The notes under the pieces: generated by a model | What the model saw: only the letters and a program-made list of their open reading frames with translations | What the model was told of the DNA's origin: nothing | Databases searched by the model: none | Shown: positions 1 through 64,000 of the stretch, piece after piece | How positions within the stretch are numbered: the first letter of the stretch is position 1 | Layout of the letters: each line of letters starts with the position of its first letter | Position numbers and translations under genes: made by a program | NCBI GenBank assembly: GCA_963707025.1 | Contig: CAVPOM010000008.1 | Coordinates: 64,001 to 128,000 of the forward strand | Length of the DNA: 64,000 nt | Direction of reading: 5' to 3' | DNA from: an uncultured Verrucomicrobiae bacterium | GTDB lineage: Bacteria > Verrucomicrobiota > Verrucomicrobiia > Limisphaerales > Palsa-1400

Positions 1-311
1 TCAATGGACATGGGTTCGATGACCGCCCCGGGCTGGGCGATAATCTGCATGATGTGCTGTGATTCTTCGCGGTAATGATCCATGTGCGGACGGACGAAAA
101 CACCATGGGGACAAAGCCGCCCCGCCGTCGCGCTGGGCATGGCGGAGCGGACGCCAAATTTCCGCGCTTCATAACTGGCAGCACACACCACCCCACGTTG
201 CGTCGGGGGCGCGCCGACGATTACCGGACGGCCCCGCAACCTTGGGTCGTCGCGTTGTTCGACGGAAGCGTAGAACGCGTCCATATCCAAATGGAAAATC
301 ACACGATGCAT
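1..311 (-). CDS. dinB: DNA polymerase IV (N-terminal part, runs off window)
   Basis: Manual translation MHRVIFHLDMDAFYASVEQRDDPRLRGRPVIVG...VCAASYEARKFGVRSAMP, Y-family motifs. Confidence 0.95.
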   Translation of the reverse strand, partial: MHRVIFHLDMDAFYASVEQRDDPRLRGRPVIVGAPPTQRGVVCAASYEARKFGVRSAMPSATAGRLCPHGVFVRPHMDHYREESQHIMQIIAQPGAVIEPMSI

Positions 312-415
312 CGCCAACAGAGATTACCACGGACGCTGCAAAGCCAGAAGATCTGTCGTGTCCTGTCCAGTGCTCGACTTGGCGAATTTGCAGGCCATCC
401 ATTTTCCAGCAGGGA

Positions 416-868
416 TCACTCCCGGCCTTTCGAATCAATGATGATGGTGACGGGGCCATCGTTGGTCAGACTGACCTTCAGGTCCGCGCCAAATTCGCCG
501 GTTTGAATGCTCCTTCCCAAATCCTCAGTCAGCCGGCGGATGAATTGCTCGTAAAGCGGAACCGCCATTTCCGGCCGGGCTGACCGGCTGAACGAAGGCC
601 GGTTGCCCTTCTTCGCGCTGGCAAAAAGGGTGAATTGGCTGACCAGCAGAATCTCGCCTCCCGTTTCCTGCACCGAACGGTTCATCAGGCCCTGATCATC
701 GTTGAAAATTCGCAGGCGGACGATTTTCCCGCTCAACCATTCAATGTCCTGCACCGTATCGGATTCCTCGATGGCCAGCAAGACCAAGAGGCCGTGTTGA
801 ATTGTGGCCTTAATGGCGCCAGCGATCATGACGCTGGCCTGGCTCACCCGTTGAATGACAGCGCGCAT
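416..868 (-). CDS. dtd: D-aminoacyl-tRNA deacylase
   Basis: MRAVIQRV start, SQFTL and NDGPVT motifs. Confidence 0.95.
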   Translation of the reverse strand: MRAVIQRVSQASVMIAGAIKATIQHGLLVLLAIEESDTVQDIEWLSGKIVRLRIFNDDQGLMNRSVQETGGEILLVSQFTLFASAKKGNRPSFSRSARPEMAVPLYEQFIRRLTEDLGRSIQTGEFGADLKVSLTNDGPVTIIIDSKGRE

Positions 869-1002
869 GGGTGCTTGATAATGGCAAAAGGTCGAAACGA
901 ATAGAGATTTTTTGCGAGCCGGCCAGGATAGTTTGGAGCCTGGAGTGGGCGGGGCGGATGACCCTACTTGAGATTCTCGATCTGCTCCTCTAAACTGCGG
1001 CC

Positions 1003-1416
1003 ATGACCGTGTTTCCCGTCAATCCAGAAAAGTCACAGCAACTTGCCCAGCGGATGGCTGCCTTGGGGGTTCGCGAGTCCGATATTGAAGAAACTTTTGT
1101 GAGATCTGGAGGGCATGGGGGGCAAAACGTCAATAAATCGGCGACGTGCGTGATGCTGCTCCATCGGCCAACCGGCCTGCAAGTGAAGTGCCAGACAACT
1201 CGTCAACAAGGACTCAATCGGTTTATTGCCCGGCGTATATTGCTCGACAAAATTGAAGGGAAACAGACCGGGCAAGTGGCGGCGGAGGTATCCCGAATCG
1301 AGAAGATACGCCGGCAGAAGCGCAAGAAGAGCCGCCGGGCCAAGGCGCGGATGCTCGCTGACAAATCCCATCGAGCGGACAAGAAAGCCTCCAGGCGCGA
1401 AGTCGGAGAATCTTGA
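1003..1416 (+). CDS. Peptide chain release factor-like protein (ArfB/PrfH-like GGQ domain with basic tail)
   Basis: [12 protein letters not shown] motif, K/R-rich C-terminus. Confidence 0.85.
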
Positions 1417-1425
1417 ACCTCGTTG

Positions 1426-2820
1426 TCAATCTTCTGGGCGTTCGCCGCTGGGCGCCATCTTCACCAGCTTGGGATCGAATTGGCCGAGGGTCGTGACCAG
1501 GTCTTTTTGTGCGGCCATCACTTCGCGGATGTTTTTATAGGCCATCGGGACTTCATCCAGTCCGGCGCTAATGAGTGTCACGCCGCGTTCGCGGAGAAGA
1601 CGGTTCACTTCTTTCCAGTTGAATTTCTGGTTGGCGGCTTTGCGGCTCATGGCGCGGCCGGCGCCGTGCGAGGCCGAGTTGAGCGAATCGGGATTTCCCT
1701 TTCCGCTCACGACATATCCCGGCGACGCCATGGAACCGGGAATGATGCCCAGGACTCCCGCCCCCGCCGGCGTGGCGCCTTTGCGATGCACGACGACCTC
1801 CCGTTCCACTCCCCCGATAACGTGCTTTTCTTTCCAGGCGAAATTGTGATGGTTTTCCAAATCGAGCAAAACCTGCGCACCGAGGTTTTCCGCGATGTGC
1901 TGGTGGATGCAGGCGTGGTTGGCTGCGGCATATCGCCCCATCAGTTCCATCGCGTTCCAGTATTCTAGTCCGGGCTGCGAATCGAGCGACAGCCAGGCCA
2001 GCCGTTTCAATTCGCTGGGCAAGTCCGCAAATTGAGCGAACGCGATTTTGCTGTAGTAATCGCAAACCGCCGCGCCCGTCCCGCGACTGCCGCTGTGCGA
2101 CAGCAGCGCGACATAAGTTCCCGGCTCAAGGCTGCTGATTTTTGAGTGCGCTGTGAACAGGCCAAACTCGACAAAATGATTTCCGCTCCCGCTGGTGCCG
2201 AGTTGCGCCCACGCACGGTCCTTGTTCTGCTTCACCACCGGGCTGATCGTCCAATCCGCATCCATCACCTCGTGGGTGCGGCGATTCCGAAACGTCGAGC
2301 CGACGCCGAAGCGCGTTTCCGCTTCGATGGCGCGGGTCAGACGGTCCTGACTGTTCTCCAAATCGCGCGCCGGAATATCCAACACCGTCATTTTCATGCG
2401 GCAGGCAATGTCCACGCCGACGGCGTAAGGAATCACGGCGTTTTCCGTTGCCAGCACGCCGCCGATGGGCAGGCCGTAGCCGACGTGTGCGTCCGGCATG
2501 AGCGCCCCCGCCACGGAAACCGGCAGCAAACAAGCTTTCTCCATTTGCATCACCGCCTCGTGTTCCAGCCCTTCGCCCCACTGCCGGTATTTCACTGGAT
2601 CGGCGCGCAGTGGAGGCGGCGCAGCAAGCAACACCTTCGCGAATTCACCGCGCAGCGGGTCGCCCGCATACGCCGACGGATTGGCCACAATGGCAGCGAC
2701 TTCTTCGCGCAACCGCGACTTGTCGCCGCCACCGAGGATGAACTTGGCAACAAAATCCGTCGCCCGCCGCGTCGCCTCGCCCAGCGGCACACCCAGTCTG
2801 ATAAAATCCTTGGTGTTCAT
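1426..2820 (-). CDS. rtcB: RtcB family RNA ligase
   Basis: MPDAHVGYGLPIGG, GVDIACRM, GTSGSGNHFVE, HSGSRG, HRKGAT, SHGAGR motifs; start taken at MNTKDF. Confidence 0.95.
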   Translation of the reverse strand: MNTKDFIRLGVPLGEATRRATDFVAKFILGGGDKSRLREEVAAIVANPSAYAGDPLRGEFAKVLLAAPPPLRADPVKYRQWGEGLEHEAVMQMEKACLLPVSVAGALMPDAHVGYGLPIGGVLATENAVIPYAVGVDIACRMKMTVLDIPARDLENSQDRLTRAIEAETRFGVGSTFRNRRTHEVMDADWTISPVVKQNKDRAWAQLGTSGSGNHFVEFGLFTAHSKISSLEPGTYVALLSHSGSRGTGAAVCDYYSKIAFAQFADLPSELKRLAWLSLDSQPGLEYWNAMELMGRYAAANHACIHQHIAENLGAQVLLDLENHHNFAWKEKHVIGGVEREVVVHRKGATPAGAGVLGIIPGSMASPGYVVSGKGNPDSLNSASHGAGRAMSRKAANQKFNWKEVNRLLRERGVTLISAGLDEVPMAYKNIREVMAAQKDLVTTLGQFDPKLVKMAPSGERPED

Positions 2821-2950
2821 GTATGAAATCGCCTTTAAACTTAATCCTCCCTGTCCCGATGACGGTAATGGGCGCTGCCCATTCTCCTCCGCGTGAGAAA
2901 GAAGACTGTGACGTGGATTTGGATTGTGTTCGATTCTCTTATGTCCTAAA

Positions 2951-5900
2951 TTACTGCATCGCCTCTGCCAATTGTGTAAAGGCAACTACCTCCTTTGGTG
3001 ATGTCGCCGAACCGCTAAAAAACTGCATTGGAACGAGGTCATCCGTGACAAGCAACCCTTTGAATCGGATCGCCGTCGCCGGAATCCCAGTCAGGGCACA
3101 CACAGCTGACGGGTTCGCCTTTAGCCAGTTTAAACGGCGCAGATGTTTTCCGAGGGAGTCTTCTCGCTCTCCTCGGTAATCGTCCAAACGCTCAACAACG
3201 TCTCGAACGCTTATCGCTGTACGCAGGCGCTTACATTCAATGACAAATATATCTGGAGAGCCGCCTTTCCAGGCCAGCACATCAACGTCTCCAAAGTCCC
3301 CGGCAGATGCAGGGCACCCAAGGGCACTCATAAAAACCTCTCGCCGCGCAACGAATCCTAGTTTTTCCGCCCGATCCGCCACGTCACGCGTGAACTGGTT
3401 ACCTTGTCGGTTCGCCTGATCTCCACAAAATGCCCGCATCGTTCTTGTTCGAAAATGTTCCGTCGGGAATGCGGATTCAGCGATATTTCCTATGATGTAA
3501 GCCGCACTTGTTTTAACCAGTGGTGGATAAACGAGCCAGATCTTGCTGGGTGCGCCCCTCAACATGACGAATGGCCGCATCAGCAGAGACAGCTGACGGC
3601 GGAATCGCCACGGCTGAACGTCTTTTTCCTGGTATCCATGTAAATCTTTGTTCCAGCCGCGGCGGGGCGGCAGTGAGAATCGTCCGATGAAAAACTCAAT
3701 GGTCTTTGCATCCAAATTGCACTCGTTCATTAGTAATGAGCGGAAACTAGCATCGTCCAACTCAAGAATTAGCTTCTGCGTTTTCAAGGCTACATGGCCG
3801 AAGCGGTTGGGAATTGCAACGAACTGATCAATTGTCACCCCAAACTCATCATGGAATGGCTGCTCCATCCGGCGTATGGTTTCGAGACTACGAGCACTCT
3901 CTTTGGGTTGGTAACTTGAAAACCAGCGGTCGTAATTTTGTGCGGAAGAATGAAAGCCCTTTTCAAAAACCGCGCGAACGTAAGGCGACATGACTGTCGC
4001 GTAGAATTCCTTGTCAAAATCCAATTCGCCATTTTGGAAGGAATGGATCTCTGGCTCCATAAATCCCTCCGAGATTGCGTCTCGATGGTTGGCTGCGCTA
4101 AAAAGGTTCTCGAACTGGGCAAGCATCTCCAAACGTGCTGCTTTCGGCATTGCGTGGCCGCCTTCTGCTGGGCATGCGTACATTGCTGTTTCAACCAACA
4201 GGCGATTGGCCAGCGTTGCCGCGTCTCTGTCGCTTCGGCGCCCTTCTGCAAACTTCAAGATTTCTTGTGGGTCGTGCAGAGCAAGCAATGCGCGCGCCGC
4301 CAGACACCAACGCTGTTCGTCCTTTTCCAATTCGGCCAAGGCGGAGAAACACGCGATCACAACCTCTCGCCGATTGAACTGCGCAAGCCCCTTTTCGATT
4401 CTCTGCCAAAGGTTGTCCACGACTCGGTGCAAGTAATCCATGCATTGCTCTCTCCCTAAGCTTTTTCCACTTGCTGAGGGCGGTCCGAGTTCATCCGCCA
4501 GCTCGATCAGGCTATGAGAGCATTCCTCCTCTGGGATGAAGTCAGGCGAAGGCCGATATGTTGCAGCCAGAATTTGAGCCCAATTCTCCGTTTTTACAAA
4601 ATGAAAGAACCGAGCCTCATCATTTGGGAAGATTGAGGTTAATAATCTGACACGGTCGTCAGCCGATATTGTGCTGCCTGCCAATTCGGCTATTGCAGCG
4701 ATTGTGCAATCAATCAACATGCGCTCTGCTTGGTTCCTCGGAGTGTGGAACTTCTCGCTAAATTCTGCAGGCAGCGTAACGACGATCGTCCGGTCGCGCC
4801 GATTGACGGATGAGGTTGGCTGAGAGGAGACTTGAGAATTGGGAATATTTTGATCAGCCCATTTGGAAAGTTCCGGCACGTCTAATTCAATCAAGATTGA
4901 TCCGGCTTGAAGGTTTCGGAACTCTTTTTCGACCACGACACCAGCTCGGTTCATCCAATTGAGCAAACAGTCCCAGAGTTGGAACAAAACGCTTTGCTCG
5001 TCGGGTATCGTGGTGTTCGCTTTAGAAACAATCCACCAATTCCGATTTGTTGTTTCAATTACCCCCATTAGCATTTTCTGCTTAGATCCTTCAAGCGCAA
5101 TATACACTGGAGCCTCCTTGTCTCTGGCATAATAAGCCTTTGCTCCACGGCGTTCTACTCGAACCCAGTGCGTGAGATCATGCGCGAGAATGGAGTGGTC
5201 GTCGTAAGCGTGCAACACCTCCTTTCGAATATCCGCTATGAAGCCAGTTCCAACGGTTAGCATCTTGTGTGGCTGAGACAGCTCCATTTGCCGTGGCACG
5301 AAACGCCAATTATTGGAACGCCAATACGCGTAGAGATTCAGCGGACCGTTAAGGTTCATAATATGGACGCCACGTTTTTCAGCCCATTCTTGATGACGCC
5401 ACATTCTCCAGAGACGGAGGGCAGACATATCATCGCACCGGGCGAGCGTGCGCCAGTCTGGCGGAGAAGCAAAAATCAAGCCCCAGTCCGGTATTTTCTT
5501 CATAGAGAGCGCCACGCCACGTCCCACACCGCCACGCGTTATGAGTGTCATGCCTCCGTTGAACTGAGGCTGCGCTTTTAAAACCGCAGCGCAATCCAAT
5601 AAATGCCTTTCAAATGAATTTTGATGTTGTGCAGTTAACTCGTCGGTATCATGGGCATCGGTCAATTCTCCAGAAACATTGCCATCGAGTAAAACAACAT
5701 GGGCATATTTTCCTTGGTCAAAACTCAAGGTGGCTTGATAAATGGTCGGGAGTTCATTTGATGGTGAAGGAAGGGCAATGTCCATCGGTTCGAAGCCAAG
5801 GCCGTGTTCAAGCGTCCGCATCCACATTGCGAATTGGCTCGTATGTAGCAGCATTTCGAAACGGCGGAGGAAGTCCGTTTCATTCAGTTGTTCGACCAAA

Positions 5901-6670
5901 AAGCGTCGAACGCTCAAAGTTACCGCGTGTGGGGCAGCTAAGACTAAATTATCAGCGAACTGGACGATTGGATATCTCTCCAAGTCGCTATGGCCGGTGC
6001 TTTGTTCTAGCAAACGCTTCCGGTCCTCTTCGGTGAACAGAAACGGGGCAAGATCTCGGCAATTAATGCCCAATTGTTGCAGGTCAGCCGGCGAAAATGT
6101 GACTGCTCGTGAGCAAGCACTTAGGTCATGCCACGGCGGAATAGCGATGCGGCCACAGAATTGAGCGGAACCAAAAGTATATCGCGGCAGTTGGCGGCGC
6201 GATGCAACGGCGTCGATGAGCTTCAGAAATGAGCGAATGTGGCTGAGGCTTGGTTTCAGCGCTTCGGGTGCGTCTGCGCGCTCAAGCGGACGCAGAATTT
6301 GCTCCACCCAATAATCGCCCGACTCTTCGATTCCGCGAAATATTCTAAAATTCCCGAAACTGGTTGCGACGTTTCCGGTAAAAGCGTCTTCGACGGGGTC
6401 CTCCAACCTCGCTAGTTCAGAACCAACGAAGTGACGGCCCGCACATTTCACCAACATTTCACGGTCTGCCTTTCGCTTTCCTGCGCAAGCGTAACAGGCC
6501 AAGTGTGCGAGCGCGTCTAGGCGAAGCGTGTTTTCGTGGTAGTGCGGCAGTGTAAGAAATCCGCCAATAAGCGGTGCCACCGAAGCGTAATCGTAGCGCT
6601 TCAGCTCATTCACTAGTCCGCGATGTTGTTGAGCCAGGTCGGCGATCTGTTTCATACGATTCAACGGCAT
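2951..6670 (-). CDS. Large hypothetical protein (~1239 aa) with C-terminal PD-(D/E)xK-like nuclease motif
   Basis: Long ORF; start MPLNRMKQ just after the HNH stop; C-terminal GDVDVLAW...IECKRL. Confidence 0.7.
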   Translation of the reverse strand: MPLNRMKQIADLAQQHRGLVNELKRYDYASVAPLIGGFLTLPHYHENTLRLDALAHLACYACAGKRKADREMLVKCAGRHFVGSELARLEDPVEDAFTGNVATSFGNFRIFRGIEESGDYWVEQILRPLERADAPEALKPSLSHIRSFLKLIDAVASRRQLPRYTFGSAQFCGRIAIPPWHDLSACSRAVTFSPADLQQLGINCRDLAPFLFTEEDRKRLLEQSTGHSDLERYPIVQFADNLVLAAPHAVTLSVRRFLVEQLNETDFLRRFEMLLHTSQFAMWMRTLEHGLGFEPMDIALPSPSNELPTIYQATLSFDQGKYAHVVLLDGNVSGELTDAHDTDELTAQHQNSFERHLLDCAAVLKAQPQFNGGMTLITRGGVGRGVALSMKKIPDWGLIFASPPDWRTLARCDDMSALRLWRMWRHQEWAEKRGVHIMNLNGPLNLYAYWRSNNWRFVPRQMELSQPHKMLTVGTGFIADIRKEVLHAYDDHSILAHDLTHWVRVERRGAKAYYARDKEAPVYIALEGSKQKMLMGVIETTNRNWWIVSKANTTIPDEQSVLFQLWDCLLNWMNRAGVVVEKEFRNLQAGSILIELDVPELSKWADQNIPNSQVSSQPTSSVNRRDRTIVVTLPAEFSEKFHTPRNQAERMLIDCTIAAIAELAGSTISADDRVRLLTSIFPNDEARFFHFVKTENWAQILAATYRPSPDFIPEEECSHSLIELADELGPPSASGKSLGREQCMDYLHRVVDNLWQRIEKGLAQFNRREVVIACFSALAELEKDEQRWCLAARALLALHDPQEILKFAEGRRSDRDAATLANRLLVETAMYACPAEGGHAMPKAARLEMLAQFENLFSAANHRDAISEGFMEPEIHSFQNGELDFDKEFYATVMSPYVRAVFEKGFHSSAQNYDRWFSSYQPKESARSLETIRRMEQPFHDEFGVTIDQFVAIPNRFGHVALKTQKLILELDDASFRSLLMNECNLDAKTIEFFIGRFSLPPRRGWNKDLHGYQEKDVQPWRFRRQLSLLMRPFVMLRGAPSKIWLVYPPLVKTSAAYIIGNIAESAFPTEHFRTRTMRAFCGDQANRQGNQFTRDVADRAEKLGFVARREVFMSALGCPASAGDFGDVDVLAWKGGSPDIFVIECKRLRTAISVRDVVERLDDYRGEREDSLGKHLRRLNWLKANPSAVCALTGIPATAIRFKGLLVTDDLVPMQFFSGSATSPKEVVAFTQLAEAMQ

Positions 6671-6723
6671 TCTACGAATTACGGCTTGGGAGAGCGAGCT
6701 TTGACGCTCGCCCTCCCGCAGTT

Positions 6724-7308
6724 TCATTCCCGCACGAACAGCCTCCATTCTGGGATGCCGTGGGCGTTGCGAATGAGGGCCGTGGCCGGCAATTCCTTCG
6801 GCGCGCGCGGCACTGAGAGCAGCTTCAGGCCGGCTTCGTGCGGCAGGCGGTTGCCTTTGCGGGCGTTCACCTCCTTCCCGGCCCAAACCAGGTTGTCCCA
6901 GGCGTTCTTGCCACCGCGCGAGCGGGGTAGGACGTGATCCATGCTGCCTTCCTCGGGGCGCAGCACACGGCCGGTGTATTGGCAGCGGTTGCCGTCGCGC
7001 TCGCGAATGGCGCGGGCGCACAGCTTCGGGCGCTTCTTGGGCACCTTGGCGTAATTCACCGCCACGATCACCGTCGGCACGCGGATTGGACCGCGGACGG
7101 TTCGCACCGCATTGTCCTGCGGGCGCATGGGCAGCGTAATCCACTCGTCCCAGGAAACGGGACGAATGTGATTTTCCCCTTCGATTTCCAGGCCGGTCGC
7201 CACGTTCGTCGCCATCATGCAGAAGGCCTCCTGCGGCGTCCGGACGTTGACGGCCTGCCAGTTGCGGTTGAGCACCAGCACCATCGCTTTGTTCAGTATG
7301 TCGTTCAT
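6724..7308 (-). CDS. HNH endonuclease (McrA-like)
   Basis: VLVLNRNWQ...RDGNRCQYTG...DHVLPRSRGGKNAWDNLV...N. Confidence 0.9.
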   Translation of the reverse strand: MNDILNKAMVLVLNRNWQAVNVRTPQEAFCMMATNVATGLEIEGENHIRPVSWDEWITLPMRPQDNAVRTVRGPIRVPTVIVAVNYAKVPKKRPKLCARAIRERDGNRCQYTGRVLRPEEGSMDHVLPRSRGGKNAWDNLVWAGKEVNARKGNRLPHEAGLKLLSVPRAPKELPATALIRNAHGIPEWRLFVRE

Positions 7309-7347
7309 AAAAATGTCTGCATACGGCCACCGTGCTTGTCGCGGCGG

Positions 7348-7366
7348 GGTGTTTGTTCTTTGTTGA
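7348..7366. repeat. 19-bp inverted repeat, partner at 18267-18285
   Basis: ggtgtttgttctttgttga is the exact reverse complement of tcaacaaagaacaaacacc. Confidence 0.85.
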
Positions 7367-7502
7367 GGCATCCCCGGCGGCGAGATCGAGACGCTTCCTG
7401 AGCATCATTCCGTGTCCAGCCCAGACGAGCGTGCTTCCGGCTGGCCTTCGGCACGTTTTTCGCGCATTTTGGGATTGAAGCGTTCGAATTCTGGAGAAAA
7501 TC

Positions 7503-8207
7503 ATGAGACCTTACGTGATCTGCCACATGTGTACGACGATCGACGGTAAAATCCTGGGCGATCGTTGGGGCAAACTTCCCGGCTGCAAAGACAGCGCCAC
7601 GCTCTTCGAAACCACGGCGGCCAGCTTTGGCATCGGCGCCTGGCTTGTGGGCACGACTACGATGAAAGAATTTGCCGGGCGAAACGTGAAACTGCCCCCC
7701 GCCAGGAAACCGGTCGTTCATCGGGACCACATTGCCGACAAAAATGCCAGGCGACTGGCGATCGGTGTGGATGCGAAGGGCGTTTTGCGCTTCCAAGAGA
7801 ACGAAGTGGACGGCGATCATGTGGTCCTGCTTATCACCGATCGTGTCGGTGACGATTACCTGGCGCACCTCCAGGCCGCCGGCGTCTCCTATCTCTTCTG
7901 CGGCCAGAAGGAAGTGGACCTGCACGTTGCCCTTGGCAAGCTGGGCAGCAGTTTTCATCTACGCAAGCTGATGCTCCAGGGCGGTGGAAAGTTCAACGGC
8001 GCCATGCTCCACGCCGGGCTTGTCGATGAAATCAGCCACGTCACCGTGCCAGTCGCCGACGGCGGCGTTGGCATCTCGAGCTTTTTCGACATTCCCGGCA
8101 ACCCGCCGCCCAAATCCGCTGCCACTCTCCGCCTCCTGTCGTGGAAACGACTGCCAGGCAGCGTGACGTGGCTGCGCTACCGCGTCGTCGTTAAGCATAC
8201 GCGCTGA
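7503..8207 (+). CDS. RibD C-terminal / dihydrofolate reductase family protein
   Basis: MRPYVICHMCTTIDGKI, LMLQGGGKFNGAMLHAGLVDEI. Confidence 0.85.
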   Translation: MRPYVICHMCTTIDGKILGDRWGKLPGCKDSATLFETTAASFGIGAWLVGTTTMKEFAGRNVKLPPARKPVVHRDHIADKNARRLAIGVDAKGVLRFQENEVDGDHVVLLITDRVGDDYLAHLQAAGVSYLFCGQKEVDLHVALGKLGSSFHLRKLMLQGGGKFNGAMLHAGLVDEISHVTVPVADGGVGISSFFDIPGNPPPKSAATLRLLSWKRLPGSVTWLRYRVVVKHTR

Positions 8208-8278
8208 CCGCGGAGCAGGCCGCTGTAATACGCCCGTCGCGCAGCAGACATTCCTTGGTCGGGTTGGCTTGCGGAAAT

Positions 8279-8353
8279 TGGCTGCCTCGCCCGGTTTTGC
8301 TCCAGGTCCTCCGGTGTCAGAGACCGGCGCGCTCCTGATTACGCCACGAGGCA
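8279..8353 (-). tRNA. tRNA-Gln(CUG)
   Basis: Cloverleaf; anticodon arm ccggt-ctCTGac-accgg; encoded CCA. Confidence 0.85.
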
Positions 8354-8388
8354 ATGGCCCGCCGAGCGGCAGCCCGGAGGGAGAAGAT

Positions 8389-8462
8389 TGGTCGCCCGGG
8401 GAGGTTCTGCCCCTCCGATTTCTGGGTGTAGGCCAGACGTGATGCTATTTCACCACCGGGCG
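8389..8462 (-). tRNA. tRNA-Val(UAC), C33
   Basis: tctgg-ccTACac-ccaga; encoded CCA. Confidence 0.75.
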
Positions 8463-8467
8463 GAAAT

Positions 8468-8542
8468 TGGCTGCGGGAGCCGGGTTCGCACCGACAACTG
8501 CGCTTTCAAAGAGCGCCGAGTTGCTGGTTACTCCATCCCGCA
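8468..8542 (-). tRNA. tRNA-Gln(UUG)
   Basis: gcgct-ctTTGaa-agcgc; CCA. Confidence 0.85.
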
Positions 8543-8548
8543 ACAAAA

Positions 8549-8625
8549 TGGTGGAGCCGGAGGTAGTTGCAACCTCACCATACCGGATTAAAAGTCCGGT
8601 GCCGGTCTTCTGTGGCATCAGCTCC
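8549..8625 (-). tRNA. tRNA-Lys(UUU)
   Basis: ccgga-ctTTTaa-tccgg; CCA. Confidence 0.85.
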
Positions 8626-8632
8626 AGGAAAT

Positions 8633-8653
8633 TGGTGCTCGCGGTGGGGCTTG
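8633..8653 (-). pseudogene. 3' remnant of a tRNA (part of T arm, acceptor strand, CCA)
   Basis: caagccccaccgcgagcacca directly upstream of tRNA-Lys, no 5' half. Confidence 0.55.
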
Positions 8654-8837
8654 GGAAACTCCAATAATCACCAAAGGGAAACCGGCGCGGCCGGCATCCC
8701 AGATTCCCTTTGCCTCCGTTTCCGATCCTGCGGGTGTTGGTAAATGTTGGAGTCGCGATTGCGCACCCGCGCACTGGCACTCAAGCGGCCTCTGCGCACA
8801 CAAGCCAGGCCGATTCCTTGAAAAGTTTTCAGTTAAA

Positions 8838-9602
8838 TTGCATCAAAAAAGCTGGCAAAATGGTGTCGTTCACCCTATATTTACACACATAAATGCATCA
8901 CCAGATGACATCCGAAAAGCGGCAGTGGCCGACGCTCGAAGGACGCTTGAGTCAGCCGCTCACTTCACGCGTGGAGGCGGTGCGCCAGCTCCAGACCACG
9001 ATGCCGATTACGCCTGTCGCGCAGGCCGTGTTGAAGCGGAGCAACGGCACCTCATCCAATGGGCCAAAGAAAACGGGAAACTAGGCTCAAGCGGTCGGTT
9101 GCCGCCCGTGTTTGCTCAGGGTGGAGAGCATGATGTCTTTTTTCAAAAATGCACCCAGCGGTATCTCAAGGCGACACGGCAGGATCGACACAAGGGATAC
9201 GGCATTGCCCTCGGTTCGCACACGCACGGTGCAACCCCTGCCGAGTATCTCGACCGTCTCTTCCTTCAGAACTGCATTTTCGATGATGATATTCGGCTTG
9301 AGCGCGTCGTGCAGAACGATGGCAAACCCATAATTATCACATCCCAACCAGCCATCAAAGGAAGCACCCCACGGCAAGACGGACTGGACGAATTGATGAT
9401 CGGGAAGGGCTACGAAAAACTGGCAGAAGGGGCTTATTACGATGAAGGGGCCGGCCTATTGCTGTACGACCTTTTCCCTCGCAACGCCATCCAAGCTGCC
9501 GACGGACATATTTATCCCATTGATCCCGTCATCCAACGCATTACGCCGGACTTTGGGCAGTTTTTGCGGCATGAGCCTTACACGATCGACCTCCCCCGCT
9601 AA
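8838..9602 (+). CDS. Polyvalent-protein-type kinase domain protein (start uncertain)
   Basis: GGEHDV, ATPAEYLDRLFLQNCIFDDDIRL, DLFPRNA...IDPVI resemble the Kinase-PolyVal family. Confidence 0.7.
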   Translation: MHQKSWQNGVVHPIFTHINASPDDIRKAAVADARRTLESAAHFTRGGGAPAPDHDADYACRAGRVEAEQRHLIQWAKENGKLGSSGRLPPVFAQGGEHDVFFQKCTQRYLKATRQDRHKGYGIALGSHTHGATPAEYLDRLFLQNCIFDDDIRLERVVQNDGKPIIITSQPAIKGSTPRQDGLDELMIGKGYEKLAEGAYYDEGAGLLLYDLFPRNAIQAADGHIYPIDPVIQRITPDFGQFLRHEPYTIDLPR

Positions 9603-9744
9603 ACCCTTCATGCTGCGCACTCGTCTGCGGATTGGGCAAGCGGACTTATTGCGTCCGACTTATTGCGTCACCTTCCGCAATGATAATCGGGTCCGGTAAC
9701 GCCCAGGAACCCGACGCTCATCTAGCGTGACGCTGTGGATAAAA

Positions 9745-9768
9745 CTGCTCACTTTGAGCTACATGCGC
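9745..9768 (-). pseudogene. 5' remnant of a tRNA (acceptor strand and part of D arm)
   Basis: gcgcatg-tagctcaaagtgagcag then the cloverleaf breaks off. Confidence 0.55.
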
Positions 9769-9773
9769 GAAAA

Positions 9774-9865
9774 TGGCGGAATGCCGTGGACTTGCACCAC
9801 ACTCCTGTTTCCAGGAGCGCACTGTTTAGCGAACAGGCCCGGGCCCCTCGTCCGGTTGGCATTCC
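9774..9865 (-). tRNA. tRNA-Ser(GCU)
   Basis: Loop tcGCTaa, long variable arm ctcctg-gaaa-caggag, GCCA end. Confidence 0.8.
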
Positions 9866-9869
9866 AGAT

Positions 9870-9953
9870 TGGTCGGCGTGGGGAGACTTGCACTCCCAAG
9901 GCTGTTCGATCTTGAGTCGAACCGGTCTGCTATTCCCGATTAACCACACGCCG
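9870..9953 (-). tRNA. tRNA-Leu(CAA), atypical fold
   Basis: ttcga-ctCAAga-tcgaa; ACCA; extended acceptor-D connector, short variable region. Confidence 0.75.
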
Positions 9954-9954
9954 G

Positions 9955-10036
9955 TCGGCGACCCGGGACTTGCACCCGGAAGGCTCGGCGATTTTAAGTC
10001 GCCGGGGTCTGCTGTTCCCGCTGAAGCCAGTCGCCG
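9955..10036 (-). tRNA. tRNA-Leu(UAA), atypical fold, no full CCA
   Basis: ggcga-ctTAAaa-tcgcc; abuts the next tRNA. Confidence 0.75.
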
Positions 10037-10041
10037 TAAAA

Positions 10042-10125
10042 TGGTGGGCATGAAGGGACTTGCACCCCCAAGGCTGCCAGATTCTGAGTCTGGACCCTCT
10101 GCTGTTCGGGTTAAACCACATGCCC
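10042..10125 (-). tRNA. tRNA-Leu(CAG), atypical fold
   Basis: ccaga-ctCAGaa-tctgg; ACCA. Confidence 0.75.
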
Positions 10126-10132
10126 GTGAAAT

Positions 10133-10209
10133 TGGCAATCCCGGAAGGACTCTCACCCTCATCTCCGACGTTTCGAAGCGTCGCGCTCTGCTCATTGAGC
10201 TACGGGAGC
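10133..10209 (-). tRNA. tRNA-Arg(UCG), 8-nt loop as sequenced
   Basis: cgacg-ctTCGaaa-cgtcg; GCCA. Confidence 0.7.
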
Positions 10210-10281
10210 GTTGAAATTGGCGGTCGTGCTCCAGCGCCTGCGAATCGCTTTTTGCCCGAAAGCTTGAGACGATGCAGGCGT

Positions 10282-11110
10282 ATGAAGAAAACAGTTCTGA
10301 TCACGGGAGCGTCCTCCGGTATTGGCCAGGCGGCGGCCAAGGTATTTGCAGGCAACGACTGGAACGTCATTGCCACCATGCGCCAGCCGGCGGCGGATTC
10401 GGAATTGGCCCGCCTGCCTGGCGTATTGGTCACATGCCTGGATGTGCAGGATCGAGAGAGCATTGACGCGGCCGTTGCGGACGGTGTTGAGCGGTTCGGC
10501 CGGATCGACGCCTTGATTAACAACGCAGGATTCAGTCTGTTCGGCGTCTTCGAGGCGATTTCCCGCGAAAAGATTCAAGAACAATTCGACGTCAACGTCT
10601 TCGGTGTGATGGACGTTCACGCGGGCGCTGTTGCCGCATTTCCGGCGGAACAGGAGCGGCTTGATTATCAACATCAGTTCGCGCGCGGGGCTGGTCGGCC
10701 TGCCCATGATTTCGCTCTATTGCGCGGGCAAATATGCGCTGGAAGGGTTTTCCGAGGCGCTGGCTTACGAACTGGCGTCGCAGAACATCGTCATCAAGGT
10801 TGTCGAACCTAGCGGCGGCGTCACCGGCACCAGCTTCTCCCAGAGGATGGCCCAGGAAAAGACTGCCGGCACCCTGCCCGCCGATTACGACGATTTTATT
10901 GCCCGCACCAGCGCGATTTTCGCCACCATGCAGGCGGCCCGGAAAACCACCGCAGACGACGTGGCCCGCGTTATCTATGAGGCCGCGACGGACGGATCGA
11001 GCCGGTTTCGCTATTTCATCGGCGAGGACGTTGGAGACTTCGTCCAAGCGAAGCGCGAGAAATCCGACCAGGACTACATTCATTTCATGCGCGCGCGCTT
11101 TTCCTCTTGA
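10282..11110 (+). CDS. SDR family oxidoreductase (frameshift near 10620)
   Basis: TGASSGIG, NNAG, YCAGK motifs split across two frames. Confidence 0.85.
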
Positions 11111-11117
11111 CTGGAAA

Positions 11118-11192
11118 TGGTGGGTTGCCGCGGAATTGCACCGCGTTCTCGCCGGTTAAGAGCCGGGACTTCACTGTAAAAGTTTGCAACCC
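11118..11192 (-). tRNA. tRNA-Lys(CUU)
   Basis: cccgg-ctCTTaa-ccggc; ACCA. Confidence 0.8.
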
Positions 11193-11193
11193 A

Positions 11194-11267
11194 GACGCGA
11201 CACGAAGGCGGAGTTGAACCGCCGCAGCCAGGTCTGTGATGCCCTGGCCGGCGCCGGTGTTCGCGTC
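11194..11267 (-). ncRNA. tRNA-like structured RNA with canonical T arm, no CCA
   Basis: Terminal stem gacgcga/tcgcgtc, hairpin gccagg/cctggc, T arm ggcgg-ttcaact-ccgcc. Confidence 0.5.
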
Positions 11268-11278
11268 GCGAAAGTATC

Positions 11279-11372
11279 CCCAAGCACGCTGAATCTGGCG
11301 TTTGGCCAGATGGCCGTGCGCAAGCACCTTCGACCGTGCGGAGTCTCTGCCGGCAGGCCAGATTCACTTGGG
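11279..11372 (-). ncRNA. Putative structured small RNA
   Basis: Closing stem cccaag-tgaatctggc / gccagattca-cttggg. Confidence 0.4.
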
Positions 11373-11375
11373 AAA

Positions 11376-11466
11376 TGGTCGGGCATCAGGGTAACGCGCC
11401 CTGTATTCCGGTTTGGAAGGCGTTTGCACGCGGCCATCAGCGTGTTTCTCTCAACACCTATGCCCG
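11376..11466 (-). tRNA. tRNA-Gly(UCC)-like with ~16-nt insertion in the anticodon stem
   Basis: cgggcat/atgcccg ACCA, loop ctTCCaa, 91 nt long. Confidence 0.55.
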
Positions 11467-11522
11467 GAGAAATGGAATTAATCGTCGTTGTTGGTTTTCT
11501 CAAAAGACGCAACAATCCAGCC

Positions 11523-12269
11523 ATGACGATTCCGGCTGAATTGGTCCAACGTCTTGCCACTGCCAAAAGCGTGACCGTGCTCACAGGCGCTGGCGTATCC
11601 GCGGAAAGCGGCGTCCCCACCTTTCGCGATGCCCAAACCGGCCTGTGGGCCAAATACAGTCCCGAAGAACTGGCCACTCCGCGCGCCTTCCGACGCAATC
11701 CCCGCCTCGTTTGGGAGTGGTATGAGTGGCGGCGGAAGCTTGTCGCCGGCGCCAAACCAAACCCAGCGCACTTCGCCTTGGTGGAAATGGAGGGCCTCTT
11801 TCTGCGGTTCCATCTCATTACGCAAAACGTGGACGGTCTTCATCAACGCGCCGGAAGCCGGCACGTCATCGAGCTGCACGGCAATATCACGCGCACGAAA
11901 TGCTCCGACGAAAGCACGATTGTTTCGAGTTGGAAAGACACGGGTGACGTCCCGCCGAAATGTTCGGCCTGTGGCGGCCTGTTGCGCCCCGATGTGGTTT
12001 GGTTCGAAGAGCCGATGCCGGAAGAGGAGATGCAAGAGGCCATGACGGCGAGCACGCATTGCGACTTCTTCTTCTCCATTGGGACATCCACCGTTGTTTA
12101 TCCGGCGGCCGCCCTGCCATCGGAGGCATTGCGCAGCGGAGCGACCGTGGTGGAGATCAATCCGCAACCCACACCATTCACGCCGCAGGCGCATTTGGCT
12201 CTGGCTGGGGCGGCCGGGGTTGTGTTGCCCGAATTGGTGAGGGCTATCAGCGCCTCGCGCCGCTTTTGA
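11523..12269 (+). CDS. cobB: NAD-dependent protein deacylase (sirtuin)
   Basis: TGAGVSAESGVPTFRD, ITQNVDGLH, ELHG, RPDVVWF. Confidence 0.9.
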   Translation: MTIPAELVQRLATAKSVTVLTGAGVSAESGVPTFRDAQTGLWAKYSPEELATPRAFRRNPRLVWEWYEWRRKLVAGAKPNPAHFALVEMEGLFLRFHLITQNVDGLHQRAGSRHVIELHGNITRTKCSDESTIVSSWKDTGDVPPKCSACGGLLRPDVVWFEEPMPEEEMQEAMTASTHCDFFFSIGTSTVVYPAAALPSEALRSGATVVEINPQPTPFTPQAHLALAGAAGVVLPELVRAISASRRF

Positions 12270-12272
12270 AAA

Positions 12273-12347
12273 TGGAATCCCGCGTGGGGGGCGCACCCAC
12301 TTTTGCGGCTTTGCAGGCCGCCGCCTGAGCTGTTCGGCCAACGGGAC
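12273..12347 (-). tRNA. tRNA-Cys(GCA)
   Basis: gcggc-ctGCAaa-gccgc; U73 CCA. Confidence 0.85.
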
Positions 12348-12352
12348 GCATT

Positions 12353-13099
12353 TCAGATTTCGACGACCAATGAAGGATTAAACCCTTTGCAGCGCTCATC
12401 CGGGTAGCCCAGTTGATTTGTCAGGATACGGGTTGACCCCATCACGTAGTCCACGTTGTAATGCGTGTGTCCGTGGATCCAGAGAGGAACGCCACTCTGT
12501 TCGACCAACGAGTCCAAGTCGGAAGCAAACGCCGCTTTAAGTGGACTGTCCGCGTGATAGAGCGCTTCTGACCGGGCACTCGGTGCATGATGCGTCACAA
12601 CGATGGTGCGGGCGCGATCACATTTGGCCAGCGCGCGGCGCAGCCAGGCGACAGATTCCGCGTGCAATCTGGCGGTGTCACATGCGCGCAGCCTGCGATT
12701 TTCTGTGCTGAACTGAACGATGCCGTAGTCGCTCATGATGGCCTCAGCTACGCGCATCGATCCATCCAGATCGTCACCCAACTGAAAATCTGTCCATAAG
12801 GTGCATCCCAAGAACGTGTAGCCGTTGATTTCCACGGCGTCGTTCTCCAGCAGATGGATGTTGCTGCCATCTGTTTCTCGTTTCAGGGTTTCGGTCAGCT
12901 CGGGCAAGGAGTGGCGATAGAACTCGTGGTTTCCTAAAACGTAAATGACCGGCTTGGCGAAGAATTGATTTCTCGCCCAGATACGCCCTTCGCGGCCAAG
13001 ATGAACGTCACCCGCCAACACCACGACATCCGCGTCGGTCACGGGGATTTTGACTGCTCCGAATTCAAAGTGCAGATCGGCCAAAATGTGTAAACGCAT
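12353..13099 (-). CDS. Metallophosphoesterase
   Basis: DLH, GD, GNHE, HH, HGHTH motifs. Confidence 0.9.
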   Translation of the reverse strand: MRLHILADLHFEFGAVKIPVTDADVVVLAGDVHLGREGRIWARNQFFAKPVIYVLGNHEFYRHSLPELTETLKRETDGSNIHLLENDAVEINGYTFLGCTLWTDFQLGDDLDGSMRVAEAIMSDYGIVQFSTENRRLRACDTARLHAESVAWLRRALAKCDRARTIVVTHHAPSARSEALYHADSPLKAAFASDLDSLVEQSGVPLWIHGHTHYNVDYVMGSTRILTNQLGYPDERCKGFNPSLVVEI

Positions 13100-13198
13100 A
13101 GGTAACTTTATGTTAGGTGAAAATTGGTTAGGAGTTCAAAGTGCGGGCGGAAGCTTCCGCCTCCGCCCGCGTTGTTCCTGGCGTCCTTGAACCGTTCG

Positions 13199-14906
13199 CT
13201 ATTCGCGAACAAAGTCCGCAATGACGGCTGGCACCGTCGTGTCGAAGCCGACCACGTCCAGCATGCCCGCGGTCGTTTGGGTCGGCGAGGGTGAAGCCGT
13301 TGGAGGTCATGCCCACAACGACCGCCTTCGCGTCGCCGACGAACTCGTCGCGATACTGGCGCAGGGCCTGGGCCGGATGGATGTTGCCCGCCCACGTCTC
13401 GCTGTCCGTATAGGTGATAAACGCCGACACGTTCAGCTTGTTGCGGGCGGCCCACACCATCGGCAGGGCGCAATCCGTGCCACCCATTGGGATGGCTTCG
13501 ATGCGCTTGATGACGTCGGCCAATCTCATGCGCGGCGAGAGGTTCACACGGGTGATGCCCGGTTCGCCGCCGCCGTGCATGCCACCGTAACCACCGCCCG
13601 CCGGAGCCGAGAACGCGATGATCTCGCATTCCGGTTCGGTTGCGGCCGTGATCAGTGCCATCGCCGCGCTGGCTTCGCGGGCCGAGATGCACGAACCCGC
13701 GATCATGGAACCATCCATCGAGCCGCTTACGTCAAGCGCGAGCAGCACCGGCTTGTTGCACGGTTCCACGTTCTGGAACGTCGCGTAAAACGCTTCGTCC
13801 AGCGCGTCCACCACCGCCGACACCGGCGACCACGCAAGCGAACCCTTGTCGCCGTGACCCTGGGCGTAGACCTTCTGCGCCACAAGGACCGCCAGCGGGT
13901 GGATGCGCGCACGCTTGAGCGCCATCTCGTCCTGCAGCTTGCGGACGATCAATCGCTTGGAGTCGCTGAACGGAGCCAGCAGACCGAGGCTCGTCATCTT
14001 GCCGAGGTTGCGGATCATCGCCGTCATCGGCATACGTTCCAGCAAGGCCTCCCACACAACGACTTCATTGAGCCACTGCGTTGGGATGGCTTCGCGCGGC
14101 AGGTCGAACTCGTTGATGATCTTCACGATCTCGTCCGCGCTCAATGCGCGCTTGGCCCGCTCGAAGGCTTCGATGAGCTTCGGCAGTGCGCCGACCGGGC
14201 CATACTTCGCGACACGGTCTTCACCGCGCACTCTGCGCTTCACTTCGCGTTCACCCAACGAATCCGCATGGGAAGCGGAACCTCCGCACAGCAACCAGCG
14301 GAACACCGATTCGTGCTGGGCCGACGGAGCCTTTGGGTGAGCAAGGCGAAGAAGGTCGCCGTGCGACCAACCGTCGCGTTGCTGGTACTTGACCGCCTGG
14401 TGCGCAAGATCATCGGCATCGCGGTAAACATACCAGTCGCCAACGGCGTTGCGCAGGCCACGGCCCCAGCCGCGCATGGCATTGACGTATTCGGCGAAGT
14501 GGAACAAGTGCGTGCCAATGCGGCAGACCTTGTTCAGGCTCGCAAACGCGAGCGCCTTCGCCTGGGCATCACCATGCGTGACGGCCAGCGCGAGGGCGAA
14601 GATGGCCGGATCGTTCTTGGGCGCGCGTCCGGCATCGCTGATCTCAACGATGCGGTTGACGGCACGGACTCCGTCGGCCCTGATGCAGCGGAGAATCGCC
14701 TCGTGGTTCTGCTTCACGAGATCGCGTTCCGCGATGTAATACGTGCCTCCTTCGGCGCCGAGGACGAGGAAACGGTCGAGCCGCGTCCAGTCATCCACTT
14801 CCCACGAGAAGCCGCCGCCCGAATTGCGAACCTGGTTCGCGCCCGGGATCGGCTGCGACTGCGGGGTGATGCGGCGATTAAACTGACGTGCGTAATTGAT
14901 AGCCAT
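13199..14906 (-). CDS. rsr: TROVE-domain Ro60 orthologue (frameshift near C-terminus)
   Basis: RLDRFLVLGAEGGTYY, KYQQRDGWSHGDLLRLAHP, vWA DVSGSM; tail MLDVVGFD lies in another frame. Confidence 0.95.
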
Positions 14907-14965
14907 GGTGGCCTCCTTCTTGTGAGCGTGCCGCCAACTTCCGGCACGGGTTTTCTATCGGTTAA

Positions 14966-15033
14966 ACTGCGGACAAGTTGGTGAACGTGGGATGGTCATT
15001 CGTAGTGATAACCCATGTTCTTCGGCCCGCAGT
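14966..15033 (-). ncRNA. Minimal Y RNA (Ro-binding stem only)
   Basis: gcgggccga...cttgtccgc stem and gggttatc motif shared with the other five copies. Confidence 0.7.
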
Positions 15034-15047
15034 CAATGGGCTTGCGA

Positions 15048-15295
15048 TTATTCGCGGAAAAAAGTGATTCCTCAGAGCGCCGTCATATCGTCCGGAGCGG
15101 AGGCAGCATTTCTTAAAAGCTGCGTCCGGAGCCGCATGGGCAGAGGTCGTTCCGCCCCAGCTTTTCGCTGAGTTCCTTATTCCCGTGAACGAGGCGCACG
15201 CCGCGTTTGACGTTCGTTTCGGACGGGAAGCCCTTGCGGCGTTTGCTGGTGATTTCGAAACTGGCGTCTTCATGATCATGTGTGTTGTTTGCCAT
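15048..15295 (-). CDS. SEC-C motif protein (two homopolymer frameshifts)
   Basis: [15 protein letters not shown] continuing KKCC in a shifted frame. Confidence 0.8.
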
Positions 15296-15357
15296 ACGGC
15301 CTCCTCGTTTGAGTATTGCGGTTGAAACATCGTGGCCCGCGCCACGATGAGATAGCG

Positions 15358-15465
15358 GATGGGCAAGGGACGACCCGGGAATTGCTCTATCCACTGAGCT
15401 ACTCCTCGTTGCCGAGGAGACTGGATTCGAACCAATGACCGATAACCCGATGTCTTCGGCCCATC
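15358..15465 (-). ncRNA. Y RNA (YrlA-like)
   Basis: gggccga/ttgccc Ro stem; permuted tRNA domain with T arm ttcgaat, closed acceptor stem and D arm. Confidence 0.85.
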
Positions 15466-15473
15466 AAATTGAA

Positions 15474-15598
15474 AGCGGGCAAGAAAGCGACCGTGGAATT
15501 GCCCAGCGTGCTGCCTTTACACCACTGCGGAACGCTCCGCGGGACGGAATTGAACCGCCGCTGCCGGGTTATCGAGAACCCACAATTTACGGCCCGCT
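15474..15598 (-). ncRNA. Y RNA (YrlA-like)
   Basis: Ro stem; T arm ggcgg-ttcaatt-ccgtc, closed acceptor, D arm. Confidence 0.8.
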
Positions 15599-15607
15599 GA
15601 AAGGGAC

Positions 15608-15736
15608 CGACGGATAAGAAACGAACTGGGAATTTACGTGCTCTACCCCTGAGCTACCCCGGCATTGGAGCCGGAGGCGGGACTCGAACCCGCAACCTCG
15701 TCGTTATCAGCGATAACCCAATCCTGCGACCCGTCG
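15608..15736 (-). ncRNA. Y RNA (YrlA-like)
   Basis: Ro stem; T arm gcggg-ttcgagt-cccgc, D arm tagctcaggggtagagc. Confidence 0.85.
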
Positions 15737-15745
15737 AAAAAGCCG

Positions 15746-15859
15746 CGACGGACAAAGAGCGATATGGGAAACAATCGGTCGCCCGATTGCGCGGGGTTCG
15801 AACCCGCTCATCCCGCAGTGCGGAACTTTTCCAGATAACCCATGATCAACGACCCGTCG
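15746..15859 (-). ncRNA. Y RNA variant
   Basis: Ro stem, gggttatc motif, T arm gcggg-ttcgaac-cccgc. Confidence 0.7.
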
Positions 15860-15866
15860 GAAAAAC

Positions 15867-16004
15867 TCGATGGACAAGTGCTGCCGCAGATAGGGATTCG
15901 CAAGCGGGAATCGAACCCGCGTCACCAAACTCACGTTCGGCGGCTCTCTCACGGTGAGCAACCACCCCTGTTGGAGCGATAACCTGCAACATTCGGCCCA
16001 TCGA
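15867..16004 (-). ncRNA. Y RNA variant
   Basis: gatgggccga/cttgtccatc stem, ggttatc motif, T arm gcggg-ttcgatt-cccgc. Confidence 0.7.
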
Positions 16005-16007
16005 AAT

Positions 16008-16083
16008 TGGTCAGGAAGCCGGGATTTGCACCCGGACCGTCGCGTTCACAACGCGGAATGCTGCTGTTACACCACAATCCTGA
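16008..16083 (-). tRNA. tRNA-His(GUG), A73 with U at -1
   Basis: ccgcg-ttGTGaa-cgcga; ACCA. Confidence 0.75.
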
Positions 16084-16090
16084 TTTGAAA

Positions 16091-16166
16091 TGGAGCCCCT
16101 GGTCGGACTCGCACCGACGAATACGAGTTTACGAAACTCGCCCTGTGGCTGCTGAGGCACAGGGGC
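16091..16166 (-). tRNA. tRNA-Thr(CGU)
   Basis: cgagt-ttCGTaa-actcg; CCA. Confidence 0.85.
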
Positions 16167-16170
16167 ACAA

Positions 16171-16248
16171 TGGTGTCCACGGCAGGAATCGCGCCTGCGA
16201 CCTCCACCTTCGCGCGGTGGCGCTCTGATCTAACTGAGCTACGCGGAC
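16171..16248 (-). tRNA. tRNA-Arg(GCG) (identity tentative)
   Basis: ccacc-gcGCGaa-ggtgg; ACCA. Confidence 0.65.
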
Positions 16249-16251
16249 AAT

Positions 16252-16329
16252 TGGCATCCGTGATCGGACTTTCACCGATTAGGCCCGGCTTGAAAGACCG
16301 GCTGCTCGATCTGCTTTGCATTCACGGAC
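16252..16329 (-). tRNA. tRNA-Glu(UUC)
   Basis: ccggt-ctTTCaa-gccgg; GCCA. Confidence 0.85.
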
Positions 16330-16333
16330 AGGA

Positions 16334-16409
16334 TGGCCGCTGGAGTCGGAATTGCGCCGACACTTCCTGTGCTTCAAGCAGGTGTGCAGACTGACTACAC
16401 CATCCAGCG
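16334..16409 (-). tRNA. tRNA-Phe(GAA)
   Basis: cctgc-ttGAAgc-acagg; CCA. Confidence 0.7.
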
Positions 16410-16417
16410 GGCAAAGC

Positions 16418-16636
16418 GGTGCGCGGCAGCTTGGGTCAGCTACCTTGAAGGGCTGTCTAAGAAGCTTGAGCCTTGCGGGCTGCGGCTTGCATTTTGAACG
16501 AGCTGACCGATGTGGTTTGACAACTCGGCATCAACATCAGCAGGTAATTGGATTTTCGGTCCAATAAGGAACGTTTAGAGCGCTCCAGATTTTGACAGCG
16601 TGCTCCATCGGCGGCATTCCGCCACCACCGCGCACC
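16418..16636 (-). ncRNA. Putative ~220-nt structured RNA downstream of the DIP1984-family gene
   Basis: Closing stem ggtgcgcgg/ccgcgcacc, inner ggtcagct/agctgacc stem, repeated CAA motifs. Confidence 0.55.
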
Positions 16637-16658
16637 TGAATCAGAACCGCTGGCGGAA

Positions 16659-17105
16659 TCAAGGATTCACGCTGCGGGTGAAGTTGAACTCGTCCAGCGC
16701 ATCTTGCAGCGACTGAATTTCGGCGTTCAACTCGGTGACAAGTTTGTCCACGTCCACCTTGCCGAGCTGGGCGACATATTCGACCTCGTAGCTTGCATCG
16801 GCAAAACCGCGTCCTTCGTGGAAAACGCCGGCCTTGGTGTCCAGCGCGTTCAACGTGGTGGCCAGACCCTTGAGTTCCGCCAGCCGGAAAATCCGGTCGT
16901 AGATTTCCACGTTGGCGGCCGCGACGGCGGCCTTGACCTTGACCAATTCGTCGAGCTTAACGCGCAGGCGCGTCAAGACTTCGCGATTGTCGTAGTCGAA
17001 CTTCTGTTTAGTGGAACGGGAGTTTTGTTTGGTGAGCAGATCCTTCAACTGGGCGACTTCGCCGGCCAGTTGGTTTTTCATTTTAAGTGCTTTGGCGATT
17101 TTCAT
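16659..17105 (-). CDS. DIP1984-family coiled-coil protein
   Basis: MKIAKALKMKNQL...LQDALDEFN pattern typical of the family. Confidence 0.7.
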   Translation of the reverse strand: MKIAKALKMKNQLAGEVAQLKDLLTKQNSRSTKQKFDYDNREVLTRLRVKLDELVKVKAAVAAANVEIYDRIFRLAELKGLATTLNALDTKAGVFHEGRGFADASYEVEYVAQLGKVDVDKLVTELNAEIQSLQDALDEFNFTRSVNP

Positions 17106-17146
17106 TGGATACCTTTCATTGGTTGCGTGTGTTTGATCGAATGAGT

Positions 17147-17220
17147 TGGTCGTCCCGGCAGGTAACGCTCCTGCTTCTTCCGGTTATCGACCGGAGGCTC
17201 TGCTTTTGAGCTACGAGACG
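17147..17220 (-). tRNA. tRNA-Ile(GAU)
   Basis: tccgg-tcGATaa-ccgga; ACCA. Confidence 0.8.
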
Positions 17221-17230
17221 GTGGTTAATT

Positions 17231-17323
17231 GAGGCTTCACGCCAAAACGATGCGCGGGGCGGAACACAAGATTGAGCTTCGTGGTCGGGCGGATTCGAAT
17301 GCCACGTTTTGGCTTGTAGCTTC
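17231..17323 (-). ncRNA. Putative structured small RNA
   Basis: gaagct..gccaaaacg / cgttttggc..agcctc stem enclosing ttcgaatcc. Confidence 0.4.
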
Positions 17324-17394
17324 GACGAAAAGGGCATTGACTTTGATGCCGCATTATGGGTTTCACGGGATTTCCTTTCGTTGAGGGTTAAAAC

Positions 17395-17481
17395 TGGCGG
17401 ATGGTGTAGGGATCGCACCCACGCAGCCCGCAGGCTCACTCGGTTTTCAGGACCGGGGCATTACTTCTCTGCCAACCATCC
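17395..17481 (-). tRNA. tRNA-Ser(UGA)
   Basis: Loop ccTGAaa, long variable arm, GCCA. Confidence 0.8.
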
Positions 17482-17489
17482 GTACAAAT

Positions 17490-17563
17490 TGGCTGCCAGA
17501 CTTGGACTCGCACCAAGACAAGCGGCTTAACAGGCCACCGTGCTACTTTGACACCACCTGGCA
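17490..17563 (-). tRNA. tRNA-Asn(GUU)
   Basis: gtggc-ctGTTaa-gccgc; GCCA. Confidence 0.85.
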
Positions 17564-17564
17564 A

Positions 17565-17640
17565 TGGCGCTGCCGGCAGGATTCTCACCTGCATCTATCC
17601 GCTTAGAAGACGGATGCCTGATTTGTTCGGCCACGGCAGC
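17565..17640 (-). tRNA. tRNA-Arg(UCU)
   Basis: tccgt-ctTCTaa-gcgga; GCCA. Confidence 0.85.
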
Positions 17641-17647
17641 GTTGAAA

Positions 17648-17723
17648 TGGTCGGAATGGCAGGATTTTCACCTGCGGCCTCCCGGTCCCAAGCCGGGTGC
17701 TCTAAAGACTGAGCTACATTCCG
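17648..17723 (-). tRNA. tRNA-Pro(UGG)
   Basis: cccgg-ctTGGga-ccggg; C1-G72, A73. Confidence 0.85.
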
Positions 17724-17730
17724 TGAAAAA

Positions 17731-17806
17731 TGGCGGACCCGAAGGGAGTTGCACCCTCAACCCTCCCGCAGACAACGGGGCGCTCTGCTGATTGAGCTAC
17801 GGATCC
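17731..17806 (-). tRNA. tRNA-Asp(GUC)
   Basis: ccccg-ttGTCtg-cggga; GCCA. Confidence 0.8.
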
Positions 17807-17810
17807 GAAA

Positions 17811-17898
17811 TGGTGGGAAGTGCTGGTAATGCTCCAGTCGTCGCTTCCGACATGTTTTGAGACGTCCGGGTTACGGCCGGATTGCCGGATCACTTCCC
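17811..17898 (-). tRNA. tRNA-Tyr(GUA) lacking a canonical D arm
   Basis: 8-bp acceptor gggaagtg/cacttccc ACCA, tccgg-ccGTAac-ccgga, large variable region, 4-bp T stem. Confidence 0.65.
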
Positions 17899-17904
17899 TG
17901 AGAT

Positions 17905-17977
17905 TGGTAGCGGGGGTGGGAGTTGCGCCCACGGAGGCTGAGCTTATGGGGCTCGCCTGAATCTCATTCTCCCCGCA
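17905..17977 (-). tRNA. tRNA-Met(CAU), initiator-like acceptor, short D arm
   Basis: gagc-ccCATaa-gctc; 1:72 mismatch, gcgggg acceptor. Confidence 0.7.
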
Positions 17978-17983
17978 GTGAAA

Positions 17984-18058
17984 TGGTGGAGTCGGTGGGT
18001 AGCGCGCCCACATCAACCTGCTTGCAGGGCAGGTGCATTGCTTGTCTGCCACGACCCC
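17984..18058 (-). tRNA. tRNA-Ala(UGC)
   Basis: cctgc-ccTGCaa-gcagg; G3:U70. Confidence 0.85.
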
Positions 18059-18064
18059 GGAAAA

Positions 18065-18136
18065 TGGCAGGCTGCCTCCGTGCTGCCCGGAGTAAGCTGA
18101 GTTTTGGAGACTCGGCCGCGTGCTGACGCTCAGCCT
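18065..18136 (-). tRNA. tRNA-Trp(CCA), short D arm
   Basis: gagt-ctCCAaa-actc; G73 CCA. Confidence 0.75.
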
Positions 18137-18145
18137 GTGCATGAA

Positions 18146-18220
18146 TGGTGCGGCTGCCGGGAGTTGCGCCCGGACTTCCTCCATGGCGAGGAGATATTCT
18201 GCTGCTTAAATCACAGCCGC
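18146..18220 (-). tRNA. tRNA-Gly(GCC)
   Basis: tctcc-tcGCCat-ggagg; ACCA. Confidence 0.8.
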
Positions 18221-18221
18221 G

Positions 18222-18258
18222 AAAGTAAAAGGGCCGGGAGCGTTCAGGCTCCCGGCCC
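18222..18258 (-). terminator. Terminator-like hairpin between leader RNA and first tRNA
   Basis: gggccgggagc-ctgaac-gctcccggccc followed by ttttactt. Confidence 0.6.
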
Positions 18259-18266
18259 ATGCCATT

Positions 18267-18518
18267 TCAACAAAGAACAAACACCTCTTGGTGATCTATG
18301 CGATCCCAACCCGCGGTTTCACGGCGGCTGTTTCGGTGTTTAGGGGCACACCTCCTGCGAAGCCCTTGATATGTAAATCTAAAATTCGTCTCGCTCGTCT
18401 TGATGACGCTGTCTTCCGGTCATGGGCAGACCCCACCGGTGAGGCTTCTCTGCTCGTCCTCGCCAAATTCAAGTTGTCGCCAGAAGACATCACCTGGATG
18501 TCGCTTTGTTCTTGTTCA
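18267..18518 (-). ncRNA. Putative ~250-nt structured leader RNA
   Basis: Ends pair (aacaagaacaaa / tttgttctttgtt); several internal hairpins. Confidence 0.5.
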
Positions 18519-18567
18519 CAGATTGTCCGTCTTTCGTCGTCACTCGTTCACATTCATGGTGTTCAGG

Positions 18568-18606
18568 AAAAATAAAAAACCCTGCTTGCATTTCGGCAAG
18601 CAGGGT
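18568..18606 (-). terminator. Attenuator intrinsic terminator
   Basis: accctgcttgc-cgaaat-gcaagcagggt then tttttattttt. Confidence 0.85.
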
Positions 18607-18628
18607 GGAAAAAATTCTGTTTCGTTCG

Positions 18629-18799
18629 TTACCTGCTTGCCATGAGTCTATCCAACTTGACCTGTTGTTCCGACGCGGTCCTGGATAGGCTAAGGCTAAA
18701 CACACTACCCGGGTTATACCGGCTATGACGTGTCCCAATGGTCATTGGGGCCGTCGTAATCGGCCAACTCGTGGCTGATATGTTTAAGCAAGTTTTCAT
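18629..18799 (-). CDS. Putative attenuator leader peptide (56 aa)
   Basis: MKTCLNISATSWPITTAPMTIGTRHSRYNPGSVFSLSLSRTASEQQVKLDRLMASR*; begins just after the promoter; last codons form the antiterminator strand. Confidence 0.7.
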   Translation of the reverse strand: MKTCLNISATSWPITTAPMTIGTRHSRYNPGSVFSLSLSRTASEQQVKLDRLMASR

Positions 18800-18812
18800 T
18801 GAACTTATGCGA

Positions 18813-18841
18813 AAGCTATCATGGCGTGTTCATGTCGTCAA
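18813..18841 (-). promoter_or_regulatory. Sigma70-type promoter
   Basis: TTGACG-17 nt-TAGCTT with extended -10 TG and AT-rich upstream tract. Confidence 0.7.
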
Positions 18842-18959
18842 CTACTATTTGAAAATATTTTGAGATTTATTTATTTCTCTCGAATTCAAGTATCGGATTA
18901 GTTGATTTGAGATTCTGCGGCAGCGTCAATCGGGAATCAAATACCACTCGTGACTGCGA

Positions 18960-20058
<1,099 letters not shown>

Positions 20059-20192
20059 TCAACATTAGCACCAGGGCTGGGTTTGGGCGAAGGCGAAGTT
20101 GGATTTCCAAAGGCGGAAGATGATGCTTTTGCTTCTCCCTGGCACCAGAATATTAAGATTGCCTTCCGCGCATCAACCGGGCAGATGAAGAC

Positions 20193-20474
20193 ATGGCTAA
20201 AACACCAAAAAAGGCAAAGAGAACACCGAACGCGGCATTCATGAAACCGGTCACGCCGGACGAGGCCCTCGCCAAAGTAATTGGCGACAAACCCCTTCCA
20301 CGGACGGAGTTGACGAAAAAGCTCTGGGCTTACATCCGCAAGAATGGGTTGCAGGATGCAAAAAAGAAGACCCTCATCAATGCTGACGAGGCGCTGAAAG
20401 CCGTGTTCAACGGCAAGAAGCAGGTCAGCATGTTTGAGATGACCAAGCTGGTCTCCGGGCATGTGAAGAAATAA
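20193..20474 (+). CDS. SWIB/MDM2 domain protein
   Basis: PRTELTKKLWAYIRKNGLQD...VSMFEMTKLVSGH. Confidence 0.9.
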   Translation: MAKTPKKAKRTPNAAFMKPVTPDEALAKVIGDKPLPRTELTKKLWAYIRKNGLQDAKKKTLINADEALKAVFNGKKQVSMFEMTKLVSGHVKK

Positions 20475-20631
20475 GGGCTGGTCTATCTGCGGGCTTTCTT
20501 CACCTGTCATCCCGGAGCCGAGCGAGTGAGGATGGACGCCTTCGCTATCGTTGCTCGGGCGGCGGCTCCGTTGGCTTCGGCCAAAAGAACGCGACAACAT
20601 TGCCGACTCGGGTAATTGTTGAAGACACAGA

Positions 20632-21408
20632 ATGACTGAATCAAAGAGCCAATGGCAGACAGAAGAACTGGCCACAGCTTTTCTTCAGGGGGTGCGTGGC
20701 GCCATTCCGGGGGCCGACCTTCAACTGGAGGTCATGGGGAAGATCGTGGAACTGTGGATCCCCCGGCCTTCACGAATCCTCGATGTTGGGTGTGGCGACG
20801 GCATTCTGGGTCGCATGTTGCTGGAGAAGTTCCCATGCGCTCATGTGACATTCACTGACTTTTCGGACCCCATGCTCGCGGCAGTTCGGGCCAAGCTCGC
20901 AAATTCATCGAGAGCGACTGTCCTCAAGGCAGATTTCTCAGATCCTTCCTGGTTGGAAGCCATGGCGGACAAAGGCCCCTTCGATGTCGTGGTTTCGGGA
21001 TTCGCCATCCACCATCAGGCAGATGGCCGCAAGAAGGCACTTTATGCCGAGATTCATGGCATTCTCGCTCCGGGAGGCGTCTTCCTGAACCTTGAGCATG
21101 TCGCCTCGGCGACGCGCGCAGGTGAGGAGTTGTTTGACGCCCTGTTTGTTGATCACCTGATTCGTTTCCACAAGAGCGCGAAACCCGGCACAACCCGGCA
21201 AGAAATCGAAGCGACCTACTACAATCGTCCGGACAAAAAGGAAAACATTCTTGCGCCGCTGGATGCGCAATGCCAATGGCTTCGCCAGGCAGGATTTCAG
21301 GACGTGGACTGCTTTTTCAAGGTCTTCGAGTTGGCCCTGTTTGGCGGAAGGAAGGCCTCCAACCCCGCGCTGGCACGAACGAGGCTTCCAACCGTCGCCC
21401 GACTTTGA
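20632..21408 (+). CDS. Class I SAM-dependent methyltransferase
   Basis: ILDVGCGDG, FDVVVSGFAIHH. Confidence 0.85.
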   Translation: MTESKSQWQTEELATAFLQGVRGAIPGADLQLEVMGKIVELWIPRPSRILDVGCGDGILGRMLLEKFPCAHVTFTDFSDPMLAAVRAKLANSSRATVLKADFSDPSWLEAMADKGPFDVVVSGFAIHHQADGRKKALYAEIHGILAPGGVFLNLEHVASATRAGEELFDALFVDHLIRFHKSAKPGTTRQEIEATYYNRPDKKENILAPLDAQCQWLRQAGFQDVDCFFKVFELALFGGRKASNPALARTRLPTVARL

Positions 21409-21479
21409 TCGTGAGGTGTCAGCGCACGCGCGCCGCGGCTAAAAAAGTCGTCTTCCATGCTCAACGAACAGATCACGAA

Positions 21480-21650
21480 ATGGAAAAATCCCGGTTGATA
21501 AAACAAATCGTTGCCAGCCTGAGCCAAAGCCTGGGTGTTTTGGAAAAGGCCGCCCGGGCGTCTCATGCGGAGGCCACGCACGAGAGCAGCAAGGCGGAAA
21601 GCAAATACGACACGCGCGGACTCGAAGCGGCTTATCTGGCCGGCGGCCAC
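21480..21650 (+). pseudogene. Truncated GreA/GreB-like protein
   Basis: EATHESSKAESKYDTRGLEAAYLAGG, after which homology stops. Confidence 0.65.
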
Positions 21651-21760
21651 CTGCGCCAGCGGCAGACAGGAAAACACCTCCGCCGCCTGAAACAATCCTT
21701 CCCCATCACCAAATGCACGTATTTCCATAGTTCTGGCTCTGGTCCTGCGATCGCACCGCT

Positions 21761-21800
21761 TTCGCGCCAATCACGCCACTTTCGCGCCAATCACGCCACT
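21761..21800. repeat. 20-bp tandem duplication
   Basis: ttcgcgccaatcacgccact x2. Confidence 0.9.
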
Positions 21801-21829
21801 ACAGGAAACGGCCATGTCATTTCGTTGCT

Positions 21830-22129
21830 TCATACCAGGTGCTCTTGCCAGTGCCATGCTTGACCATACAATTCCGGCAGAAGGCGGAGGCGGTAGCGTT
21901 TGACCACCGCAGCTGCTTTGGTTCCCGCCTTATGGTTGGCGAAACGTTCCTCCCGGGTCAGCCCTGTCATCCCAACGTAGATATAGGGTTTCTTGGGATT
22001 GCGCTTCGGGTTTTCGGCACGAACCTTTCGGATTTTGCCGACCGCCGGCTCAAGCAGCACGACGTAAACATTGTGATGGTGCTCCGACAGTTGGCCGGGG
22101 CGGAGTCGCCTGAGCGTTCGACGCTTCAT
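21830..22129 (-). CDS. GIY-YIG-like protein (possibly truncated)
   Basis: NVYVV...IYVGMTG...ERFANHKAG. Confidence 0.6.
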   Translation of the reverse strand: MKRRTLRRLRPGQLSEHHHNVYVVLLEPAVGKIRKVRAENPKRNPKKPYIYVGMTGLTREERFANHKAGTKAAAVVKRYRLRLLPELYGQAWHWQEHLV

Positions 22130-22201
22130 TCGGCATCCATCGGGAAATCTGGTTCGTCGTCAACCAACCTAAATTGATTCCGTCTACCATAAGCACGGCA
22201 A

Positions 22202-22651
22202 TCAATCGCTGTTCCGCCAAGTAAGCAAAACGTCGCCCCGGAACCCAGCTATACCCAAACACAGGTACGTGGGGCCGGTCAAGGTCATCCATATCCACGC
22301 CTCTTGGCTTTGTTGCATTCGATCCCGATTCACTTTGAATGGAACTCCTTGGCGCTGATTTCTGCATGCATCGCTGACCCAGGCTTCGATCAAATCGGCC
22401 GTCTCAGCGTCTATCTCACTATCACACCAGCCACCCCACTTCGGCCCGGTGAAGTGGCGTTCAAGGCATTCTGTGCTCCACCGTATTGGGACAAACACCC
22501 CCTCCAGGCCATGATCATTGCACATATGACCGCCAACTTGGTTGTAAATCCACACCCCCGATTTGCAGGGCACAATTAAGCCCGCGCCGTGGTATTCGAG
22601 CAGGTCAATTTTTGGCAAATGTTGCTCGTTTTCAAAAATGTTCTCGTCCAT
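22202..22651 (-). CDS. Hypothetical protein (DUF6210-like)
   Basis: GLIVPCKSGVWIYNQVGGHMC...EGVFVP...W.NSD end. Confidence 0.6.
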   Translation of the reverse strand: MDENIFENEQHLPKIDLLEYHGAGLIVPCKSGVWIYNQVGGHMCNDHGLEGVFVPIRWSTECLERHFTGPKWGGWCDSEIDAETADLIEAWVSDACRNQRQGVPFKVNRDRMQQSQEAWIWMTLTGPTYLCLGIAGFRGDVLLTWRNSD

Positions 22652-22698
22652 ACGTCAAATCGATCTGGTTGGTTAAGAAGATGCATGGGAAAAGTGCG

Positions 22699-23138
22699 TT
22701 ATACTCCATAACCCTCCATCGCTTGCAGCACTTTGTTCACCTCTCCTGCCCGCAAACAGTCCAAGGGCCTTGTTCCACCGAGGAAACCCTGGTTTGAAAG
22801 GAAAAATAGCATTCGTCCAAAGTCATCCAGCCGGCAACCCGCACTGAGGATTTTAAGAGTCTCTTCCAAGCCGTCCAGCAACTCGCGGTCTTTGATTTGC
22901 CACACGGGGAAACGCGCCGCGCTCGTCCGTCCGTCATTCAGGCAATGATCTGTCCCCTGTGATACATTTTCAAAATGGCCGCTTTGGAGATGCCAAGCTC
23001 TCCCGCCGCCTTTTCCGCTGACCGGCTTCCCCCATCTGCTTCCATCAGCTTTCGGCGCGCGGTAATTCCCCTGGCCCTGGCCTTGGCCAACCGATTATCA
23101 GCCTCGGGAATTGCCTCGCGCTTTTTCATTTTCACCAT
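22699..23138 (-). pseudogene. HTH plus MbcA/ParS/Xre-like antitoxin domain protein, interrupted
   Basis: AAGELGISKAAI HTH; FPVWQ...FFLS...LGGTRPLDCLRAG; internal stop and frameshift. Confidence 0.6.
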
Positions 23139-23338
23139 AGCCATACGACGAGGGAATACAGGCCACCCAGCAATATCGCCCACCCGGCCAGACCGATGGC
23201 ATAGCCTTTCCAGGTGGTGCCCCAAACGCGCCAGTGGTCCATAGAATGAACAGCCCAATATCGAAACAGGTGGGGATCGAAATGGGCGATCACCCGCACC
23301 AATAAAATGAACGGCAAGAGGACAATTATTTTCATGCG

Positions 23339-23743
23339 TCAAGAAGGCTCCCCCGATTCCAGCTCGTAGAGCATTCGGCTCACTTGCGCCTCCGTCATCC
23401 CGTTCAATCTCCGCCGCAGGGCTTCGGCAATGCTCTCTCCTCGGTTCCGCTGTATTTTGCCAGCGTCCAAAAGAGCTGCCAGCCGGTACAAGGCGCCAGA
23501 CCGAAAGTCCTCTTCGGGGTCCGTGCCTGATTCAGGGTCAAGAAATGAACCGGTGACACCACTCGGGCCCCAGCCGAGATCCTCGTCGATCTCCGCCCCG
23601 GTCCGGCGATCAAACTCCCAAGCGCCGCAAATAATGCGATCTGCCGTGAGCTGTGTCACCTTGAACCTCATCGGTTTTGGAATTCCTCCGAACCAGCGCA
23701 AGACAAAATCCCCAACTGCTATTTCTGCAAGTTTTTTGCTCAT
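23339..23743 (-). CDS. Hypothetical protein
   Basis: ORF in a co-oriented cluster with overlapping start/stop codons. Confidence 0.6.
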   Translation of the reverse strand: MSKKLAEIAVGDFVLRWFGGIPKPMRFKVTQLTADRIICGAWEFDRRTGAEIDEDLGWGPSGVTGSFLDPESGTDPEEDFRSGALYRLAALLDAGKIQRNRGESIAEALRRRLNGMTEAQVSRMLYELESGEPS

Positions 23744-24060
23744 AATTCTTTCCCGATGCCGGATGACGGCTCAACCGCCGTGACGGCTGCGGAGTGCCCC
23801 TTCGATGCTTCCAACTCGACCGGCTTGAGAGTAAGCGAGTGTTCGTGTCGCTGGTAATCAACCAGAAGACCCACACCGCGAAGCACATTTTTGATTTCCT
23901 CCGCCCGTAGATTGGGGAACCGTTTGACGAACTCTCCAACGCTCTCCCCATCGGCCAGCGCTTCCAACAGAGCGCGCAGCGGCACTGTTGAACCCTTGAA
24001 GACCCAGGCCCTCTGGCCGGTTCGTCGCGAGACGACCTGGCCTGGCGGGCTTTTCACCAT
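23740..24060 (-). CDS. DUF433-domain protein
   Basis: WVFKGSTVPLRALLEALADGESVGEFVKRFPNL. Confidence 0.75.
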   Translation of the reverse strand: MVKSPPGQVVSRRTGQRAWVFKGSTVPLRALLEALADGESVGEFVKRFPNLRAEEIKNVLRGVGLLVDYQRHEHSLTLKPVELEASKGHSAAVTAVEPSSGIGKEL

Positions 24061-24121
24061 GCCCCGAGTTTGGTTTGTGGAATCGCTTCATAGCTTCTCC
24101 TGTTGGCGTATCGTCCACAAC

Positions 24122-24991
24122 TCAACGAGGATTCTCCTCGGCCTCGGTGCTTTCTGCAAAACGTCCGAACAACCGCCGCCGCGCATGGGCAAGAACTTCC
24201 GGCGCAGAAATGTGGCAGGGCCAAAACAGTCCCACCACTTCGCCCGCCTGGCGCAAATGGATGGCCACACTGTCCCTGTGCCATGTGAACCTGACCGAAT
24301 CCAACCGTCGGACGGTGTGGTCATACAAGATCGCCGGGACGGCGGCGCCATGACTGAACCAAACATAGTCCAGCAATCCGATGCGGTGGTAAAACACAGG
24401 ACGCACAGGGCGGCCCCGGGTTTTGGAGACTTCAGCCGTGAAAACCTCATCTTTCTCCGCCGGCCTGAGACCTCTGGGCGGGTGTCCCAACACCTGAACG
24501 ACCGCGCCGGACATGTTGCGACCGCTCCCCCAGGCCGGCTTGTCCCACAAATCCACCGAGTAGGCCGGCCGGTTTTGCCAACGGCCCATGCTGCAACGCA
24601 ATCGAACCCGCTTCCTTTCCAGGGGCCCAGAATTCATGGGGAGAAAGAGGTCCTCGTCCTCCGGATGGATCCGCGTCCACCAAACCGCGTCCCGCAGGAC
24701 CCGGGCCATCGGTATCGAACCGGGTTTCCAAAAAGGACTCGGATCGTTCTCGTAGAGCACGTAGAAGTTCTCTCCCGCAGCGCGCGCTGCCTGCGTGAGC
24801 TTCTCCCCGTCCAACGTCAGGTCCAAGTCGGCCTGTTTCAGCAGCCGACCGTGGATGTTGCAAACCTGCGCGTTGAACACAACAAAGTGGCTGCGGTGCC
24901 GCTTGCAATAGCCGCTTTTTGAATTCGCGATCAGGCGTCCCTCGGTAAAACCATGTTCCCGAAGGACGGCTATGATTTGGTTGTGGTGCAT
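24122..24991 (-). CDS. Hypothetical protein
   Basis: 289-aa ORF in the same cluster. Confidence 0.6.
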   Translation of the reverse strand: MHHNQIIAVLREHGFTEGRLIANSKSGYCKRHRSHFVVFNAQVCNIHGRLLKQADLDLTLDGEKLTQAARAAGENFYVLYENDPSPFWKPGSIPMARVLRDAVWWTRIHPEDEDLFLPMNSGPLERKRVRLRCSMGRWQNRPAYSVDLWDKPAWGSGRNMSGAVVQVLGHPPRGLRPAEKDEVFTAEVSKTRGRPVRPVFYHRIGLLDYVWFSHGAAVPAILYDHTVRRLDSVRFTWHRDSVAIHLRQAGEVVGLFWPCHISAPEVLAHARRRLFGRFAESTEAEENPR

Positions 24992-26229
24992 GGAATTAAT
25001 ATTGGGTCTCCATTGAGCATCTCATCTAGCCGATCACCGAGGATTTTCCATTGTCCTCGTTCGATTAGGTCAGCTGGAGCATCTCCTTTCAACCGGGGAT
25101 TCGGTCGTTCCAGCCAGCCGATGAGCACTCCGTGACGCAACCCTCGGTCATAAAATGCCAGCAACAACATCGTCCGGACAATGGCGCATTTTCCTCGCCA
25201 TCCGCGCATTTTCACGATGTCAGGTATTCTTAACATGTCCTCATCGGTTCTGATCGCATGCCCGTACTGCAACTGCCGTTCAGCCCGTGTTTTTTCTTCG
25301 TAGGTTTTCACGTGTTCAATGACCCGATCTGTTTTGCCAGACCGGATCAGATCCAGCGGACGTTGATTATCCAAGGCGTGGCATTTCCCCAGGAAAAACT
25401 CCATCATAACCCATTCGTGGCGGCTGCGAAAAACATGTAAAACGGCTTCGACGCCCGCCAGCACCTTTCCGTCTTCGAACTGCCAAACCGGGAACCGAAT
25501 AGTCAACCCTTCCTCCCATGATACCAAACGTCCGTCACGCAAACGCTCCAGCACTGCCGATTCAGATATTCCGAGCATACGGGCCGCATCTTCAACCGAC
25601 ACTCCGCCTCCGTCAGCGAGCTGCATTGTGCGCCGGCCTGCCTGGCATTCAGCGATGGGGTCCGTGTGTGGATCGATCGTTTCTGGCGTGAGTGAATCGT
25701 TCTCCGGAGGAGGCGTAGCATTGGCTGCGGGCATGGGCCCCTCCATTATGATATCGTTCACCTCATCGGCGAGTCTTCTCCACCGCCCTCCCTGAAGCAG
25801 ATCGACAGGGGACTTTCCAGAGAGCCGGGGATTTGGTTTTTCCAGCCAGCTTCGGAACGCCCCAGCGACCCAAAAACTCTCCAGATCCACCAGAAACAAA
25901 ATGGCGCGAACGACCTCGCGGACATCTTTCGACTGGAGCACTTTGACAGGATTAGATTCCTGTGCGATGTCTTCAGCGCTGGCTATTGCCGGCTTCGATT
26001 TCGAGCGCCGCTTTAATGCGGTGTTCTTTCGTGGAGCACCTAATTGTTTCTGCATAGACATCATGGCAGTCGTCCTGCTCAATCGGCAGGTCAATTTCGA
26101 TCGTGGCCTACAATCAAGTTTGGTAAAATCGTGTTCAATCATCACCAGTGGACTTTGTCGGAAAGCTGATGCCGGTGAAAGTGATATCCAACCACATGTA
26201 TTTTCTGCAGTGTGCGGGATTTTCTCCAA
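24970..26229 (-). CDS. Protein with three MbcA/ParS/Xre-like toxin-binding domains and an HTH (start uncertain)
   Basis: WLEKPNPRLSGKSPVDLL; FFLGKCHALDNQRPLDLI; WLERPNPRLKGDAPADLI. Confidence 0.7.
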   Translation of the reverse strand: MEKIPHTAENTCGWISLSPASAFRQSPLVMIEHDFTKLDCRPRSKLTCRLSRTTAMMSMQKQLGAPRKNTALKRRSKSKPAIASAEDIAQESNPVKVLQSKDVREVVRAILFLVDLESFWVAGAFRSWLEKPNPRLSGKSPVDLLQGGRWRRLADEVNDIIMEGPMPAANATPPPENDSLTPETIDPHTDPIAECQAGRRTMQLADGGGVSVEDAARMLGISESAVLERLRDGRLVSWEEGLTIRFPVWQFEDGKVLAGVEAVLHVFRSRHEWVMMEFFLGKCHALDNQRPLDLIRSGKTDRVIEHVKTYEEKTRAERQLQYGHAIRTDEDMLRIPDIVKMRGWRGKCAIVRTMLLLAFYDRGLRHGVLIGWLERPNPRLKGDAPADLIERGQWKILGDRLDEMLNGDPILIPCTTTKS

Positions 26230-26255
26230 TCCATCGAGGGATTGGCGGCGACTAT

Positions 26256-27077
26256 TCAGCTGCTCTCGACATCAACCACCAGCCAGGAAAGATTCTCGCG
26301 CGCGGTGGAAACTCTGAGTGTATGGAATGGTTGGGCGGCACCGGGCGCCAATTTGGGCGCCGACAGAACATCTTGATCCGCCACGATGACATGCTTTCGC
26401 CCGGCCAATGCGACGATGTCTTTCTGAAGTTCGGGAGCCGCTGACCAAATGCTATTTAGCAAGATCAGTGGTTCCTTCGAAGAGCGTATGGTCGGCCAAA
26501 GCACCCGAATCGCATCCAGGGTTTGGCCTGGGCGGTGAGAATTCGTTGCGTAAAGCAGGGTTCCGATTGGCACGAACCAGCTGGGCTCATGCAAATCCAA
26601 TCCGGCGGGGGTGCGATGCAGCCGGTCGGTGCGACAGAACGCGTGTCCCAAAGCAGTCAAAATAAAGGTGCGTTGAGGAGCGGTACCCCCGGTTATCAGG
26701 GTAAGTCCAACATCCTGAGCGATGAGGTTTTTCAACACCCCGACCGTAACCGGATTGTGTCGCAACCGGGGGTGATCAAGGAGCGGCAGATCCCGGCACA
26801 GTTCGTCGACGACACGGTGGCGATCTTGTGGAGCGAGTTGTTCGAGCAAACAAAAGAACGAGACGAGGTGCGGTTGAGGATAGACGCCAAACCAGTGGCT
26901 GGCAGTGCTCTCCGAGCGTCCCATGAGCCGGGCAAACTCGATGTTGCTGAGGGAATAGCCGCGCGAGGCGCCAACGGCCGCACCGATGCGCTCAAACAAC
27001 TTATTTCCGGCGATGGGATAAGCCGGCGGTCGGATGAAACCGGAGTCGTCCTTGCTGGCACTATGCTTTTTCTTCAT
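26256..27077 (-). CDS. Hypothetical protein (HTH plus degenerate P-loop-like region)
   Basis: LSNIEFARLMGRSESTASHW; GLTLITGG. Confidence 0.55.
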   Translation of the reverse strand: MKKKHSASKDDSGFIRPPAYPIAGNKLFERIGAAVGASRGYSLSNIEFARLMGRSESTASHWFGVYPQPHLVSFFCLLEQLAPQDRHRVVDELCRDLPLLDHPRLRHNPVTVGVLKNLIAQDVGLTLITGGTAPQRTFILTALGHAFCRTDRLHRTPAGLDLHEPSWFVPIGTLLYATNSHRPGQTLDAIRVLWPTIRSSKEPLILLNSIWSAAPELQKDIVALAGRKHVIVADQDVLSAPKLAPGAAQPFHTLRVSTARENLSWLVVDVESS

Positions 27078-28550
27078 GGCTTGTGTTTGGCGGCAAACTC
27101 CCGCTCCATTCTCATACTTCTGTCAAGGACAGGCGAGTTTGACGGGTTTGGAAGGTTCGGTCCCGTACCGATCAAAAAGGGGAATTTCTCCCAAAATCAA
27201 TCCTCGACGGTCGGATTGCGACCCTCGCCTTGGTGAATGAATGCCCATTGTTCATTGGCCTCGGTGGCACCCTGGGGCACGACTCCCAGCGGAATTGCCA
27301 GCAAGAGCCTCCTTCGTAGGGTTACGGATCACCCCCCGGTAACCGGACGCGAACCCGGCTCGCACGACCAATTCCGCAAATTGATCGCCCAGAGGCATAC
27401 ATGGAGAGCAGTGCGGCATGAAGCCGCCCAGTTTCGGCACATTATCGGCACAAATTTCTAGCCCGGTGTCGCCCGCCGTCTTTCAGGGATCGAACGCCTG
27501 CCCATGCTGCGTCTCCCCCGTCATCAAATGTCTCCGTGAAATCGGCTCCAGAATTGTCCGATCTCGAACGGCAAGAATCAAATAGTTCAACGGGTCGAAG
27601 GAAATCCCACGTATTGGATATAATCCATCGGGTTGGAGATGAGTTTACGGATTTCTTGCGCGGGTCATAATCGCTCAGATGATGGAGAAATCGAGATTCC
27701 GCGCCGTTGACGCCGCTCGAGAGCGTGAGCGGGTGCATGGCGGCGGTCTGGTTGCGGAACTGTCACGAACCCGTTGTTCCAGCGGATCCTCTATAGCGAG
27801 CCCATTATTCCACCGATATTATAAGCGTCCATTATAAACCCAATGTAATCCCTTGTCAATTTCGAGATGTGTATCCATACATTAACAAACAGTTGTGGCG
27901 GTCTTGAGGACTGGTCCCGATCCGGTGGGCCGGATTGGGCTTCCCATTTCTCTGCCACGCGCGATAAAACGGAAATGATGTCGCAATTGCCGTCGGCAAC
28001 CGGCATGATGCAAGCGTTCGCGAATGCGGACGGGATCGGGCCCGTGTTTCCGTCGGCGCGTCCTCAAATTTGCCCAGGATGGCCTGGGTGGTACTTTGGG
28101 ATCATGGCTCAGTGCGCCCAGCCGGGCCGCCGCAACAAAAAGGGGGTTGAGACTCACATCAGTACCGGCGTGGCCCTGGTACATCGTGAACCCCCTTCGC
28201 CGGCCCCGGTCAAGCTGACCAAAATCAATTGTATTTCGATGAAACCCCTGCGCTTTCTGCAAGCCTGGCAGTGCGAGCTTGACAAGCGAGCTCCCTCTCA
28301 GACCAAGCTCCAAGATCAAACACCCAGCAAACCACGGCTGAAGTCATGCCATGACACCAAAACAACACATTAAATCGGCCAAAAGCGAGGCGGAGGGGGG
28401 CACGATGTACCACGGCTGGCCGGACCCACATCAGTACGGTACTTGTATTACGAGGTTTTCGGCTATAGGGTTGTGGAATATGGGATATTGTAAGGGATAT
28501 TGTAATATCGGAAATCCATTCCTTGTAAGGTTTGAACTGCGATCAAAAGT

Positions 28551-28913
28551 ATGCCGACGACAAATCTTGGTGCCTTCATCCGACAGACCCGAAAGGGAAA
28601 GGGGATCTCGGGGCGTGAGCTTTCACGGCGTATCAACATTTCCGCCCCTGCACTTTCTGAAATCGAGCGGGGAATAAGAAATCCGTCGGACGCCGTTCTT
28701 GAGAGGATAGCTCGAAGCCTCGGCGTGGAATTTGAGCAGTTGCATGCGCTTGATTCATGGTCTGCCCTCAAGGAATTCAGGGAAATGATCGAATCGGACC
28801 GTGATCTAAGTCTGTCGTTTGTGGGGGTGGTCCGTGCGATAAACACAGGAAAAGTCAGCCGGAAAGCTCTGGCTGATAAGCTCTTGCAAATGTGTCACAA
28901 TTCGGGTCGTTGA
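28551..28913 (+). CDS. XRE-family HTH regulator
   Basis: ISGRELSRRINISAPALSEIERGIRNPS. Confidence 0.9.
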   Translation: MPTTNLGAFIRQTRKGKGISGRELSRRINISAPALSEIERGIRNPSDAVLERIARSLGVEFEQLHALDSWSALKEFREMIESDRDLSLSFVGVVRAINTGKVSRKALADKLLQMCHNSGR

Positions 28914-29522
28914 TGCCCATTGATTCGCCTTCGCCGCAGAGTCCAACCACAATAGGTGGTGTATAGCGGCAAGGAACCACACAATTCTCCCCTTCGGTTC
29001 CACGTTTGTGGAAAGACTCTTCTTCTGTCGTCGGCAGCAACTTCAGCAGGCAAACGGAAAAAATAGTGAATTTTACTTGAACATGTTCCAGATATTCGTT
29101 AATCTGTGGTACGTATGAGAAACACATTACTGCGAACGAGATCGTGCCGAGAGTCTCATCAGGCAGGCATACGCCATGCCACGGCATTCGCTCCAGAGCC
29201 TCTGCAATGAGACGGCATCAATCAAACGATTCATGGTACCCGCCGTCGGGTTTGCTGCCAGTTTCTGGGACGTTTCCTTTTCAGGCGGTAATCGATCTTC
29301 AACCGGCGACCGGGTATCCGGGATTACATCCAAGAGTTGTGAGGCACCTTGTAAAGCTCAACCGCCTTGAAACTCCCGGCAAATCGCGAGACAAAAGGAG
29401 GTTGAACATCAAAAGCTCTCAATTGCTTGAACTTTGTGACGATGTCCAGTGGCTGATTCCATCTCTGCGGCCCGGCACAAAGAGCAGAGGACCCCCTGCA
29501 CATCAAACCTCCGGGTAAGACT

Positions 29523-29831
29523 ATGAACGCGCTTTCCCGCCAAGCCAGGATATTTGCCAAGCCGGAATATCCCGCAGTACTCGATAAACGCCAGGCCCGC
29601 GAAATCCTTGGTTACACGGAAGACGAATTTGATGCGATTATCCGAAGCAAACACATTCAGTTCCTGGGTACACCACGTCCGCGAAGGCAAAAGAAATTTG
29701 CGACAGCCCACATTCTGGAGCTGCGTGACGATGTGGAGTGGCTCTCAAACGCTCAGGACATCATTTCGGGACATTGGCGTAAGCTCAACGCCTCGAAGAG
29801 GAACAAAAATAAAAGGATTTCTTTGTCATGA
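29523..29831 (+). CDS. Excisionase-like small DNA-binding protein; a broken paralogue lies at ~29230-29518
   Basis: LDKRQAREILG; shared LELxDDVxWL motif. Confidence 0.55.
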   Translation: MNALSRQARIFAKPEYPAVLDKRQAREILGYTEDEFDAIIRSKHIQFLGTPRPRRQKKFATAHILELRDDVEWLSNAQDIISGHWRKLNASKRNKNKRISLS

Positions 29832-30411
29832 CAACCAGCTCCGACAGACTCGTTCTGGATAAATGGAAACTCACGTCACCCGAAACGGGCCGGCCAGCTA
29901 TATTAGCATGGCCCTTCCCGATTGACGCGGGCGGATTTATTGTGGATTTGCATGTCAGATGGCCGCTTGCAATGGACGATCACGCCGTAAATCGAGGGAA
30001 TTGCCGCGGTCATATTCATATTGTTAAGCGCCTCTCTGTTCCATTCCAAGGCATCGCAGAAGCCGAATCAGTCACGGATGGATGCCATTCAACGCCGGTG
30101 GAAGACATGGGAAAAAAGCGTGGGACTTTGCGCAAGTGCTTGGTACGCAATGCCCAAATTGTTCATTCCATTTCTAAACGACCCGGGGGAGTTCTTAATC
30201 GCAAGCACCAAATGTCGCCGGCAACCACGATTAACACGGGTGGCCAGTGGGAAAACCTGGTGAGAAAAGTGTACAGCACAATGTGCATTTTGGTAGCTCT
30301 ATACTTGTATGGGCTCATGTATGGCGAAGCTGACACACGAACGGCAATTAGCGCTCGGTTTGGCCTGCTTACATGGTCACTTGGCATTTATATTTCATGT
30401 TTGGACACGTT

Positions 30412-31773
30412 ATGGCGCATATAATCAAAGACCGAAAGTCGCCGTACTATCAGGCGCGGTTCACCAACCAAAATGGAAAGCTCGTGCAACGCAGTACCAA
30501 GACAAAGGATCGCGACCGGGCAAGTAATATGGCGACTTGTTGGGAATTGGAAGCTCGAGCGGTTCGCGAACATCAATTTCCAAAGTCGAGGTATCGCGTC
30601 GTTAGAGAAGTGATGTATCATATGGCATCGGGAGACGCGGTTACTATACCCACCGTGGACGCTTTCCTCGATGCTTTTATCCATGAGAGTGAAGTTCAAC
30701 TTGAAGACCAAACAGCCTTGAGTCGGAAACAAACAGTAAGGCTCTTCTTGAGCTATTTAAAGGAAACCCATGAAAATCCACATCCACATTGATGAAATAA
30801 CGACAACCCACATCAGAGGCTTTAGGGACCACATGATGGCTGCGGGTCACAGTGCCGCTACGATCAACCTTCGTTTACATACCCTCGGTACAGCTTTCAA
30901 CGAGGCCAAGCGCCAGGGACTAATAGACGTGAATCCAGCTAATGGGGTTAAGGTGCGCCAGGCGAAATCGGAAGGCCAAAGAAAGGACAGCCGCAGGCCA
31001 TTCAGGCGGAGCGAAATGCTGCGGATCATCGACATTTCTAGAGTTGAAATAGTGGGCGCAATAGTTACCAGCCTGAACCTTGGAAACAGAAATGGGGACG
31101 TTACGATGATGAGAATTGGCGAGGTAAATTGGGCGAACGCTGAAGTGACACTTACTACAACAGGAAGGGGAAAAAGGACGTGAATGTGCCTGTTCTCCCA
31201 GAATGGGTGGCGTTCGCCGAGGAATTTTTGCAACATCATCCTGATAAGGCAAATCCGGAGGCGTTCCTTTTTTGGACTTACTCTAAATCCGGGCAGAGAG
31301 ATCGTGTGCACCTTTTGGCTCGGGACTTTGCCGATGTATTAATTCGAGCGGGTTTGAGAGATCCGAACGCTCCTAAGCCCTTCGGAGCCGCACGGAGGAC
31401 ATTTGACCTTTGCTTTCATTGCATACGCAGGTCGCTGAACATGGCGTGCAAACTGAGTAATATGCAGACGGACGCTGTTAAAGCATTGTTGAGTCAAGAG
31501 GATGATGCAACGAATAAGCAGTATGACAATTTTGGGGTGCGTGAAATGCGCAAGCAACTCTATAAAGCTGCGGGGAAGCACGAACTTTTGGAGGCAATTG
31601 AGGAGGAAAAGGAGCCATGGATGACTTTACAGGACATAATGGATGTGACGGTTTATGCGACTAATAAACTGCGGGCCATTCGCGTCAACACGGAAAGGGC
31701 ATTGCCTTCAACGCCTCCCGAAATCAGGGCCCCCGCTGTTACTAAGGAATCAAATGATGAAAAAGCGTCTTAA
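30412..31773 (+). CDS. Tyrosine recombinase/integrase (split into three frames)
   Basis: SPYYQARF..QRSTKT arm-binding region, ATINLRL..VNPA, GNRNGD, FHCIRRS, KQY. Confidence 0.8.
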
Positions 31774-32221
31774 AATTGGAGTGCGGAACTGCTCCACTCA
31801 GCACATAGCGTCATCCCAGATCGGAAGCGTCGAGTTTCAGAGACTGCTTGAGATTTCAGACGAGGAGTGGCAGGGGATTCTTCGTTTTGGCCGATATTGC
31901 AGTTTCCCCCTGGTTGTTTGCGCTCGGCTGAAACAGGCAAATATTGGGAGCCGCCAGCAAACGTGCCGTTTTTGGGTTTCAAAGACAGGGCAATCCGTTG
32001 TTATGCCCCTTGGACCAAACCTCATTTCCTATCTGCGGACATTGCAAGAAGGGAACACGCCGAATTCACCTCTGTTCCCACGCTGTTTCCACCTGAGTCC
32101 CAAAGCCCTGGTCGCTGAATTCAACCGTTTGCTGGTCGAAGCCAACGTGAACTCAAAAGTTCGACTTCGGTTCTCGTCCCTCCGCTTTGATCTGCGCTGG
32201 CGTGACAAGAAATCTCGTTGA
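31755..32221 (+). CDS. Degenerate integrase catalytic-domain-like protein
   Basis: EWQGIL...SKTGQSVVMPL...PLFP...FSSLR. Confidence 0.5.
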
Positions 32222-32287
32222 GGAATGACCCCCATAGATCACATTCGAACTTCCCCTAATGAAAACCGTTCAGCGCCACTCCATTTT

Positions 32288-32640
32288 TGTTGAGGACGAT
32301 GTTTACAAACTGCTCAAGATCGCGGACGCCGAGTGGACGGCATCCGTGTTGACAGGATGGCTCTGGCGATATACGGCGCCCAAGCGATGGGGCGCGCGAA
32401 TTTCGCTGCCTTCTATGCCCCGCTCCCGGGGAATTTGACCGTGCGGCAGAATCTCCGTGTCTTCGGCCTGCTTTGCGGGGCCAAGGGTTTGTCGGAGCGC
32501 ATCAATGCTCTGATCGGCCAGCTCGATCTGGAAAAGTTTCGGAATGTGAAGTGTGGGGTGCTGTCCTCGGGCGAGTAGATGCGGATTGTTCTGGCGAAGA
32601 CCATGCTCAACCCAGCGGCCAAGAACCGAGCGCTCAGAGC
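32288..32640 (+). pseudogene. ABC transporter ATP-binding fragment
   Basis: LPGNLTVRQNL...LSSGE* RIVLAKTMLN. Confidence 0.65.
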
Positions 32641-34214
32641 CTGGGCAAGGCTTCCGTTTGGAACTTCTGGTCGAGTTCGACGAACGCGGGATGATGGCCC
32701 GGCCAGAATGACGCGCGCTTGGTCGGTTTTGGAAACAGATGCGAATCGAACCGCAGCAACCTGTGCATTTGGTGGAAGGCGAGGCCATCCATCCCGAGGA
32801 GATTCTCGATCTCCTGGCCGGTGCGAGAGGTCGTCCCGGCCCGGTCGCTCTTGGCCCGGAAGGCCGCGTGGTTCATGAGGTTGACCACTCCGGCCTGCCA
32901 GTCCAACTGCTGGTAGTAGTAGGACCGCATCAGCTCTGGACCAAGATCACACTCCGACTGGCTGAGGTGGTTGGACAGACGCAGGTTTCCGCCCAGCCAG
33001 GAGTGCGTCAGGTGGTTGGCGAGCGGGTAAGCGCGGAAGTTGGGGTCGGCAGAAATGTTTTGGATCAACCGCATGAAATTGGAGTAGTAGGGCTCGACGC
33101 GCTGGAAATAATTGAATCCCCGGATGGCGGCGTGCTGGGTGAAGACGGCGTAAGAGCTTAGATCTCCGGGCCGGTCCAGTTCCATTCGCCAATGGGTCAG
33201 GACGAGGGCGAAGACCAAGGGCTGTAGGGGAGCCGGCAGGGAGAAGGGCAGGCCATCGTGGGTGACCGCCCCCCGGAGCATGCAGGTGGCGTCCTCAAAT
33301 CCCTCGCGATCCAGCCCCAACTCCTGTTTCAACGCCGGGTCCAAGGTGGCGTAAGCGCAAGTTTCGCTGCGACGTGCCACGACCCGTTGGCCACTGGGCA
33401 AGAGCATGGCCCGATCCTCATGGTCTTGCAGAGTGAAGTCCTGCATGGAGTCGGTGGCCGCTCGGAAGGGGTATCCGTAATAGCGATCCCCGTTGCCGAA
33501 GCGGGCCAACACGCGCCAGGGGTCGGGTTCGCAGTCCACGCAGGGGTAGGCAAACCCGCCCGTGGTGGGCAGAATGTCCGCGAAGATGGGGGCCGGCATA
33601 TTGGCCAAGCCGCCCAAATGGGCGTCTGGATAAAGGTAACGCGCCGGGAACAACTGGGCCGGTCCCAGGCCCCGGGCCAGCGAACCGAGGAACAGAAACA
33701 CCTTCTCAAGCTGGATGTGGGGCGCGAGGGCGAACCCAATCTGCGGCAGGGCGAGGACGAGGGTCGTATGGACTCCTTGCAGCACCTTGGGCTTCAATTC
33801 CTGCCAGAGGCTGTGGTGGTACCGCACATGGCGGGCGTTGATCCCAAACCCGGTGGATTGCGAGGGTGATTCAAACCAAGGAAGATCCTGGAGGGTGGCG
33901 GCTTCCGGCGGCAGTGGCGCCAACTGCGGGAGCTGCGGCTCCGAGCAAAACTTCGGTTGGTATTTCCAATCCCGGAGCGAGTCAGGGAAATTGCCGGTGA
34001 CGGAGGTTGTGATGCAGTCGCCGGCGGTCAAGCCAGCGGGCATCTGGAAATCAGTGAGTGCGTGAGCCCGCGCCAGGGGGACCGCGCAGTTCAACACCTT
34101 GCGCCCCCGGCCGCAGCTGCGGATGAAATCCGTGAATGCCTGTTCGGTGTGTTCGGCGCCGGGATTGGCGATGACGTTCCATCGTTCTGCGAAGTTTTCG
34201 GTCTGTTGCGGCAT
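32634..34214 (-). CDS. Hypothetical protein (~526 aa)
   Basis: Long ORF; start taken at MPQQTEN. Confidence 0.6.
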   Translation of the reverse strand: MPQQTENFAERWNVIANPGAEHTEQAFTDFIRSCGRGRKVLNCAVPLARAHALTDFQMPAGLTAGDCITTSVTGNFPDSLRDWKYQPKFCSEPQLPQLAPLPPEAATLQDLPWFESPSQSTGFGINARHVRYHHSLWQELKPKVLQGVHTTLVLALPQIGFALAPHIQLEKVFLFLGSLARGLGPAQLFPARYLYPDAHLGGLANMPAPIFADILPTTGGFAYPCVDCEPDPWRVLARFGNGDRYYGYPFRAATDSMQDFTLQDHEDRAMLLPSGQRVVARRSETCAYATLDPALKQELGLDREGFEDATCMLRGAVTHDGLPFSLPAPLQPLVFALVLTHWRMELDRPGDLSSYAVFTQHAAIRGFNYFQRVEPYYSNFMRLIQNISADPNFRAYPLANHLTHSWLGGNLRLSNHLSQSECDLGPELMRSYYYQQLDWQAGVVNLMNHAAFRAKSDRAGTTSRTGQEIENLLGMDGLAFHQMHRLLRFDSHLFPKPTKRASFWPGHHPAFVELDQKFQTEALPRL

Positions 34215-34746
34215 CGGTTGGTTTGTCGGAGTGGCGCTCGCCAAAGGGTGTGGGCTGAAGAAACGACCAGCGCCCCGACATGTTGAAGTATTTTTGAGCG
34301 TAAGCATTTGACGAGGAACCGGCGCACTCCGTTGAGCACGCCCCCGTCGTCGGCGCCGAGCTGGTCGAAATGTTGCCAGCCAGCCCCGGAAAAAGAGACG
34401 TGTCCTTCGACGAAGAACCATGCTGGACGGCCTTGCACATGGCCGAATTCCTCGGTGGTGTGCCGCGCTATCCGAAATTGCATCCGTGCGGGCTGGACCA
34501 AAGTTCAGCGGCGTCAGAGCCCCCGCCACCGCCGCCGACACCCTTCATCGGAGCGCCACTCCCCCCAGCGCCACCAACGCCGACACAACCAATGCGGCCA
34601 TTGTTGCCGTTCAGTGTCAAGAAATCCGACAATCCCCGCCCTCCTCTGGCCGGGTAATATTACCGCGATTCTCAGTTGAGTGGTTGTGGTTTTGCTGGGC
34701 GAACCTGAAATTTGAAACGCGTCAAGGGGTTGTGCTAATTGGAAGC

Positions 34747-35085
34747 ATGAATAATGAATCAGAAATCAAACGGCTGTCGGACGCTATGGCCTCCATTACC
34801 TCAACGATTACAGAAATCATTAACACAAGGTTGAAATTGGCAACTGAAATGTCCAAGGATGTAGATGGCTGGGCGGGGCGATCACTGGTTCCGAGGGCAA
34901 CTGAGGGATGGGTCGGAAAGATGGAGGTGGCTCGACATTTCAAAATCAGCCGCCGCACTGTTAATAATTGGATGAGCGACGGTTCACTCCCCTACATCCG
35001 AATCGGCAGAAACGTGAGATTCAAATTGAGCGAAGCCGATGAGGCATTGAACCGCCGCTACGGAAGTCAAGGCCAGGAAACGTGA
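34747..35085 (+). CDS. Excisionase-family HTH protein
   Basis: KMEVARHFKISRRTVNNWMSDGSLPYIRIGRNVRF. Confidence 0.8.
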   Translation: MNNESEIKRLSDAMASITSTITEIINTRLKLATEMSKDVDGWAGRSLVPRATEGWVGKMEVARHFKISRRTVNNWMSDGSLPYIRIGRNVRFKLSEADEALNRRYGSQGQET

Positions 35086-35447
35086 GATCCGCGTGCTTGG
35101 TTCGCCAAGCCGGAGAACCAAAAATGTTTCCAGGATGACGAAAACGCCGAGCGAACCCGTGACTGGCAGCAGGAGCATCCTGGCTACTGGAAAAACACCG
35201 CTCGCTACCGGCGTCGCACCTTACAAGACGGCTGCCATAGAGCAAACTCCTGTGGCCCAGGAAGTTGCAAAAATCGCTCCGCGTTGTCCCTTACAAGACC
35301 CCTGTTCGATTCAAGTCCTTCTTATTGTGGGGGCTTGTCTCCATGTTCGTCGGAAGCACCTTACAAGACGACATCGCAACCAGCACCGACGTTTGGGAAT
35401 CAAGGGACACGACAATCTGGGCATGGCGCCCGGAATAAACCTTGAGA

Positions 35448-36416
35448 TTACCGCAAGAGGCCGTGAGTTCCAAAATCCGGCGCGGACGGCGCAGGAATGG
35501 CCGGCGCGTTCGGGTCGTTGGCTTCGAGCGTCGCTTTTCCGTCCTTGACGATGAAGTGCAAACTATTCGATTTGAGCGCCCCCAGGGTCCACCAAATTCG
35601 ATAATCGCCGTCGTTGAGATTCCTGAAGAACCCGACCGGATCGGCATAGGCGCCATACTCGCGCGTGATCCCAGGCAACAAATCCTGGATTGCTCCGTTC
35701 CACATTTGTGCCAGAGGCCTTTGTTCTTCCTGGCCATCCTTGGGCCACAGGTGGACGACGCCGCTCATGAAAAGACCAGGCTCATTCTCCTGGCCAATGG
35801 TTCTCTTCCCAGTATTCTTGACACGAAAAGCCAGCGGGTATTCGACCTGTTGCATGTTTGAAAACCGGCCAATCCGGGTATTGTCGCGGATGCCGAGGCT
35901 GATCTCGAATCCCATCACCTGCTCGACTTTCACCGTCGCAGGCCCGGTTTTCAACTCTCCCTGCCAATCCGCGGATCGCATGGGAGCGCCATTCGGTTCG
36001 TCCGGGAAATGAAAGGCCGCGCGCATCGTGTATTTTGCCGGGGCGGTCTGCGGGCTGAGAATTTCGCCGTTCATCACCAAATCCCAAATAACCTTTGGAA
36101 GCTCCGGCACAACCCAACCGCTCTTGATCACAATGTCCTCTCCCGGCCGGATGGCTTGTGCCCGCACATCGTTTGGTGAATTCAGTTCGTCCAGACGCCC
36201 GGGCTTCCAATCCACTTTTCCGCCCTTCTCGTCCTCCACATCCAAAACCTCCTCCCGCTTCGGCCAGTTCCAGGCGGACGAGATTAGCGCCTCCCGATCC
36301 CCGTCGTTGCGAACATCCCTGCCGGCGCCACGGCTGCCAAAACGAGCGCCATGACGCTCTTCCATCCAGTGCGCCATCGCTCCGAGTGAGACCAGACGAG
36401 CAGGTTCGTGATCCAT
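35448..36416 (-). CDS. Hypothetical protein
   Basis: 322-aa ORF. Confidence 0.5.
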   Translation of the reverse strand: MDHEPARLVSLGAMAHWMEERHGARFGSRGAGRDVRNDGDREALISSAWNWPKREEVLDVEDEKGGKVDWKPGRLDELNSPNDVRAQAIRPGEDIVIKSGWVVPELPKVIWDLVMNGEILSPQTAPAKYTMRAAFHFPDEPNGAPMRSADWQGELKTGPATVKVEQVMGFEISLGIRDNTRIGRFSNMQQVEYPLAFRVKNTGKRTIGQENEPGLFMSGVVHLWPKDGQEEQRPLAQMWNGAIQDLLPGITREYGAYADPVGFFRNLNDGDYRIWWTLGALKSNSLHFIVKDGKATLEANDPNAPAIPAPSAPDFGTHGLLR

Positions 36417-37289
36417 CCTTTCATTGACGGTTCATTTGGACGAATGCGGAAGGGCGTTCCCTTCCTTTGGGGACGATGCCAATATTCTTAGTCATTCGTA
36501 CGAATCCCGTCAACCGCAAACGTTTAAGAATCTAAAACGAAGGCCGGAGATCTGACCAGCCGGACGGCTGCCACCGCGGACAGGAAGTCAGCCAGAGTGG
36601 CGACGCGTCCCGAGCATCCGAAAACTCCTTCCGCATTTGAAATCGGCACAATCACCCGCTTCTCAAAGCGGCGCCAACACTGAGAAAACCGATCCATTGT
36701 CAACCGCCAGGATTGCATCCAGTTCGCGCCGCCGCTGACAAGCCTGCGACGCGTGACGGACAAGCTTGATAAACCAACCCTGACGGCAGTCGAATACCTG
36801 TCAAATAGCGGCTTCGTCCGTCGCCTGGTGGCTGGCGGACAGGCGTCAGGCCATCGGCTTGCCCGGGGCGGCAGAGGTCAGACTGGTTTTGGGGGCGCGG
36901 CGAGGGGGGAAGTTTCGGCAATGGCCCTGATGCGCAGCATGCCGGCTGATGGGAGTTGGCGAAGGCTTTTGCGCCCACGGCCGTGGCAGCCTATCTTCGG
37001 CGATTTGAGACGGAGGGAACGTCACGGAATGGAGGCGCGGGCCGGTGGCGCTGGAATGGAGCGGAGTGCTTGAGTTCCGCCAACAGTTCCGTCAAGGGCA
37101 CGCGCGCTTTGCGCCCGCGTGGGCTGCTGCGACAGCCCGCCAGCGACTGGAGATAATGCGGGAGATCACCGCGCCTGTCTCCTTTTGTCCCGCCCCGACA
37201 GGAAAAAGGCGAATTTCATGCCTGTACGGTGCCCTGGATTGTCAGATAAAGTGGGTAGTTTTTCTGACAGGAATCGGAACCATTATTGA

Positions 37290-37460
37290 ATGCAAACCAT
37301 TGATGCCAAGCTGAAAAGCCGTATTTACGGCAGCGGGAGGGGTGCGGTCTTTAGCCCAAATGATTTTTTCGATCTCGGCGGGCGGGATGCCGTGGACAAA
37401 GCGCTGTCGCGTCTGACGGCCAAAAGGACGATCCGTCGGTTGGCGCGGGGGCTTTTGTAA
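37290..37460 (+). pseudogene. Truncated DUF6088/AbiEi-like antitoxin
   Basis: MQTIDAKLKSRIYGSGRGAVFSPNDFFDLGGRDAVDKALSRL...; upstream inverted repeat tgtcaga/tctgaca. Confidence 0.7.
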
Positions 37461-37574
37461 AATCGGCACCAGGCCCAGGCTCTCACCCTCTGCCAACTCG
37501 CAAAGCCGCCGGGCGCTCATTTCCGAACGGAGGAACTTTTCAAATTTATCCATAAAGCCCGCCTATGCTGTACA

Positions 37575-37895
37575 CTAGACTTTTGATACCCCCTCTGACA
37601 TGGCGTCCTCAGCAAGCTCTGCGACCTCCTGCCAGAGCCCGGATTCCAGTGCTTCCACCGGTGTCATTCCGTCCATGTGGCATGGGGTGACCAGCCATTC
37701 TATAAATTGCTCGCTCCCCAGCCGGTTGCGCAGGGCCGTGATGGTGTTGAACTGAACCGCTCTTAACAGTCGTTCGCTTGTACTCATGCAGGTTAGTTTG
37801 GCATCGTTCATATAAGCCAAACCAAGAACTTCATCATGAGAGAAATTACTGCTTCCGATGTAGCTGCGTCCTGCACACAGGCCGTAACCCATCAC
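37575..37895 (-). CDS. Small protein with MbcA/ParS-like C-terminal motif
   Basis: [23 protein letters not shown]. Confidence 0.45.
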
Positions 37896-38055
37896 GTCAC
37901 CCAGCAGGCTGCCAGAGGTTCCCTCCTGTGCGTTTCGACTACGGGACGCGAGGCTGGCTCCTCGGAGTCGGCTTCAGCATTTACCCGATCACGGTTGCAC
38001 GGTGGATTTTATAGTTGAATTAGAAGCTGATCTTGCACATTGGAAAGGGAATCAC

Positions 38056-39046
38056 ATGAACCAAAGAAGACTTGGATCACAGGGATTGACGGTTTCAGCG
38101 CTCGGACTCGGGTGCATGGGGATGTCGGAGTTCTACGGCGCGCGCGATGACCAGGAATCCATCGCCACGATCCACCGCGCGGTCGCTCTCGGGGTGACTT
38201 TGCTCGACACGGCGGACATGTACGGCTGCGGCGAAAACGAGCGGCTGGTCGGACGCGCCATCAAAGGCCACCGACGCGAGGTGATCCTGGCCACGAAATT
38301 CGGAAACGTGCGCGACGAGCGGGGCAATTTTCTGGGCGTCAATGGCGCGCCCGAATATGTCCGCCAGTGCTGCGATGCCAGCCTGCGGCGGCTGGGCGTG
38401 GATGAAATTGACCTTTACTACCAGCACCGGGTGGACCCGAAGGTGCCGATTGAGGAAACCGTCGGAGCGATGAGCGAATTGGTTCGCGCCGGAAAGGTGC
38501 ATTACCTGGGATTGTCCGAAGCGGCGCCCGCGACGATCCGGCAGCGCGATGAAAGCGCATCACATCAGCGCGTTGCAGACGGAGTATTCCCTGTGGACGC
38601 GCGATGTGGAGGCGGAAATTCTGCCGGTCTGCCGGGAACTGGGGATCGGCTTCGTGGCCTACAGCCCGTTGGGTCGCGGGCTTTCTCACGGCGAAATTCA
38701 AGAAAGCCGACGACCTGCCGCCGGGGGATTGGCGCCGGAACTCGCCGCGCTTCCAAGGGAGAGAACTTCGAGCGCAATCTGAGAATTGGTTGAGCGGATC
38801 GAAGCGCTGGCGAGGCGGAAGAAATGCACGGCAGCGCAACTGGCTTTGGGCTGGGTGCTGGCCCAAGGCGACGACATCGTTCCAATTCCCGGCACCAAGC
38901 GACGGAACTATCTGGAAGAAAACGTGGCGGCGCTGAACATCGAACTGACACCGGCGGATCTGGAAGAAATCTCGGCAGCGGCGCCTCCCGGAGCCGCCGC
39001 CGGCATGCGTTACCCGGAAGCCGGCATGCAGAGCGTCAACCGCTGA
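38056..39046 (+). CDS. Aldo/keto reductase (frameshifted)
   Basis: [29 protein letters not shown]. Confidence 0.9.
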
Positions 39047-39096
39047 CCGTGAGATTCTGCTAAGTCGGGTCAAACCCGAGGAACGCGACAACCCGC

Positions 39097-39996
39097 TCAT
39101 TCAGCGTTATAAGGTATTAAAGACGGTCCTGTTTGTTCGTGCGACTTAAAGCGGACCAGGGCGCGAGCCATTGAACTCGTGGCGTAGCAATAGGCGCAGT
39201 TAAACAGGCACGAGTCATACATGCCGATATCTCTGCTGACAACGCAACCGCACGCAATCCGCTGCGCCGGGTCTTTCTGGTGATTCACATTGATGTTGAA
39301 AACCTTCAAAATCAAATCATCGTCCACGCACTTGCCAGGTTTGACTCCATAGCGGCTCAAATCAATCTGCTCGGCGCAACTCGTAATCTCCATGTTGTTC
39401 CGTTTGGCCGCGTTCACCATTTCAACCATGGTGCGCCCCAATTCGGCTTCGTTGCATTCGATAGGCACTATTCCCTGGCGGCTCAGAGCCTCCACCAGCG
39501 TCTTGATCTTATTATAAATATCCACAATGCTGGTCACCGACCTATGGGTGAAACCGCGAAGCGCGTCCGCAATGGAAGAATAGGAGTCAACGTGAAAACT
39601 TGGTTGGGTGACCGTCGTGAAGAAAATCGGATCGTACCGCCAAATAACGCGGCCGGGACCAATTCGCTCGGCCAGCTTTTTGAAAGTGGAAAGGGCGTCG
39701 GCAACACCCGGCACCTTCGGGTCGATCTCCCTGGGGTTGTTTAGGACTGTGTATTGAAAGTAATAGCGCAATCCCCGGCTGTCTAATTCGTCCAAATGCT
39801 GCATGAGCGGCTTGGGATTGCGAGTCCAAAATACAATTGCGGCTACATCGTCTGGTTTTAGGGAAACGCGACAAACCTGCTTTGGATTCACGGGATTGGG
39901 GACCTCGCAGTAACCGGCACGGACACGATTGATCAACCACTCCGAATAAAATGCGGCTATATCGGTACGACGACTGGCACTGATTATAGTCTGCAT
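39097..39996 (-). CDS. DUF1848 domain protein
   Basis: IISASRRTDIAAFY, WRYDPI, DIGMYDSC..CAYCYA. Confidence 0.9.
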   Translation of the reverse strand: MQTIISASRRTDIAAFYSEWLINRVRAGYCEVPNPVNPKQVCRVSLKPDDVAAIVFWTRNPKPLMQHLDELDSRGLRYYFQYTVLNNPREIDPKVPGVADALSTFKKLAERIGPGRVIWRYDPIFFTTVTQPSFHVDSYSSIADALRGFTHRSVTSIVDIYNKIKTLVEALSRQGIVPIECNEAELGRTMVEMVNAAKRNNMEITSCAEQIDLSRYGVKPGKCVDDDLILKVFNINVNHQKDPAQRIACGCVVSRDIGMYDSCLFNCAYCYATSSMARALVRFKSHEQTGPSLIPYNAE

Positions 39997-40106
39997 AAAG
40001 CGTTCGCTTCAGGGATGCCGCATTTAAATGCCTGGCGTCCTAACGCGCTTTTCAATAATACTCAAGTCGTTTTAGACGCATCTTTTCACGCCAAAGCTTG
40101 ATTTGT

Positions 40107-40352
40107 TCACCCCTGTTGCCCAAGATACCACTGGTCCGATTCGAGGTCGTGTTTGAGCAGGTACTCGCGCTCGTTCACGGCGCGCACTTTGAAATAGTCA
40201 GCGCGGGGCCACTCGGGTTTGCTCTCGACCTGGTACCAGCGGTCGAGCACTTCGCCCACTTCGATGGTCCGTCCTTGCCGGATGAACCGGCGGGGCGTCT
40301 CGCCGACTTTGGCCCCGGCGTAGCATTCGACTTGAATCGGGGTGAGTTTCAT
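40107..40352 (-). CDS. Small conserved hypothetical protein
   Basis: VECYAG...PRRF...YFKV; coupled to the DUF434 gene. Confidence 0.7.
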   Translation of the reverse strand: MKLTPIQVECYAGAKVGETPRRFIRQGRTIEVGEVLDRWYQVESKPEWPRADYFKVRAVNEREYLLKHDLESDQWYLGQQG

Positions 40353-41095
40353 GAACCATCCCCTGGGACACTCTTATCCGGACCAAGCTCCACCATGTGT
40401 GCGGCCGGCACCTGGCCGGCGATAATTTGACGAGACAGGTTAAACCAGCGTTGGCAGCGGTCCGGAATCGCGTGGTCCGAACTGGATACAACCTGGTCTG
40501 TGACAGAAAGAACCCGGTCGGGATTCATCACCAGTTCAACCTCCCAAGGCCAGCCTGTCCCATCGGCCACCTCCTGGATAATTCCTTTGAGGCGGCCGCT
40601 GTTGTCAACGGGGCTGTCCAGCAACCAGCGGCACTTGCTGACCGCCAATTGAGCAGCCATTTGGCCAATCGCGTGGAGTGCCGGGAGGGTCTCCTCCACC
40701 TTGTGGTAATGGGAATAAACCCCGGCCACGTCCCGGCAGCAATCGTCCCTGCCGATGAGGATCACTCCGCCGCCCAGGGCCGTCTCGACTGCCGTCAATA
40801 CGTTAAAACCGTCCAGCCAAAGCTCCTGGCCGCGCAACTGGGCCAGCTCGATGCAATGGGCCTGACGCCGCTCCTTGGCGGCCTTGGAACAGGCGCACCG
40901 GGCGATGGCGATGCGCTGCCAGCGGGCCAGGTGATGGCGATCCCCCACCAGTTCCGTAGCGCAGCCGATGCCATAACCATGGTCCAACAACCAGCACAAA
41001 TCACTGGTTGCCTGGCGCAAGGCGGCTAGGCGACCGGCGCCGAACAAACGCGCATCTTCGGGGTCTGCGCCCCTGTGCCGGTGGAGTTTTCGCAC
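40349..41095 (-). CDS. DUF434 domain protein
   Basis: HRGADPED..DLCWLL, LDGFNVL, LDSPVDNSGRL. Confidence 0.85.
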   Translation of the reverse strand: MRKLHRHRGADPEDARLFGAGRLAALRQATSDLCWLLDHGYGIGCATELVGDRHHLARWQRIAIARCACSKAAKERRQAHCIELAQLRGQELWLDGFNVLTAVETALGGGVILIGRDDCCRDVAGVYSHYHKVEETLPALHAIGQMAAQLAVSKCRWLLDSPVDNSGRLKGIIQEVADGTGWPWEVELVMNPDRVLSVTDQVVSSSDHAIPDRCQRWFNLSRQIIAGQVPAAHMVELGPDKSVPGDGS

Positions 41096-41469
41096 GGTTT
41101 CGTACTCCTTTCAGAAACTGTTCCGCCTTCTTCCGTGTGGCCGGCGGCGAATTCTTGATCTGCTTTCGCACGAACCGAAGCGCCGGAGCCGGATTCTGGA
41201 GCAACTCAAAAAAGTCTCTGTGCCAAATCCGTCCATGACTTTTTCCAACAGCCGAGGGTTCTTGATCACCCTGCGGGCGAGTGGCTGCGGGTTTGAAGCC
41301 GCCTGGCGAACAGGTGCAAGCGAAGCGATCATGGCGCAAGGTTACTCCGCGCCGTGCGGAGGGTCAAATGCGCGCAACTCCGGGTCCAGCCCGCCGCGGC
41401 GCAGCACGCGGCCGGTTGCGTTTTCACGATGGGCTTGAGTGAAGAGTTCCCTGATGGTAGATGTTGATT

Positions 41470-41817
41470 ATGCCATTGCTAAAACTCGAAACCACCGTTG
41501 TCCTCTCCGAGGAAAAGCGGCAAGCCCTGCTGGCCTCTCTGTCCAAAACCGTCGCCGAATCCATTGGCAAACCGCAACAATACGTCATGGTGGCCGCGAG
41601 CCAGGCCGCCATGCAGATGTCCGGCAATCTGGGTGACGCGGCCTTTGTGGATGTCCGGAGCATTGGCGGGTTGACCGGCGACGTGAACCGGAAGCTCTCG
41701 CAGAAGGTCTGCCAGTTGCTGCACGATTCTCTCGGAATCCCGCCAAACCGCATTTACCTCAACTTCACCGAGGTCAAAGCGAGCCACTGGGGTTGGAACG
41801 GGAGCACGTTTGGGTGA
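41470..41817 (+). CDS. MIF-like phenylpyruvate tautomerase
   Basis: MPLL start, GKPQQYVMV, SIGG, RIYLNF, WGWNGSTF. Confidence 0.9.
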   Translation: MPLLKLETTVVLSEEKRQALLASLSKTVAESIGKPQQYVMVAASQAAMQMSGNLGDAAFVDVRSIGGLTGDVNRKLSQKVCQLLHDSLGIPPNRIYLNFTEVKASHWGWNGSTFG

Positions 41818-41857
41818 TGGCGATGGACCTGCCCGAGGCCAAAGGAACTTACGTGCC

Positions 41858-42327
41858 ATGCAAATCCAATTTATCACAGGTGACGCCACCGACCCCATTG
41901 GAGCCGGAAACAAAATCATCGCCCATGTCTGTAATGACATCGGCGCGTGGGGCGCAGTTTTTGTCCTGGCCATCTCCAAGCGATGGCCTCAGCCAAAGGC
42001 GGAATATCTGAAATCGCGGGGATGTCTGACACTCGGCACGGTCTCCCTGATCCAGGTTGAGCCCAGCATTTGGGTGGCGAACATGATTGCCCAAAGGGGA
42101 ATTCGCACCGAGGACAGGGTTCCTCCAATCCGCTATGCCGCGCTCAGGCAGTGCTTGGGAATATTGGCTGTCGAAGCGCGGAAACTACAGGCGACCATTC
42201 ACATGCCGCGAATCGGTTGCGGCCTTGCAGGCGGGAAATGGGATCCGTTGAGCCTTTGATTCGGATAGCAATCCCCACCACCGCGGTGTTTGTGTATGAC
42301 CTGCCGCCAACCGCGAAATTGAAGTGA
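41858..42327 (+). CDS. Macro domain protein (frameshift near C-terminus)
   Basis: GDAT, AHVCNDIGAWG, MPRIGCGLAGGKW. Confidence 0.85.
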
Positions 42328-42416
42328 GACGGCCATTGACCGCCCCTGGCTGTCCCTGTGAGATCGGCCATTTCCGTGATTGACTCCAAACCCAAACCTG
42401 CATTACAAATTCCGCC

Positions 42417-42782
42417 ATGACCGATCTTGCCACTTTAACAACAACGCAACTCCGCCAAGTCCTCGCCATCAAGGAGCAGATCGAGACGCTGCAAGGCCAA
42501 CTCGATTCCATTGCTGGCGGAGGAGAAGTTCAATCCCCTTCAACTGAGGAAGCCCCCACTCCGGCCAAGCGCAAATATCACATGACCGCTGCCCATCAAC
42601 GCAAACTCATAAAGGCTCTGGCCAGGGCACGGAAGATACGCTGGGCCAAGGCGAAGGGAACCAAAACGAAGCCGACTAAAAAGAAGGATTGGCGCAGCAG
42701 CCCAGCGGTCAGGGCCAAGCTTTCAGCGGCGGCCAAAGCGAGATGGGCGAAGGCGAGGGCAGAGGGGAGGAAGACGTTGTAA
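42417..42782 (+). CDS. Small basic nucleoid-associated-like protein
   Basis: N-terminal coiled coil, K/R/A-rich repeats (KARWAK). Confidence 0.7.
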   Translation: MTDLATLTTTQLRQVLAIKEQIETLQGQLDSIAGGGEVQSPSTEEAPTPAKRKYHMTAAHQRKLIKALARARKIRWAKAKGTKTKPTKKKDWRSSPAVRAKLSAAAKARWAKARAEGRKTL

Positions 42783-42854
42783 GGTTGGCACGAAGTGCCT
42801 CCCTCCAGCTACCCCAAATGGCCGGACGCTTTCGCGGGGGTTAGGTTACCGCCG

Positions 42855-42942
42855 TTCTGACCACCCGACTCTGACCGGCCCAGTTCCTGACCGCTCCAGT
42901 TCCTGACCGCCCCAGCCCTCGACCGCCCCAGCTCCCGACCGC
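42855..42942. repeat. Degenerate ~16-bp tandem repeats (~6 units)
   Basis: Units resembling ttcctgaccgccccag. Confidence 0.75.
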
Positions 42943-42995
42943 TTATGTTTTTCCCAACCAACAGGCACTTGATAGACTAAAGTGCCGCGATCGCC

Positions 42996-43190
42996 TCAAA
43001 TCTCCCGGCAACGATGGAAAGACGTTGCTTCGCACCCAGCATCCCAGAACAGATGTCCAGAAAGGGAATCAGCAAAGTCGGGGTGCCGCAGGATTTTAAG
43101 AAATTCAGAAGCCACAAACGCTCGAATCGGGGCAGCCGCCTGGGCAACATCGTTCACGATGCTGGCGCGTCCATCCACCAATGTAACGAT
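42996..43190 (-). pseudogene. C-terminal fragment of a nucleotidyltransferase-type toxin
   Basis: VDGRASIVNDV..IRAFVASEF..FADSLSGHL. Confidence 0.45.
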
Positions 43191-43374
43191 GCTGGTAGCG
43201 CCCGCGCTGAGACGAAACTTCCGCGCTGAAATCCTGCCTGGGATCGGCTTTTGCTGCTACGCAAGCTGACCGGAGCAACACGAAAGGATGTAACGCATCG
43301 AAGAATGAGATGGCATTGGAGGATGGCCATTCACCATCTTGACCTTGCTCGACGCAGAGCGGTTGAAAGCGAAG

Positions 43375-46300
43375 TTATCGCAGACTGGCATCCAGAATCA
43401 TTGCCCGAACCTTGATCCGCGCTTTGGACAACTCTGCTGCTTTGGCGTCAAGGCTCTCCTGCAACGCACTTTTGTCGGAGGGCGTCAAGTGCCTGCGGCG
43501 GTAATCTCCATCGTCCCATTTGTCACTGGTGAACCATCCCACCAAATAAACTCCATGCCGGCATGGGTTGTCTTGAAGGTAACGTCCGGCCAGTTGCGAT
43601 TCCAAGTCCGTCTCCAATTTGGGGTTCCAGGAACATTTTGTCTCGATAATGACACTGACCGTCTCATAAGAGCCGCCCTCCTCTTTCGCCACCGCATCCA
43701 CATGGATGTCTGTCTCCTGGCCGCGTCGAATCTCAACTTCACGTTTGGGAATGATGCCGCGTGAAATTAGATCGGTCTGGAGATGCTCCTTGGCAAGGTC
43801 CGCAAACGCGGCTTCGTCCTTCGGTCGAAATATGTTCTTGGCAACCTCATTCCAGAGATACTGGCGGAGAGGCGTCTCGCCTTGCAATTTTGCTCCCAGC
43901 TTGGAGAGGCTCTCCATGACAGCTTCCAGCAATTCATCGGCATCCCGGACGAGGCGGGCATCCCTTTGGTCGGCAAAAGCGAACAACTCGCCGGGGATGG
44001 GTGGCCGCCAGTTCTTCTTGCGTGTGATCGCCTTGGCGTGTGACAGCACTTGGTTGAGACCCAATTGGGGCAACCTGCTCTGGATGGATTCGATGGCAGA
44101 AAGGGTCGCCGGTGTTCCACGCTCGGAAAGATGTTGGAGCACTCCATCGCGCAATCGCTCGATCTTTTCCTCAGGGCCAACGAAATGGGCACGGGTGCGC
44201 CTGTTGTCCTTTTCATGCGGATAGTGCTCGACAAGCCAGCAATATAGTTCTGCAACTTGGTCTTCACTCAATCGATTAAGGAGCACGGTCGGCGTGAGAA
44301 AATAAGTGTAAGCAAGTCTTGCTACGAAATTTCTCCCAAAAGGGCCATCCTCGAGAATCAAAGGCCACAACGCATTCCAACTTCCTGGGGAATGCTCGAC
44401 CAAGATTCCAGCGGCAGCCAACGCTTTCTGACGGCTGGATTCATCGGCGGATGAGCGGAGATCAAGCAGCGATGAACCAAGTGAAACTGCATCGGTCTCC
44501 CTGTGCGCCATCAGGGCTTTGAGGAGGTCTGCCAGAGTATCCGGGCTGGTTTCCGGGTCTTTGGCGGTTTGGAGAACGAGGCCGGCAATCCGGCTGTCCC
44601 ACAAACCGCCCAACTTCCTCAAGACGGCCGGTCCTGCGGATTCCCGCTTCTCTTTTTGCAAGATTCTCGCAAACCATAACAGTGTGTCTTCCGGGACGAC
44701 CTCGTAGGCTTTTCGCGTCAAAATCGTGTGGGGTTCAAGTTCATCAAATACTGGATAACCCAGAATGATTGCGACCCACTTACTCCAAACACTGACGGGC
44801 AACGCGGGAAACAGGAGTGGTGCTTCCTTGTAAAGGAGATAAAGCGCCTTGAAGCCGGCTGCGGCCGGAAGATGGACAATGTTTGGTTCCGTAAACCAGG
44901 CATCGGGATTGGCGTCTTTGTCCCGGATATAAGTTTCCGCAGCTTTGATGATCCGGCCTCGAACTGACGAATCCGCCTCCTTCCAACCAGGCAATTGTGT
45001 AACGTCGGAAGCTTCTTCATTATCGTAATAGTTGCTCTTCGCTGTCAAGCAGAGTTCCCTGACCAGCAGCCAAAAGACATCTGTATTCCCGCCTTCGAAT
45101 TGCTCCAGAATTGAAAGGACTCTCTTATAGGGAGGCGGATCCAGTGGTTGTTGTGCTTCCGCTTCGTCTTGGTGGATGCTGGCGAGAGCTTCATACTCTT
45201 CACGCTCCCTTTTCGCTCTTTCTGAACCAAGTTCAATCGGACTCAAGTCGGGCAAGAATCGCTTGTGTGCGGCAGGGATTTTCTCCGCAAGACTCATGAT
45301 CCTTTCGGTTTGCGACCAATCCATTTTGATCCAAGCCAACTGCAACCACTGCGCCAGCACCGCCTGGCGCTCGCGGTTGTCTTCTCGCTCCAGATGATCC
45401 GCCAACCAGTTGAAATCATTTCGAGTCAGTATCGGACACTCCCCCATGAACATGGTCACCGACCCCTGGCTCTCATTGGCTTGCGAAAGTTCACACAGAA
45501 TTGTCTCGACAATATGCAACCTCAGTTGGTCGTCAGTCTTGAGCATCTGCAGCCACTCGTCAGACCGGATGTCCAAATCATGCTTTCGCAGCCGATCCAG
45601 GATCGTTCTTGAAAACTCATCAAGCACATCAGGTCCCTCCAGATTATTAGCAGCAATTTTGAGGATCTCCTCTAGTAGTTTGCCAAAGGAAGGACGAAGC
45701 CCACGTCGTGGCTTTTGCTGTCGCACCCATCTGAGCGCCTGTGGCAAATGTTCCGCCTTTATGTTGCCGATGAGCCGACGCGCTAGGAAATGCTTGTACG
45801 TGCCATAGAACCCGTTCTCTGGTGGAAGCGTCAGCACTGAAAAAAGTTCAGCACCGGACATTTGCTCCGGCCAACACGCTTCGAGGGCGCACCCCTTTAA
45901 ATCGTTTTTTGGGTCTTCTTCGGCGGATAGGTGGACCAGGGGCTTCAATCGCCCTTTTTCGGTCGCCAAACCGAGGTGGGCCACAAATAAAGCGGCGCCT
46001 TTGCGAAGCTGACTCTCCTCGCTGTGGTCCAACGCGATTTCCGCCAAGTCGTTGGCAAATTCCGTCAGTTCACAAGCTTCAGCGAGGTTGATTGCTTCCA
46101 ACCGGGCGTTCATTGACTTCGACCGGTCCAGGATGTACGGGCGGAGTTGGTCTGCCATTTTTGGATGCTTGAGTTTTGGCCACCTTTGACGCGAGGGAAG
46201 GCTGTCTAAGACTCCATCGTTGAGTTGTTTTAACAGGACTCTCACAAGTCCTTCTTTGTCTTCCTCGCCTGCGGACGAAATGTCGCTGCGCAACAGTATA

Positions 46301-48582
46301 TCCGGCTCGGTCTTGAACATAGCCTCACGGATACAGGCATCCATCGTCGCCAGCCAGGCTGCGGTTTCATGGAGTTGCGGAACCAGTTTTCCCTCGGCAT
46401 CTCCGTGATAGACCAACAACTTGAGCATTTTCTCAAGCGACATCTTGCTGTCATGAAGAAACTGAGCGGCCAGGAACTCGGCATACGTTTGATGCGCCCA
46501 TCCCAATCGGTTTTTTCCGCGAGAGCAGAACAATCCCGTATCAAGCGTTTCCTTCAGAATTTCATGGGTGACCGGAATTCCGGTTGCGGAAAAAGGCCCC
46601 GCACACAACTCGTCCAAAGTCAGGTCTGATTCCAACGGATCGCCGCAATTTGATTCCGTCCAAATCGCGTCCCGTTGGCACAAAATGGTCGCGGCCGCAA
46701 TGCGCGTGGCGATTTGAAACCGTTGGTCGCGCGTGAGCTTGCAAACTCCTTTCGCCCGTCTTCGGCCAGGGCTTTGCTCCTCGCAGAGAATGCGGCAGCC
46801 ATCTGCATACAGTTGCTTTTGGCTAAAACCATGCAAAGTGCCGCGTTGGAAGGCCAGAAGCAGGAATTTGAGCGTAATCGGTTTGAAGGCCAAAGCAACC
46901 AAGTCATGGTCGTCAATCAATCGCTGGAGAGCATTTGCGTCAATGCCACTGCCTTTGGCTGCTTCGCTGACATCGTTTCTGGTCAGCGGAGCCAATTCGT
47001 ACACGCCGAAGTCGGGTTCGAGCCATTTCGATTTCAGGGCTTGCTCCAATTCCGTCGGCCAGTCCGCCGTCCGGCACGCAATGCGGAGAGACAGACCTTT
47101 TACTGAGGGGAGTTGGCCGATCTCATCAGCCAATAATCCGGCGATGGTTTGCTGGTTCAAGAGCGCCTCGTCCAAGCTATCGAGGAAAAGATGAAGTTGA
47201 AATTCGCCGTTGGACCATCCCCGGAACTCGGGTGAACCAAACAAATCTTTCCTCAACCGTTCTTCGTTTCCATACGATTTAAGATCGAGAAAGAGCGGCT
47301 TCACCTTCGTGGCTTTCATCGAAGCATGAGCGGCTTTCACCGCCGCTCCGATGGCATGGCTCTTTCCCATCCCCGGCTCGCCCAACAAGACAAGGCATGG
47401 AATGGAGGCGATGGACTCATACGGCACCACTTCAGGTCGGGATTTGTCCCATGGAAATGAAGCGAGGTAAGGAAATCCGCCATCCGCGAGGCTGACTCTG
47501 CCTCCGCGGACCACCCACAATCGTTGCCAATTGAAGTCCCCGGCCGCCGGCAAGGTCCTTTGCATCGCTTCAATCAGACCGCCGGGTTTTCCCGGCAGAA
47601 GGTCAGCGCCGCCTCGCCTGGTGACGGGACGTTTGGGGATCGCCCGCAGCAGGTCATTTTCCACCTCGCGGAGGATTTTATCCTGTTCCGATTCCAGAAT
47701 GTAGGCCGTTAAATTCTCCTCGCGCATCGCGAAGACGCGGCGCCATACCGTGCTCAATGCCCGGGCTTGAGTTCTCCAATCAAACCAGCAAATCCCTTCA
47801 TCGAGAGCGCCAAGAAAACGCAACACCCTTTCGGAATCCGCAAAATACTCCTTTGCATTGCCGATATTCCGGACTTGGAAAACACCGGCGGATGTCATGT
47901 CCAACAGAGCATCTTGCACGCGACGCTGGGAATAGCCGAGTTCGCGGGCGATGCGCGTTGGATTAGAGGCTCCTTGCAACACGACGAAGGTAAAAACATC
48001 CGCGCGAATGCTCACACCAAACAATGCCCTTGCTTTGAACATGAAGTTCGCGGCGCTCCACTCCGATGCCGGCGACGCCAAGACAGGTGACGAAAGACCA
48101 CGCGTTTCCACAGGCGTGCGGAGCAATCCATAGGATTTGAAAGTGGCGTCTGGCTCCGAACCGGGCAGGAACAGCGGTTGGCCGTTTTTGCGGAATAGCG
48201 CCTCAGCCGACTTGTCCGGGAGTGGTTTTAACCTGGCTGCCAAGTTGCGCCATTTGGGTGTCTTGTCGTGACCCGACAGGGTGGCCGCGACAGCTCCCAA
48301 CACCTCTGGGGCGCAAATCCTGTCCGCATCAGACAACGCTGAAAGTCGGGCGACATTGATCCATCGGCCGTTCGTAATAAGCCAGTCGAGAACCTCGTCG
48401 AAGGTCCGCGGATCGTGCCGGGCGACCTCCAAGGTCAGCAGCAACAACGGCTCTGGGTCTATGACACGCGCTTGCTCCGGGGCGCGGGTGGCCATGACGC
48501 CGACGGCGGCCCACTGCTCAAGAACGAAGTTCAGTACCAGTTCGCTCAGTTTTTCCCTAAATTTGTTCAGCGATTCGCTCAT
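43375..48582 (-). CDS. wHTH antitoxin-like domain fused to NACHT/STAND ATPase, helical repeats and C-terminal restriction-endonuclease-like domain
   Basis: IDPEPLL..DPRTFDEVLDW N-domain; GEPGMGKS; LFLDSLDE; WAHQTYAEFLAA; REVEI..TDIHV..IIETK. Confidence 0.8.
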   Translation of the reverse strand: MSESLNKFREKLSELVLNFVLEQWAAVGVMATRAPEQARVIDPEPLLLLTLEVARHDPRTFDEVLDWLITNGRWINVARLSALSDADRICAPEVLGAVAATLSGHDKTPKWRNLAARLKPLPDKSAEALFRKNGQPLFLPGSEPDATFKSYGLLRTPVETRGLSSPVLASPASEWSAANFMFKARALFGVSIRADVFTFVVLQGASNPTRIARELGYSQRRVQDALLDMTSAGVFQVRNIGNAKEYFADSERVLRFLGALDEGICWFDWRTQARALSTVWRRVFAMREENLTAYILESEQDKILREVENDLLRAIPKRPVTRRGGADLLPGKPGGLIEAMQRTLPAAGDFNWQRLWVVRGGRVSLADGGFPYLASFPWDKSRPEVVPYESIASIPCLVLLGEPGMGKSHAIGAAVKAAHASMKATKVKPLFLDLKSYGNEERLRKDLFGSPEFRGWSNGEFQLHLFLDSLDEALLNQQTIAGLLADEIGQLPSVKGLSLRIACRTADWPTELEQALKSKWLEPDFGVYELAPLTRNDVSEAAKGSGIDANALQRLIDDHDLVALAFKPITLKFLLLAFQRGTLHGFSQKQLYADGCRILCEEQSPGRRRAKGVCKLTRDQRFQIATRIAAATILCQRDAIWTESNCGDPLESDLTLDELCAGPFSATGIPVTHEILKETLDTGLFCSRGKNRLGWAHQTYAEFLAAQFLHDSKMSLEKMLKLLVYHGDAEGKLVPQLHETAAWLATMDACIREAMFKTEPDILLRSDISSAGEEDKEGLVRVLLKQLNDGVLDSLPSRQRWPKLKHPKMADQLRPYILDRSKSMNARLEAINLAEACELTEFANDLAEIALDHSEESQLRKGAALFVAHLGLATEKGRLKPLVHLSAEEDPKNDLKGCALEACWPEQMSGAELFSVLTLPPENGFYGTYKHFLARRLIGNIKAEHLPQALRWVRQQKPRRGLRPSFGKLLEEILKIAANNLEGPDVLDEFSRTILDRLRKHDLDIRSDEWLQMLKTDDQLRLHIVETILCELSQANESQGSVTMFMGECPILTRNDFNWLADHLEREDNRERQAVLAQWLQLAWIKMDWSQTERIMSLAEKIPAAHKRFLPDLSPIELGSERAKREREEYEALASIHQDEAEAQQPLDPPPYKRVLSILEQFEGGNTDVFWLLVRELCLTAKSNYYDNEEASDVTQLPGWKEADSSVRGRIIKAAETYIRDKDANPDAWFTEPNIVHLPAAAGFKALYLLYKEAPLLFPALPVSVWSKWVAIILGYPVFDELEPHTILTRKAYEVVPEDTLLWFARILQKEKRESAGPAVLRKLGGLWDSRIAGLVLQTAKDPETSPDTLADLLKALMAHRETDAVSLGSSLLDLRSSADESSRQKALAAAGILVEHSPGSWNALWPLILEDGPFGRNFVARLAYTYFLTPTVLLNRLSEDQVAELYCWLVEHYPHEKDNRRTRAHFVGPEEKIERLRDGVLQHLSERGTPATLSAIESIQSRLPQLGLNQVLSHAKAITRKKNWRPPIPGELFAFADQRDARLVRDADELLEAVMESLSKLGAKLQGETPLRQYLWNEVAKNIFRPKDEAAFADLAKEHLQTDLISRGIIPKREVEIRRGQETDIHVDAVAKEEGGSYETVSVIIETKCSWNPKLETDLESQLAGRYLQDNPCRHGVYLVGWFTSDKWDDGDYRRRHLTPSDKSALQESLDAKAAELSKARIKVRAMILDASLR

Positions 48583-49156
48583 AACCAATTCGTTCCAGCA
48601 CTTGGCAGAGGGCGGATTTGAACTCCGGACTGGCTTCTCGCCCGAGCAGCCAGGAGACTGCGGCCCTCACTTCATGTTCCTTCGGCTTGAGATCAAGCAG
48701 GTCGCTGAGGTGCCGGGTGCCTTCCTTCGGGTCCATGGCCGCGTACATTTTGAAATGCACCTGGTCAAAGCGGTTGATGAAATAAACTGTCAAACATGCT
48801 CCGTAGGATTTCTTAATGAGCCGCGTGGTCATGTTCAGCGGAAATCCAAAGGCGATCAGCGGACTGGCATGGAAGTTGAACCAGTCTTTCCGAATGTCTA
48901 ATTCAATCCCGATTTCCGCCACCAACCGTTCAACGTCTGCGGGCAGATTCTTGTCCGCCAGAACTTCAACATTAACCTGATTCACGCGAAGAAGTGCGAT
49001 GATATCAACGTCCTCTGTTGCCCGAGCCACTAAACCAACAGCGATGAGTGCAGTGCCTCCACACACCGCCACATTGAGCGGTTTCACCTCCGCATACACC
49101 ATTTTTCGATTCAGGTGGCTCAAGATTTCATTTATATTATCAGCCGATATACTCAT
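48557..49156 (-). CDS. DUF6036-like nucleotidyltransferase (type IV toxin-like)
   Basis: VCGGTAL...RATEDVD...FKMYAA...HLSDL. Confidence 0.8.
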   Translation of the reverse strand: MSISADNINEILSHLNRKMVYAEVKPLNVAVCGGTALIAVGLVARATEDVDIIALLRVNQVNVEVLADKNLPADVERLVAEIGIELDIRKDWFNFHASPLIAFGFPLNMTTRLIKKSYGACLTVYFINRFDQVHFKMYAAMDPKEGTRHLSDLLDLKPKEHEVRAAVSWLLGREASPEFKSALCQVLERIGYERIAEQI

Positions 49157-49530
49157 AAACGACGGTTTAATGCTTATATTAAGCGTTATTACGTCAAATG
49201 TCAAATGGAAGTTTAGACTAAAATCGCTAAAGATGCAGAGGGCTTGGCACCAATGGATTTTGCCAAAGGGGCGCAAAGGCCCGGCAGAAAGCGTTCCAAG
49301 TGCCGGTACTGCGGCAGCCATTGCGCAAGAACGCTTCACATTTTAACGATTTTGTCAATTTGGCCGGCGACGGGGACGAACCGCGACCGCGCCCCTACCG
49401 CGCCTTCCATGAATACTTTGTTTCCGACCCATGAAGGCAAGGAGGAGTGCTGGGCCTTCGCCGCTTCACAGCGGTAACTCCGCAAGAGCCGTTGACCCCA
49501 TCCTGAGTTGCTGGTAGCGTCCACGTTGAG

Positions 49531-51653
49531 ATGAAAGCCACCCGATTGCTCCTGATGCTGGCGATGGCTTGGGGGATGCCCTCCAGGGGCTCAGGTTACC
49601 AACGGCCTGTTGGTCAACTCGTTTGAAACCAGCGCGGACCTGCTGCGATTCACGCGGAACAATTGCACCGTTTCTTCTTCGACCGAGGGGGTCACCGATG
49701 GGCAGAAAGCGGCCCTGGTCGTCTTTTCCAACGTGGATTGGCCCAACCTCCTTTTCAAAGTGGGAACGGGTTTTACCAACGGCGACTGGCGCGGCTGGGG
49801 CGCTGTGGCGATGGACATACTCAATACCAACCCGGCCAGCGTGATGGTGGACATCCGCGTGGATGACGACTTCTCGGCGGACGGAGCGAAACACTGCCAG
49901 ACCGGCTCCATTGGCGTTCCTGCGGGGCAAAAGGCTGCCGTGGTGATGCCCTTGAGCAAGAGCATTCCTCCTGGCATGAAAGGCGGCCCACCGATTTACC
50001 CTGGCGCTCTCCAAATGAACGTCTCCGGCCCCTCCATAGACCTTTCGCACATCGTCGCTTTCCAGATTTTCCTCCCCAGACCGGGCAGGCAAACGACCCT
50101 GTTCCTCGACAATATCCGCCTGTTGCCTCCGACGCCGCTGAACGGCTTGGCTGACCAGTACGGCCAATTCACGCGCGCCGATTGGCCGGGCAAAATCCAT
50201 CAGAACGCGGATTTCCAGCAGCAGGACACCGATGAAAAACAGTGGCTCGCCGCCCATCCGAAGCCTCCAGACCGGGATCTCTATGGCGCCTGGAGGGATG
50301 GTCCCCAGCTCACCAACAACGGTTTCTTTCGCACCGCCTTCGTGCTCAACGGGCAGGAGGTCAGCCCCGGTTCCGCGCCTGCCAACCAGGGTCGCTGGTG
50401 GCTTGTCGCACCGTCCGGGCGGCTTTTCTTCTCGCTGGGCGTGGACGTCATTGACTACGGAGAAACCACCCGCGTTGCCGGCCGGGAGAGCCTCTTCGAC
50501 TGGCTGCCAGGCCCCGGCGACCCGCTCCAGCAGTTTTCTTATCCCGGCCCCTCCAGGACGGCGGACTTTTATGGCATGAATCTTTATCGAAAGTACGGGA
50601 CCAACTGGAGGAGCCAGGCGCGTTCCCGCGCATTGGACCGGCTGGATTCCTGGGGCTTTAACACCATTGGTAACTGGTCCTCCAGCGATCTGTTTGACGC
50701 GCATCGCGTTCCCTACATCGTGTCGGTTGATTACAGCAATTCAGGCCTGGCCAAGTTCTTTTCCGCCGGCCAGCAAATGACGGATGTGTTTGATGCGCGT
50801 TTCCCCGCCCGGATGGCGGCGGGCATCTCCAACGCCGTTGCCTCCAGGAAGAACGATCCGTGGTGCCTGGGATATTTTGTGGAAAATGAACTGCCTTGGG
50901 CAGGCTGGGGCAGCGGCCCTACCGAGCAATACGCCCTGCCCATTGGCGTGCTGGCATCCACCAACGCCCTGCCCGCGAAGGCCGAGTTCGCCCGTCTGCT
51001 CCAGAGCCGATACTCCTCGATATCCCGGTTGAACACCGCGTGGAACACCAGCCTCGCTTCCTGGAACGACATTTCGAACCGCGCAGTCACACTTCCCTCC
51101 CCGCTGACGTCCGCCTATGTCGCAGACTTGGGCGGGTTCCTCACCGACTTCGCTGGCCGCTACTTCTCCATCGTCAGCGCGAACATGAGACGATTTGCAC
51201 CCAACCAGCTTTATCTCGGATGTCGGTTCGCATCCCAGCCAACCGAAACCGTGAGCGTTGCGGCCCAGTACAGTGATGTGGTCAGCTTCAACATCTACAA
51301 TCGAAGCCTGGATCCGAACACTTGGGGATTCGCCAGTACGCTGGGCAAACCCTGCGTGATTGGCGAATTCCACTTCGGCGCGCTGGATCGCGGAATGTTC
51401 CACCCCGGATTGGTGCGGACAGGAGACCAGGCGGACCGGGGACGGGCTTACCAGGAGTATATACGCAGCGTGCTCGCGCTGCCGGCATTTGTGGGGTGCC
51501 ACTGGTTCCAGGTACAGTGACGAACCCTTGACCGGACGTTTTGACGGGGAGAATTACAATATCGGCCTGGTTTCAGGCACCGACACTCCGTATGGGGAAC
51601 TGGTCGCCGCCGCGCGACAGATCCAGAGCGAAGTTTATACCCTTAAACAATGA
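49531..51653 (+). CDS. Secreted glycoside hydrolase, GH50/beta-agarase-like (frameshifted)
   Basis: WGFNTIGNWS, GYFVENEL, IGEFHFGALDRG, VGCHWFQY..GRFDGENYNIG. Confidence 0.8.
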
Positions 51654-51759
51654 CTTTGTGGCCTCATGGTATTGACGTGGTTCCTGTCGTGACAACAGAC
51701 ACCAGTATGTATGATTCTTGCACCTGTTGCTCACCTCGATGGGGTGAAAGCAAGCGTTA

Positions 51760-53244
51760 ATGATAAAGCACGAAACCAGTTCGCTGGGAACGAAACTCGC
51801 ACCCATTCTGGGTAGTGGATTCTTTCGTCCTCTGACTCGACCGACCGCTCCGATCTATATCAATTGTGCGGAGCGCCTCGTTGAGGCCGCCGATGAGGGG
51901 GGACAGGTGGCGCACGCTGGGGCGCGCCTGCTCATCCGCGAAGTGCTGACAAATCACCCTGATGTTCAACTTGACGACGACGAAGGCGGGCAGCTCCGTG
52001 ATCTGAATCAACGGGCTGCCCAGTTTTTCAACAAACTCATCGAAGCGCATTGGCTCGAACCACGCCGCTTAAGTCTGGATGAGCACTTTGTTCTCATCAC
52101 TCCACAACTGCGACGGCTCCTGCGTCTGCTGCGCGAACTCGCGGAAGACCGTCCGGCCGAACTCAAGGACTTTGCCGCCACTCTTCGTTCGCTTTGCCGC
52201 GATTTGTTGAGGGAGGGTGCGCTGGATCCAAACAGGCTTGGTCCCGAGGAAATGCGCCAGACCGTGAAGGACCTGCTCGAACGTGCCGGCCGCGCCGATG
52301 ACCAGATGCACGCCGTGGAGAGCCTCATCCTTCAGCAGGAAACTGCCCAGCGCGCCAGTGGATCGGCGCAGGAGACGTTGCAGCGATTTCTCGTGGAATT
52401 CCACGCCGGCGAACACATGGTCTGCTACGACGCATTGCAGGAAGCCGGCCTGTTGCCGCGGTTGAATCAGGCGCGTTCAGTCGTGCAGGAGGCCCTGTAC
52501 GATCCGTTCACCAAACAGCGTCTGGCCGAAGGCCTCGCGAAACACCTCGAACTCGACCCATCTGTCGCGTATGTCGAGGCCGAACGCTGGATGGTCCGGT
52601 TGGAACGTCAGCTCGCGGCGATTCCCGTAAAGCAGCGGCTGATTGACGGACGCATGTCAGACTTCGCCAGGCTCTCGGATGCCCGCTACCGTTACCAAAC
52701 TGAAATGCGCGGACGCCGTCCGGAACAGGTGAAGGCGTATCTCGACGCAGCCGCCCGTCTCCATGCCGGCAAATCCTTCGGTGACCTCGCCAGCGAACCT
52801 GGCATGACGCTTCTGTCACCGACGGTCGAAGTTTTCTTTGGCTCGGATTCTCTCTCCCGCGCCCGCCGCCAGCGCGCGATGGTTGACCTGACCCTTGAAG
52901 CACCACCCACAGGTGCGGATTCCGAAGCCGCCAATGACGAAATTCGCCGGCGCAATTTAAACGTTCTCAATCCACAGCGGGCTGCGCGATTCATCGAAAA
53001 GCATTTGGCAGCGAAAGGCGCTCGAATTTCGACCGAACAGTTGCATGTGCTGACCGAAGACGACTTCCTCGACTTGCTCGCCGTTCTCGCCTTTGATCGC
53101 GGGCCGGCGGGTGCCTCACACCGCACCATTCGCTGGCGCATCCACTCTGCCAGAGCAGATCTCGGCACGGAGCCCGAGCGCATCCCGCGCGACGCCGAGG
53201 CTGACCGCCTCGTCGAACGCTTCATTCTTGAAAGGACTTCCTGA
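51760..53244 (+). CDS. jetA: Wadjet kleisin subunit
   Basis: GFFRPL N-terminus; first gene of a four-gene Jet operon. Confidence 0.75.
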   Translation: MIKHETSSLGTKLAPILGSGFFRPLTRPTAPIYINCAERLVEAADEGGQVAHAGARLLIREVLTNHPDVQLDDDEGGQLRDLNQRAAQFFNKLIEAHWLEPRRLSLDEHFVLITPQLRRLLRLLRELAEDRPAELKDFAATLRSLCRDLLREGALDPNRLGPEEMRQTVKDLLERAGRADDQMHAVESLILQQETAQRASGSAQETLQRFLVEFHAGEHMVCYDALQEAGLLPRLNQARSVVQEALYDPFTKQRLAEGLAKHLELDPSVAYVEAERWMVRLERQLAAIPVKQRLIDGRMSDFARLSDARYRYQTEMRGRRPEQVKAYLDAAARLHAGKSFGDLASEPGMTLLSPTVEVFFGSDSLSRARRQRAMVDLTLEAPPTGADSEAANDEIRRRNLNVLNPQRAARFIEKHLAAKGARISTEQLHVLTEDDFLDLLAVLAFDRGPAGASHRTIRWRIHSARADLGTEPERIPRDAEADRLVERFILERTS

Positions 53245-53245
53245 C

Positions 53246-53881
53246 ATGCCTCTCCCCTGGCCAACATTCTGGCAGCATATTCGGGTGGAAGATCGCGCTG
53301 CGCTTTCTGATGTGCTCACCGAACTGCTCGCTCACGGCGCGTTGCTTGGCGATGGCGGCCGTGACCACGAACTCTACATGGTGGCCCGGGAATATCAGCG
53401 TGAAATTGGCGAATACCTCGCGCCGTTGCATCTTGAATTGGTGCCTGACCCCGACCGGCCTATTTTCCAGGTCCGCCCTGTGCCCGGCGATTGCGGCCTT
53501 ATGGCGCGATTCAATAAAGCCGAGACGTTGCTTGTTCTGACGCTCTGGCGGATCTATCACGATGCGCGTATGGAGCGGACGGTTGAGACCGTGGTCGTCA
53601 GCGCCAACGACATCTGGCAGCGGCTCAAGCTCTACTTTGAACAGGTGGACCTGCCCACTGCCTCGCAACTCCGTGACATGCTCGGCAAGCTGCGCAATCA
53701 ACGGCTTGTGCGTTTGCAATGGCACGAGGATCCGAATCAGTTTGGCGAATCTCAGGTGGAAATCCTGCCCACGCTGGCACGAGCGATTCCATTCGAGAAC
53801 GAGTCCGCTTGGGAACAGCAGGCTGCATTGTATCAGCAGCCAGACGCCGAAACCGAGGAGAAGAAGGAGGAAGCGCCGTGA
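53246..53881 (+). CDS. jetB: Wadjet KITE subunit (DUF4194)
   Basis: ETLLVLTLWRIY; size and position. Confidence 0.75.
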   Translation: MPLPWPTFWQHIRVEDRAALSDVLTELLAHGALLGDGGRDHELYMVAREYQREIGEYLAPLHLELVPDPDRPIFQVRPVPGDCGLMARFNKAETLLVLTLWRIYHDARMERTVETVVVSANDIWQRLKLYFEQVDLPTASQLRDMLGKLRNQRLVRLQWHEDPNQFGESQVEILPTLARAIPFENESAWEQQAALYQQPDAETEEKKEEAP

Positions 53882-56800
53882 GCCAGCGCATTTCTCTCAC
53901 ACGCATCATCGCCATCAACTGGTATGGCTTCCGCCAGATTTTCGACGTGGACGATAATGTCCTTATCTCGGGCGCGTTCGGCACCGGCAAATCGGCATTG
54001 CTCGATCTGATGCAATACGTCCTGCTCGGTGAACACTGGCGGGCAAATCGGGCCGCCACGGGCAATGCGCGCGGACGAGATCTCGTGGGCTATTGCCTCG
54101 GCGACACCAATCAGGCGGGCAAAGATGGCGGCCGTCACTTCCTGCGCCGAGGCGGCGTTACCCTCGTCGCGCTGGAGTTCACGCGCCCTTCCAGTCGTTC
54201 CGGCAAAGGCTCTGATCGGGAGACATGGGGCGTCCGTCTCGAATATTCCAGTCCGGACGCAAGGCCAAAACACACGTATTTTTTCATTCCCTCACGGCTC
54301 GAATATGCCGACATCGCGCCGAACGGCAAGATGTTGGGCGAGGATGAATTCAAGACTTGGATTCGACGAGAGGCTTTCACCGACTTTCTCATCACGGAGC
54401 GCCAGGGCGACTATTTGAAGGAGATGGCAACCCCGCGCCATCTCAATTTCGATGACACTGCCTTTCATCGCACTTTTCCGAAGGCCATAGCTTTTGAATT
54501 GGAGGAGAACGTGGAACGGTTCATCCGTGAGTTCATCCTGGAGGAAAGCCCACTGGACGTTCCGCGCGGTCCGCGACGCGCTGCGCGCCTATGAAGATAC
54601 CCGCAAGCGGTTGGAGACGCAGGAGGATGAAGCGGCGTTTCTCCGGCGCATAGGGGAGCAGCACGCGCTTTACGAAACCAACCGGCGCGAAGAGGCGATC
54701 CACCAGCACACCGCCCATGCGCTTAAGCTCCTGCAGGCAGAGGAGCGCCGCGAACGCCACGCCGCCGATTTGAAGCGACTCGAAGAATCCAACGCGGACG
54801 ACCTCAAAAACTTGAGCAAGGCGACAGAGGAAGCTGCACAAGTCGGCAAACTTCTCAACGAAGTCCGGTTCCAAGTCGGCAAGGACCCTGAAGCTGTCAA
54901 AATCAACGAATTAGATCGTCAGAAATTGGAGCTTCAACAAGCTGTGCAAGCGCTGCAGGAGGCTCGAAAGTCCGCACGCCAGCGGCTTGACGATCGGCAT
55001 TATCGTTGGATGCAGTGGCTCAAACATGGCGCCGCCTTGCCGCTGGCTAATTTGAAGGAATTGCTCGTCGTGGACGATAGCCTGTTGGCGAATCTACGCT
55101 CCGGAACAGATGCAGAGCGACTCGCGGCGCTCCAAAAACTCGCGGAGCGATTCAATGAGTTGTGGAATTTAGTCCGGGATCTGACCCGTCCGCTGGAAGA
55201 GGAAATCAAGACCGCCAAGAACCGGCTCCAGCAGTTGGCGGAGGATTTGGAGAACCTTTCCAAGGGCCAGTCACCCGGCGCATTCCCGCTCTTTCAAGCT
55301 GTTCGCCAAAAACTCGGCAACCGCGTCGAACAGCTTGGCCGGCTCATCGAAGTGAAGCCTGAAGCGGAGCGCTGGTGGCCTGCGCTTGAACTTTTCCTAG
55401 GCCGCAATCAATTGGTCATTGTTGTGAACGATGTCGCCGATTATGGGCAGGCGCTGGAAATTCTGCGAAAGACGCCTGCGGGCCGCGAACCTGAGTCGCT
55501 GCTCAATCCCAACGAAGCCCGCCAGCTTCGTGCCGGTGCGCGCGAAGACTCGCTTTTCAGCAAAGTTGAGGTGGCGCATCCAGTCGCCCGCCATTACGTC
55601 GAGCATCTGTTGGGCGACGTGCTCTGTGTCGAGAATATCGAGGAATTGGAATCGGCCGACACAGGCCGGGCCATCACGCCTGAAGGAATCTTCAAGCAAG
55701 TGCCATTGCGTCGTCGTCTCAAGTCAGCCGCCTCCGTCGAACTCACTTTAGGCCGGCAGGGACTCGAACGGATGCGGGCCGCGAAGCAAAAAGAGCAGAT
55801 CAACACGCGGGTAGAGTTCAATGCCCTCCAACAACGGCTCAGCGACGTGCAGACATGGCTCGACAACGGTCGCAAAGGCGGTTTGGCCGACAGCACTCTG
55901 CCAGAGCGCGCCGCGGAACTGCCCCAACTGCCCCAACTTGAGGCTAATCTGGGCCGTGTGGGTGAGACCATCAAACTATTGATGACACCGGAGCGGGAGG
56001 CGCGTCAGAAACATTTGAACAGCCTTGAGAAAACCGAAAAGGAGCTTCTCGCGAAGGTCGCCGTTCTGACTGAGAGACGAAACAATTTCGAACTGACCAC
56101 ACGACCCGAACGCGAGGGATTGGCGCGGGCGGAACAAGACTCGAAAGATGCGCGATTGGAAGTCGAAGCCAGCCGCGTCGAACTCAGCCGCCGCTGTAGT
56201 GGGATCCTTGACGGCGAACTCACAGAGCGGCGCGATCAATTCCACTCTGAATTTCCGAAATGGACGGAATGCTTTTCCAAGGTGGCCGAAGCGTCCGCCC
56301 AAGCCGGACAAATCGCCGTGGCGGCTCGGGCGCAGCGAAATGGTGAACGAGAGAAGCTGGCTACCATCCGTGACGAGCAGGGGAACCTCCGCCATCCCGA
56401 ATACCAGGGCGAATTCACGATTGACGATGAAAGTAACGAGGGCTGGTCAGCGCGGCTGCGCGTTTTGGAAGCCGTCGAGTTGGAGAAATCCCGCCAGCTT
56501 GCCGCCGACCGAAAACGAGAGTGGGAGCGCCGGCTGGAAGAGAACGTCCTCAACGAACTGAACCGGCGCATCACCGACGCGCAAAACACGGTTCGTCTGC
56601 TGGACCGTTACCTGAGCCAGCCGGTCGGCAAATTTCGCTACCGGCTCAGTCAGCGGAGAGATTCCGCCGGCTACGGAGCGATCTGGCGATTGCTCGATTC
56701 CGGGCTGGAACCGACCGATCCGTTGACCGCAGCCATCCAGGAAACGGAAATTCAGCACGCCAAAGATGAGTTGATGAAGGCAGTTGACGGAACCGAGCGC

Positions 56801-57295
56801 AAAGATCCCGAGCAGGATGCGCGCGCATTGCGCCTGCTGGACTACCGGAACTATCACCGCTACGACTTGGAAATGGTGCCCGCCGACAAGCCCGAGTCGC
56901 CGCCGATTTCGCTTGGCCGCAGCGGCCGCAACCTGAGCGGCGGCGAGGGGCAGGCCCCTTTCTTCATCTCAATGCTCGCGGCGTTTCGGCGGGTATATGA
57001 TCGTGGCGACCGCACCTCCGTTCGCTCGCAACAAATTGGTTTAGTCGTCATGGATGAAGCCTTTTCCAAACTTTCCAGCGACGGCATCGAAGACTGCCTG
57101 GCGCTGGCGCGCAGCTTCCAGTTGCAGCTCGTGATGGCTTTCCCGCCAGAGCGCCTCGGAGTGATGGTGCCGCACGCGGAAACCGTCGTGATGTGTCAAA
57201 AGGAGGTCGAGCGCGATGCGGAAGGATACGTCACAAAAATAACCAACATTCCGATGCTCACCACAATGGCCGAGGCCATTGAAGCCCTCTCCTGA
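53878..57295 (+). CDS. jetC: Wadjet SMC-like ATPase (frameshift near 54560)
   Basis: INW, GAFGTGKS, long coiled coil, DYRNY, LSGGE, MDEAF. Confidence 0.85.
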
Positions 57296-57296
57296 C

Positions 57297-58408
57297 ATGA
57301 ACCCTGCTGACTCGCCAAGCGCCTGCGAACTGTTCTCCCAGTGGCAGCGCGCCCGCGGCGGGCGCGCGGAGCCGGCTTCACGTCCATTCTCGCGTGGTTG
57401 GGAAGACCTGCTCGAAGACGCGCGGCTTGTGTCCGCAACCGAGAGGGGGGAAGCCGAGCATGACGTGAGAATGCTCGAAACAAACGGCTGGCTCGAATTG
57501 AAATCAGTGCGGTACAAGTCACACCTGATTGATCGCGTTGTCATTCCACTCGATGCCGAGTTGCGCTGGTGCGAGGCATTCGGTTTTGTGGTTTCGTCCG
57601 ACGAAGAAAGTCGCCAGGTTCGTGAATTTCCGTGGGAGCCTGAACTGTCGTTCTTGCGCGAAGCAAGGTTGAATCTTTCCTTCGCCGAACTGTGCCGGGT
57701 GAACCAGTTTATAAAGGATCGTGGCCGCGAGCGACCGATTGTACCCATCAAGGAACGGTCGCTTCAGATTTTCGGGGACGAAAAACGACTGGACACCCTT
57801 CTATCCTCGGCGCTTTTCCGCTCTGACCGGCTCAATCTGGCAAAGAATTTGTTGTGTGAGATCATTGGGGTGCCACTTGCCTGGAAACGCGGTCCGTCAG
57901 CGGCATCCATGCAGCCGGTCATCGCTATCGAGAACGCTGCGACCTGGCACTCCTACTGTCGTTGGAACGTAGAGAGGAATCTGTTCAGCGCTGTTGTTTA
58001 TGGCGATGGCAATCGTTTCGTTGATGGCATCCGTTATTTGAGGGATCTTTTCACTGAACTCGGGGGCCTCGCTGCGTGTTATACTTTGGCGACCTCGACC
58101 CCCAAGGTTTGGTGATTCCGCAGGAAGCGTCTGCTCGCGCCCGGGCTGCTGGTCTGCCTGCGATTGAGCCTCATCTGTGGAGTTATCGCCAGTTGTTGAC
58201 TTTGGGTGTCGGGTGCAGTCAGCCCTGGAAAGGTGAGCAGCCATCGTCCACGCTCTGCGATTGGCTGGGATCCTGTGCGGAACCGACGCGTCAGCTTTTT
58301 GCCGCCGGGCACCGTTTGGCACAGGAGCATGTGGGTTGGGAGTTTCTCCTATCCAACAAACCTTTCCCAGAGAACGTTATGACGCATCCGGAAAGGCCTG
58401 AACAGTGA
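57297..58408 (+). CDS. jetD: Wadjet Toprim nuclease (frameshift near 58070)
   Basis: ERSLQIFGDEKRL, IEN, YGDG, YFGDLDPQG, AQE. Confidence 0.85.
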
Positions 58409-58432
58409 CGACCCTTCGGAAACAGCACCGTA

Positions 58433-60280
58433 TTGGGGACCGTTGTCCTCCTCTTGGCGTATTCGCGCGCGCAGGCGCTCGACAGTCAACTGGCGCTGAC
58501 GAACGCGACCTTGGTGGTGAGCGTGAACACCTCCAATGCCACATTCTCGGTGCTCGACCGGCGGACGGGACGTCTCTGGACCCAGCGGGCCGTTCCGGTG
58601 GAGGTCGCTGTCACAGAAGCGCGTTTGGAATCCAACGAGATTGACCTGGGGCTGCGCCTTGTCCCGTCGGGTTTGGTCCTGAAAGCGCGCATTGTGCTCG
58701 AGGCGGCCAAGCCGAAGTTCACCTTCAGCCTGATTGGGGAGGGTGCCTTGTCCCGCCCGGTGCGTTATCCTTATCCCTTTGCGACTGAGCCATCAGACCG
58801 GTTGGTGGTGCCGATGAATGAGGGGATTTCTTTTCCAGTCGAGGACAAATCCATCGAAACCTTTCGTTTGATTGCCTACGGCGGGCATGGGATTTGCATG
58901 GCGTTCTGGGGAGTGACCGATGACCGGCAGGGACACGCTGTTATCATCGAGACGCCCGACGATGCCGCCATCCACCTGGTGCGCCTTGAGGATCGTCTGG
59001 CAGTTGCGCCGGAATGGGATACGCAGAAGGGGCAGTTCGGTTACGCGCGACGGCTGCGATATGTTTTCTTCGACGGCGGCGGGCATGTGGCCACTGCCAA
59101 ACGATACCGGGAATATGTGCGGCAGAAGGGCCTCCTGAAAACCCTGGCAGAAAAGCGTGGCGAGAATCCCAACGTGGATCTTCTGGTCGGCGCGGTCAAC
59201 ATCTGGAACTGGGACGCCGACCCGGTGCAGTTGGCCACACAAATGCGGTCGGCTGGCATTGAGCGGATCCTCTGGAGCCGCGGCGGTTCGGGGAATGCGC
59301 TCCGCAGTTTGAACGACATGAAAGTGCTCACCAGCCGCTACGACATCTACCAGGACACGATGAATCCGTCCAATTTCCCATTTCTGGCCGGAATTCACCC
59401 GGACTGGACGACCGCCGGGTGGCCTGCCGACATTATTCGTCAGGCCAACGGCGACTGGCGGCATGGTTGGGGAGTCAAAGGCACCAATGGCATCATGTAC
59501 GATTGCGGTGTTCTCTGCGACAGCCGGGCGCTGGACTACGCCCGGGCGCGCATCCCGGCGGAGCTGGCGACGCGCCCTTACCTCTGCCGCTTCATCGACA
59601 CCACCACCGCCTCACCGTGGAACGAGTGCTACGATCCTCATCACCCGATGACCCGGACCGAGAGCCGGGAATGGAAGATGAAGCTGCTGGATTATGTCTC
59701 GCACGACTGCAAACTGGTCACCGGCAGCGAGACCGGCCACGATGCGGCGGTGCCGTTCGTGGATTATTTCGAAGGGATGCTCAGCCTTGGCCCATACCGC
59801 GTGCCTGACGCCGGGCGGGACATGAAGCGCATTTGGGATGACCCTCCCGAACGCGTCGCCAAGTTCCAGCTTGGCCAGGCGTATCGTTTGCCCCTCTGGG
59901 AGCTGGTTTATCATGATTGCGTCGTGGCACAGTGGTATTGGGGCGACTACAACAACAAATTGCCGGCGCTGTGGGACAAGCGTGACCTGTTCAACGTCCT
60001 TTACGGCACGCCGCCCATGTTTATGTTCGACAAGAAACTCTGGGAGGCTCAGAAAGCGAGGTTCGTGCAAAGTTACACCAACACCTGTCCTTACGTTCGG
60101 GCCGCAGGTTATTCCGAAATGACCGACCACCGCATTCTGACGGCGGATCGCAACGTCCAGCAGACGGTCTTTGCCAATGGTGTCATGATCACCGTCAACT
60201 TCGGGACCACACCGTTTCGTCTGGGTTCCGGAGAGAACCTGCCGCCGGGCGGATTTCGCGCAGATGGAATGCCAAAATAA
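58433..60280 (+). CDS. Glycoside hydrolase (GH101/GH129-like; start uncertain)
   Basis: SRYDIYQD, FIDTTTA, GSETG, RLPLWELVYHDC. Confidence 0.65.
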   Translation: MGTVVLLLAYSRAQALDSQLALTNATLVVSVNTSNATFSVLDRRTGRLWTQRAVPVEVAVTEARLESNEIDLGLRLVPSGLVLKARIVLEAAKPKFTFSLIGEGALSRPVRYPYPFATEPSDRLVVPMNEGISFPVEDKSIETFRLIAYGGHGICMAFWGVTDDRQGHAVIIETPDDAAIHLVRLEDRLAVAPEWDTQKGQFGYARRLRYVFFDGGGHVATAKRYREYVRQKGLLKTLAEKRGENPNVDLLVGAVNIWNWDADPVQLATQMRSAGIERILWSRGGSGNALRSLNDMKVLTSRYDIYQDTMNPSNFPFLAGIHPDWTTAGWPADIIRQANGDWRHGWGVKGTNGIMYDCGVLCDSRALDYARARIPAELATRPYLCRFIDTTTASPWNECYDPHHPMTRTESREWKMKLLDYVSHDCKLVTGSETGHDAAVPFVDYFEGMLSLGPYRVPDAGRDMKRIWDDPPERVAKFQLGQAYRLPLWELVYHDCVVAQWYWGDYNNKLPALWDKRDLFNVLYGTPPMFMFDKKLWEAQKARFVQSYTNTCPYVRAAGYSEMTDHRILTADRNVQQTVFANGVMITVNFGTTPFRLGSGENLPPGGFRADGMPK

Positions 60281-60287
60281 AGGAGAC

Positions 60288-62586
60288 ATGAAATCCTTGA
60301 CCTCTGGTTCATATTTGAAGGTCCTTTCGTTCTGGTTTTGCCTGCTCGGCGGACTCCTCCCGGCCAACTTGCCGGCCCAGTCGGCTCCCTGGCAACCCAT
60401 CGGCATCTCGGGTGGCGGTGGCATGTTCACGCCCGCGATTTCTCCGGCGGACCCAAATTTGATGATGCTGAACTGCGACATGAGCGCCGCCTACATCTCG
60501 GAAGACGGCGGCCGCAACTGGCGCATGATCGCCCACGCCCAACTGCGCAGCGATACCGTCTGCCGTCCGGCATTTCACCCGGCCGATTCAAACGTCCTCT
60601 ACGCCTCCTCCGGCGGACGGCTCAAAATCAGCCGTGACCGGGGCAAAACCTTCGCGCCCCTCGGCAATCTCAGGGATTCCCTGGGCGGAGAGATCGCCAT
60701 CAATCCGTCGGACGCAAAGATCATTCTGGCCGGCTCGCGCAGTGGCCGCTGCTGGCTCTCGCGCGATGCGGGGGAAACGTGGGCGGCGTGCCAGGGGCCG
60801 GCAGGCCAGGTGATCGCCTTTCACTTTGACCGCACCCGGCAAGGCCGCTCGATGTTCGCCGCCACGGACAGAGGCATCTGGCGATCCGACGACGGCGGGC
60901 AAACGTGGGCGGAGAAAACCCAGGGCCTGCCATGGAAGGAGATTCAAGGTTTCGCCGGCGGCTCGGACGCTGGCGGGGAATCTCGTCATGCTGTACTGCT
61001 CCATCCGAAGCAAGGACGAGAACGGCGTGTTCACGGGCGGCCTCTACCGCTCGCGGGACCGGGGCGAAACCTGGGAATCAGCGATGGGCCAGGGCCTCAA
61101 CACTGAGACGAAGACAGCCGACCAGTGGGCCTACGGTTCCATTTCGCAATACTACCAACTGCTCGCGACCGACGCGAAGCCGCTCACCGTTTATGCCTTC
61201 AACACCAGCACCGGCTTCAGTCCGCCGCACAGCGACACGGTGTATCGCAGCGACGACGGCGGCGAAACGTGGCGCGCGACTTACTTCCAGGACCCGCGTT
61301 TCAAGAATTACAACGTCGCGCCCGGATTGGGAAACCGCCTCGTGCGGGCAATGCTTCAAGGGCGGCGAGACACCCTTCGGCGTGGCCATCTGCAACACCG
61401 ATCCCAACCGGGTGATCCTCGTGCGCAACGAGCCGCACATCACCCATGACGGAGGCGCGGCGTGGTTCGGCGGGCACACTTATCCCGCGCCCGGCCAGAA
61501 GCCCGGCCCGCGCTCCGCCTGGGTTTGCAACGGCCTGGTCGTCACCACCACCTGGCATTTCTACATTGATCCGTTCGAACCGAACCGCCACTACATATGC
61601 TACACCGACATCGGGCTGGCCCGCTCCACCGACGCCGGCCAGAGCTGGATTTGGTGGGACCCGAAGTCGTGGTCGCCGTGGCGGAACACCTGTTACGAGA
61701 TGGCGTTTGATCCCGAGACGCCCGGCAAAATTTGGGGCGCGTTCTCCGACGTGCATGACATCCCGAACGACAACATCATCACCGAGCGCCACGGCCATCA
61801 GGGTCCCGGCGGCGTCTGCCTCTCGACCAGACTTCGGCGTGTCGTGGAAAAGCCAAACGGAAGGGCTGCCGCGCAAACCGGTGACCTCCATCGTGCTTGA
61901 TCCGGCGAGTCCGAAGAACGCGCGCACGCTCTACGCCGGCGTGTTTGACGAAGGCGTCTTCAAGTCCACCGATGACGGAAAGACATGGGTGCTGAAGAAA
62001 ACCGGCCTGGGGCATCCCGACAACATGCGCGTCTATCGGGTGATTCTCCACCGCGACGGCACGCTTTTCGCCGTCATCTGCGCCAAGCGGCCCGCCTCCG
62101 GCCAACCGCTCATGCCCGAAGGCGTCGGCCTCTATCGTTCCAAAGACGGGGCGGAACTTGGGAGAAGATCAACGCCTCCACGACCGCTGCTCTACCCCAA
62201 GGACTTCTCCGTCGATCCCCGCAACAGCCGCCGAATCCTGCTGGGCGCGGCGGACGCTGGCCGCGAGCGACCAATCCGGCGGCCTCTACCTCACCGAGGA
62301 CGGCGGCCAAACCTGGCAGCGCATCGGCCGCCAAGGGCCGCAGACTTTCGGCGGCTATTTCCATCCCAAGCACGACGGCTGGATTTATATGACCCTGACC
62401 GAAGACGCGCCCGGGGCGGGCCTGTGGCTCTCGCGCGACAACGGGAAGAGCTGGCGGGCGTTCGATGAACTGCCGTTCTCGAACATCCAGCGTGTCGAGT
62501 TCGATCCGGCCAACGATGCCATAATCCATGTGACGACCTTCGGCGGCAGCGTGTGGCGCGGGCCAGCGACACCGGCCGGACAATGA
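60288..62586 (+). CDS. Secreted BNR/Asp-box beta-propeller protein (multiple frameshifts)
   Basis: Repeated SxDGGxTW motifs; signal peptide. Confidence 0.75.
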
Positions 62587-62814
62587 ATGAGTCGTCTCCG
62601 TCCATGGCTGTTTCTCCGTGGCCAGTCCGAAAGGTGCGGCAGACGCGGGGGGCATGCAGTGTAGCCGAGCCGTCACGACGGCATTTCACCAGCCGGACGT
62701 TGGCCGGGCGGAACGCCTCAACAAACCCCATGCGGGGACGTCCACTTAACCGGATTTGCCCAACCGTTTTGTCGCAAACAAGGCAAATGGATTGGTTGCG
62801 AATCAGACCCCACA

Positions 62815-63819
62815 ATGCTATTTCTAAGCGAAGAAAAGATGCCGCGCTCTGATTTATTGCTCTCTCTCGTTCGCGCCAGCAGGCGCGGCGACCGGAGCCT
62901 GCTCCAAAAAACGGTGGAGGCAATCGCCGCCGAAGAGCGGGCGAAGAAGCACCATGTCTTGGCGGACCAACTCATCGGGCTCCTCAAAGAGAGCGATGAC
63001 ACCGTCGTTCCGGACAATCAACCGAAATTCAACGGTGCTCTTCACGGACCACTTTGGTATGAAATGTTGCCCTCACGCAGCCTGTCCTCCCTGGTTCTCC
63101 CTGACTCGGTGACGGTTGGCTGCACCGAGTTGGTGGAGGAACAAATGCGGTCCGAGCTCCTTCGCTCGCACGGATTGGAGCCACGGAACAGGGTCCTCTT
63201 AACCGGCCCACCGGGAAATGGCAAGACCGCGTTGGCCGAAGCACTCGCCGAAGGGATGACCGTGCCCCTCGTCATCGTGCGTTACGAATCCATCATCGGA
63301 AGTTATCTCGGCGAGACTTCCTCTCGACTGAGCAAACTTTTCGATTATGTGCGGGGGCGTCATTGCGTGCTCTTCCTGGATGAATTTGACACTTTGGGAA
63401 AAGAACGAGGTGATGAGCGAGAAACGGGCGAGATTAAGCGGGTCGTCAGCACACTTTTGCTTCAGGTGGATGCAATACCAACGCATGTCGTGGTTGTGGC
63501 TGCCACAAACCACCACGAAACTCTGGACCGGGCAGTTTGGCGACGGTTCCAACTGCGCCTCGCACTCCCCGCCCCATCGCTCGAACAAGCGACCACTTGG
63601 ATCGAACGGGAGGTGAAACGATTTAATTGGGACACCGGATTTGCAGCCAAAACACTCGCGACGAAACTCGCAGCCTCAAGTTTCTCAGAACTGGAGGACT
63701 TCTGCCTGGACGTGCAGCGTCGCATTGTGTTAGCACAAGGAGAACTCAAGACCACTGAAATAATTGCAACACGTTTAGCCTACTGGTCGCAGCGCGTGAA
63801 ACCGAAAGACCCACGCTAA
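62815..63819 (+). CDS. AAA+ ATPase, IetA-like
   Basis: GPPGNGKT, LFLDEFD, AATNH, LDRAVWRRF; RSDLLLSLV N-terminus. Confidence 0.85.
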   Translation: MLFLSEEKMPRSDLLLSLVRASRRGDRSLLQKTVEAIAAEERAKKHHVLADQLIGLLKESDDTVVPDNQPKFNGALHGPLWYEMLPSRSLSSLVLPDSVTVGCTELVEEQMRSELLRSHGLEPRNRVLLTGPPGNGKTALAEALAEGMTVPLVIVRYESIIGSYLGETSSRLSKLFDYVRGRHCVLFLDEFDTLGKERGDERETGEIKRVVSTLLLQVDAIPTHVVVVAATNHHETLDRAVWRRFQLRLALPAPSLEQATTWIEREVKRFNWDTGFAAKTLATKLAASSFSELEDFCLDVQRRIVLAQGELKTTEIIATRLAYWSQRVKPKDPR

Positions 63820-63841
63820 CATTTTGCCAACACCGGCCATC

Positions 63842-64000
63842 ATGGCGAAGCACCCTTTACTAATATTCCCGAAGTCCGTCCCGGTTGACCGGGAAAAGCT
63901 CCGACCGGCCTATATCCCTCGCGCGGCCATCGGTCGTCGTTGGCAGGACTCTCACGTAGGACAACCACTCCTCAAATTGGAAGCAGCGATCGCCCGCCGC
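63842..64000 (+). CDS. Probable S8 peptidase (IetS-like) N-terminus, runs off window
   Basis: MAKHPLLIFP start directly after the IetA-like gene; catalytic domain not visible. Confidence 0.5.
   Translation, partial: MAKHPLLIFPKSVPVDREKLRPAYIPRAAIGRRWQDSHVGQPLLKLEAAIARR

Follow-up and report, generated by a model that had tools for sequence, protein, structure and literature searches.

The array described here belongs with the published L-array/trn operon, as a variant of it. From its sequence, we consider it probable that the locus is a long accessory tRNA array of the L-array type, carrying RNA-repair genes as cargo, and that attenuation coupled to the ribosome likely switches it on. It lies in a window (the whole stretch of DNA analysed) of 64,000 nt from an uncultured Verrucomicrobiae bacterium (Table 1). 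L-arrays are long supernumerary tRNA arrays, patchily spread by horizontal transfer, that have been listed for Verrucomicrobia. They are silent until translational stress induces them, and their tRNAs are charged; in Anabaena, HNH and rtcB are co-regulated with the array (PMC8421152). Like L-arrays, the array described here is long and non-periodic, supplements a housekeeping tRNA set and has HNH and rtcB next to it; the idea of an array plus RtcB is itself already published. Unlike the Anabaena trn operon, it has a predicted leader attenuator sampling all 20 amino acids, a complementary head-tail pair, tRNAs with G at T-loop position 55 (G55), Rsr and Y-like RNAs inside the array, and HNH downstream. 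The main text of PMC8421152 contained no match for attenuation, Y RNA or Ro60, and the attenuator, the G55 tRNAs and the rRNA-like closing helices were not found in the searchable literature.

Table 1. Features of the array region, in order of transcription of the minus strand (positions in the window).
Feature	Position	Strand	Remarks
Conserved upstream DNA motif, candidate operator	18884..18906	-	fuzzy pattern match
Putative sigma70-type promoter	18813..18841	-	-35, 17-nt spacer, extended -10; read from alignment
Leader ORF1	18629..18799	-	56 codons, all 20 amino acids
Antiterminator strand	18632-18641	-	last ORF1 codons
Intrinsic terminator T1	18579..18606	-	5' arm 18595-18604, alternative partner of ORF1 end
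9-codon uORF overlapping start of conserved 64-codon ORF2	18296..18519	-	
Head strand of leader-trailer pair	18268..18285	-	boxA-like
Terminator-like hairpin T2	18231..18258	-	before first tRNA
Ten tRNA genes: Gly, Trp, Ala, Met (initiator-like), Tyr, Asp, Pro, Arg-TCT, Asn, Ser-TGA	17395..18220	-	cloverleaf scan and by eye
Conserved 51-aa basic ORF	17211..17366	-	ribosome-binding site
tRNA-Ile(GAT)	17147..17220	-	cloverleaf scan
DIP1984-like protein	16659..17105	-	weak match
~225-nt structured RNA 3' of DIP1984-like gene	16412..16645	-	z -2.9
tRNAs Phe, Glu, Arg-GCG, Thr, His	16008..16409	-	ARAGORN, cloverleaf scan
Five Y-RNA-like units	15360..16004	-	canonical TTC T-loops; three of YrlA layout
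SEC-C gene	15048..15295	-	conserved +1 frame change at TTT-Y (15113-15118)
Sixth, short Y-RNA-like unit	14962..15036	-	
Rsr/Ro60 (TROVE+vWA)	13128..14906	-	
Calcineurin-like metallophosphoesterase	12353..13099	-	
tRNA-Cys	12273..12347	-	ARAGORN
Sir2-family deacylase, antisense passenger	11526..12269	+	in 4/13 complete arrays
Broken tRNA-Gly(TCC), two orphan hairpin RNAs, tRNA-Lys(CTT)	11118..11466	-	
Broken tRNA-Gly(TCC)	11376-11466 (part of 11118..11466)	-	
Frameshifted short-chain dehydrogenase (SDR), antisense passenger	10264..11110	+	
tRNAs Arg-TCG, Leu-CAG, Leu-TAA, Leu-CAA, Ser-GCT, broken Ile-TAT	9676..10209	-	
Broken tRNA-Ile(TAT)	9676-9768 (part of 9676..10209)	-	
Kinase-PolyVal gene, antisense passenger	8838..9602	+	
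tRNAs Lys-TTT, Gln-TTG, Val-TAC, Gln-CTG	8279..8625	-	cloverleaf scan
RibD-C reductase-like gene, antisense passenger	7503..8207	+	
Tail strand	7348..7365	-	exact complement of the head that lies 10.9 kb upstream
HNH endonuclease	6724..7308	-	
Upx-like anti-phage protein	2951..6700	-	low-GC insert
RtcB ligase	1426..2820	-	catalytic motifs present

The accessory tRNA genes, on the minus strand, number 27 that look intact and 2 that are broken and cover all 20 amino acids; the original prediction of 28 genes was thus right in coverage and inexact in count, and its claim that nearly all encode CCA held (26 of 27). More than half are missed by default ARAGORN and by the Rfam gathering thresholds: ARAGORN by default made only 11 tRNA calls, Rfam by E-value gave about 19, and ARAGORN below -ps90 was swamped by false calls. 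A cloverleaf scan without a T- or D-loop prior gave 24 matches in 8200-18300, made up of 23 intact genes and the broken Gly-TCC; the 80,800 control bases taken from the window yielded none. The Met, Tyr, His and Arg-TCG genes were added by eye, His and Arg-TCG being called by default ARAGORN as well. Methionine is covered solely by an initiator-like gene with 1:72 unpaired. T-loop position 55 is G in 27 of 27 array tRNAs, whereas 46 of 47 housekeeping tRNAs have TTC; D-loops were scored only for loss of GG. The separate canonical set that had been supposed to exist elsewhere in the genome was found as 47 dispersed genes for all 20 amino acids, four false ARAGORN calls having been left out. The order of the array tRNA genes is collinear in relatives, though ORFs divide the array into blocks. 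Contigs from four RNA runs were compared. Those of X15, X16 and X20 span the array, but contigs carry no information on level, strand or transcript ends, and their source may be DNA; a deep bin over the DIP1984-linked RNA in X16 and missing coverage of the Upx-like gene were given no weight.

In amino-acid operon attenuators such as trpL, hisL and pheL, a short ORF overlaps at its end with an antiterminator, and this structure and an intrinsic terminator compete. The end of ORF1 overlaps its antiterminator in the same manner, but the leader samples all 20 amino acids rather than a run of one, and would gate tRNA and repair genes. All 20 amino acids were present in 15 of 22 ORF1 sequences of a first homologue set and in 49 of 62 distinct homologues of a second (at least 19 in 60 of 62), the second set being what was left after 46 of 119 loci proved too short upstream and 11 of the remaining 73 could not be parsed. 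The expectation is 2.8% for 56-residue windows of the genome's ORFs and 8.8% for shuffles. Compared with column-shuffled leaders, 79% were seen against 33% (0 of 2000 shuffles), and 71% against 29% expected after thinning to 31 sequences, in a test made on related homologues and open to inflation by alignment shifts. In 56 of 62 leaders (search window 28 nt), the antiterminator strand ended precisely at the ORF1 stop codon. Cells were paired in 93% of cases for the antiterminator and 97% for the terminator, with two-sided changes, versus 28-52% in slid controls. In nascent-RNA folds the antiterminator formed (P at least 0.7) in all 22 leaders with the ribosome at codon 10 or 40, its absence with the ribosome at the stop being built into the folding model. 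At equilibrium the terminator won in 21 of 22 full-length folds, and therefore the switch depends on folding order. A conserved leader ORF thus ends on an antiterminator that is exclusive with an intrinsic terminator, so that attenuation, the mode of control originally predicted, is well supported at the level of sequence in the form of a leader-peptide attenuator.

We propose that ORF1 is translated and that a ribosome reaching its stop would let the terminator form, while one lagging at any ORF1 codon would favour the antiterminator and transcription would run on. Read-through may thereby follow when any tRNA runs short or is damaged, or when a ribosome poison acts. The spare array tRNAs would be charged. 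Such a leader, with every amino acid represented, offers a testable answer to how tRNA damage could be sensed without RtcR, namely by the ribosome itself; as a 230-base part, it is also a candidate for a general translation-stress reporter. The same leader precedes rtcB in 3 loci nearly devoid of tRNAs (L050, L052, L059). Leader matches occurred in 34 of 61 relatives (short matches included), a search of 300 genomes of the phylum gave 2 weak matches, and the leader core had 0 exact matches in viral contigs.

The further claim that control is by attenuation rather than by a transcription factor is unsafe because a conserved, operator-like DNA motif stands at a fixed spacing upstream of the promoter. 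The putative promoter scores below the consensus-scan threshold, and its position would make the leader mRNA nearly leaderless. The motif lies 5' of the -35 box. Of 63 upstream regions, 40 matched it fuzzily, 26 of these between positions -87 and -89 relative to the ATG, against 3.9% of shuffles; the pattern was derived from the same 63-region set. A matrix built for it also picks out a site ahead of a methionine-synthase-like ORF. This conservation suggests that a DNA-binding regulator probably also acts on the array promoter. It is unlikely, though, that a protein at this motif is the main switch and the attenuator merely fine-tunes it. A precedent is the trn operon of Anabaena sp. PCC 7120, where the TrcR repressor acts on promoter repeats (PMC8421152; PMC10272220), these being direct repeats over the -10 box (PMC10272220); an ATC-10 nt-GAT pattern is shared by SahR/SamR motifs (PMC4239095). 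However, 23 of the 63 leaders lack the motif yet keep ORF1 and the switch, the copy in the window lacks one base and lies 10 bases farther out, and no regulator gene accompanying the array was noticed on inspection of the loci.

Beyond the ORF1/T1 switch, where the T2 hairpin is located, a second attenuator at ORF2/T2 was rejected, folding having given no clear switch. A purely non-coding post-terminator region was also rejected as the sole reading, since 17 of 19 sequences preserve the reading frame, their indels being in frame; the 3' third of ORF2 is a structured RNA.

Ribosomal RNA operons carry a boxA and a leader-trailer processing helix. The array likewise has a boxA-like head that pairs with a trailer, but the predicted helix encloses tRNA and protein genes. 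In all 13 complete arrays the 18-base duplex, with its strands 3.3-11.9 kb apart, came out as the best pairing, and 6.96 Mb of sequence contain four exact copies of the 18-mer, which lie at the ends of the two complete arrays. Ten bases of the head recur in a boxA-like site of the genome's own 16S-23S spacer, and RNase III and NusB are present in the genome. We suggest that the transcript is framed like pre-rRNA, with a boxA-like head and a closing helix that is probably cut by RNase III. Changes in the tail comprise 7 that are wobble-compatible and 4 mismatches; the head has no two-sided change, and pairing of head and tail is therefore not proven by covariation. It seems unlikely that head and tail are transposon ends, as no target duplication was seen by eye and the head always accompanies the leader.

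A second candidate for ribosome-dependent control is the SEC-C gene, which represents a new candidate programmed +1 frameshift. In prfB-type +1 frameshifting, a slippery codon precedes a stop. A +1 shift at TTT-Y is needed in 21 of 21 orthologous SEC-C loci; in 15 of these TTT is followed by TAA or TAG, as in prfB, and re-pairing of tRNA-Phe is possible. Unlike prfB, the site is in a small SEC-C gene, and the other 6 loci have a sense codon (CAA, CCG) after TTT. A second possible shift lies near 15060. Sequencing error was rejected as the cause of the break, since the shift is kept in orthologous loci and two related contigs have no gap. Full-length SEC-C protein would be made mainly when decoding after the Phe codon is slow.

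Rsr, Y-like RNAs and RtcB occur together here, much as Rsr, Y RNAs and RtcB do in the Salmonella rsr-yrlBA-rtcBA RNA-repair operon, for which tRNA damage is the signal (PMC7790460). In contrast to that operon, the array has six Y-like RNAs and a full tRNA set, no RtcR or RtcA match, and no sigma54 site at the leader. The lack of rtcR and rtcA noted from the window extends to the genome (0 matches at 88% completeness, controls positive), and the window holds 4 sigma54 promoter consensus matches versus 7 expected by chance. Six Y RNAs had been predicted: six Y-like units with a common 5' motif are indeed present, all within 1.1 kb of rsr, where 4 kb is the limit for bacterial Y RNAs, but Rfam YrlA/Y matches cover only 3 units and none reaches the gathering score (YrlA at E 8e-7 and 8.5e-6, 43 and 40 bits against 69). 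We propose that Rsr, the Y RNAs, the phosphoesterase and RtcB, the only rtcB found in the genome, clear or mend cut RNA; the locus would link tRNA replacement, as in L-arrays, with tRNA repair.

The predicted protein list stood for RtcB, HNH, TROVE+vWA, metallophosphoesterase and SEC-C, while DIP1984 is weak and the large "nuclease" is, by sequence comparison, a distant relative of the Upx anti-phage protein (550 bits against a curated cut-off of 1900; a full-length PADLOC match of 502 bits). Its gene has a GC content of 51.5%, against 61-65% in its neighbours. The array tRNA and repair genes share the minus strand, but four opposite-strand genes interrupt the predicted one-strand block; we propose that these and the Upx-like gene are later passengers. 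The idea of a single replace-and-repair module was likewise weakened. Among 13 complete arrays, several of whose contigs end soon after HNH, 4 had full-length Rsr, 6 had a full-length rtcB of any kind and 1 had the Upx-like gene, whereas the leader and closing helix were constant; the repair genes are variable cargo. Such patchy cargo, with the two broken tRNAs, the four antisense inserts and a third, headless array copy on C4, would also suit a mobile tRNA island that is decaying and acts as an insertion hotspot, has several promoters and performs no coordinated function in this genome. We regard that as very unlikely, given that the locus retains an intact leader, switch, head and tail, all of them conserved among families of the order, that the rtcB-arfB-dtd flank is common to another genus (L039), and that the breaks in Rsr (+1, near 13267, close to the C-terminus) and tRNA-Arg-TCG (8-nt loop versus 7 nt) are absent from contigs of two related runs.

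The same switch could serve a different purpose, with anti-phage or anti-toxin conflict as the main role and translation backup secondary: G55 tRNAs would evade or sequester anticodon nucleases, Y RNAs would be decoys, and HNH and the Upx-like protein would be effectors. The presence of the Upx-like gene, the uniform G55 set apart from the housekeeping TTC, the canonical T-loops retained in 5 of 6 Y-like RNAs and the finding that the Anabaena array is not needed for translation recovery (PMC8421152) are in line with this. Nevertheless, we think it improbable, considering that the Upx-like gene is confined to one complete array and that the tRNAs have anticodons for all amino acids, intact arms and CCA ends. 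Returning to an accessory array under attenuation, a more elaborate form of it is possible but doubtful: a self-contained rescue system in which ribosome health is read by the all-20 attenuator and the SEC-C +1 gate, packaging is pre-rRNA-like, the rebuilt-elbow tRNA set is missed by T-loop-reading nucleases, canonical-elbow Y RNAs on Rsr act as decoys, and cleaved host tRNAs are repaired by RtcB.

Several small features accompany the array. The 51-aa basic ORF, counted with the spurious row L062 left out, gave no family and no usable Atlas match. The DIP1984-like protein aligned over its full length at 23 bits against an NCBIfam cut-off of 70 (E 6.6e-5), and by sequence it had no PDB match under E 0.4. 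Assignment of the leader or the DIP1984-linked RNA to GOLLD or another Rfam family was rejected, with no match up to E 10 in 1-20000. The two orphan hairpin RNAs had z scores of -3.4 and -3.6. The DIP1984-linked RNA was also found in 3 other genomes, each time after a DIP1984-like gene, and 9 of its 55 pairs had a two-sided change among 5 sequences.

The array in the window, on contig C8 of a 6.96-Mb genome that is 88% complete, is real and mostly matches its first description. Its tRNAs are undercalled by standard tools: ARAGORN identified 11 genes, all lacking the D-loop GG, whereas a cloverleaf search without T- or D-loop priors gave 24 matches in 8200-18300 and no match across 80,800 bases of control sequence. 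With four additions by eye, the array holds 27 intact-looking and 2 broken tRNA genes rather than the 28 originally proposed; the coverage of all 20 amino acids and the nearly universal encoded CCA (26 of 27) stand. G occupies position 55 of the T loop in every one of the 27. The separate canonical set expected elsewhere in the genome comprises 47 dispersed housekeeping genes (51 rows minus 4 false calls), with a TTC loop in 46 and the D-loop GG in 46, and because these also span all 20 amino acids, the array is supernumerary. Contig C2 carries a second, collinear array whose leader is 89% identical, and contig C4 a third that is headless. The array tRNA-Arg has anticodon GCG, and a long-armed tRNA with anticodon TAT was found in relatives.

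Coordinates of features in the window (C8) and on other contigs of the same genome
Feature	Contig	Position	Strand	Remark
ORF1	C8	18629..18799	-	leader ORF, 56 codons
Head strand	C8	18268..18285	-	18 bases
Tail strand	C8	7348..7365	-	18 bases
HNH gene	C8	6724..7308		
rtcB	C8	1426..2820		
Stretch with ArfB-like peptidyl-tRNA hydrolase gene	C8	416-1416	+	strand of ArfB-like gene, which is convergent with rtcB, 9-base gap
NADH:flavin oxidoreductase gene	C8	18960-20052		upstream; apparent frameshift near start
tRNA-Phe	C8	16334-16409		
Three tRNA-Leu	C8	9870-10125		extra bases between acceptor and D stem; short variable loop
Possible further +1 change at TTT-TY run	C8	15048-15066		near end of SEC-C gene
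rsr +1 break	C8	near 13267		
Second copy of interrupted tRNA-Gly(TCC)	C13	15718-15810		stand-alone; identical 22-base insert
hipBA-like pair	C4	154090-155695		between last tRNA and tail strand of third array; slot held by RibD-C in window
Insertion in ORF2 (also in locus L013)	C2	112858-112915		63-base hairpin insertion, frame preserved

The array is preceded by a leader with the layout of a trp-type attenuator. ORF1 lies 3′ of an inferred sigma70-type promoter, and its end is the complement of the 5′ arm of a terminator stronger than any other in the region. All 20 amino acids are present in ORF1 of the window, in 15 of 22 homologues of a first set and in 49 of 62 distinct homologues of a second, overlapping set (of at least 119 loci, 46 were too short and 11 of the remaining 73 unparsed), compared with 2.8% of genome ORF windows and 8.8% of shuffles. 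Column-shuffled leaders reached all-20 coverage in 33% of cases and the observed value in 0 of 2000 shuffles; thus, rare residues shift position among leaders yet persist. In 56 of 62 homologues the ORF1 stop coincides exactly with the end of the antiterminator strand, and the two helices persist through two-sided changes, although the sequences are related and this is not a probability. In nascent-RNA folds, the antiterminator formed (P ≥0.7) with a ribosome footprint at codon 10 in 22 of 22 leaders, at codon 25 in 21 of 22 and at codon 40 in 22 of 22, and in full-length folds the terminator prevailed in 21 of 22. Such a leader would respond when decoding slows at any amino acid. It also precedes rtcB in three loci nearly devoid of tRNA.

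A second conserved ORF (ORF2) and hairpin (T2) follow the attenuator, and no second switch could be demonstrated at ORF2/T2. Fragments of the ORF2 core are scattered in L060-L065, loci of one related genome, ending at the start of the head strand beside short low-complexity repeats; L066, in another, has the ORF2 core and head alongside a different terminator and upstream leader.

The original prediction favored attenuation rather than a transcription factor. A motif 5′ of the promoter occurs in 40 of 63 leaders, 26 of them at −87 to −89, and in 3.9% of shuffles, the pattern being derived from the same leaders in which it was counted. Scoring with a matrix built from it recovered the copy on C2, together with a site ahead of an ORF that resembles methionine synthase (identified by reading the translation). 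The motif shares ATC-10 nt-GAT with those of SahR and SamR (PMC4239095). Thus, attenuation is supported, but this conserved motif and its likeness to SahR/SamR sites mean that the exclusion of a factor is not established.

The 18-mer ahead of the first tRNA finds its exact complement at a distance of 10.9 kb, 40 bases short of the start of HNH. Its four exact occurrences in the genome are at both ends of the two complete arrays, and a one-mismatch tail lies 3′ of the C4 array remnant. The head finds its best partner immediately before HNH in 13 of 13 complete arrays (by a small margin in locus L056). Changes in the tail (7 wobble-compatible, 4 mismatches) favor RNA pairing only weakly, given the A/C-rich tail. 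The head has 10 bases in common with a boxA-like site in the rRNA spacer of the genome, and RNase III and NusB are both encoded. The likeliest reading of the pair is a pre-rRNA-like stalk.

Published work describes translational-stress induction of L-arrays accompanied by HNH and rtcB (PMC8421152), TrcR control of the L-array (PMC10272220) and RtcR-controlled Rsr-Y-RtcB operons (PMC7790460); the papers covered also included PMC4201824, PMC3711429 and PMC7824862. In the main texts of the largely open-access literature searched, we found no description of attenuation of tRNA operons, of tRNA clusters with Ro60 and RtcB, of a boxA or processing stem in tRNA arrays, of A18/G55 arrays, of SEC-C frameshifting or of DIP1984. 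These negatives could be affected by Figure 6B and the datasets in PMC8421152, and by the cluster tables in PMC3711429. The novelty would seem to lie in the predicted regulatory architecture, which is well supported by comparison among loci.

The leader core occurs at no fewer than 119 loci; named records among the matches listed (80 titles) were mostly Verrucomicrobiota, several labelled Limisphaerales, and sequencing runs containing this stretch came mostly from metagenomes of peat or soil. From 40 fetched stretches we compared 13 complete arrays (leader to HNH on one contig) from 10 genomes, window included. Leader, head and tail were present in all 13, and a 51-aa basic ORF in 10 (overall, 26 of 41 loci have it, one in truncated form). 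Other genes were sporadic: full-length Rsr in 4, Sir2 in 4, a DIP1984-like gene in 3, a different RtcB within the array in 3, SEC-C in 2, phosphoesterase in 2 and an Upx-like gene in 1; window-type rtcB followed HNH in 3, plus one stub, although downstream genes are undercounted because several contigs stop shortly past HNH. In L056 rtcB is immediately 3′ of HNH, whereas other genes intervene in L039 and L040, so this slot accepts variable inserts. The span of the proposed ~17-kb operon is made up of core and passengers, and the window array is an unusually full copy. Loci L050, L059 and L068 are tRNA-poor operons under the leader; they contain the basic ORF, rtcB of a second type, a gene for an unknown protein of 207-211 aa and one that reads as isocitrate-lyase-like.

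Pfam confirmed the predicted RtcB, HNH, Ro60/Rsr (TROVE+vWA), metallophosphoesterase and SEC-C genes, and placed four genes on the opposite strand within the block. The large ORF, present as described, is a distant Upx relative of low GC instead of the putative nuclease. RtcR and RtcA, already noted as not visible in the window, had no match in the whole 88%-complete assembly, with positive controls detected; the array rtcB is the sole rtcB found. The rsr break and one extra base in tRNA-Arg(TCG) are both missing from contigs of two related runs and are therefore assembly errors or strain lesions. Upstream of rsr, six Y-RNA-like units have a 5′ motif in common and, in most cases, a 3′ strand that matches it; five keep the canonical TTC T-loop, three have sub-threshold Rfam matches to YrlA or Y, and the sixth matches a nematode-labelled family. 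Beyond the ArfB-like gene, a D-aminoacyl-tRNA deacylase gene lies on the array strand; because L039 has the identical order, the array transcript may reach past 1426.

Among 28 SEC-C loci surveyed, 21 orthologous ones have an invariant TTT, then T or C, beyond which the second half of the motif continues in the +1 frame; this half is in frame in 3 unrelated domains, and no motif was seen in 4 loci. In the zero frame, the TTT is followed by TAA in 14, CAA in 4, CCG in 2 and TAG in 1. Slippage of tRNA-Phe upon slow reading of that following codon would fit the frame change, of which transcriptional slippage may instead be the source. If tRNA-Phe does slip, the G found at position 37 of the array tRNA-Phe (18 of the 20 loci listed) could be relevant to the TTT-Y frameshift. 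In some copies of the SEC-C gene the frame seems to change by +1 at other TTT-TY runs too, close to the start in L047 and L049 (5′ part) and close to the end in the window.

Follow-up and report, generated by a model that had tools for sequence, protein, structure and literature searches.

Three genes on the minus strand of the window (the whole 64,000-nucleotide stretch of DNA analysed here) raise the question of how a tRNA-Leu is built, and whether it can work, when the long class II variable arm is missing and the segment connecting the acceptor and D stems is far longer than usual. To our knowledge, the cloverleaf with a 2-nt connector is regarded as nearly universal outside mitochondria. 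The genes stand in tandem between positions 9870 and 10125, in the order Leu(CAG) (10042–10125), Leu(UAA) (9954–10036) and Leu(CAA) (9870–9953), and all have an acceptor stem of 7 bp, an anticodon stem of 5 bp and a T stem of 5 bp. The variable region comprises 7 nt, compared with 13–17 nt in the five class II Leu genes of the same genome, and reads (c/g)agcctt in all three; on both points, the absence of the long arm and the short variable sequence, the first-pass annotation of this DNA was right. The distance from acceptor to anticodon stem, measured with a descriptor that took the acceptor, anticodon, and T stems as fixed points and left the spacer lengths free, is 25, 26 and 25 nt for CAG, UAA and CAA, versus 19–20 nt in the five class II genes. 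The connectors read tggtttaa (CAG), tggcttcag(c) (UAA) and tggttaat (CAA). As their register is fixed by the CAGA at the end of the D arm, which is common to most other Leu genes of the host genome, they comprise 8 or 9 nt; the earlier figure of 8–10 nt thus holds for CAG and CAA (8 nt each), whereas UAA has 9 nt instead of 10 and a mismatch of C10 with C25. CCA is encoded in Leu(CAG) and Leu(CAA) and not in Leu(UAA), where a single C separates A73 (position 9955) from base 1 of the CAA gene.

The complementarity between connector and variable region is present in each gene just as it had been written down: GGUU (10114–10117) faces AGCC (10072–10075) in Leu(CAG), GGCU (10025–10028) faces AGCC (9982–9985) in Leu(UAA), and GGUU (9942–9945) faces AGCC (9900–9903) in Leu(CAA), all on the minus strand. 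These strands are paired in the minimum free energy (MFE) folds of Leu(UAA) and Leu(CAA); that of Leu(CAG) is misfolded, and there the helix is supported by covariation (see below). The genes are poorly matched to standard models. Leu(CAG) and Leu(CAA) score 31.3 and 30.5 bits with the Rfam tRNA model and 90.8 and 94.1 bits with the family covariance model R1; Leu(UAA) scores 83.5 bits with R1 and is missed by both the Rfam model and ARAGORN, which called none of the three genes when run on the window.

Viral contigs, GTDB genomes and metagenomes were scanned for homologues with patterns that fixed the end of the D loop, a Leu anticodon, the 7-nt variable length and the T loop and placed no constraint on the two helix strands. 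On the scanned loci the descriptor recognized at least 396 distinct Leu genes, at least 257 of which had a long 5′ spacer and a variable region of 6–8 nt. Leaving out three with a 22–23-nt spacer and one that could not be placed gave 253 aligned genes. The homologues come from Verrucomicrobiota arrays, metagenomes, and large phages; by origin, the at least 253 distinct ones divide into 104 from metagenomes, 79 from genomes, 49 from viral contigs, and 21 from relatives. Among the 79 loci listed in the genome scan, 62 carry Verrucomicrobiota titles, and most of the remainder may be mis-binned MAG contigs or chance matches. A T4-like capsid gene was found in three of the five viral records tested. 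A copy with the helix GAGU/ACUU is present in two cultured Cellulophaga phages, phi38:1 and phi40:1; it lacks an annotation in phi38:1 (KC821614:38539–38621; positions in the phage feature table are shifted by 52 bases relative to the sequence) and is labelled "Undet" in Calle_1. ARAGORN detects only 24 of the 522 instances of such genes in the fetched loci, so the numbers of tRNAs counted in phages and arrays are underestimates. When the window cassette was compared with named phages and plasmids by BLAST, nothing beyond short T-arm matches came up. A loose pattern run on 401 genomes of the phylum gave mostly chance matches (0 of 30 fetched loci held a gene with the extra helix), and the Leu genes of FelixO1 and Racecar were rejected as family members, their connectors being normal. 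Other phage Leu genes (L296, L297, L301, L316, L321, L324, and L513:2971–3045) have a normal connector together with a variable region of 6–7 nt, some with a class II-type core, and are possible intermediates in the loss of the arm.

Closer to the host, distribution is patchy: the cassette of three genes occurs in six of 30 other genomes of the family (a seventh match, in genome G006, looks like chance), and across the order the covariance model matches 16 of 151 genomes, the host being one of them; the five of these loci that were inspected all hold true or chimeric copies. Leu(CAG) is 96–99% identical in eight of 10 relatives' loci, and the neighbouring HNH endonuclease gene 73–83% in the nine loci that hold it. 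As far as sequence comparison goes, the extra-helix genes with Leu anticodons are evidently under strong constraint. Contigs from four metatranscriptome runs (three studies) cover the Leu cassette, one of them over 256 bases with three differences; they belong to relatives and may reflect carry-over of DNA.

The proposal that connector and variable region form an extra helix withstood comparison across these homologues, which supports the original interpretation in this respect. Among 111 representatives (clustered at 90% identity outside the helix), the four pairs between connector positions 2–5 and the variable region are formed in 111, 110, 96 and 104 sequences, respectively. The helix takes the forms GGUU/AGCC, GGCU/AGCC, GGAU/AUCC, GGAC/GUCC, GGGU/ACCC, GAAC/GUUC, GAGU/ACUU and GCCU/AAGC among the homologues, the second pair occurring as G-C, A-U, U-A or C-G, the third as U-G, A-U, G-C, C-G or U-A, and the fourth as U-A, C-G, U-G or G-C. 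When 2278 column pairs were ranked by a corrected G statistic, helix pairs 2–4 took ranks 11, 21 and 22, amid the canonical stems; the top 23 consist of 19 canonical stem pairs, the 18:55 elbow and the three helix pairs, and all seven pairs of the acceptor stem covary. In the first pair, G9 faces C or U; as only one of its sides varies, covariation lends it no support. The helix pairs were also compared with simulations along a tree from which the helix columns had been withheld (a rough tree, as the sequences are short). The third pair reached G = 188, against a null maximum of 68 (0 of 1000 simulations). The second was equalled by G in 7 of 1000, with both sides changing on the same branch in 8 of 8–9 cases (null maximum 4), and the fourth in 6 of 1000, with 5.3 same-branch changes versus 4. 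Off-register control pairs gave 583, 289, 178 and 25 of 1000; for one further off-register pair, formed by the first base of the linker and the last of the helix, the figure was 3 of 1000 by G, with no excess in the same-branch count.

If the genes were decayed or duplicated pseudo-tRNAs, the complementarity could be a chance 4-mer passed on by descent, and the prevalence of the GGUU/AGCC version (157 of 257 genes) together with the existence of chimeric and of broken copies would fit such a history. However, 45 of 83 representatives (80% identity outside the helix) carry a strand other than GGUU, and 33 of these 45 pair fully with their own partner, whereas only 9 would do so with AGCC. In the set of 83, all four pairs are formed in 68 sequences; 10,000 shuffles of the partner strand gave 31.5 on average and never more than 45. 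As the tree-based null is exceeded and sequence conservation is high as well, this explanation is very improbable; the covariation tests, comparative as they are, already contradict it. The chimeric Leu genes themselves (G000:C2:107771–107851, on contig C2 of the host genome, and loci L494 and L505) join the 5′ part of a CAG gene to the 3′ part of a CAA or UAA gene and apparently arose by recombination between tandem copies.

Consensus folding agreed with the extra helix where the alignment permitted it. In a gapped MAFFT alignment of the 83 genes, RNAalifold did not predict the helix; as the gaps fell inside the 5′ strand, the program was rerun on a gap-free alignment of 43 genes of equal length, a subset with less variation (seven cells with double changes). 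There, pairing of columns 9–12 with 51–54 was predicted unprompted, and 94.8% of the pairs are formed, versus 28–70% for slid partners. That the pairing is real and yet confined to a precursor or an alternative conformer, or consists of base triples with the D stem instead of a stable mature helix, we consider quite unlikely. Energetics leave some room for it: in the three window genes the helix contributes only 0.2–2.7 kcal/mol, and when sequences are folded singly its mean pair probability is 0.17, low like that of the D stem. The third pair is not plain Watson-Crick either, given its wobble-type series of U-G (52/111), C-A (11/111) and U-U (3/111) and mismatches in 15 of 111 representatives, and its position correlates with positions 13 and 23 (ranks 25, 30 and 40). 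Against this stand the Watson-Crick swaps from G-C to A-U, U-A, and C-G at three stacked positions, the same-branch changes of the second pair at twice the null maximum, and the subtype with a 6-nt variable region, which retains the pairing in a shifted register.

Taken as a stable helix, the pairing redraws the fold. Six or seven extra bases follow U8, and the first four connector bases from G9 onwards pair with the variable region. The resulting 4-bp helix is nested, not a pseudoknot, and because it encloses the D and anticodon arms, the four-way junction becomes two three-way junctions, one of acceptor stem, extra helix, and T arm, the other of extra helix, D arm, and anticodon arm. Of the 59 genes whose last connector base forms a Watson-Crick pair with base 26, 30 have lost pair 27-43, compared with 4 of the 52 others (Fisher p = 5e-7, uncorrected for kinship); this trade-off suggests that the length of the D-anticodon stack is preserved. 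A 26-44 pair (62 of 106 paired) and a fifth helix pair between the first linker base and base 44 (49 of 106) were also considered and found unsupported.

The core of the molecule is of the class II type. U48 is present in all 254 selected genes, A73 in 253, G9 in 253 and A22 in 252, and among the 253 aligned genes A73 and A20a each occur in 252, while A15:U48 is formed in 111 of 111 representatives; as A14/A15 served as alignment anchors, U48 was part of most search patterns and A20a part of the patterns, the counts for these bases are not independent, whereas A73 was left free in the patterns. Purine13-A22 is kept, as in class II Leu genes, and G9 is likewise found in 28 of 28 class II genes, whereas the class I-like Leu genes of the arrays have A9 (89/97) and C13 (92/97). 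G9, purine13-A22, and A15:U48 are thus combined with the LeuRS identity bases A73 and A20a. The elbow departs from this pattern. The three window genes have A18/G55 in place of G18:U55; in the 111 representatives the elbow is A/G in 86 and G/U in 23 and covaries (rank 18), and A18 is found in 226 of the 253 aligned genes. Because the combination covaries and is common to the class I-like array Leu genes (G55 in 80 of 97), A18/G55 is a trait of the arrays and not a sign of decay. According to the available part of PMC9976931, leucine identity in Escherichia coli rests on A73, A15:U48, and A20a together with the G18:U55 elbow, while the variable arm and anticodon are dispensable; A18/G55 therefore counts against charging.

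Leucine specificity of the fold is pronounced. Among 1008 distinct tRNA-like genes from the fetched loci and three host contigs, all 249 genes with long connector and short variable region are Leu genes; seven non-Leu calls with a long connector were rejected, as each allows at most two of the pairs. Scans of viral contigs for non-Leu anticodons gave 18 and 0 matches, none with the extra-helix fold, and no suppressor or other non-Leu versions of the fold were found, the TTC-type T loop having been scanned in viral contigs only. When the anticodon was left free and U33 was excluded in 360 loci, all 21 matches were Leu genes with a fully paired helix, 17 of them Leu(GAG) with C33 (e.g., in L024, L203, L207, L220, L248, and L493). 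U33 is near-universal in tRNAs. With these GAG genes, all five bacterial Leu anticodons occur in the fold.

The host genome also encodes all five ordinary Leu tRNAs and a class I-like set. A second array (G000:C4:150843–151073) holds three class I-like Leu genes, armless and with a normal connector, a spacing of 18–20 nt and a variable region of 5 nt, which brings the genome to three tRNA-Leu architectures for one LeuRS gene, located on contig C7; no dedicated LeuRS was found in the host genome, nor any LeuRS gene in the five phage records examined. In the anticodon slots of the arrays, extra-helix and class I-like Leu genes are interchangeable. Given this redundancy, the extra-helix genes are not needed for decoding.

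The surroundings of the genes add to the question of what they are for. They belong to an array of about two dozen co-oriented tRNA-like genes (8282–18220, minus strand), within which lie a Ro60/TROVE gene (13128–14906, minus strand; Pfam TROVE and vWA_Ro60) and Y-RNA-like stretches (15364–16004, minus strand; YrlA and Deinococcus Y RNA, below the gathering score). Judged against the C-terminus that we take to be the usual one, the Ro60 gene looks frameshifted near that end. Downstream of the array follow the HNH endonuclease gene (6724–7371, minus strand), a D-aminoacyl-tRNA deacylase gene and the gene for the RNA ligase RtcB (1426–2820, minus strand). A short-chain dehydrogenase gene inside the array (10282–11110, plus strand) is divided between two frames. 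Wadjet-like genes (JetA and an SMC-type protein; 51760–57295, plus strand) and a gene with an MbcA/ParS antitoxin domain (24970–26229, minus strand) give the window the look of a mobile or defence island.

Other members of the array are unusual in ways of their own. Many have T loops that start with UG and D loops without GG. Directly beside the Leu genes, 9774–9865 (minus strand) reads by eye as a tRNA-Ser(GCU) with an 8-bp acceptor stem, a 4-bp T stem and C33, missed by ARAGORN and Rfam, which resembles the (8/4) tRNA-Ser that Mukai et al. described in 2017. A tRNA-Arg-like gene on the other side (10133–10209, minus strand) has an 8-nt anticodon loop (ARAGORN anticodon tcga); the corresponding gene on contig C2, whose loop is 7 nt long, is called as Arg(UCG). 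Finally, 11199–11272 (minus strand) is a weak tRNA-Sec match (23.3 bits) that looks like an acceptor stem, a T arm and a single hairpin with no D arm, and a similar element is present in the C2 array.

With Ro60 and Y-RNA-like genes in the array and RtcB nearby, the Leu genes might be non-decoding tRNA mimics, decoys for tRNA-cutting toxins or partners of Ro60 or RtcB that display Leu-like features as bait. A sponge role was raised in the L-array paper (PMC8421152, as far as available). The redundancy just described and the A18/G55 elbow would suit such a role, as would a C1-G72 start in 156 of 254 genes. A decoy, however, would hardly account for the canonical 7/5 acceptor-T branch, the 7-nt anticodon loop with purine 37 and the full set of five Leu anticodons, for A73 in all but one of 254 genes, or for the CCA encoded in 202 of them, and its elbow argument is weakened by the covariation of A18/G55 and its occurrence in class I-like array genes. 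We regard the decoy explanation as unlikely.

Likely, in our view, the genes are working accessory tRNA-Leu isoacceptors of a mobile array, built on an altered secondary structure, charged by the host LeuRS and decoding leucine. Sequence comparison establishes the helix, the Leu specificity, and the retention of a class II core with LeuRS identity bases; from these we infer that the helix takes over the function of the variable arm. The extra helix would run alongside the D stem, in the place taken by the base of the long variable arm in ordinary tRNA-Leu, and by occupying this position it would allow the L shape and a class II-type core to survive without a protruding arm. It would be this class II-like core that enables the single ordinary LeuRS of the host to charge the extra-helix tRNAs. 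According to the available text of PMC6614811, type I tRNA-Leu of Streptomyces is charged by Streptomyces LeuRS and not by that of E. coli, which would be a reason to keep such a core. CUG, UUA, and UUG would then be decoded when the array is switched on, under translational stress or, for the phage copies, during infection; of the 26 tRNAs of the Anabaena L-array, 23 are found aminoacylated in vivo once the array is induced (available part of PMC8421152). The least certain point is the selective advantage. The most probable one would be a Leu tRNA that remains a substrate for a LeuRS restricted to type II and whose shape is unlike that of the host tRNA-Leu attacked by nucleases, and evasion of nucleases is put forward here as a hypothesis. 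The available parts of PMC13462974 and PMC13056530 do not show recognition of the variable arm by bacterial Schlafen, and no specific nuclease was linked. In its widest form, the idea is that of a translating non-cloverleaf tRNA class with five helices and two three-way junctions, in which the class II core is rebuilt, LeuRS can charge the molecule, and nucleases or toxins are evaded; towards this we lean slightly.

Several hundred related genes that share a junction topology other than that of the cloverleaf, backed by covariation, would extend the range of tRNA structures known to be tolerated by the ribosome, EF-Tu, RNase P, and LeuRS. They also open to direct testing the standing question of what the variable region of class II tRNA-Leu, as opposed to that of class I, tells LeuRS. 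If the proposed gain is real, mobile arrays and phages would stay chargeable by the host LeuRS while escaping nucleases or toxins that recognize the normal tRNA-Leu shape. The cultured pair of Cellulophaga phage phi38:1 and its host opens the way to an in vivo test, and the fold may serve as a compact scaffold for tRNA engineering.

Unusual Leu tRNAs of cyanobacteria were reportedly the subject of work by Kawach et al. in 2005 and by Puerto-Galan and Vioque in 2012. A helix between connector and variable region was not described in the literature searched, most subscription journals lying outside that search. The available parts of PMC13092985, PMC12803027, and PMC5335546 contain nothing on the fold, and the main text of PMC8421152, as far as available, does not describe Leu tRNA structure; the supplement text of PMC5389517 has no match to "Leu", although figures of either paper may show such tRNAs. 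The array as a whole resembles the L-array of the Anabaena PCC 7120 trn operon (Santamaria-Gomez et al. 2021, PMC8421152, available part), being a long, co-oriented tRNA cluster that is patchy among kin, redundant to the housekeeping tRNAs and close to HNH and rtcB genes, and Verrucomicrobia are named there among the carriers of L-arrays. With the allo-tRNAs and (8/4) tRNA-Ser/His (PMC5389517 and PMC7609411, in the parts available), some of which have Leu anticodons, the family shares a non-canonical fold and a place in phage or mobile clusters. In allo-tRNAs, however, the acceptor/T stems are 8/4 or 9/3, and both the long variable arm and the four-way junction are retained, whereas the extra-helix genes have 7/5 stems, have lost the arm and have gained a helix. 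Like type I tRNA-Leu(CAA) of S. coelicolor (Fan et al. 2019, PMC6614811, available text) and the three armless genes of the C4 array, they lack a long variable arm, and as in S. coelicolor they coexist with class II tRNA-Leu and a single LeuRS; type I tRNA-Leu, in contrast, is an ordinary cloverleaf with a 2-nt connector, a variable loop of 4–5 nt (5 nt in the case compared), A9, C13, and no extra helix, where the window genes have connectors of 8–9 nt and a variable region of 7 nt. Closest is canonical class II tRNA-Leu, as in the five ordinary genes of the host genome (identity rules in Giege and Eriani 2023, PMC9976931, available part), with which they share the 7/5 branch, G9, purine13-A22, A15:U48, A73, a D loop ending in (C/U)AGA with A20a, and a single unpaired U before U48. 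They differ from it in the connector of 7–11 nt instead of 2, in the helix added between connector and variable region, in an elbow that is mostly A18/G55 instead of G18:U55, and in a variable region of 7 nt in the window and 6–8 nt in the family in place of a variable-arm hairpin of at least 10 nt. The extra-helix genes thus represent a new structural variant of tRNA-Leu that is neither type I tRNA-Leu nor allo-tRNA; by its sequence it would work like class II tRNA-Leu, yet by its variable arm it falls outside that class.

What the first reader, a model, noticed from the sequence alone, without database searches (positions are those of the whole stretch)
18568..18841. Pan-codon leader-peptide attenuator that may sense loss of almost any tRNA
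Seen: a TTGACG-17-TAGCTT promoter is followed 13 nt after the -10 box by a 56-codon ORF (18799-18629, too short for the ORF track). It uses all 20 amino acids and 42 distinct codons; uniform random use would give about 37. It is rich in rare codons (TTA, ATA, CTA, AGA, AGG, TCA, ACA) and lacks the common GC-rich ones (CTG, GGC, GAG, GAC, TTC, ATC, CGC). Its last codons (atG GCA AGC AGG taa) are a perfect 10-nt complement of the 5' strand of the U-tailed terminator just downstream. Established: this is trp/his-type attenuator geometry. Inference: a ribosome reaching the stop masks the antiterminator and transcription ends. A stall at almost any codon (tRNA cleavage by ribotoxins, starvation, antibiotics) frees it and switches on the backup tRNAs and RNA-repair genes. 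Classical attenuators sense one amino acid; this would survey the whole tRNA pool.
Basis: partly seen in the sequence, partly recalled or inferred. Interest (0 to 1): 0.95.

Follow-up and report, generated by a model that had tools for sequence, protein, structure and literature searches.

The report
All-amino-acid leader gating spare tRNAs
In front of a cluster of spare tRNA genes, these bacteria keep a tiny test gene that evolution has held to contain all 20 amino acids and that is wired to a transcription stop, so the cluster probably switches on when ribosomes stall for lack of almost any amino acid's tRNA.

Summary
Promoter, 56-codon ORF, antiterminator and terminator are as described. 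Of 155 distinct homologous leaders from Verrucomicrobiota (44-84 codons), 123 contain all 20 amino acids and 151 at least 19. The other five frames give 1-23 of 155; about 13 are expected by chance. Completeness survives sequence turnover: all 16 leaders lacking the usual Trp carry one elsewhere. Sole-copy residues avoid the last six codons, where a modelled ribosome already masks the antiterminator. Similar leaders before an MFS pump are never complete (0 of 22, but shorter). Synonymous-codon diversity is only modestly high, so 'any tRNA' overstates it. Best reading: a ribosome-read attenuator that reports shortage of any aminoacyl-tRNA and turns on a spare tRNA, Y RNA and Ro60 cluster. The closest tested precedent is the whiB7 uORF; my paper searches found none for tRNA genes. 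This scan noted like leaders before, mostly on phage DNA (unchecked). Translation and switching are inferred, not shown.

The parts
18882..18906 (-). Conserved upstream DNA motif (short imperfect repeats), possible regulator site; this copy has a 1-nt deletion against the consensus
   Evidence: Alignment; a loose pattern matches 49 of 155 leaders; function inferred
18813..18841 (-). Sigma-70-type promoter, -35 TTGACG (18841-18836) and -10 TAGCTT (18818-18813); nearly leaderless transcript
   Evidence: -10 to ATG distance 12-13 nt in 92 of 155, SD-like motif in 3 of 155; start site not mapped
18629..18799 (-). Leader ORF, 56 codons, all 20 amino acids; modelled sensing window codons 1-50
18786..18793 (-).
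   Evidence: Fold; consensus fold; 98% of cells paired; codon 3 is ACY in 95 of 95 leaders starting M-x-Thr-Cys/Tyr, versus 207 of 614 other Thr codons
18632..18641 (-). Antiterminator strand, last codons of the ORF
   Evidence: 10 pairs, 96.2% paired in 50 sequences, 2 pairs with change on both sides
18568..18606 (-). Intrinsic terminator hairpin and U tract
   Evidence: 97.6% paired
18296..18493 (-). Second ORF (65 codons) after the terminator; open in the main lineage, mostly absent in other orders; role unknown
   Evidence: 71 of 80 in frame and >=60 codons; 28 of 52 representatives have an ORF >=40 codons
18271..18355 (-). Conserved structured motif ending in a boxA-like sequence (label recalled); used as the search anchor
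   Evidence: boxA-like in 134 of 155; no Rfam family
18231..18258 (-). Second G+C hairpin with a weak U tail just before the first tRNA; terminator or processing site
8279..18220 (-). Spare tRNA array with Y-RNA-like genes (16004-15364), interrupted by protein genes including some on the + strand
13128..14906 (-). Ro60/Rsr (TROVE and vWA domains)
12353..13099 (-). Calcineurin-like phosphoesterase
6724..7371 (-). HNH nuclease after the array
1426..2985 (-). RtcB RNA ligase ORF; same strand, co-transcription not shown

Best explanation
A ribosome-read transcription attenuator whose leader is a sampler of all 20 amino acids. RNA polymerase starts just before the AUG and a ribosome follows. If every aminoacyl-tRNA is available, the ribosome reaches the last six codons, covers the antiterminator strand, the terminator folds and transcription stops (inferred). 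If it stalls anywhere in codons 1 to about 50, the strand pairs with the terminator's 5' arm and polymerase reads on into the spare tRNA, Y RNA and Ro60 cluster (inferred from a folding model). Because each amino acid is kept at least once inside that window (shown by comparison), shortage of any of them can trip the switch, whether by starvation, failed charging or tRNA cleavage; ribosome-targeting drugs would trip it too. Which stress matters in nature is open.
For: ORF open from start to antiterminator in 36 of 36 complete close copies, length changes in whole codons. All 20 amino acids in 123 of 155 distinct leaders versus 12.8 expected; about 19 of 26 at <40% identity versus 2.4. Other frames 4, 23, 18, 5, 1 of 155; 41 of 58 versus 4.2 under the leaders' own composition; internal Met missing in 2 of 58 versus 12.7 expected. 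Column permutation 47 of 67 versus 14.9+-2.9, maximum 26 in 2000; 16 of 16 lacking the usual Trp have one elsewhere, versus a second Trp in 12 of 97; 103 of 123 stay complete without the masked last codons versus 46.9. When a sole copy changes, the partner has that residue elsewhere in 66 of 88 cases versus 141 of 771. 116 of 132 leaders have a tRNA within 900 nt of the anchor; complete in 97 of those 116 versus 5 of 16 without. Antiterminator pairing conserved. Modelled window codons 1-50, similar in 26 homologues. A Val-rich leader with 13 residue types before a gene that I read as acetolactate synthase shows ordinary attenuation in this genome (gene name recalled). Tested precedent: whiB7 uORF (PMC10274678).
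Against: No ribosome profiling, 3'-end mapping or reporter data. RNA runs were contigs only and of relatives. 32 of 155 leaders lack one to three residues, most often Tyr (9). Codon-level excess is modest: mean z 0.69-1.15 against uniform synonymous choice. The folding model is an equilibrium model with an assumed footprint, and it also gives read-through with no ribosome (0.99), leaving the conserved 5' helix unexplained. dN/dS is 0.54, so some peptide-level constraint exists. Sequences are related, so none of the counts is a sample of independent trials. Prosthecobacter-type leaders put the antiterminator about 15 nt before the stop, where the model unmasks it again at the stop codon. 25 loci with enough upstream DNA gave no leader by my rules.
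Confidence: 0.8

Rival explanations
1. Antibiotic-sensing attenuator of the toiL/vmlR kind: stalls at the start or at a drug-specific peptide motif do the sensing, and residue breadth is incidental.
For: The same terminator family and geometry precede an MFS pump in 23 of 30 loci examined. The N-terminus is conserved in the main lineage. The Anabaena array is induced by translation antibiotics (PMC10272220, abstract).
Against: The pump leaders are not complete (0 of 22 distinct; mean 17.1 types versus 16.6 expected), while array leaders of <=50 codons are complete in 11 of 16 (pump leaders average 42 codons against 48, so the control is imperfect). Position-free rescue of Trp and other residues is not predicted. 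No peptide motif is shared across orders.
Confidence: 0.1
2. The ORF encodes a functional small protein, or the released leader RNA acts in trans; the terminator overlap is secondary.
For: dN/dS 0.54; the leader folds strongly (z -4.87; mean z -2.5 in 40 homologues).
Against: No Pfam family and no Atlas hit at 0.9 or above. Peptides from different orders are barely alike, yet keep completeness and the stop-to-terminator geometry.
Confidence: 0.05
3. A ligand- or protein-controlled RNA switch, or promoter control through the upstream motif as with TrcR, with a passive ORF.
For: A conserved upstream motif and a conserved 5' helix; the Anabaena array is controlled by a repressor (PMC10272220, abstract).
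Against: Completeness is specific to the reading frame and to the window the ribosome can report from. Promoter control may act in addition.
Confidence: 0.05

Closest known systems
whiB7/wblC uORF attenuator of actinobacteria (PMC10274678; abstract and passages seen)
   Same: Long uORF, intrinsic terminator and antiterminator; senses drugs and lack of many amino acids. The M. smegmatis uORF has every amino acid except Cys, and removing Trp or His codons reduced or removed that response.
   Different: whiB7 uORFs are not kept complete (M. tuberculosis lacks several residues) and are Ala-enriched; the target is a transcription factor. Here completeness itself is conserved and the target is a tRNA array. 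No sequence comparison was made.
trp/his/thr/ilv leader-peptide attenuators (recalled; also summarised in PMC10274678 passages)
   Same: Ribosome position on a leader chooses between antiterminator and terminator; a 5' helix competes for the antiterminator strand.
   Different: They use runs of one to three amino acids' codons; here each residue is kept about once over some 50 codons. No Rfam leader family matched.
toiL uORF of E. coli topAI-yjhQ (PMC12121999; passages seen)
   Same: A uORF that reports stalls at several positions.
   Different: Eight codons, antibiotic-driven, with Rho-dependent termination inside topAI; no amino-acid sampling described in the passages read.
Long tRNA arrays, Anabaena trn operon with TrcR (PMC8421152 passages; PMC10272220 abstract)
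   Same: Silent spare tRNA array induced by translation stress; rtcB co-regulated; such arrays are noted in Verrucomicrobia.
   Different: Controlled by a repressor at promoter repeats; 'leader' and 'attenuat' occur 0 times in the main text of PMC8421152.
Salmonella rsr-yrlBA-rtcBA operon with RtcR (PMC7790460; abstract and section list seen)
   Same: Ro60, Y RNA and RtcB induced by tRNA damage.
   Different: The signal is a tRNA fragment bound by a CARF protein, not a stalled ribosome.

Membership tests
Leader-peptide transcription attenuator | Conserved short ORF between promoter and terminator | tested here: met
Leader-peptide transcription attenuator | Mutually exclusive antiterminator and U-tailed terminator, conserved in pairing | tested here: met
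   few two-sided changes within the main lineage, matched changes between lineages
Leader-peptide transcription attenuator | Ribosome near the stop masks the antiterminator, a stalled one does not | tested here: met
   Folding model only
Leader-peptide transcription attenuator | ORF is translated and read-through depends on it in cells | not testable with these tools
   Only RNA contigs available
Classical trp/his/thr/ilv type | Run of control codons for one to three amino acids | tested here: not met
   42 codons, none more than 4 times
Classical trp/his/thr/ilv type | No translation leads to termination through the 1:2 helix | tested here: inconclusive
   Helix conserved but loses to the antiterminator at equilibrium
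whiB7-type broad uORF attenuator | Long, residue-diverse uORF with intrinsic terminator and antiterminator | tested here: met
whiB7-type broad uORF attenuator | Lies before whiB7; Ala-enriched | tested here: not met
   tRNAs follow in 116 of 132; Ala 8.2%
Long tRNA array (L-array) | Many clustered extra tRNA genes with RNA-processing genes nearby | tested here: met
   a dispersed set of 55 ARAGORN calls exists apart from the two arrays
Long tRNA array (L-array) | TrcR repeats over the -10 box | not tested
   No search for TrcR or its motif was run

The most novel reading that the evidence does not exclude
The leader evolved as a whole-pool decoding monitor against tRNA-destroying attack (anticodon nucleases, toxins, phage conflict): loss of nearly any tRNA species, not only any amino acid, stalls the ribosome and releases a full spare set of structurally altered tRNAs with repair enzymes. 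That would be a general, possibly convergent, ribosome-read control of tRNA genes shared by bacteria and phages.
Probability: 0.35. Interest if true: 0.9.

Novelty: new variant of a known kind. Interest (0 to 1): 0.8.

Why it matters
It inverts classical attenuation: instead of many codons for one amino acid, one codon for each, kept by selection on content rather than sequence. It offers a protein-free answer to how silent tRNA arrays are switched on outside cyanobacteria, closing a feedback loop from tRNA supply to tRNA genes. It makes sharp codon-by-codon predictions, is testable in a reporter host, and a cultured strain carries a complete leader (L138, record titled Chthoniobacter flavus Ellin428, 20 residue types). 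'Short ORF with all 20 amino acids ending at a terminator' is also a searchable signature for translation-stress regulons.

Tried and rejected
Rfam at gathering and E-value thresholds gave no leader, riboswitch, T-box or GOLLD match for 18230-18850. Pfam and the ESM Atlas (best 0.86) gave nothing for the peptide. The exact anchor pattern was found in none of 400 other genomes drawn across the phylum, only 2 of them from the same order; the locus is patchy or the pattern too strict. RNA contigs of 4 runs cover the leader and two listed pieces span the terminator (records 12 and 32, with 5 and 14 other letters); 18848-18924 had no cover in any of the four; contigs cannot give ends, strand or level, so none of this is used as evidence. 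Avoidance of common codons as a design rule was rejected. The second ORF as another all-amino-acid sampler was not supported: 16 types here by my count, 14-20 among those of 20 or more codons. One helix was set one column off by my error (35% paired); corrected (86%). Paper searches for a leader attenuator on tRNA genes or an all-20 leader listed only whiB7 and toiL as relevant; I saw listings only for the others, the library lacks most subscription papers, and no supplements were read.

Full report
Observation. The ORF has 42 distinct codons and all 20 amino acids. A uniform-codon null gives 36.8 codons, P(>=42)=0.023 and P(all 20)=0.083; windows of long genome ORFs give 0.0001 and 0.028. Alone this is suggestive only. 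The last ten coding bases are the exact complement of the terminator's 5' arm.

Context. Downstream lie a second conserved element, then tRNA genes from 18220 to 8279, Y-RNA-like genes, Ro60/Rsr and a phosphoesterase, then an HNH nuclease, RtcB, an RF-1-domain protein and a D-Tyr-tRNA deacylase. Several genes on the + strand interrupt the cluster, and co-transcription is not shown. A second copy of leader and array lies on contig C2, and 55 further ARAGORN calls lie outside the arrays, so the array looks spare.

Close homologues. The region matched in 34 of 61 genomes, 23 of 30 in the family. Of 40 loci fetched, two lacked the 5' part and two ran off the contig; in the other 36 of 36 the ORF is open from start to antiterminator, 49-58 codons. 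26 of 36 have all 20 amino acids.

Wider set. Named records are mostly Verrucomicrobiota of several orders. Of 304 loci, 171 gave a leader, 14 lacked the anchor, 94 had too little upstream DNA and 25 gave none by my rules. Some of the 25 are stand-alone motif copies; L099 has a leader with 18 types and L119 looks frameshifted, so the fraction below is slightly flattered. After removing duplicates and three truncated cases, 155 remain. Starts were chosen by promoter score plus a bonus for the common N-terminal pattern, not by content. 123 have 20 types, 28 have 19, 3 have 18, 1 has 17; 12.8 complete are expected. At under 40% identity about 19 of 26 are complete against 2.4.

Controls. The five other frames of the same DNA give 4, 23, 18, 5 and 1 of 155, and downstream DNA 2, 7 and 2 of 140. 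Among 58 representatives under 60% identity, 41 are complete against 4.2 from their own pooled composition; Trp occurs exactly once in 48 and an internal Met is missing in only 2. A fixed functional peptide could mimic this, so I tested position. Permuting alignment columns gives 14.9+-2.9 complete of 67 (maximum 26 in 2000) against 47 seen. All 16 main-lineage leaders lacking the usual Trp have one elsewhere, whereas 12 of the other 97 have a second. In 60 disjoint pairs, sole copies change less than multiple copies of the same residue (odds ratio 0.29, biased somewhat by newly gained copies), and a changed sole copy is present elsewhere in the partner in 66 of 88 cases against 141 of 771 (each pair counted from both sides). 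Leaders followed by a tRNA within 900 nt are complete in 97 of 116, those without in 5 of 16. Leaders with the same terminator family before an MFS pump are complete in 0 of 22, with 17.1 types against 16.6 expected, while array leaders of 50 codons or fewer are complete in 11 of 16 (the pump leaders are shorter). These sequences are kin, so the counts are not independent trials, but the tests point one way.

Codon level. Given the amino-acid sequence, distinct codons exceed uniform synonymous choice by a mean z of 1.15 (all) or 0.69 (representatives). Decoding classes covered are 35.1 against 32.9 of 45, and this copy lacks six. Breadth over isoacceptors is therefore favoured but far from complete; 56 codons can hold 20 residues but hardly 45 classes.

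RNA switch. In 50 aligned leaders the antiterminator is 96.2% paired and the terminator 97.6%; across lineages different terminator arms have matching antiterminators. In an equilibrium model of the nascent RNA with a ribosome covering -15 to +13 of the A site, the antiterminator forms with P>=0.88 for codons 1-50 and <=0.25 from codon 52; 26 homologues behave alike. The sequence agrees with this: sole-copy residues make up 2-5% of the last six codons and 36% at the seventh, and 103 of 123 complete leaders stay complete without the masked codons against 46.9 for blocks removed elsewhere; the pairing constraint on those codons contributes to this. It forms before the terminator arm is made and in the finished transcript (P 0.89) but loses to the antiterminator in between, so whether an untranslated leader terminates is open. 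Only 3 of 155 leaders have an SD-like motif, which suggests near-leaderless initiation (inference).

Mechanism. Shown by comparison: a conserved ORF, its register against the terminator, and selection for every amino acid inside the window. Inferred: translation, termination when the ribosome keeps pace, read-through on a stall, and relief by the spare tRNAs, which across homologous arrays cover all 20 amino acids. RNA runs gave contigs only and do not test this.

Comparison with what is known. The whiB7 uORF is the tested precedent: near-complete in M. smegmatis and codon-dependent, but not kept complete across species (PMC10274678, abstract and passages). toiL senses several antibiotics (PMC12121999, passages). 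The Anabaena array is induced by translation stress through the repressor TrcR (PMC8421152, passages; PMC10272220, abstract). The Salmonella Ro60/RtcB operon responds to tRNA fragments through RtcR (PMC7790460, abstract). Eight searches listed no paper on a leader attenuator for tRNA genes; the library is incomplete. Earlier notes of this scan describe like leaders before tRNA arrays, mostly in phages. They are unchecked AI notes, seen after my reading was recorded, and are not counted as support.

Verdict. A real, conserved regulatory leader and a new variant of the uORF attenuator, marked by selection for amino-acid completeness and by a tRNA array as target. Confidence in the mechanism 0.8; interest 0.8.

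Noticed in passing
window 18355-18271 (-); L042-L051: The 3' motif of the second element also stands alone, without leader or tRNA calls, in several places of two related genomes (G009, G022); possibly a mobile or recombination-linked copy.
   Followed up: partly
window 18493-18296 (-): A second ORF of about 63 codons, with its start in a hairpin and its stop shortly before the boxA-like site, is kept in the main lineage but not in other orders.
   Followed up: partly
L056-L060, L307-L329: Related attenuators with 29-51-codon leaders precede an MFS transporter in many genomes of the order.
   Followed up: partly
G000:C4:774999 (-) and G000:C3:256764 (-): A Val-rich leader before an acetolactate-synthase-like gene (name recalled), and a 36-codon leader with 18 residue types before an unidentified gene.
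   Followed up: no
window 18220-8279 (-): Most array tRNAs have T loops starting TGC or TGA instead of TTC, as an earlier scan note described for related arrays.
   Followed up: partly
window 14906-13128 (-): The Ro60 vWA match stops at residue 547 (profile 146 of 165) and the C-terminus looks out of frame; frameshift or assembly error.
   Followed up: no
L021 and L013, second element: A 63-nt palindromic insertion sits at the same site inside the conserved motif in two copies.
   Followed up: no
L038, downstream of the anchor motif: A protein that looks RtcB-like by eye follows the leader directly instead of tRNAs.
   Followed up: no
leader set: GCT, CCT, TCT, ACT and GTT codons are scarce in leaders while GGT and CGT are common; unexplained.
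   Followed up: no
L180, L181, L183: Three of four viral contigs with the anchor carry a complete leader.
   Followed up: no
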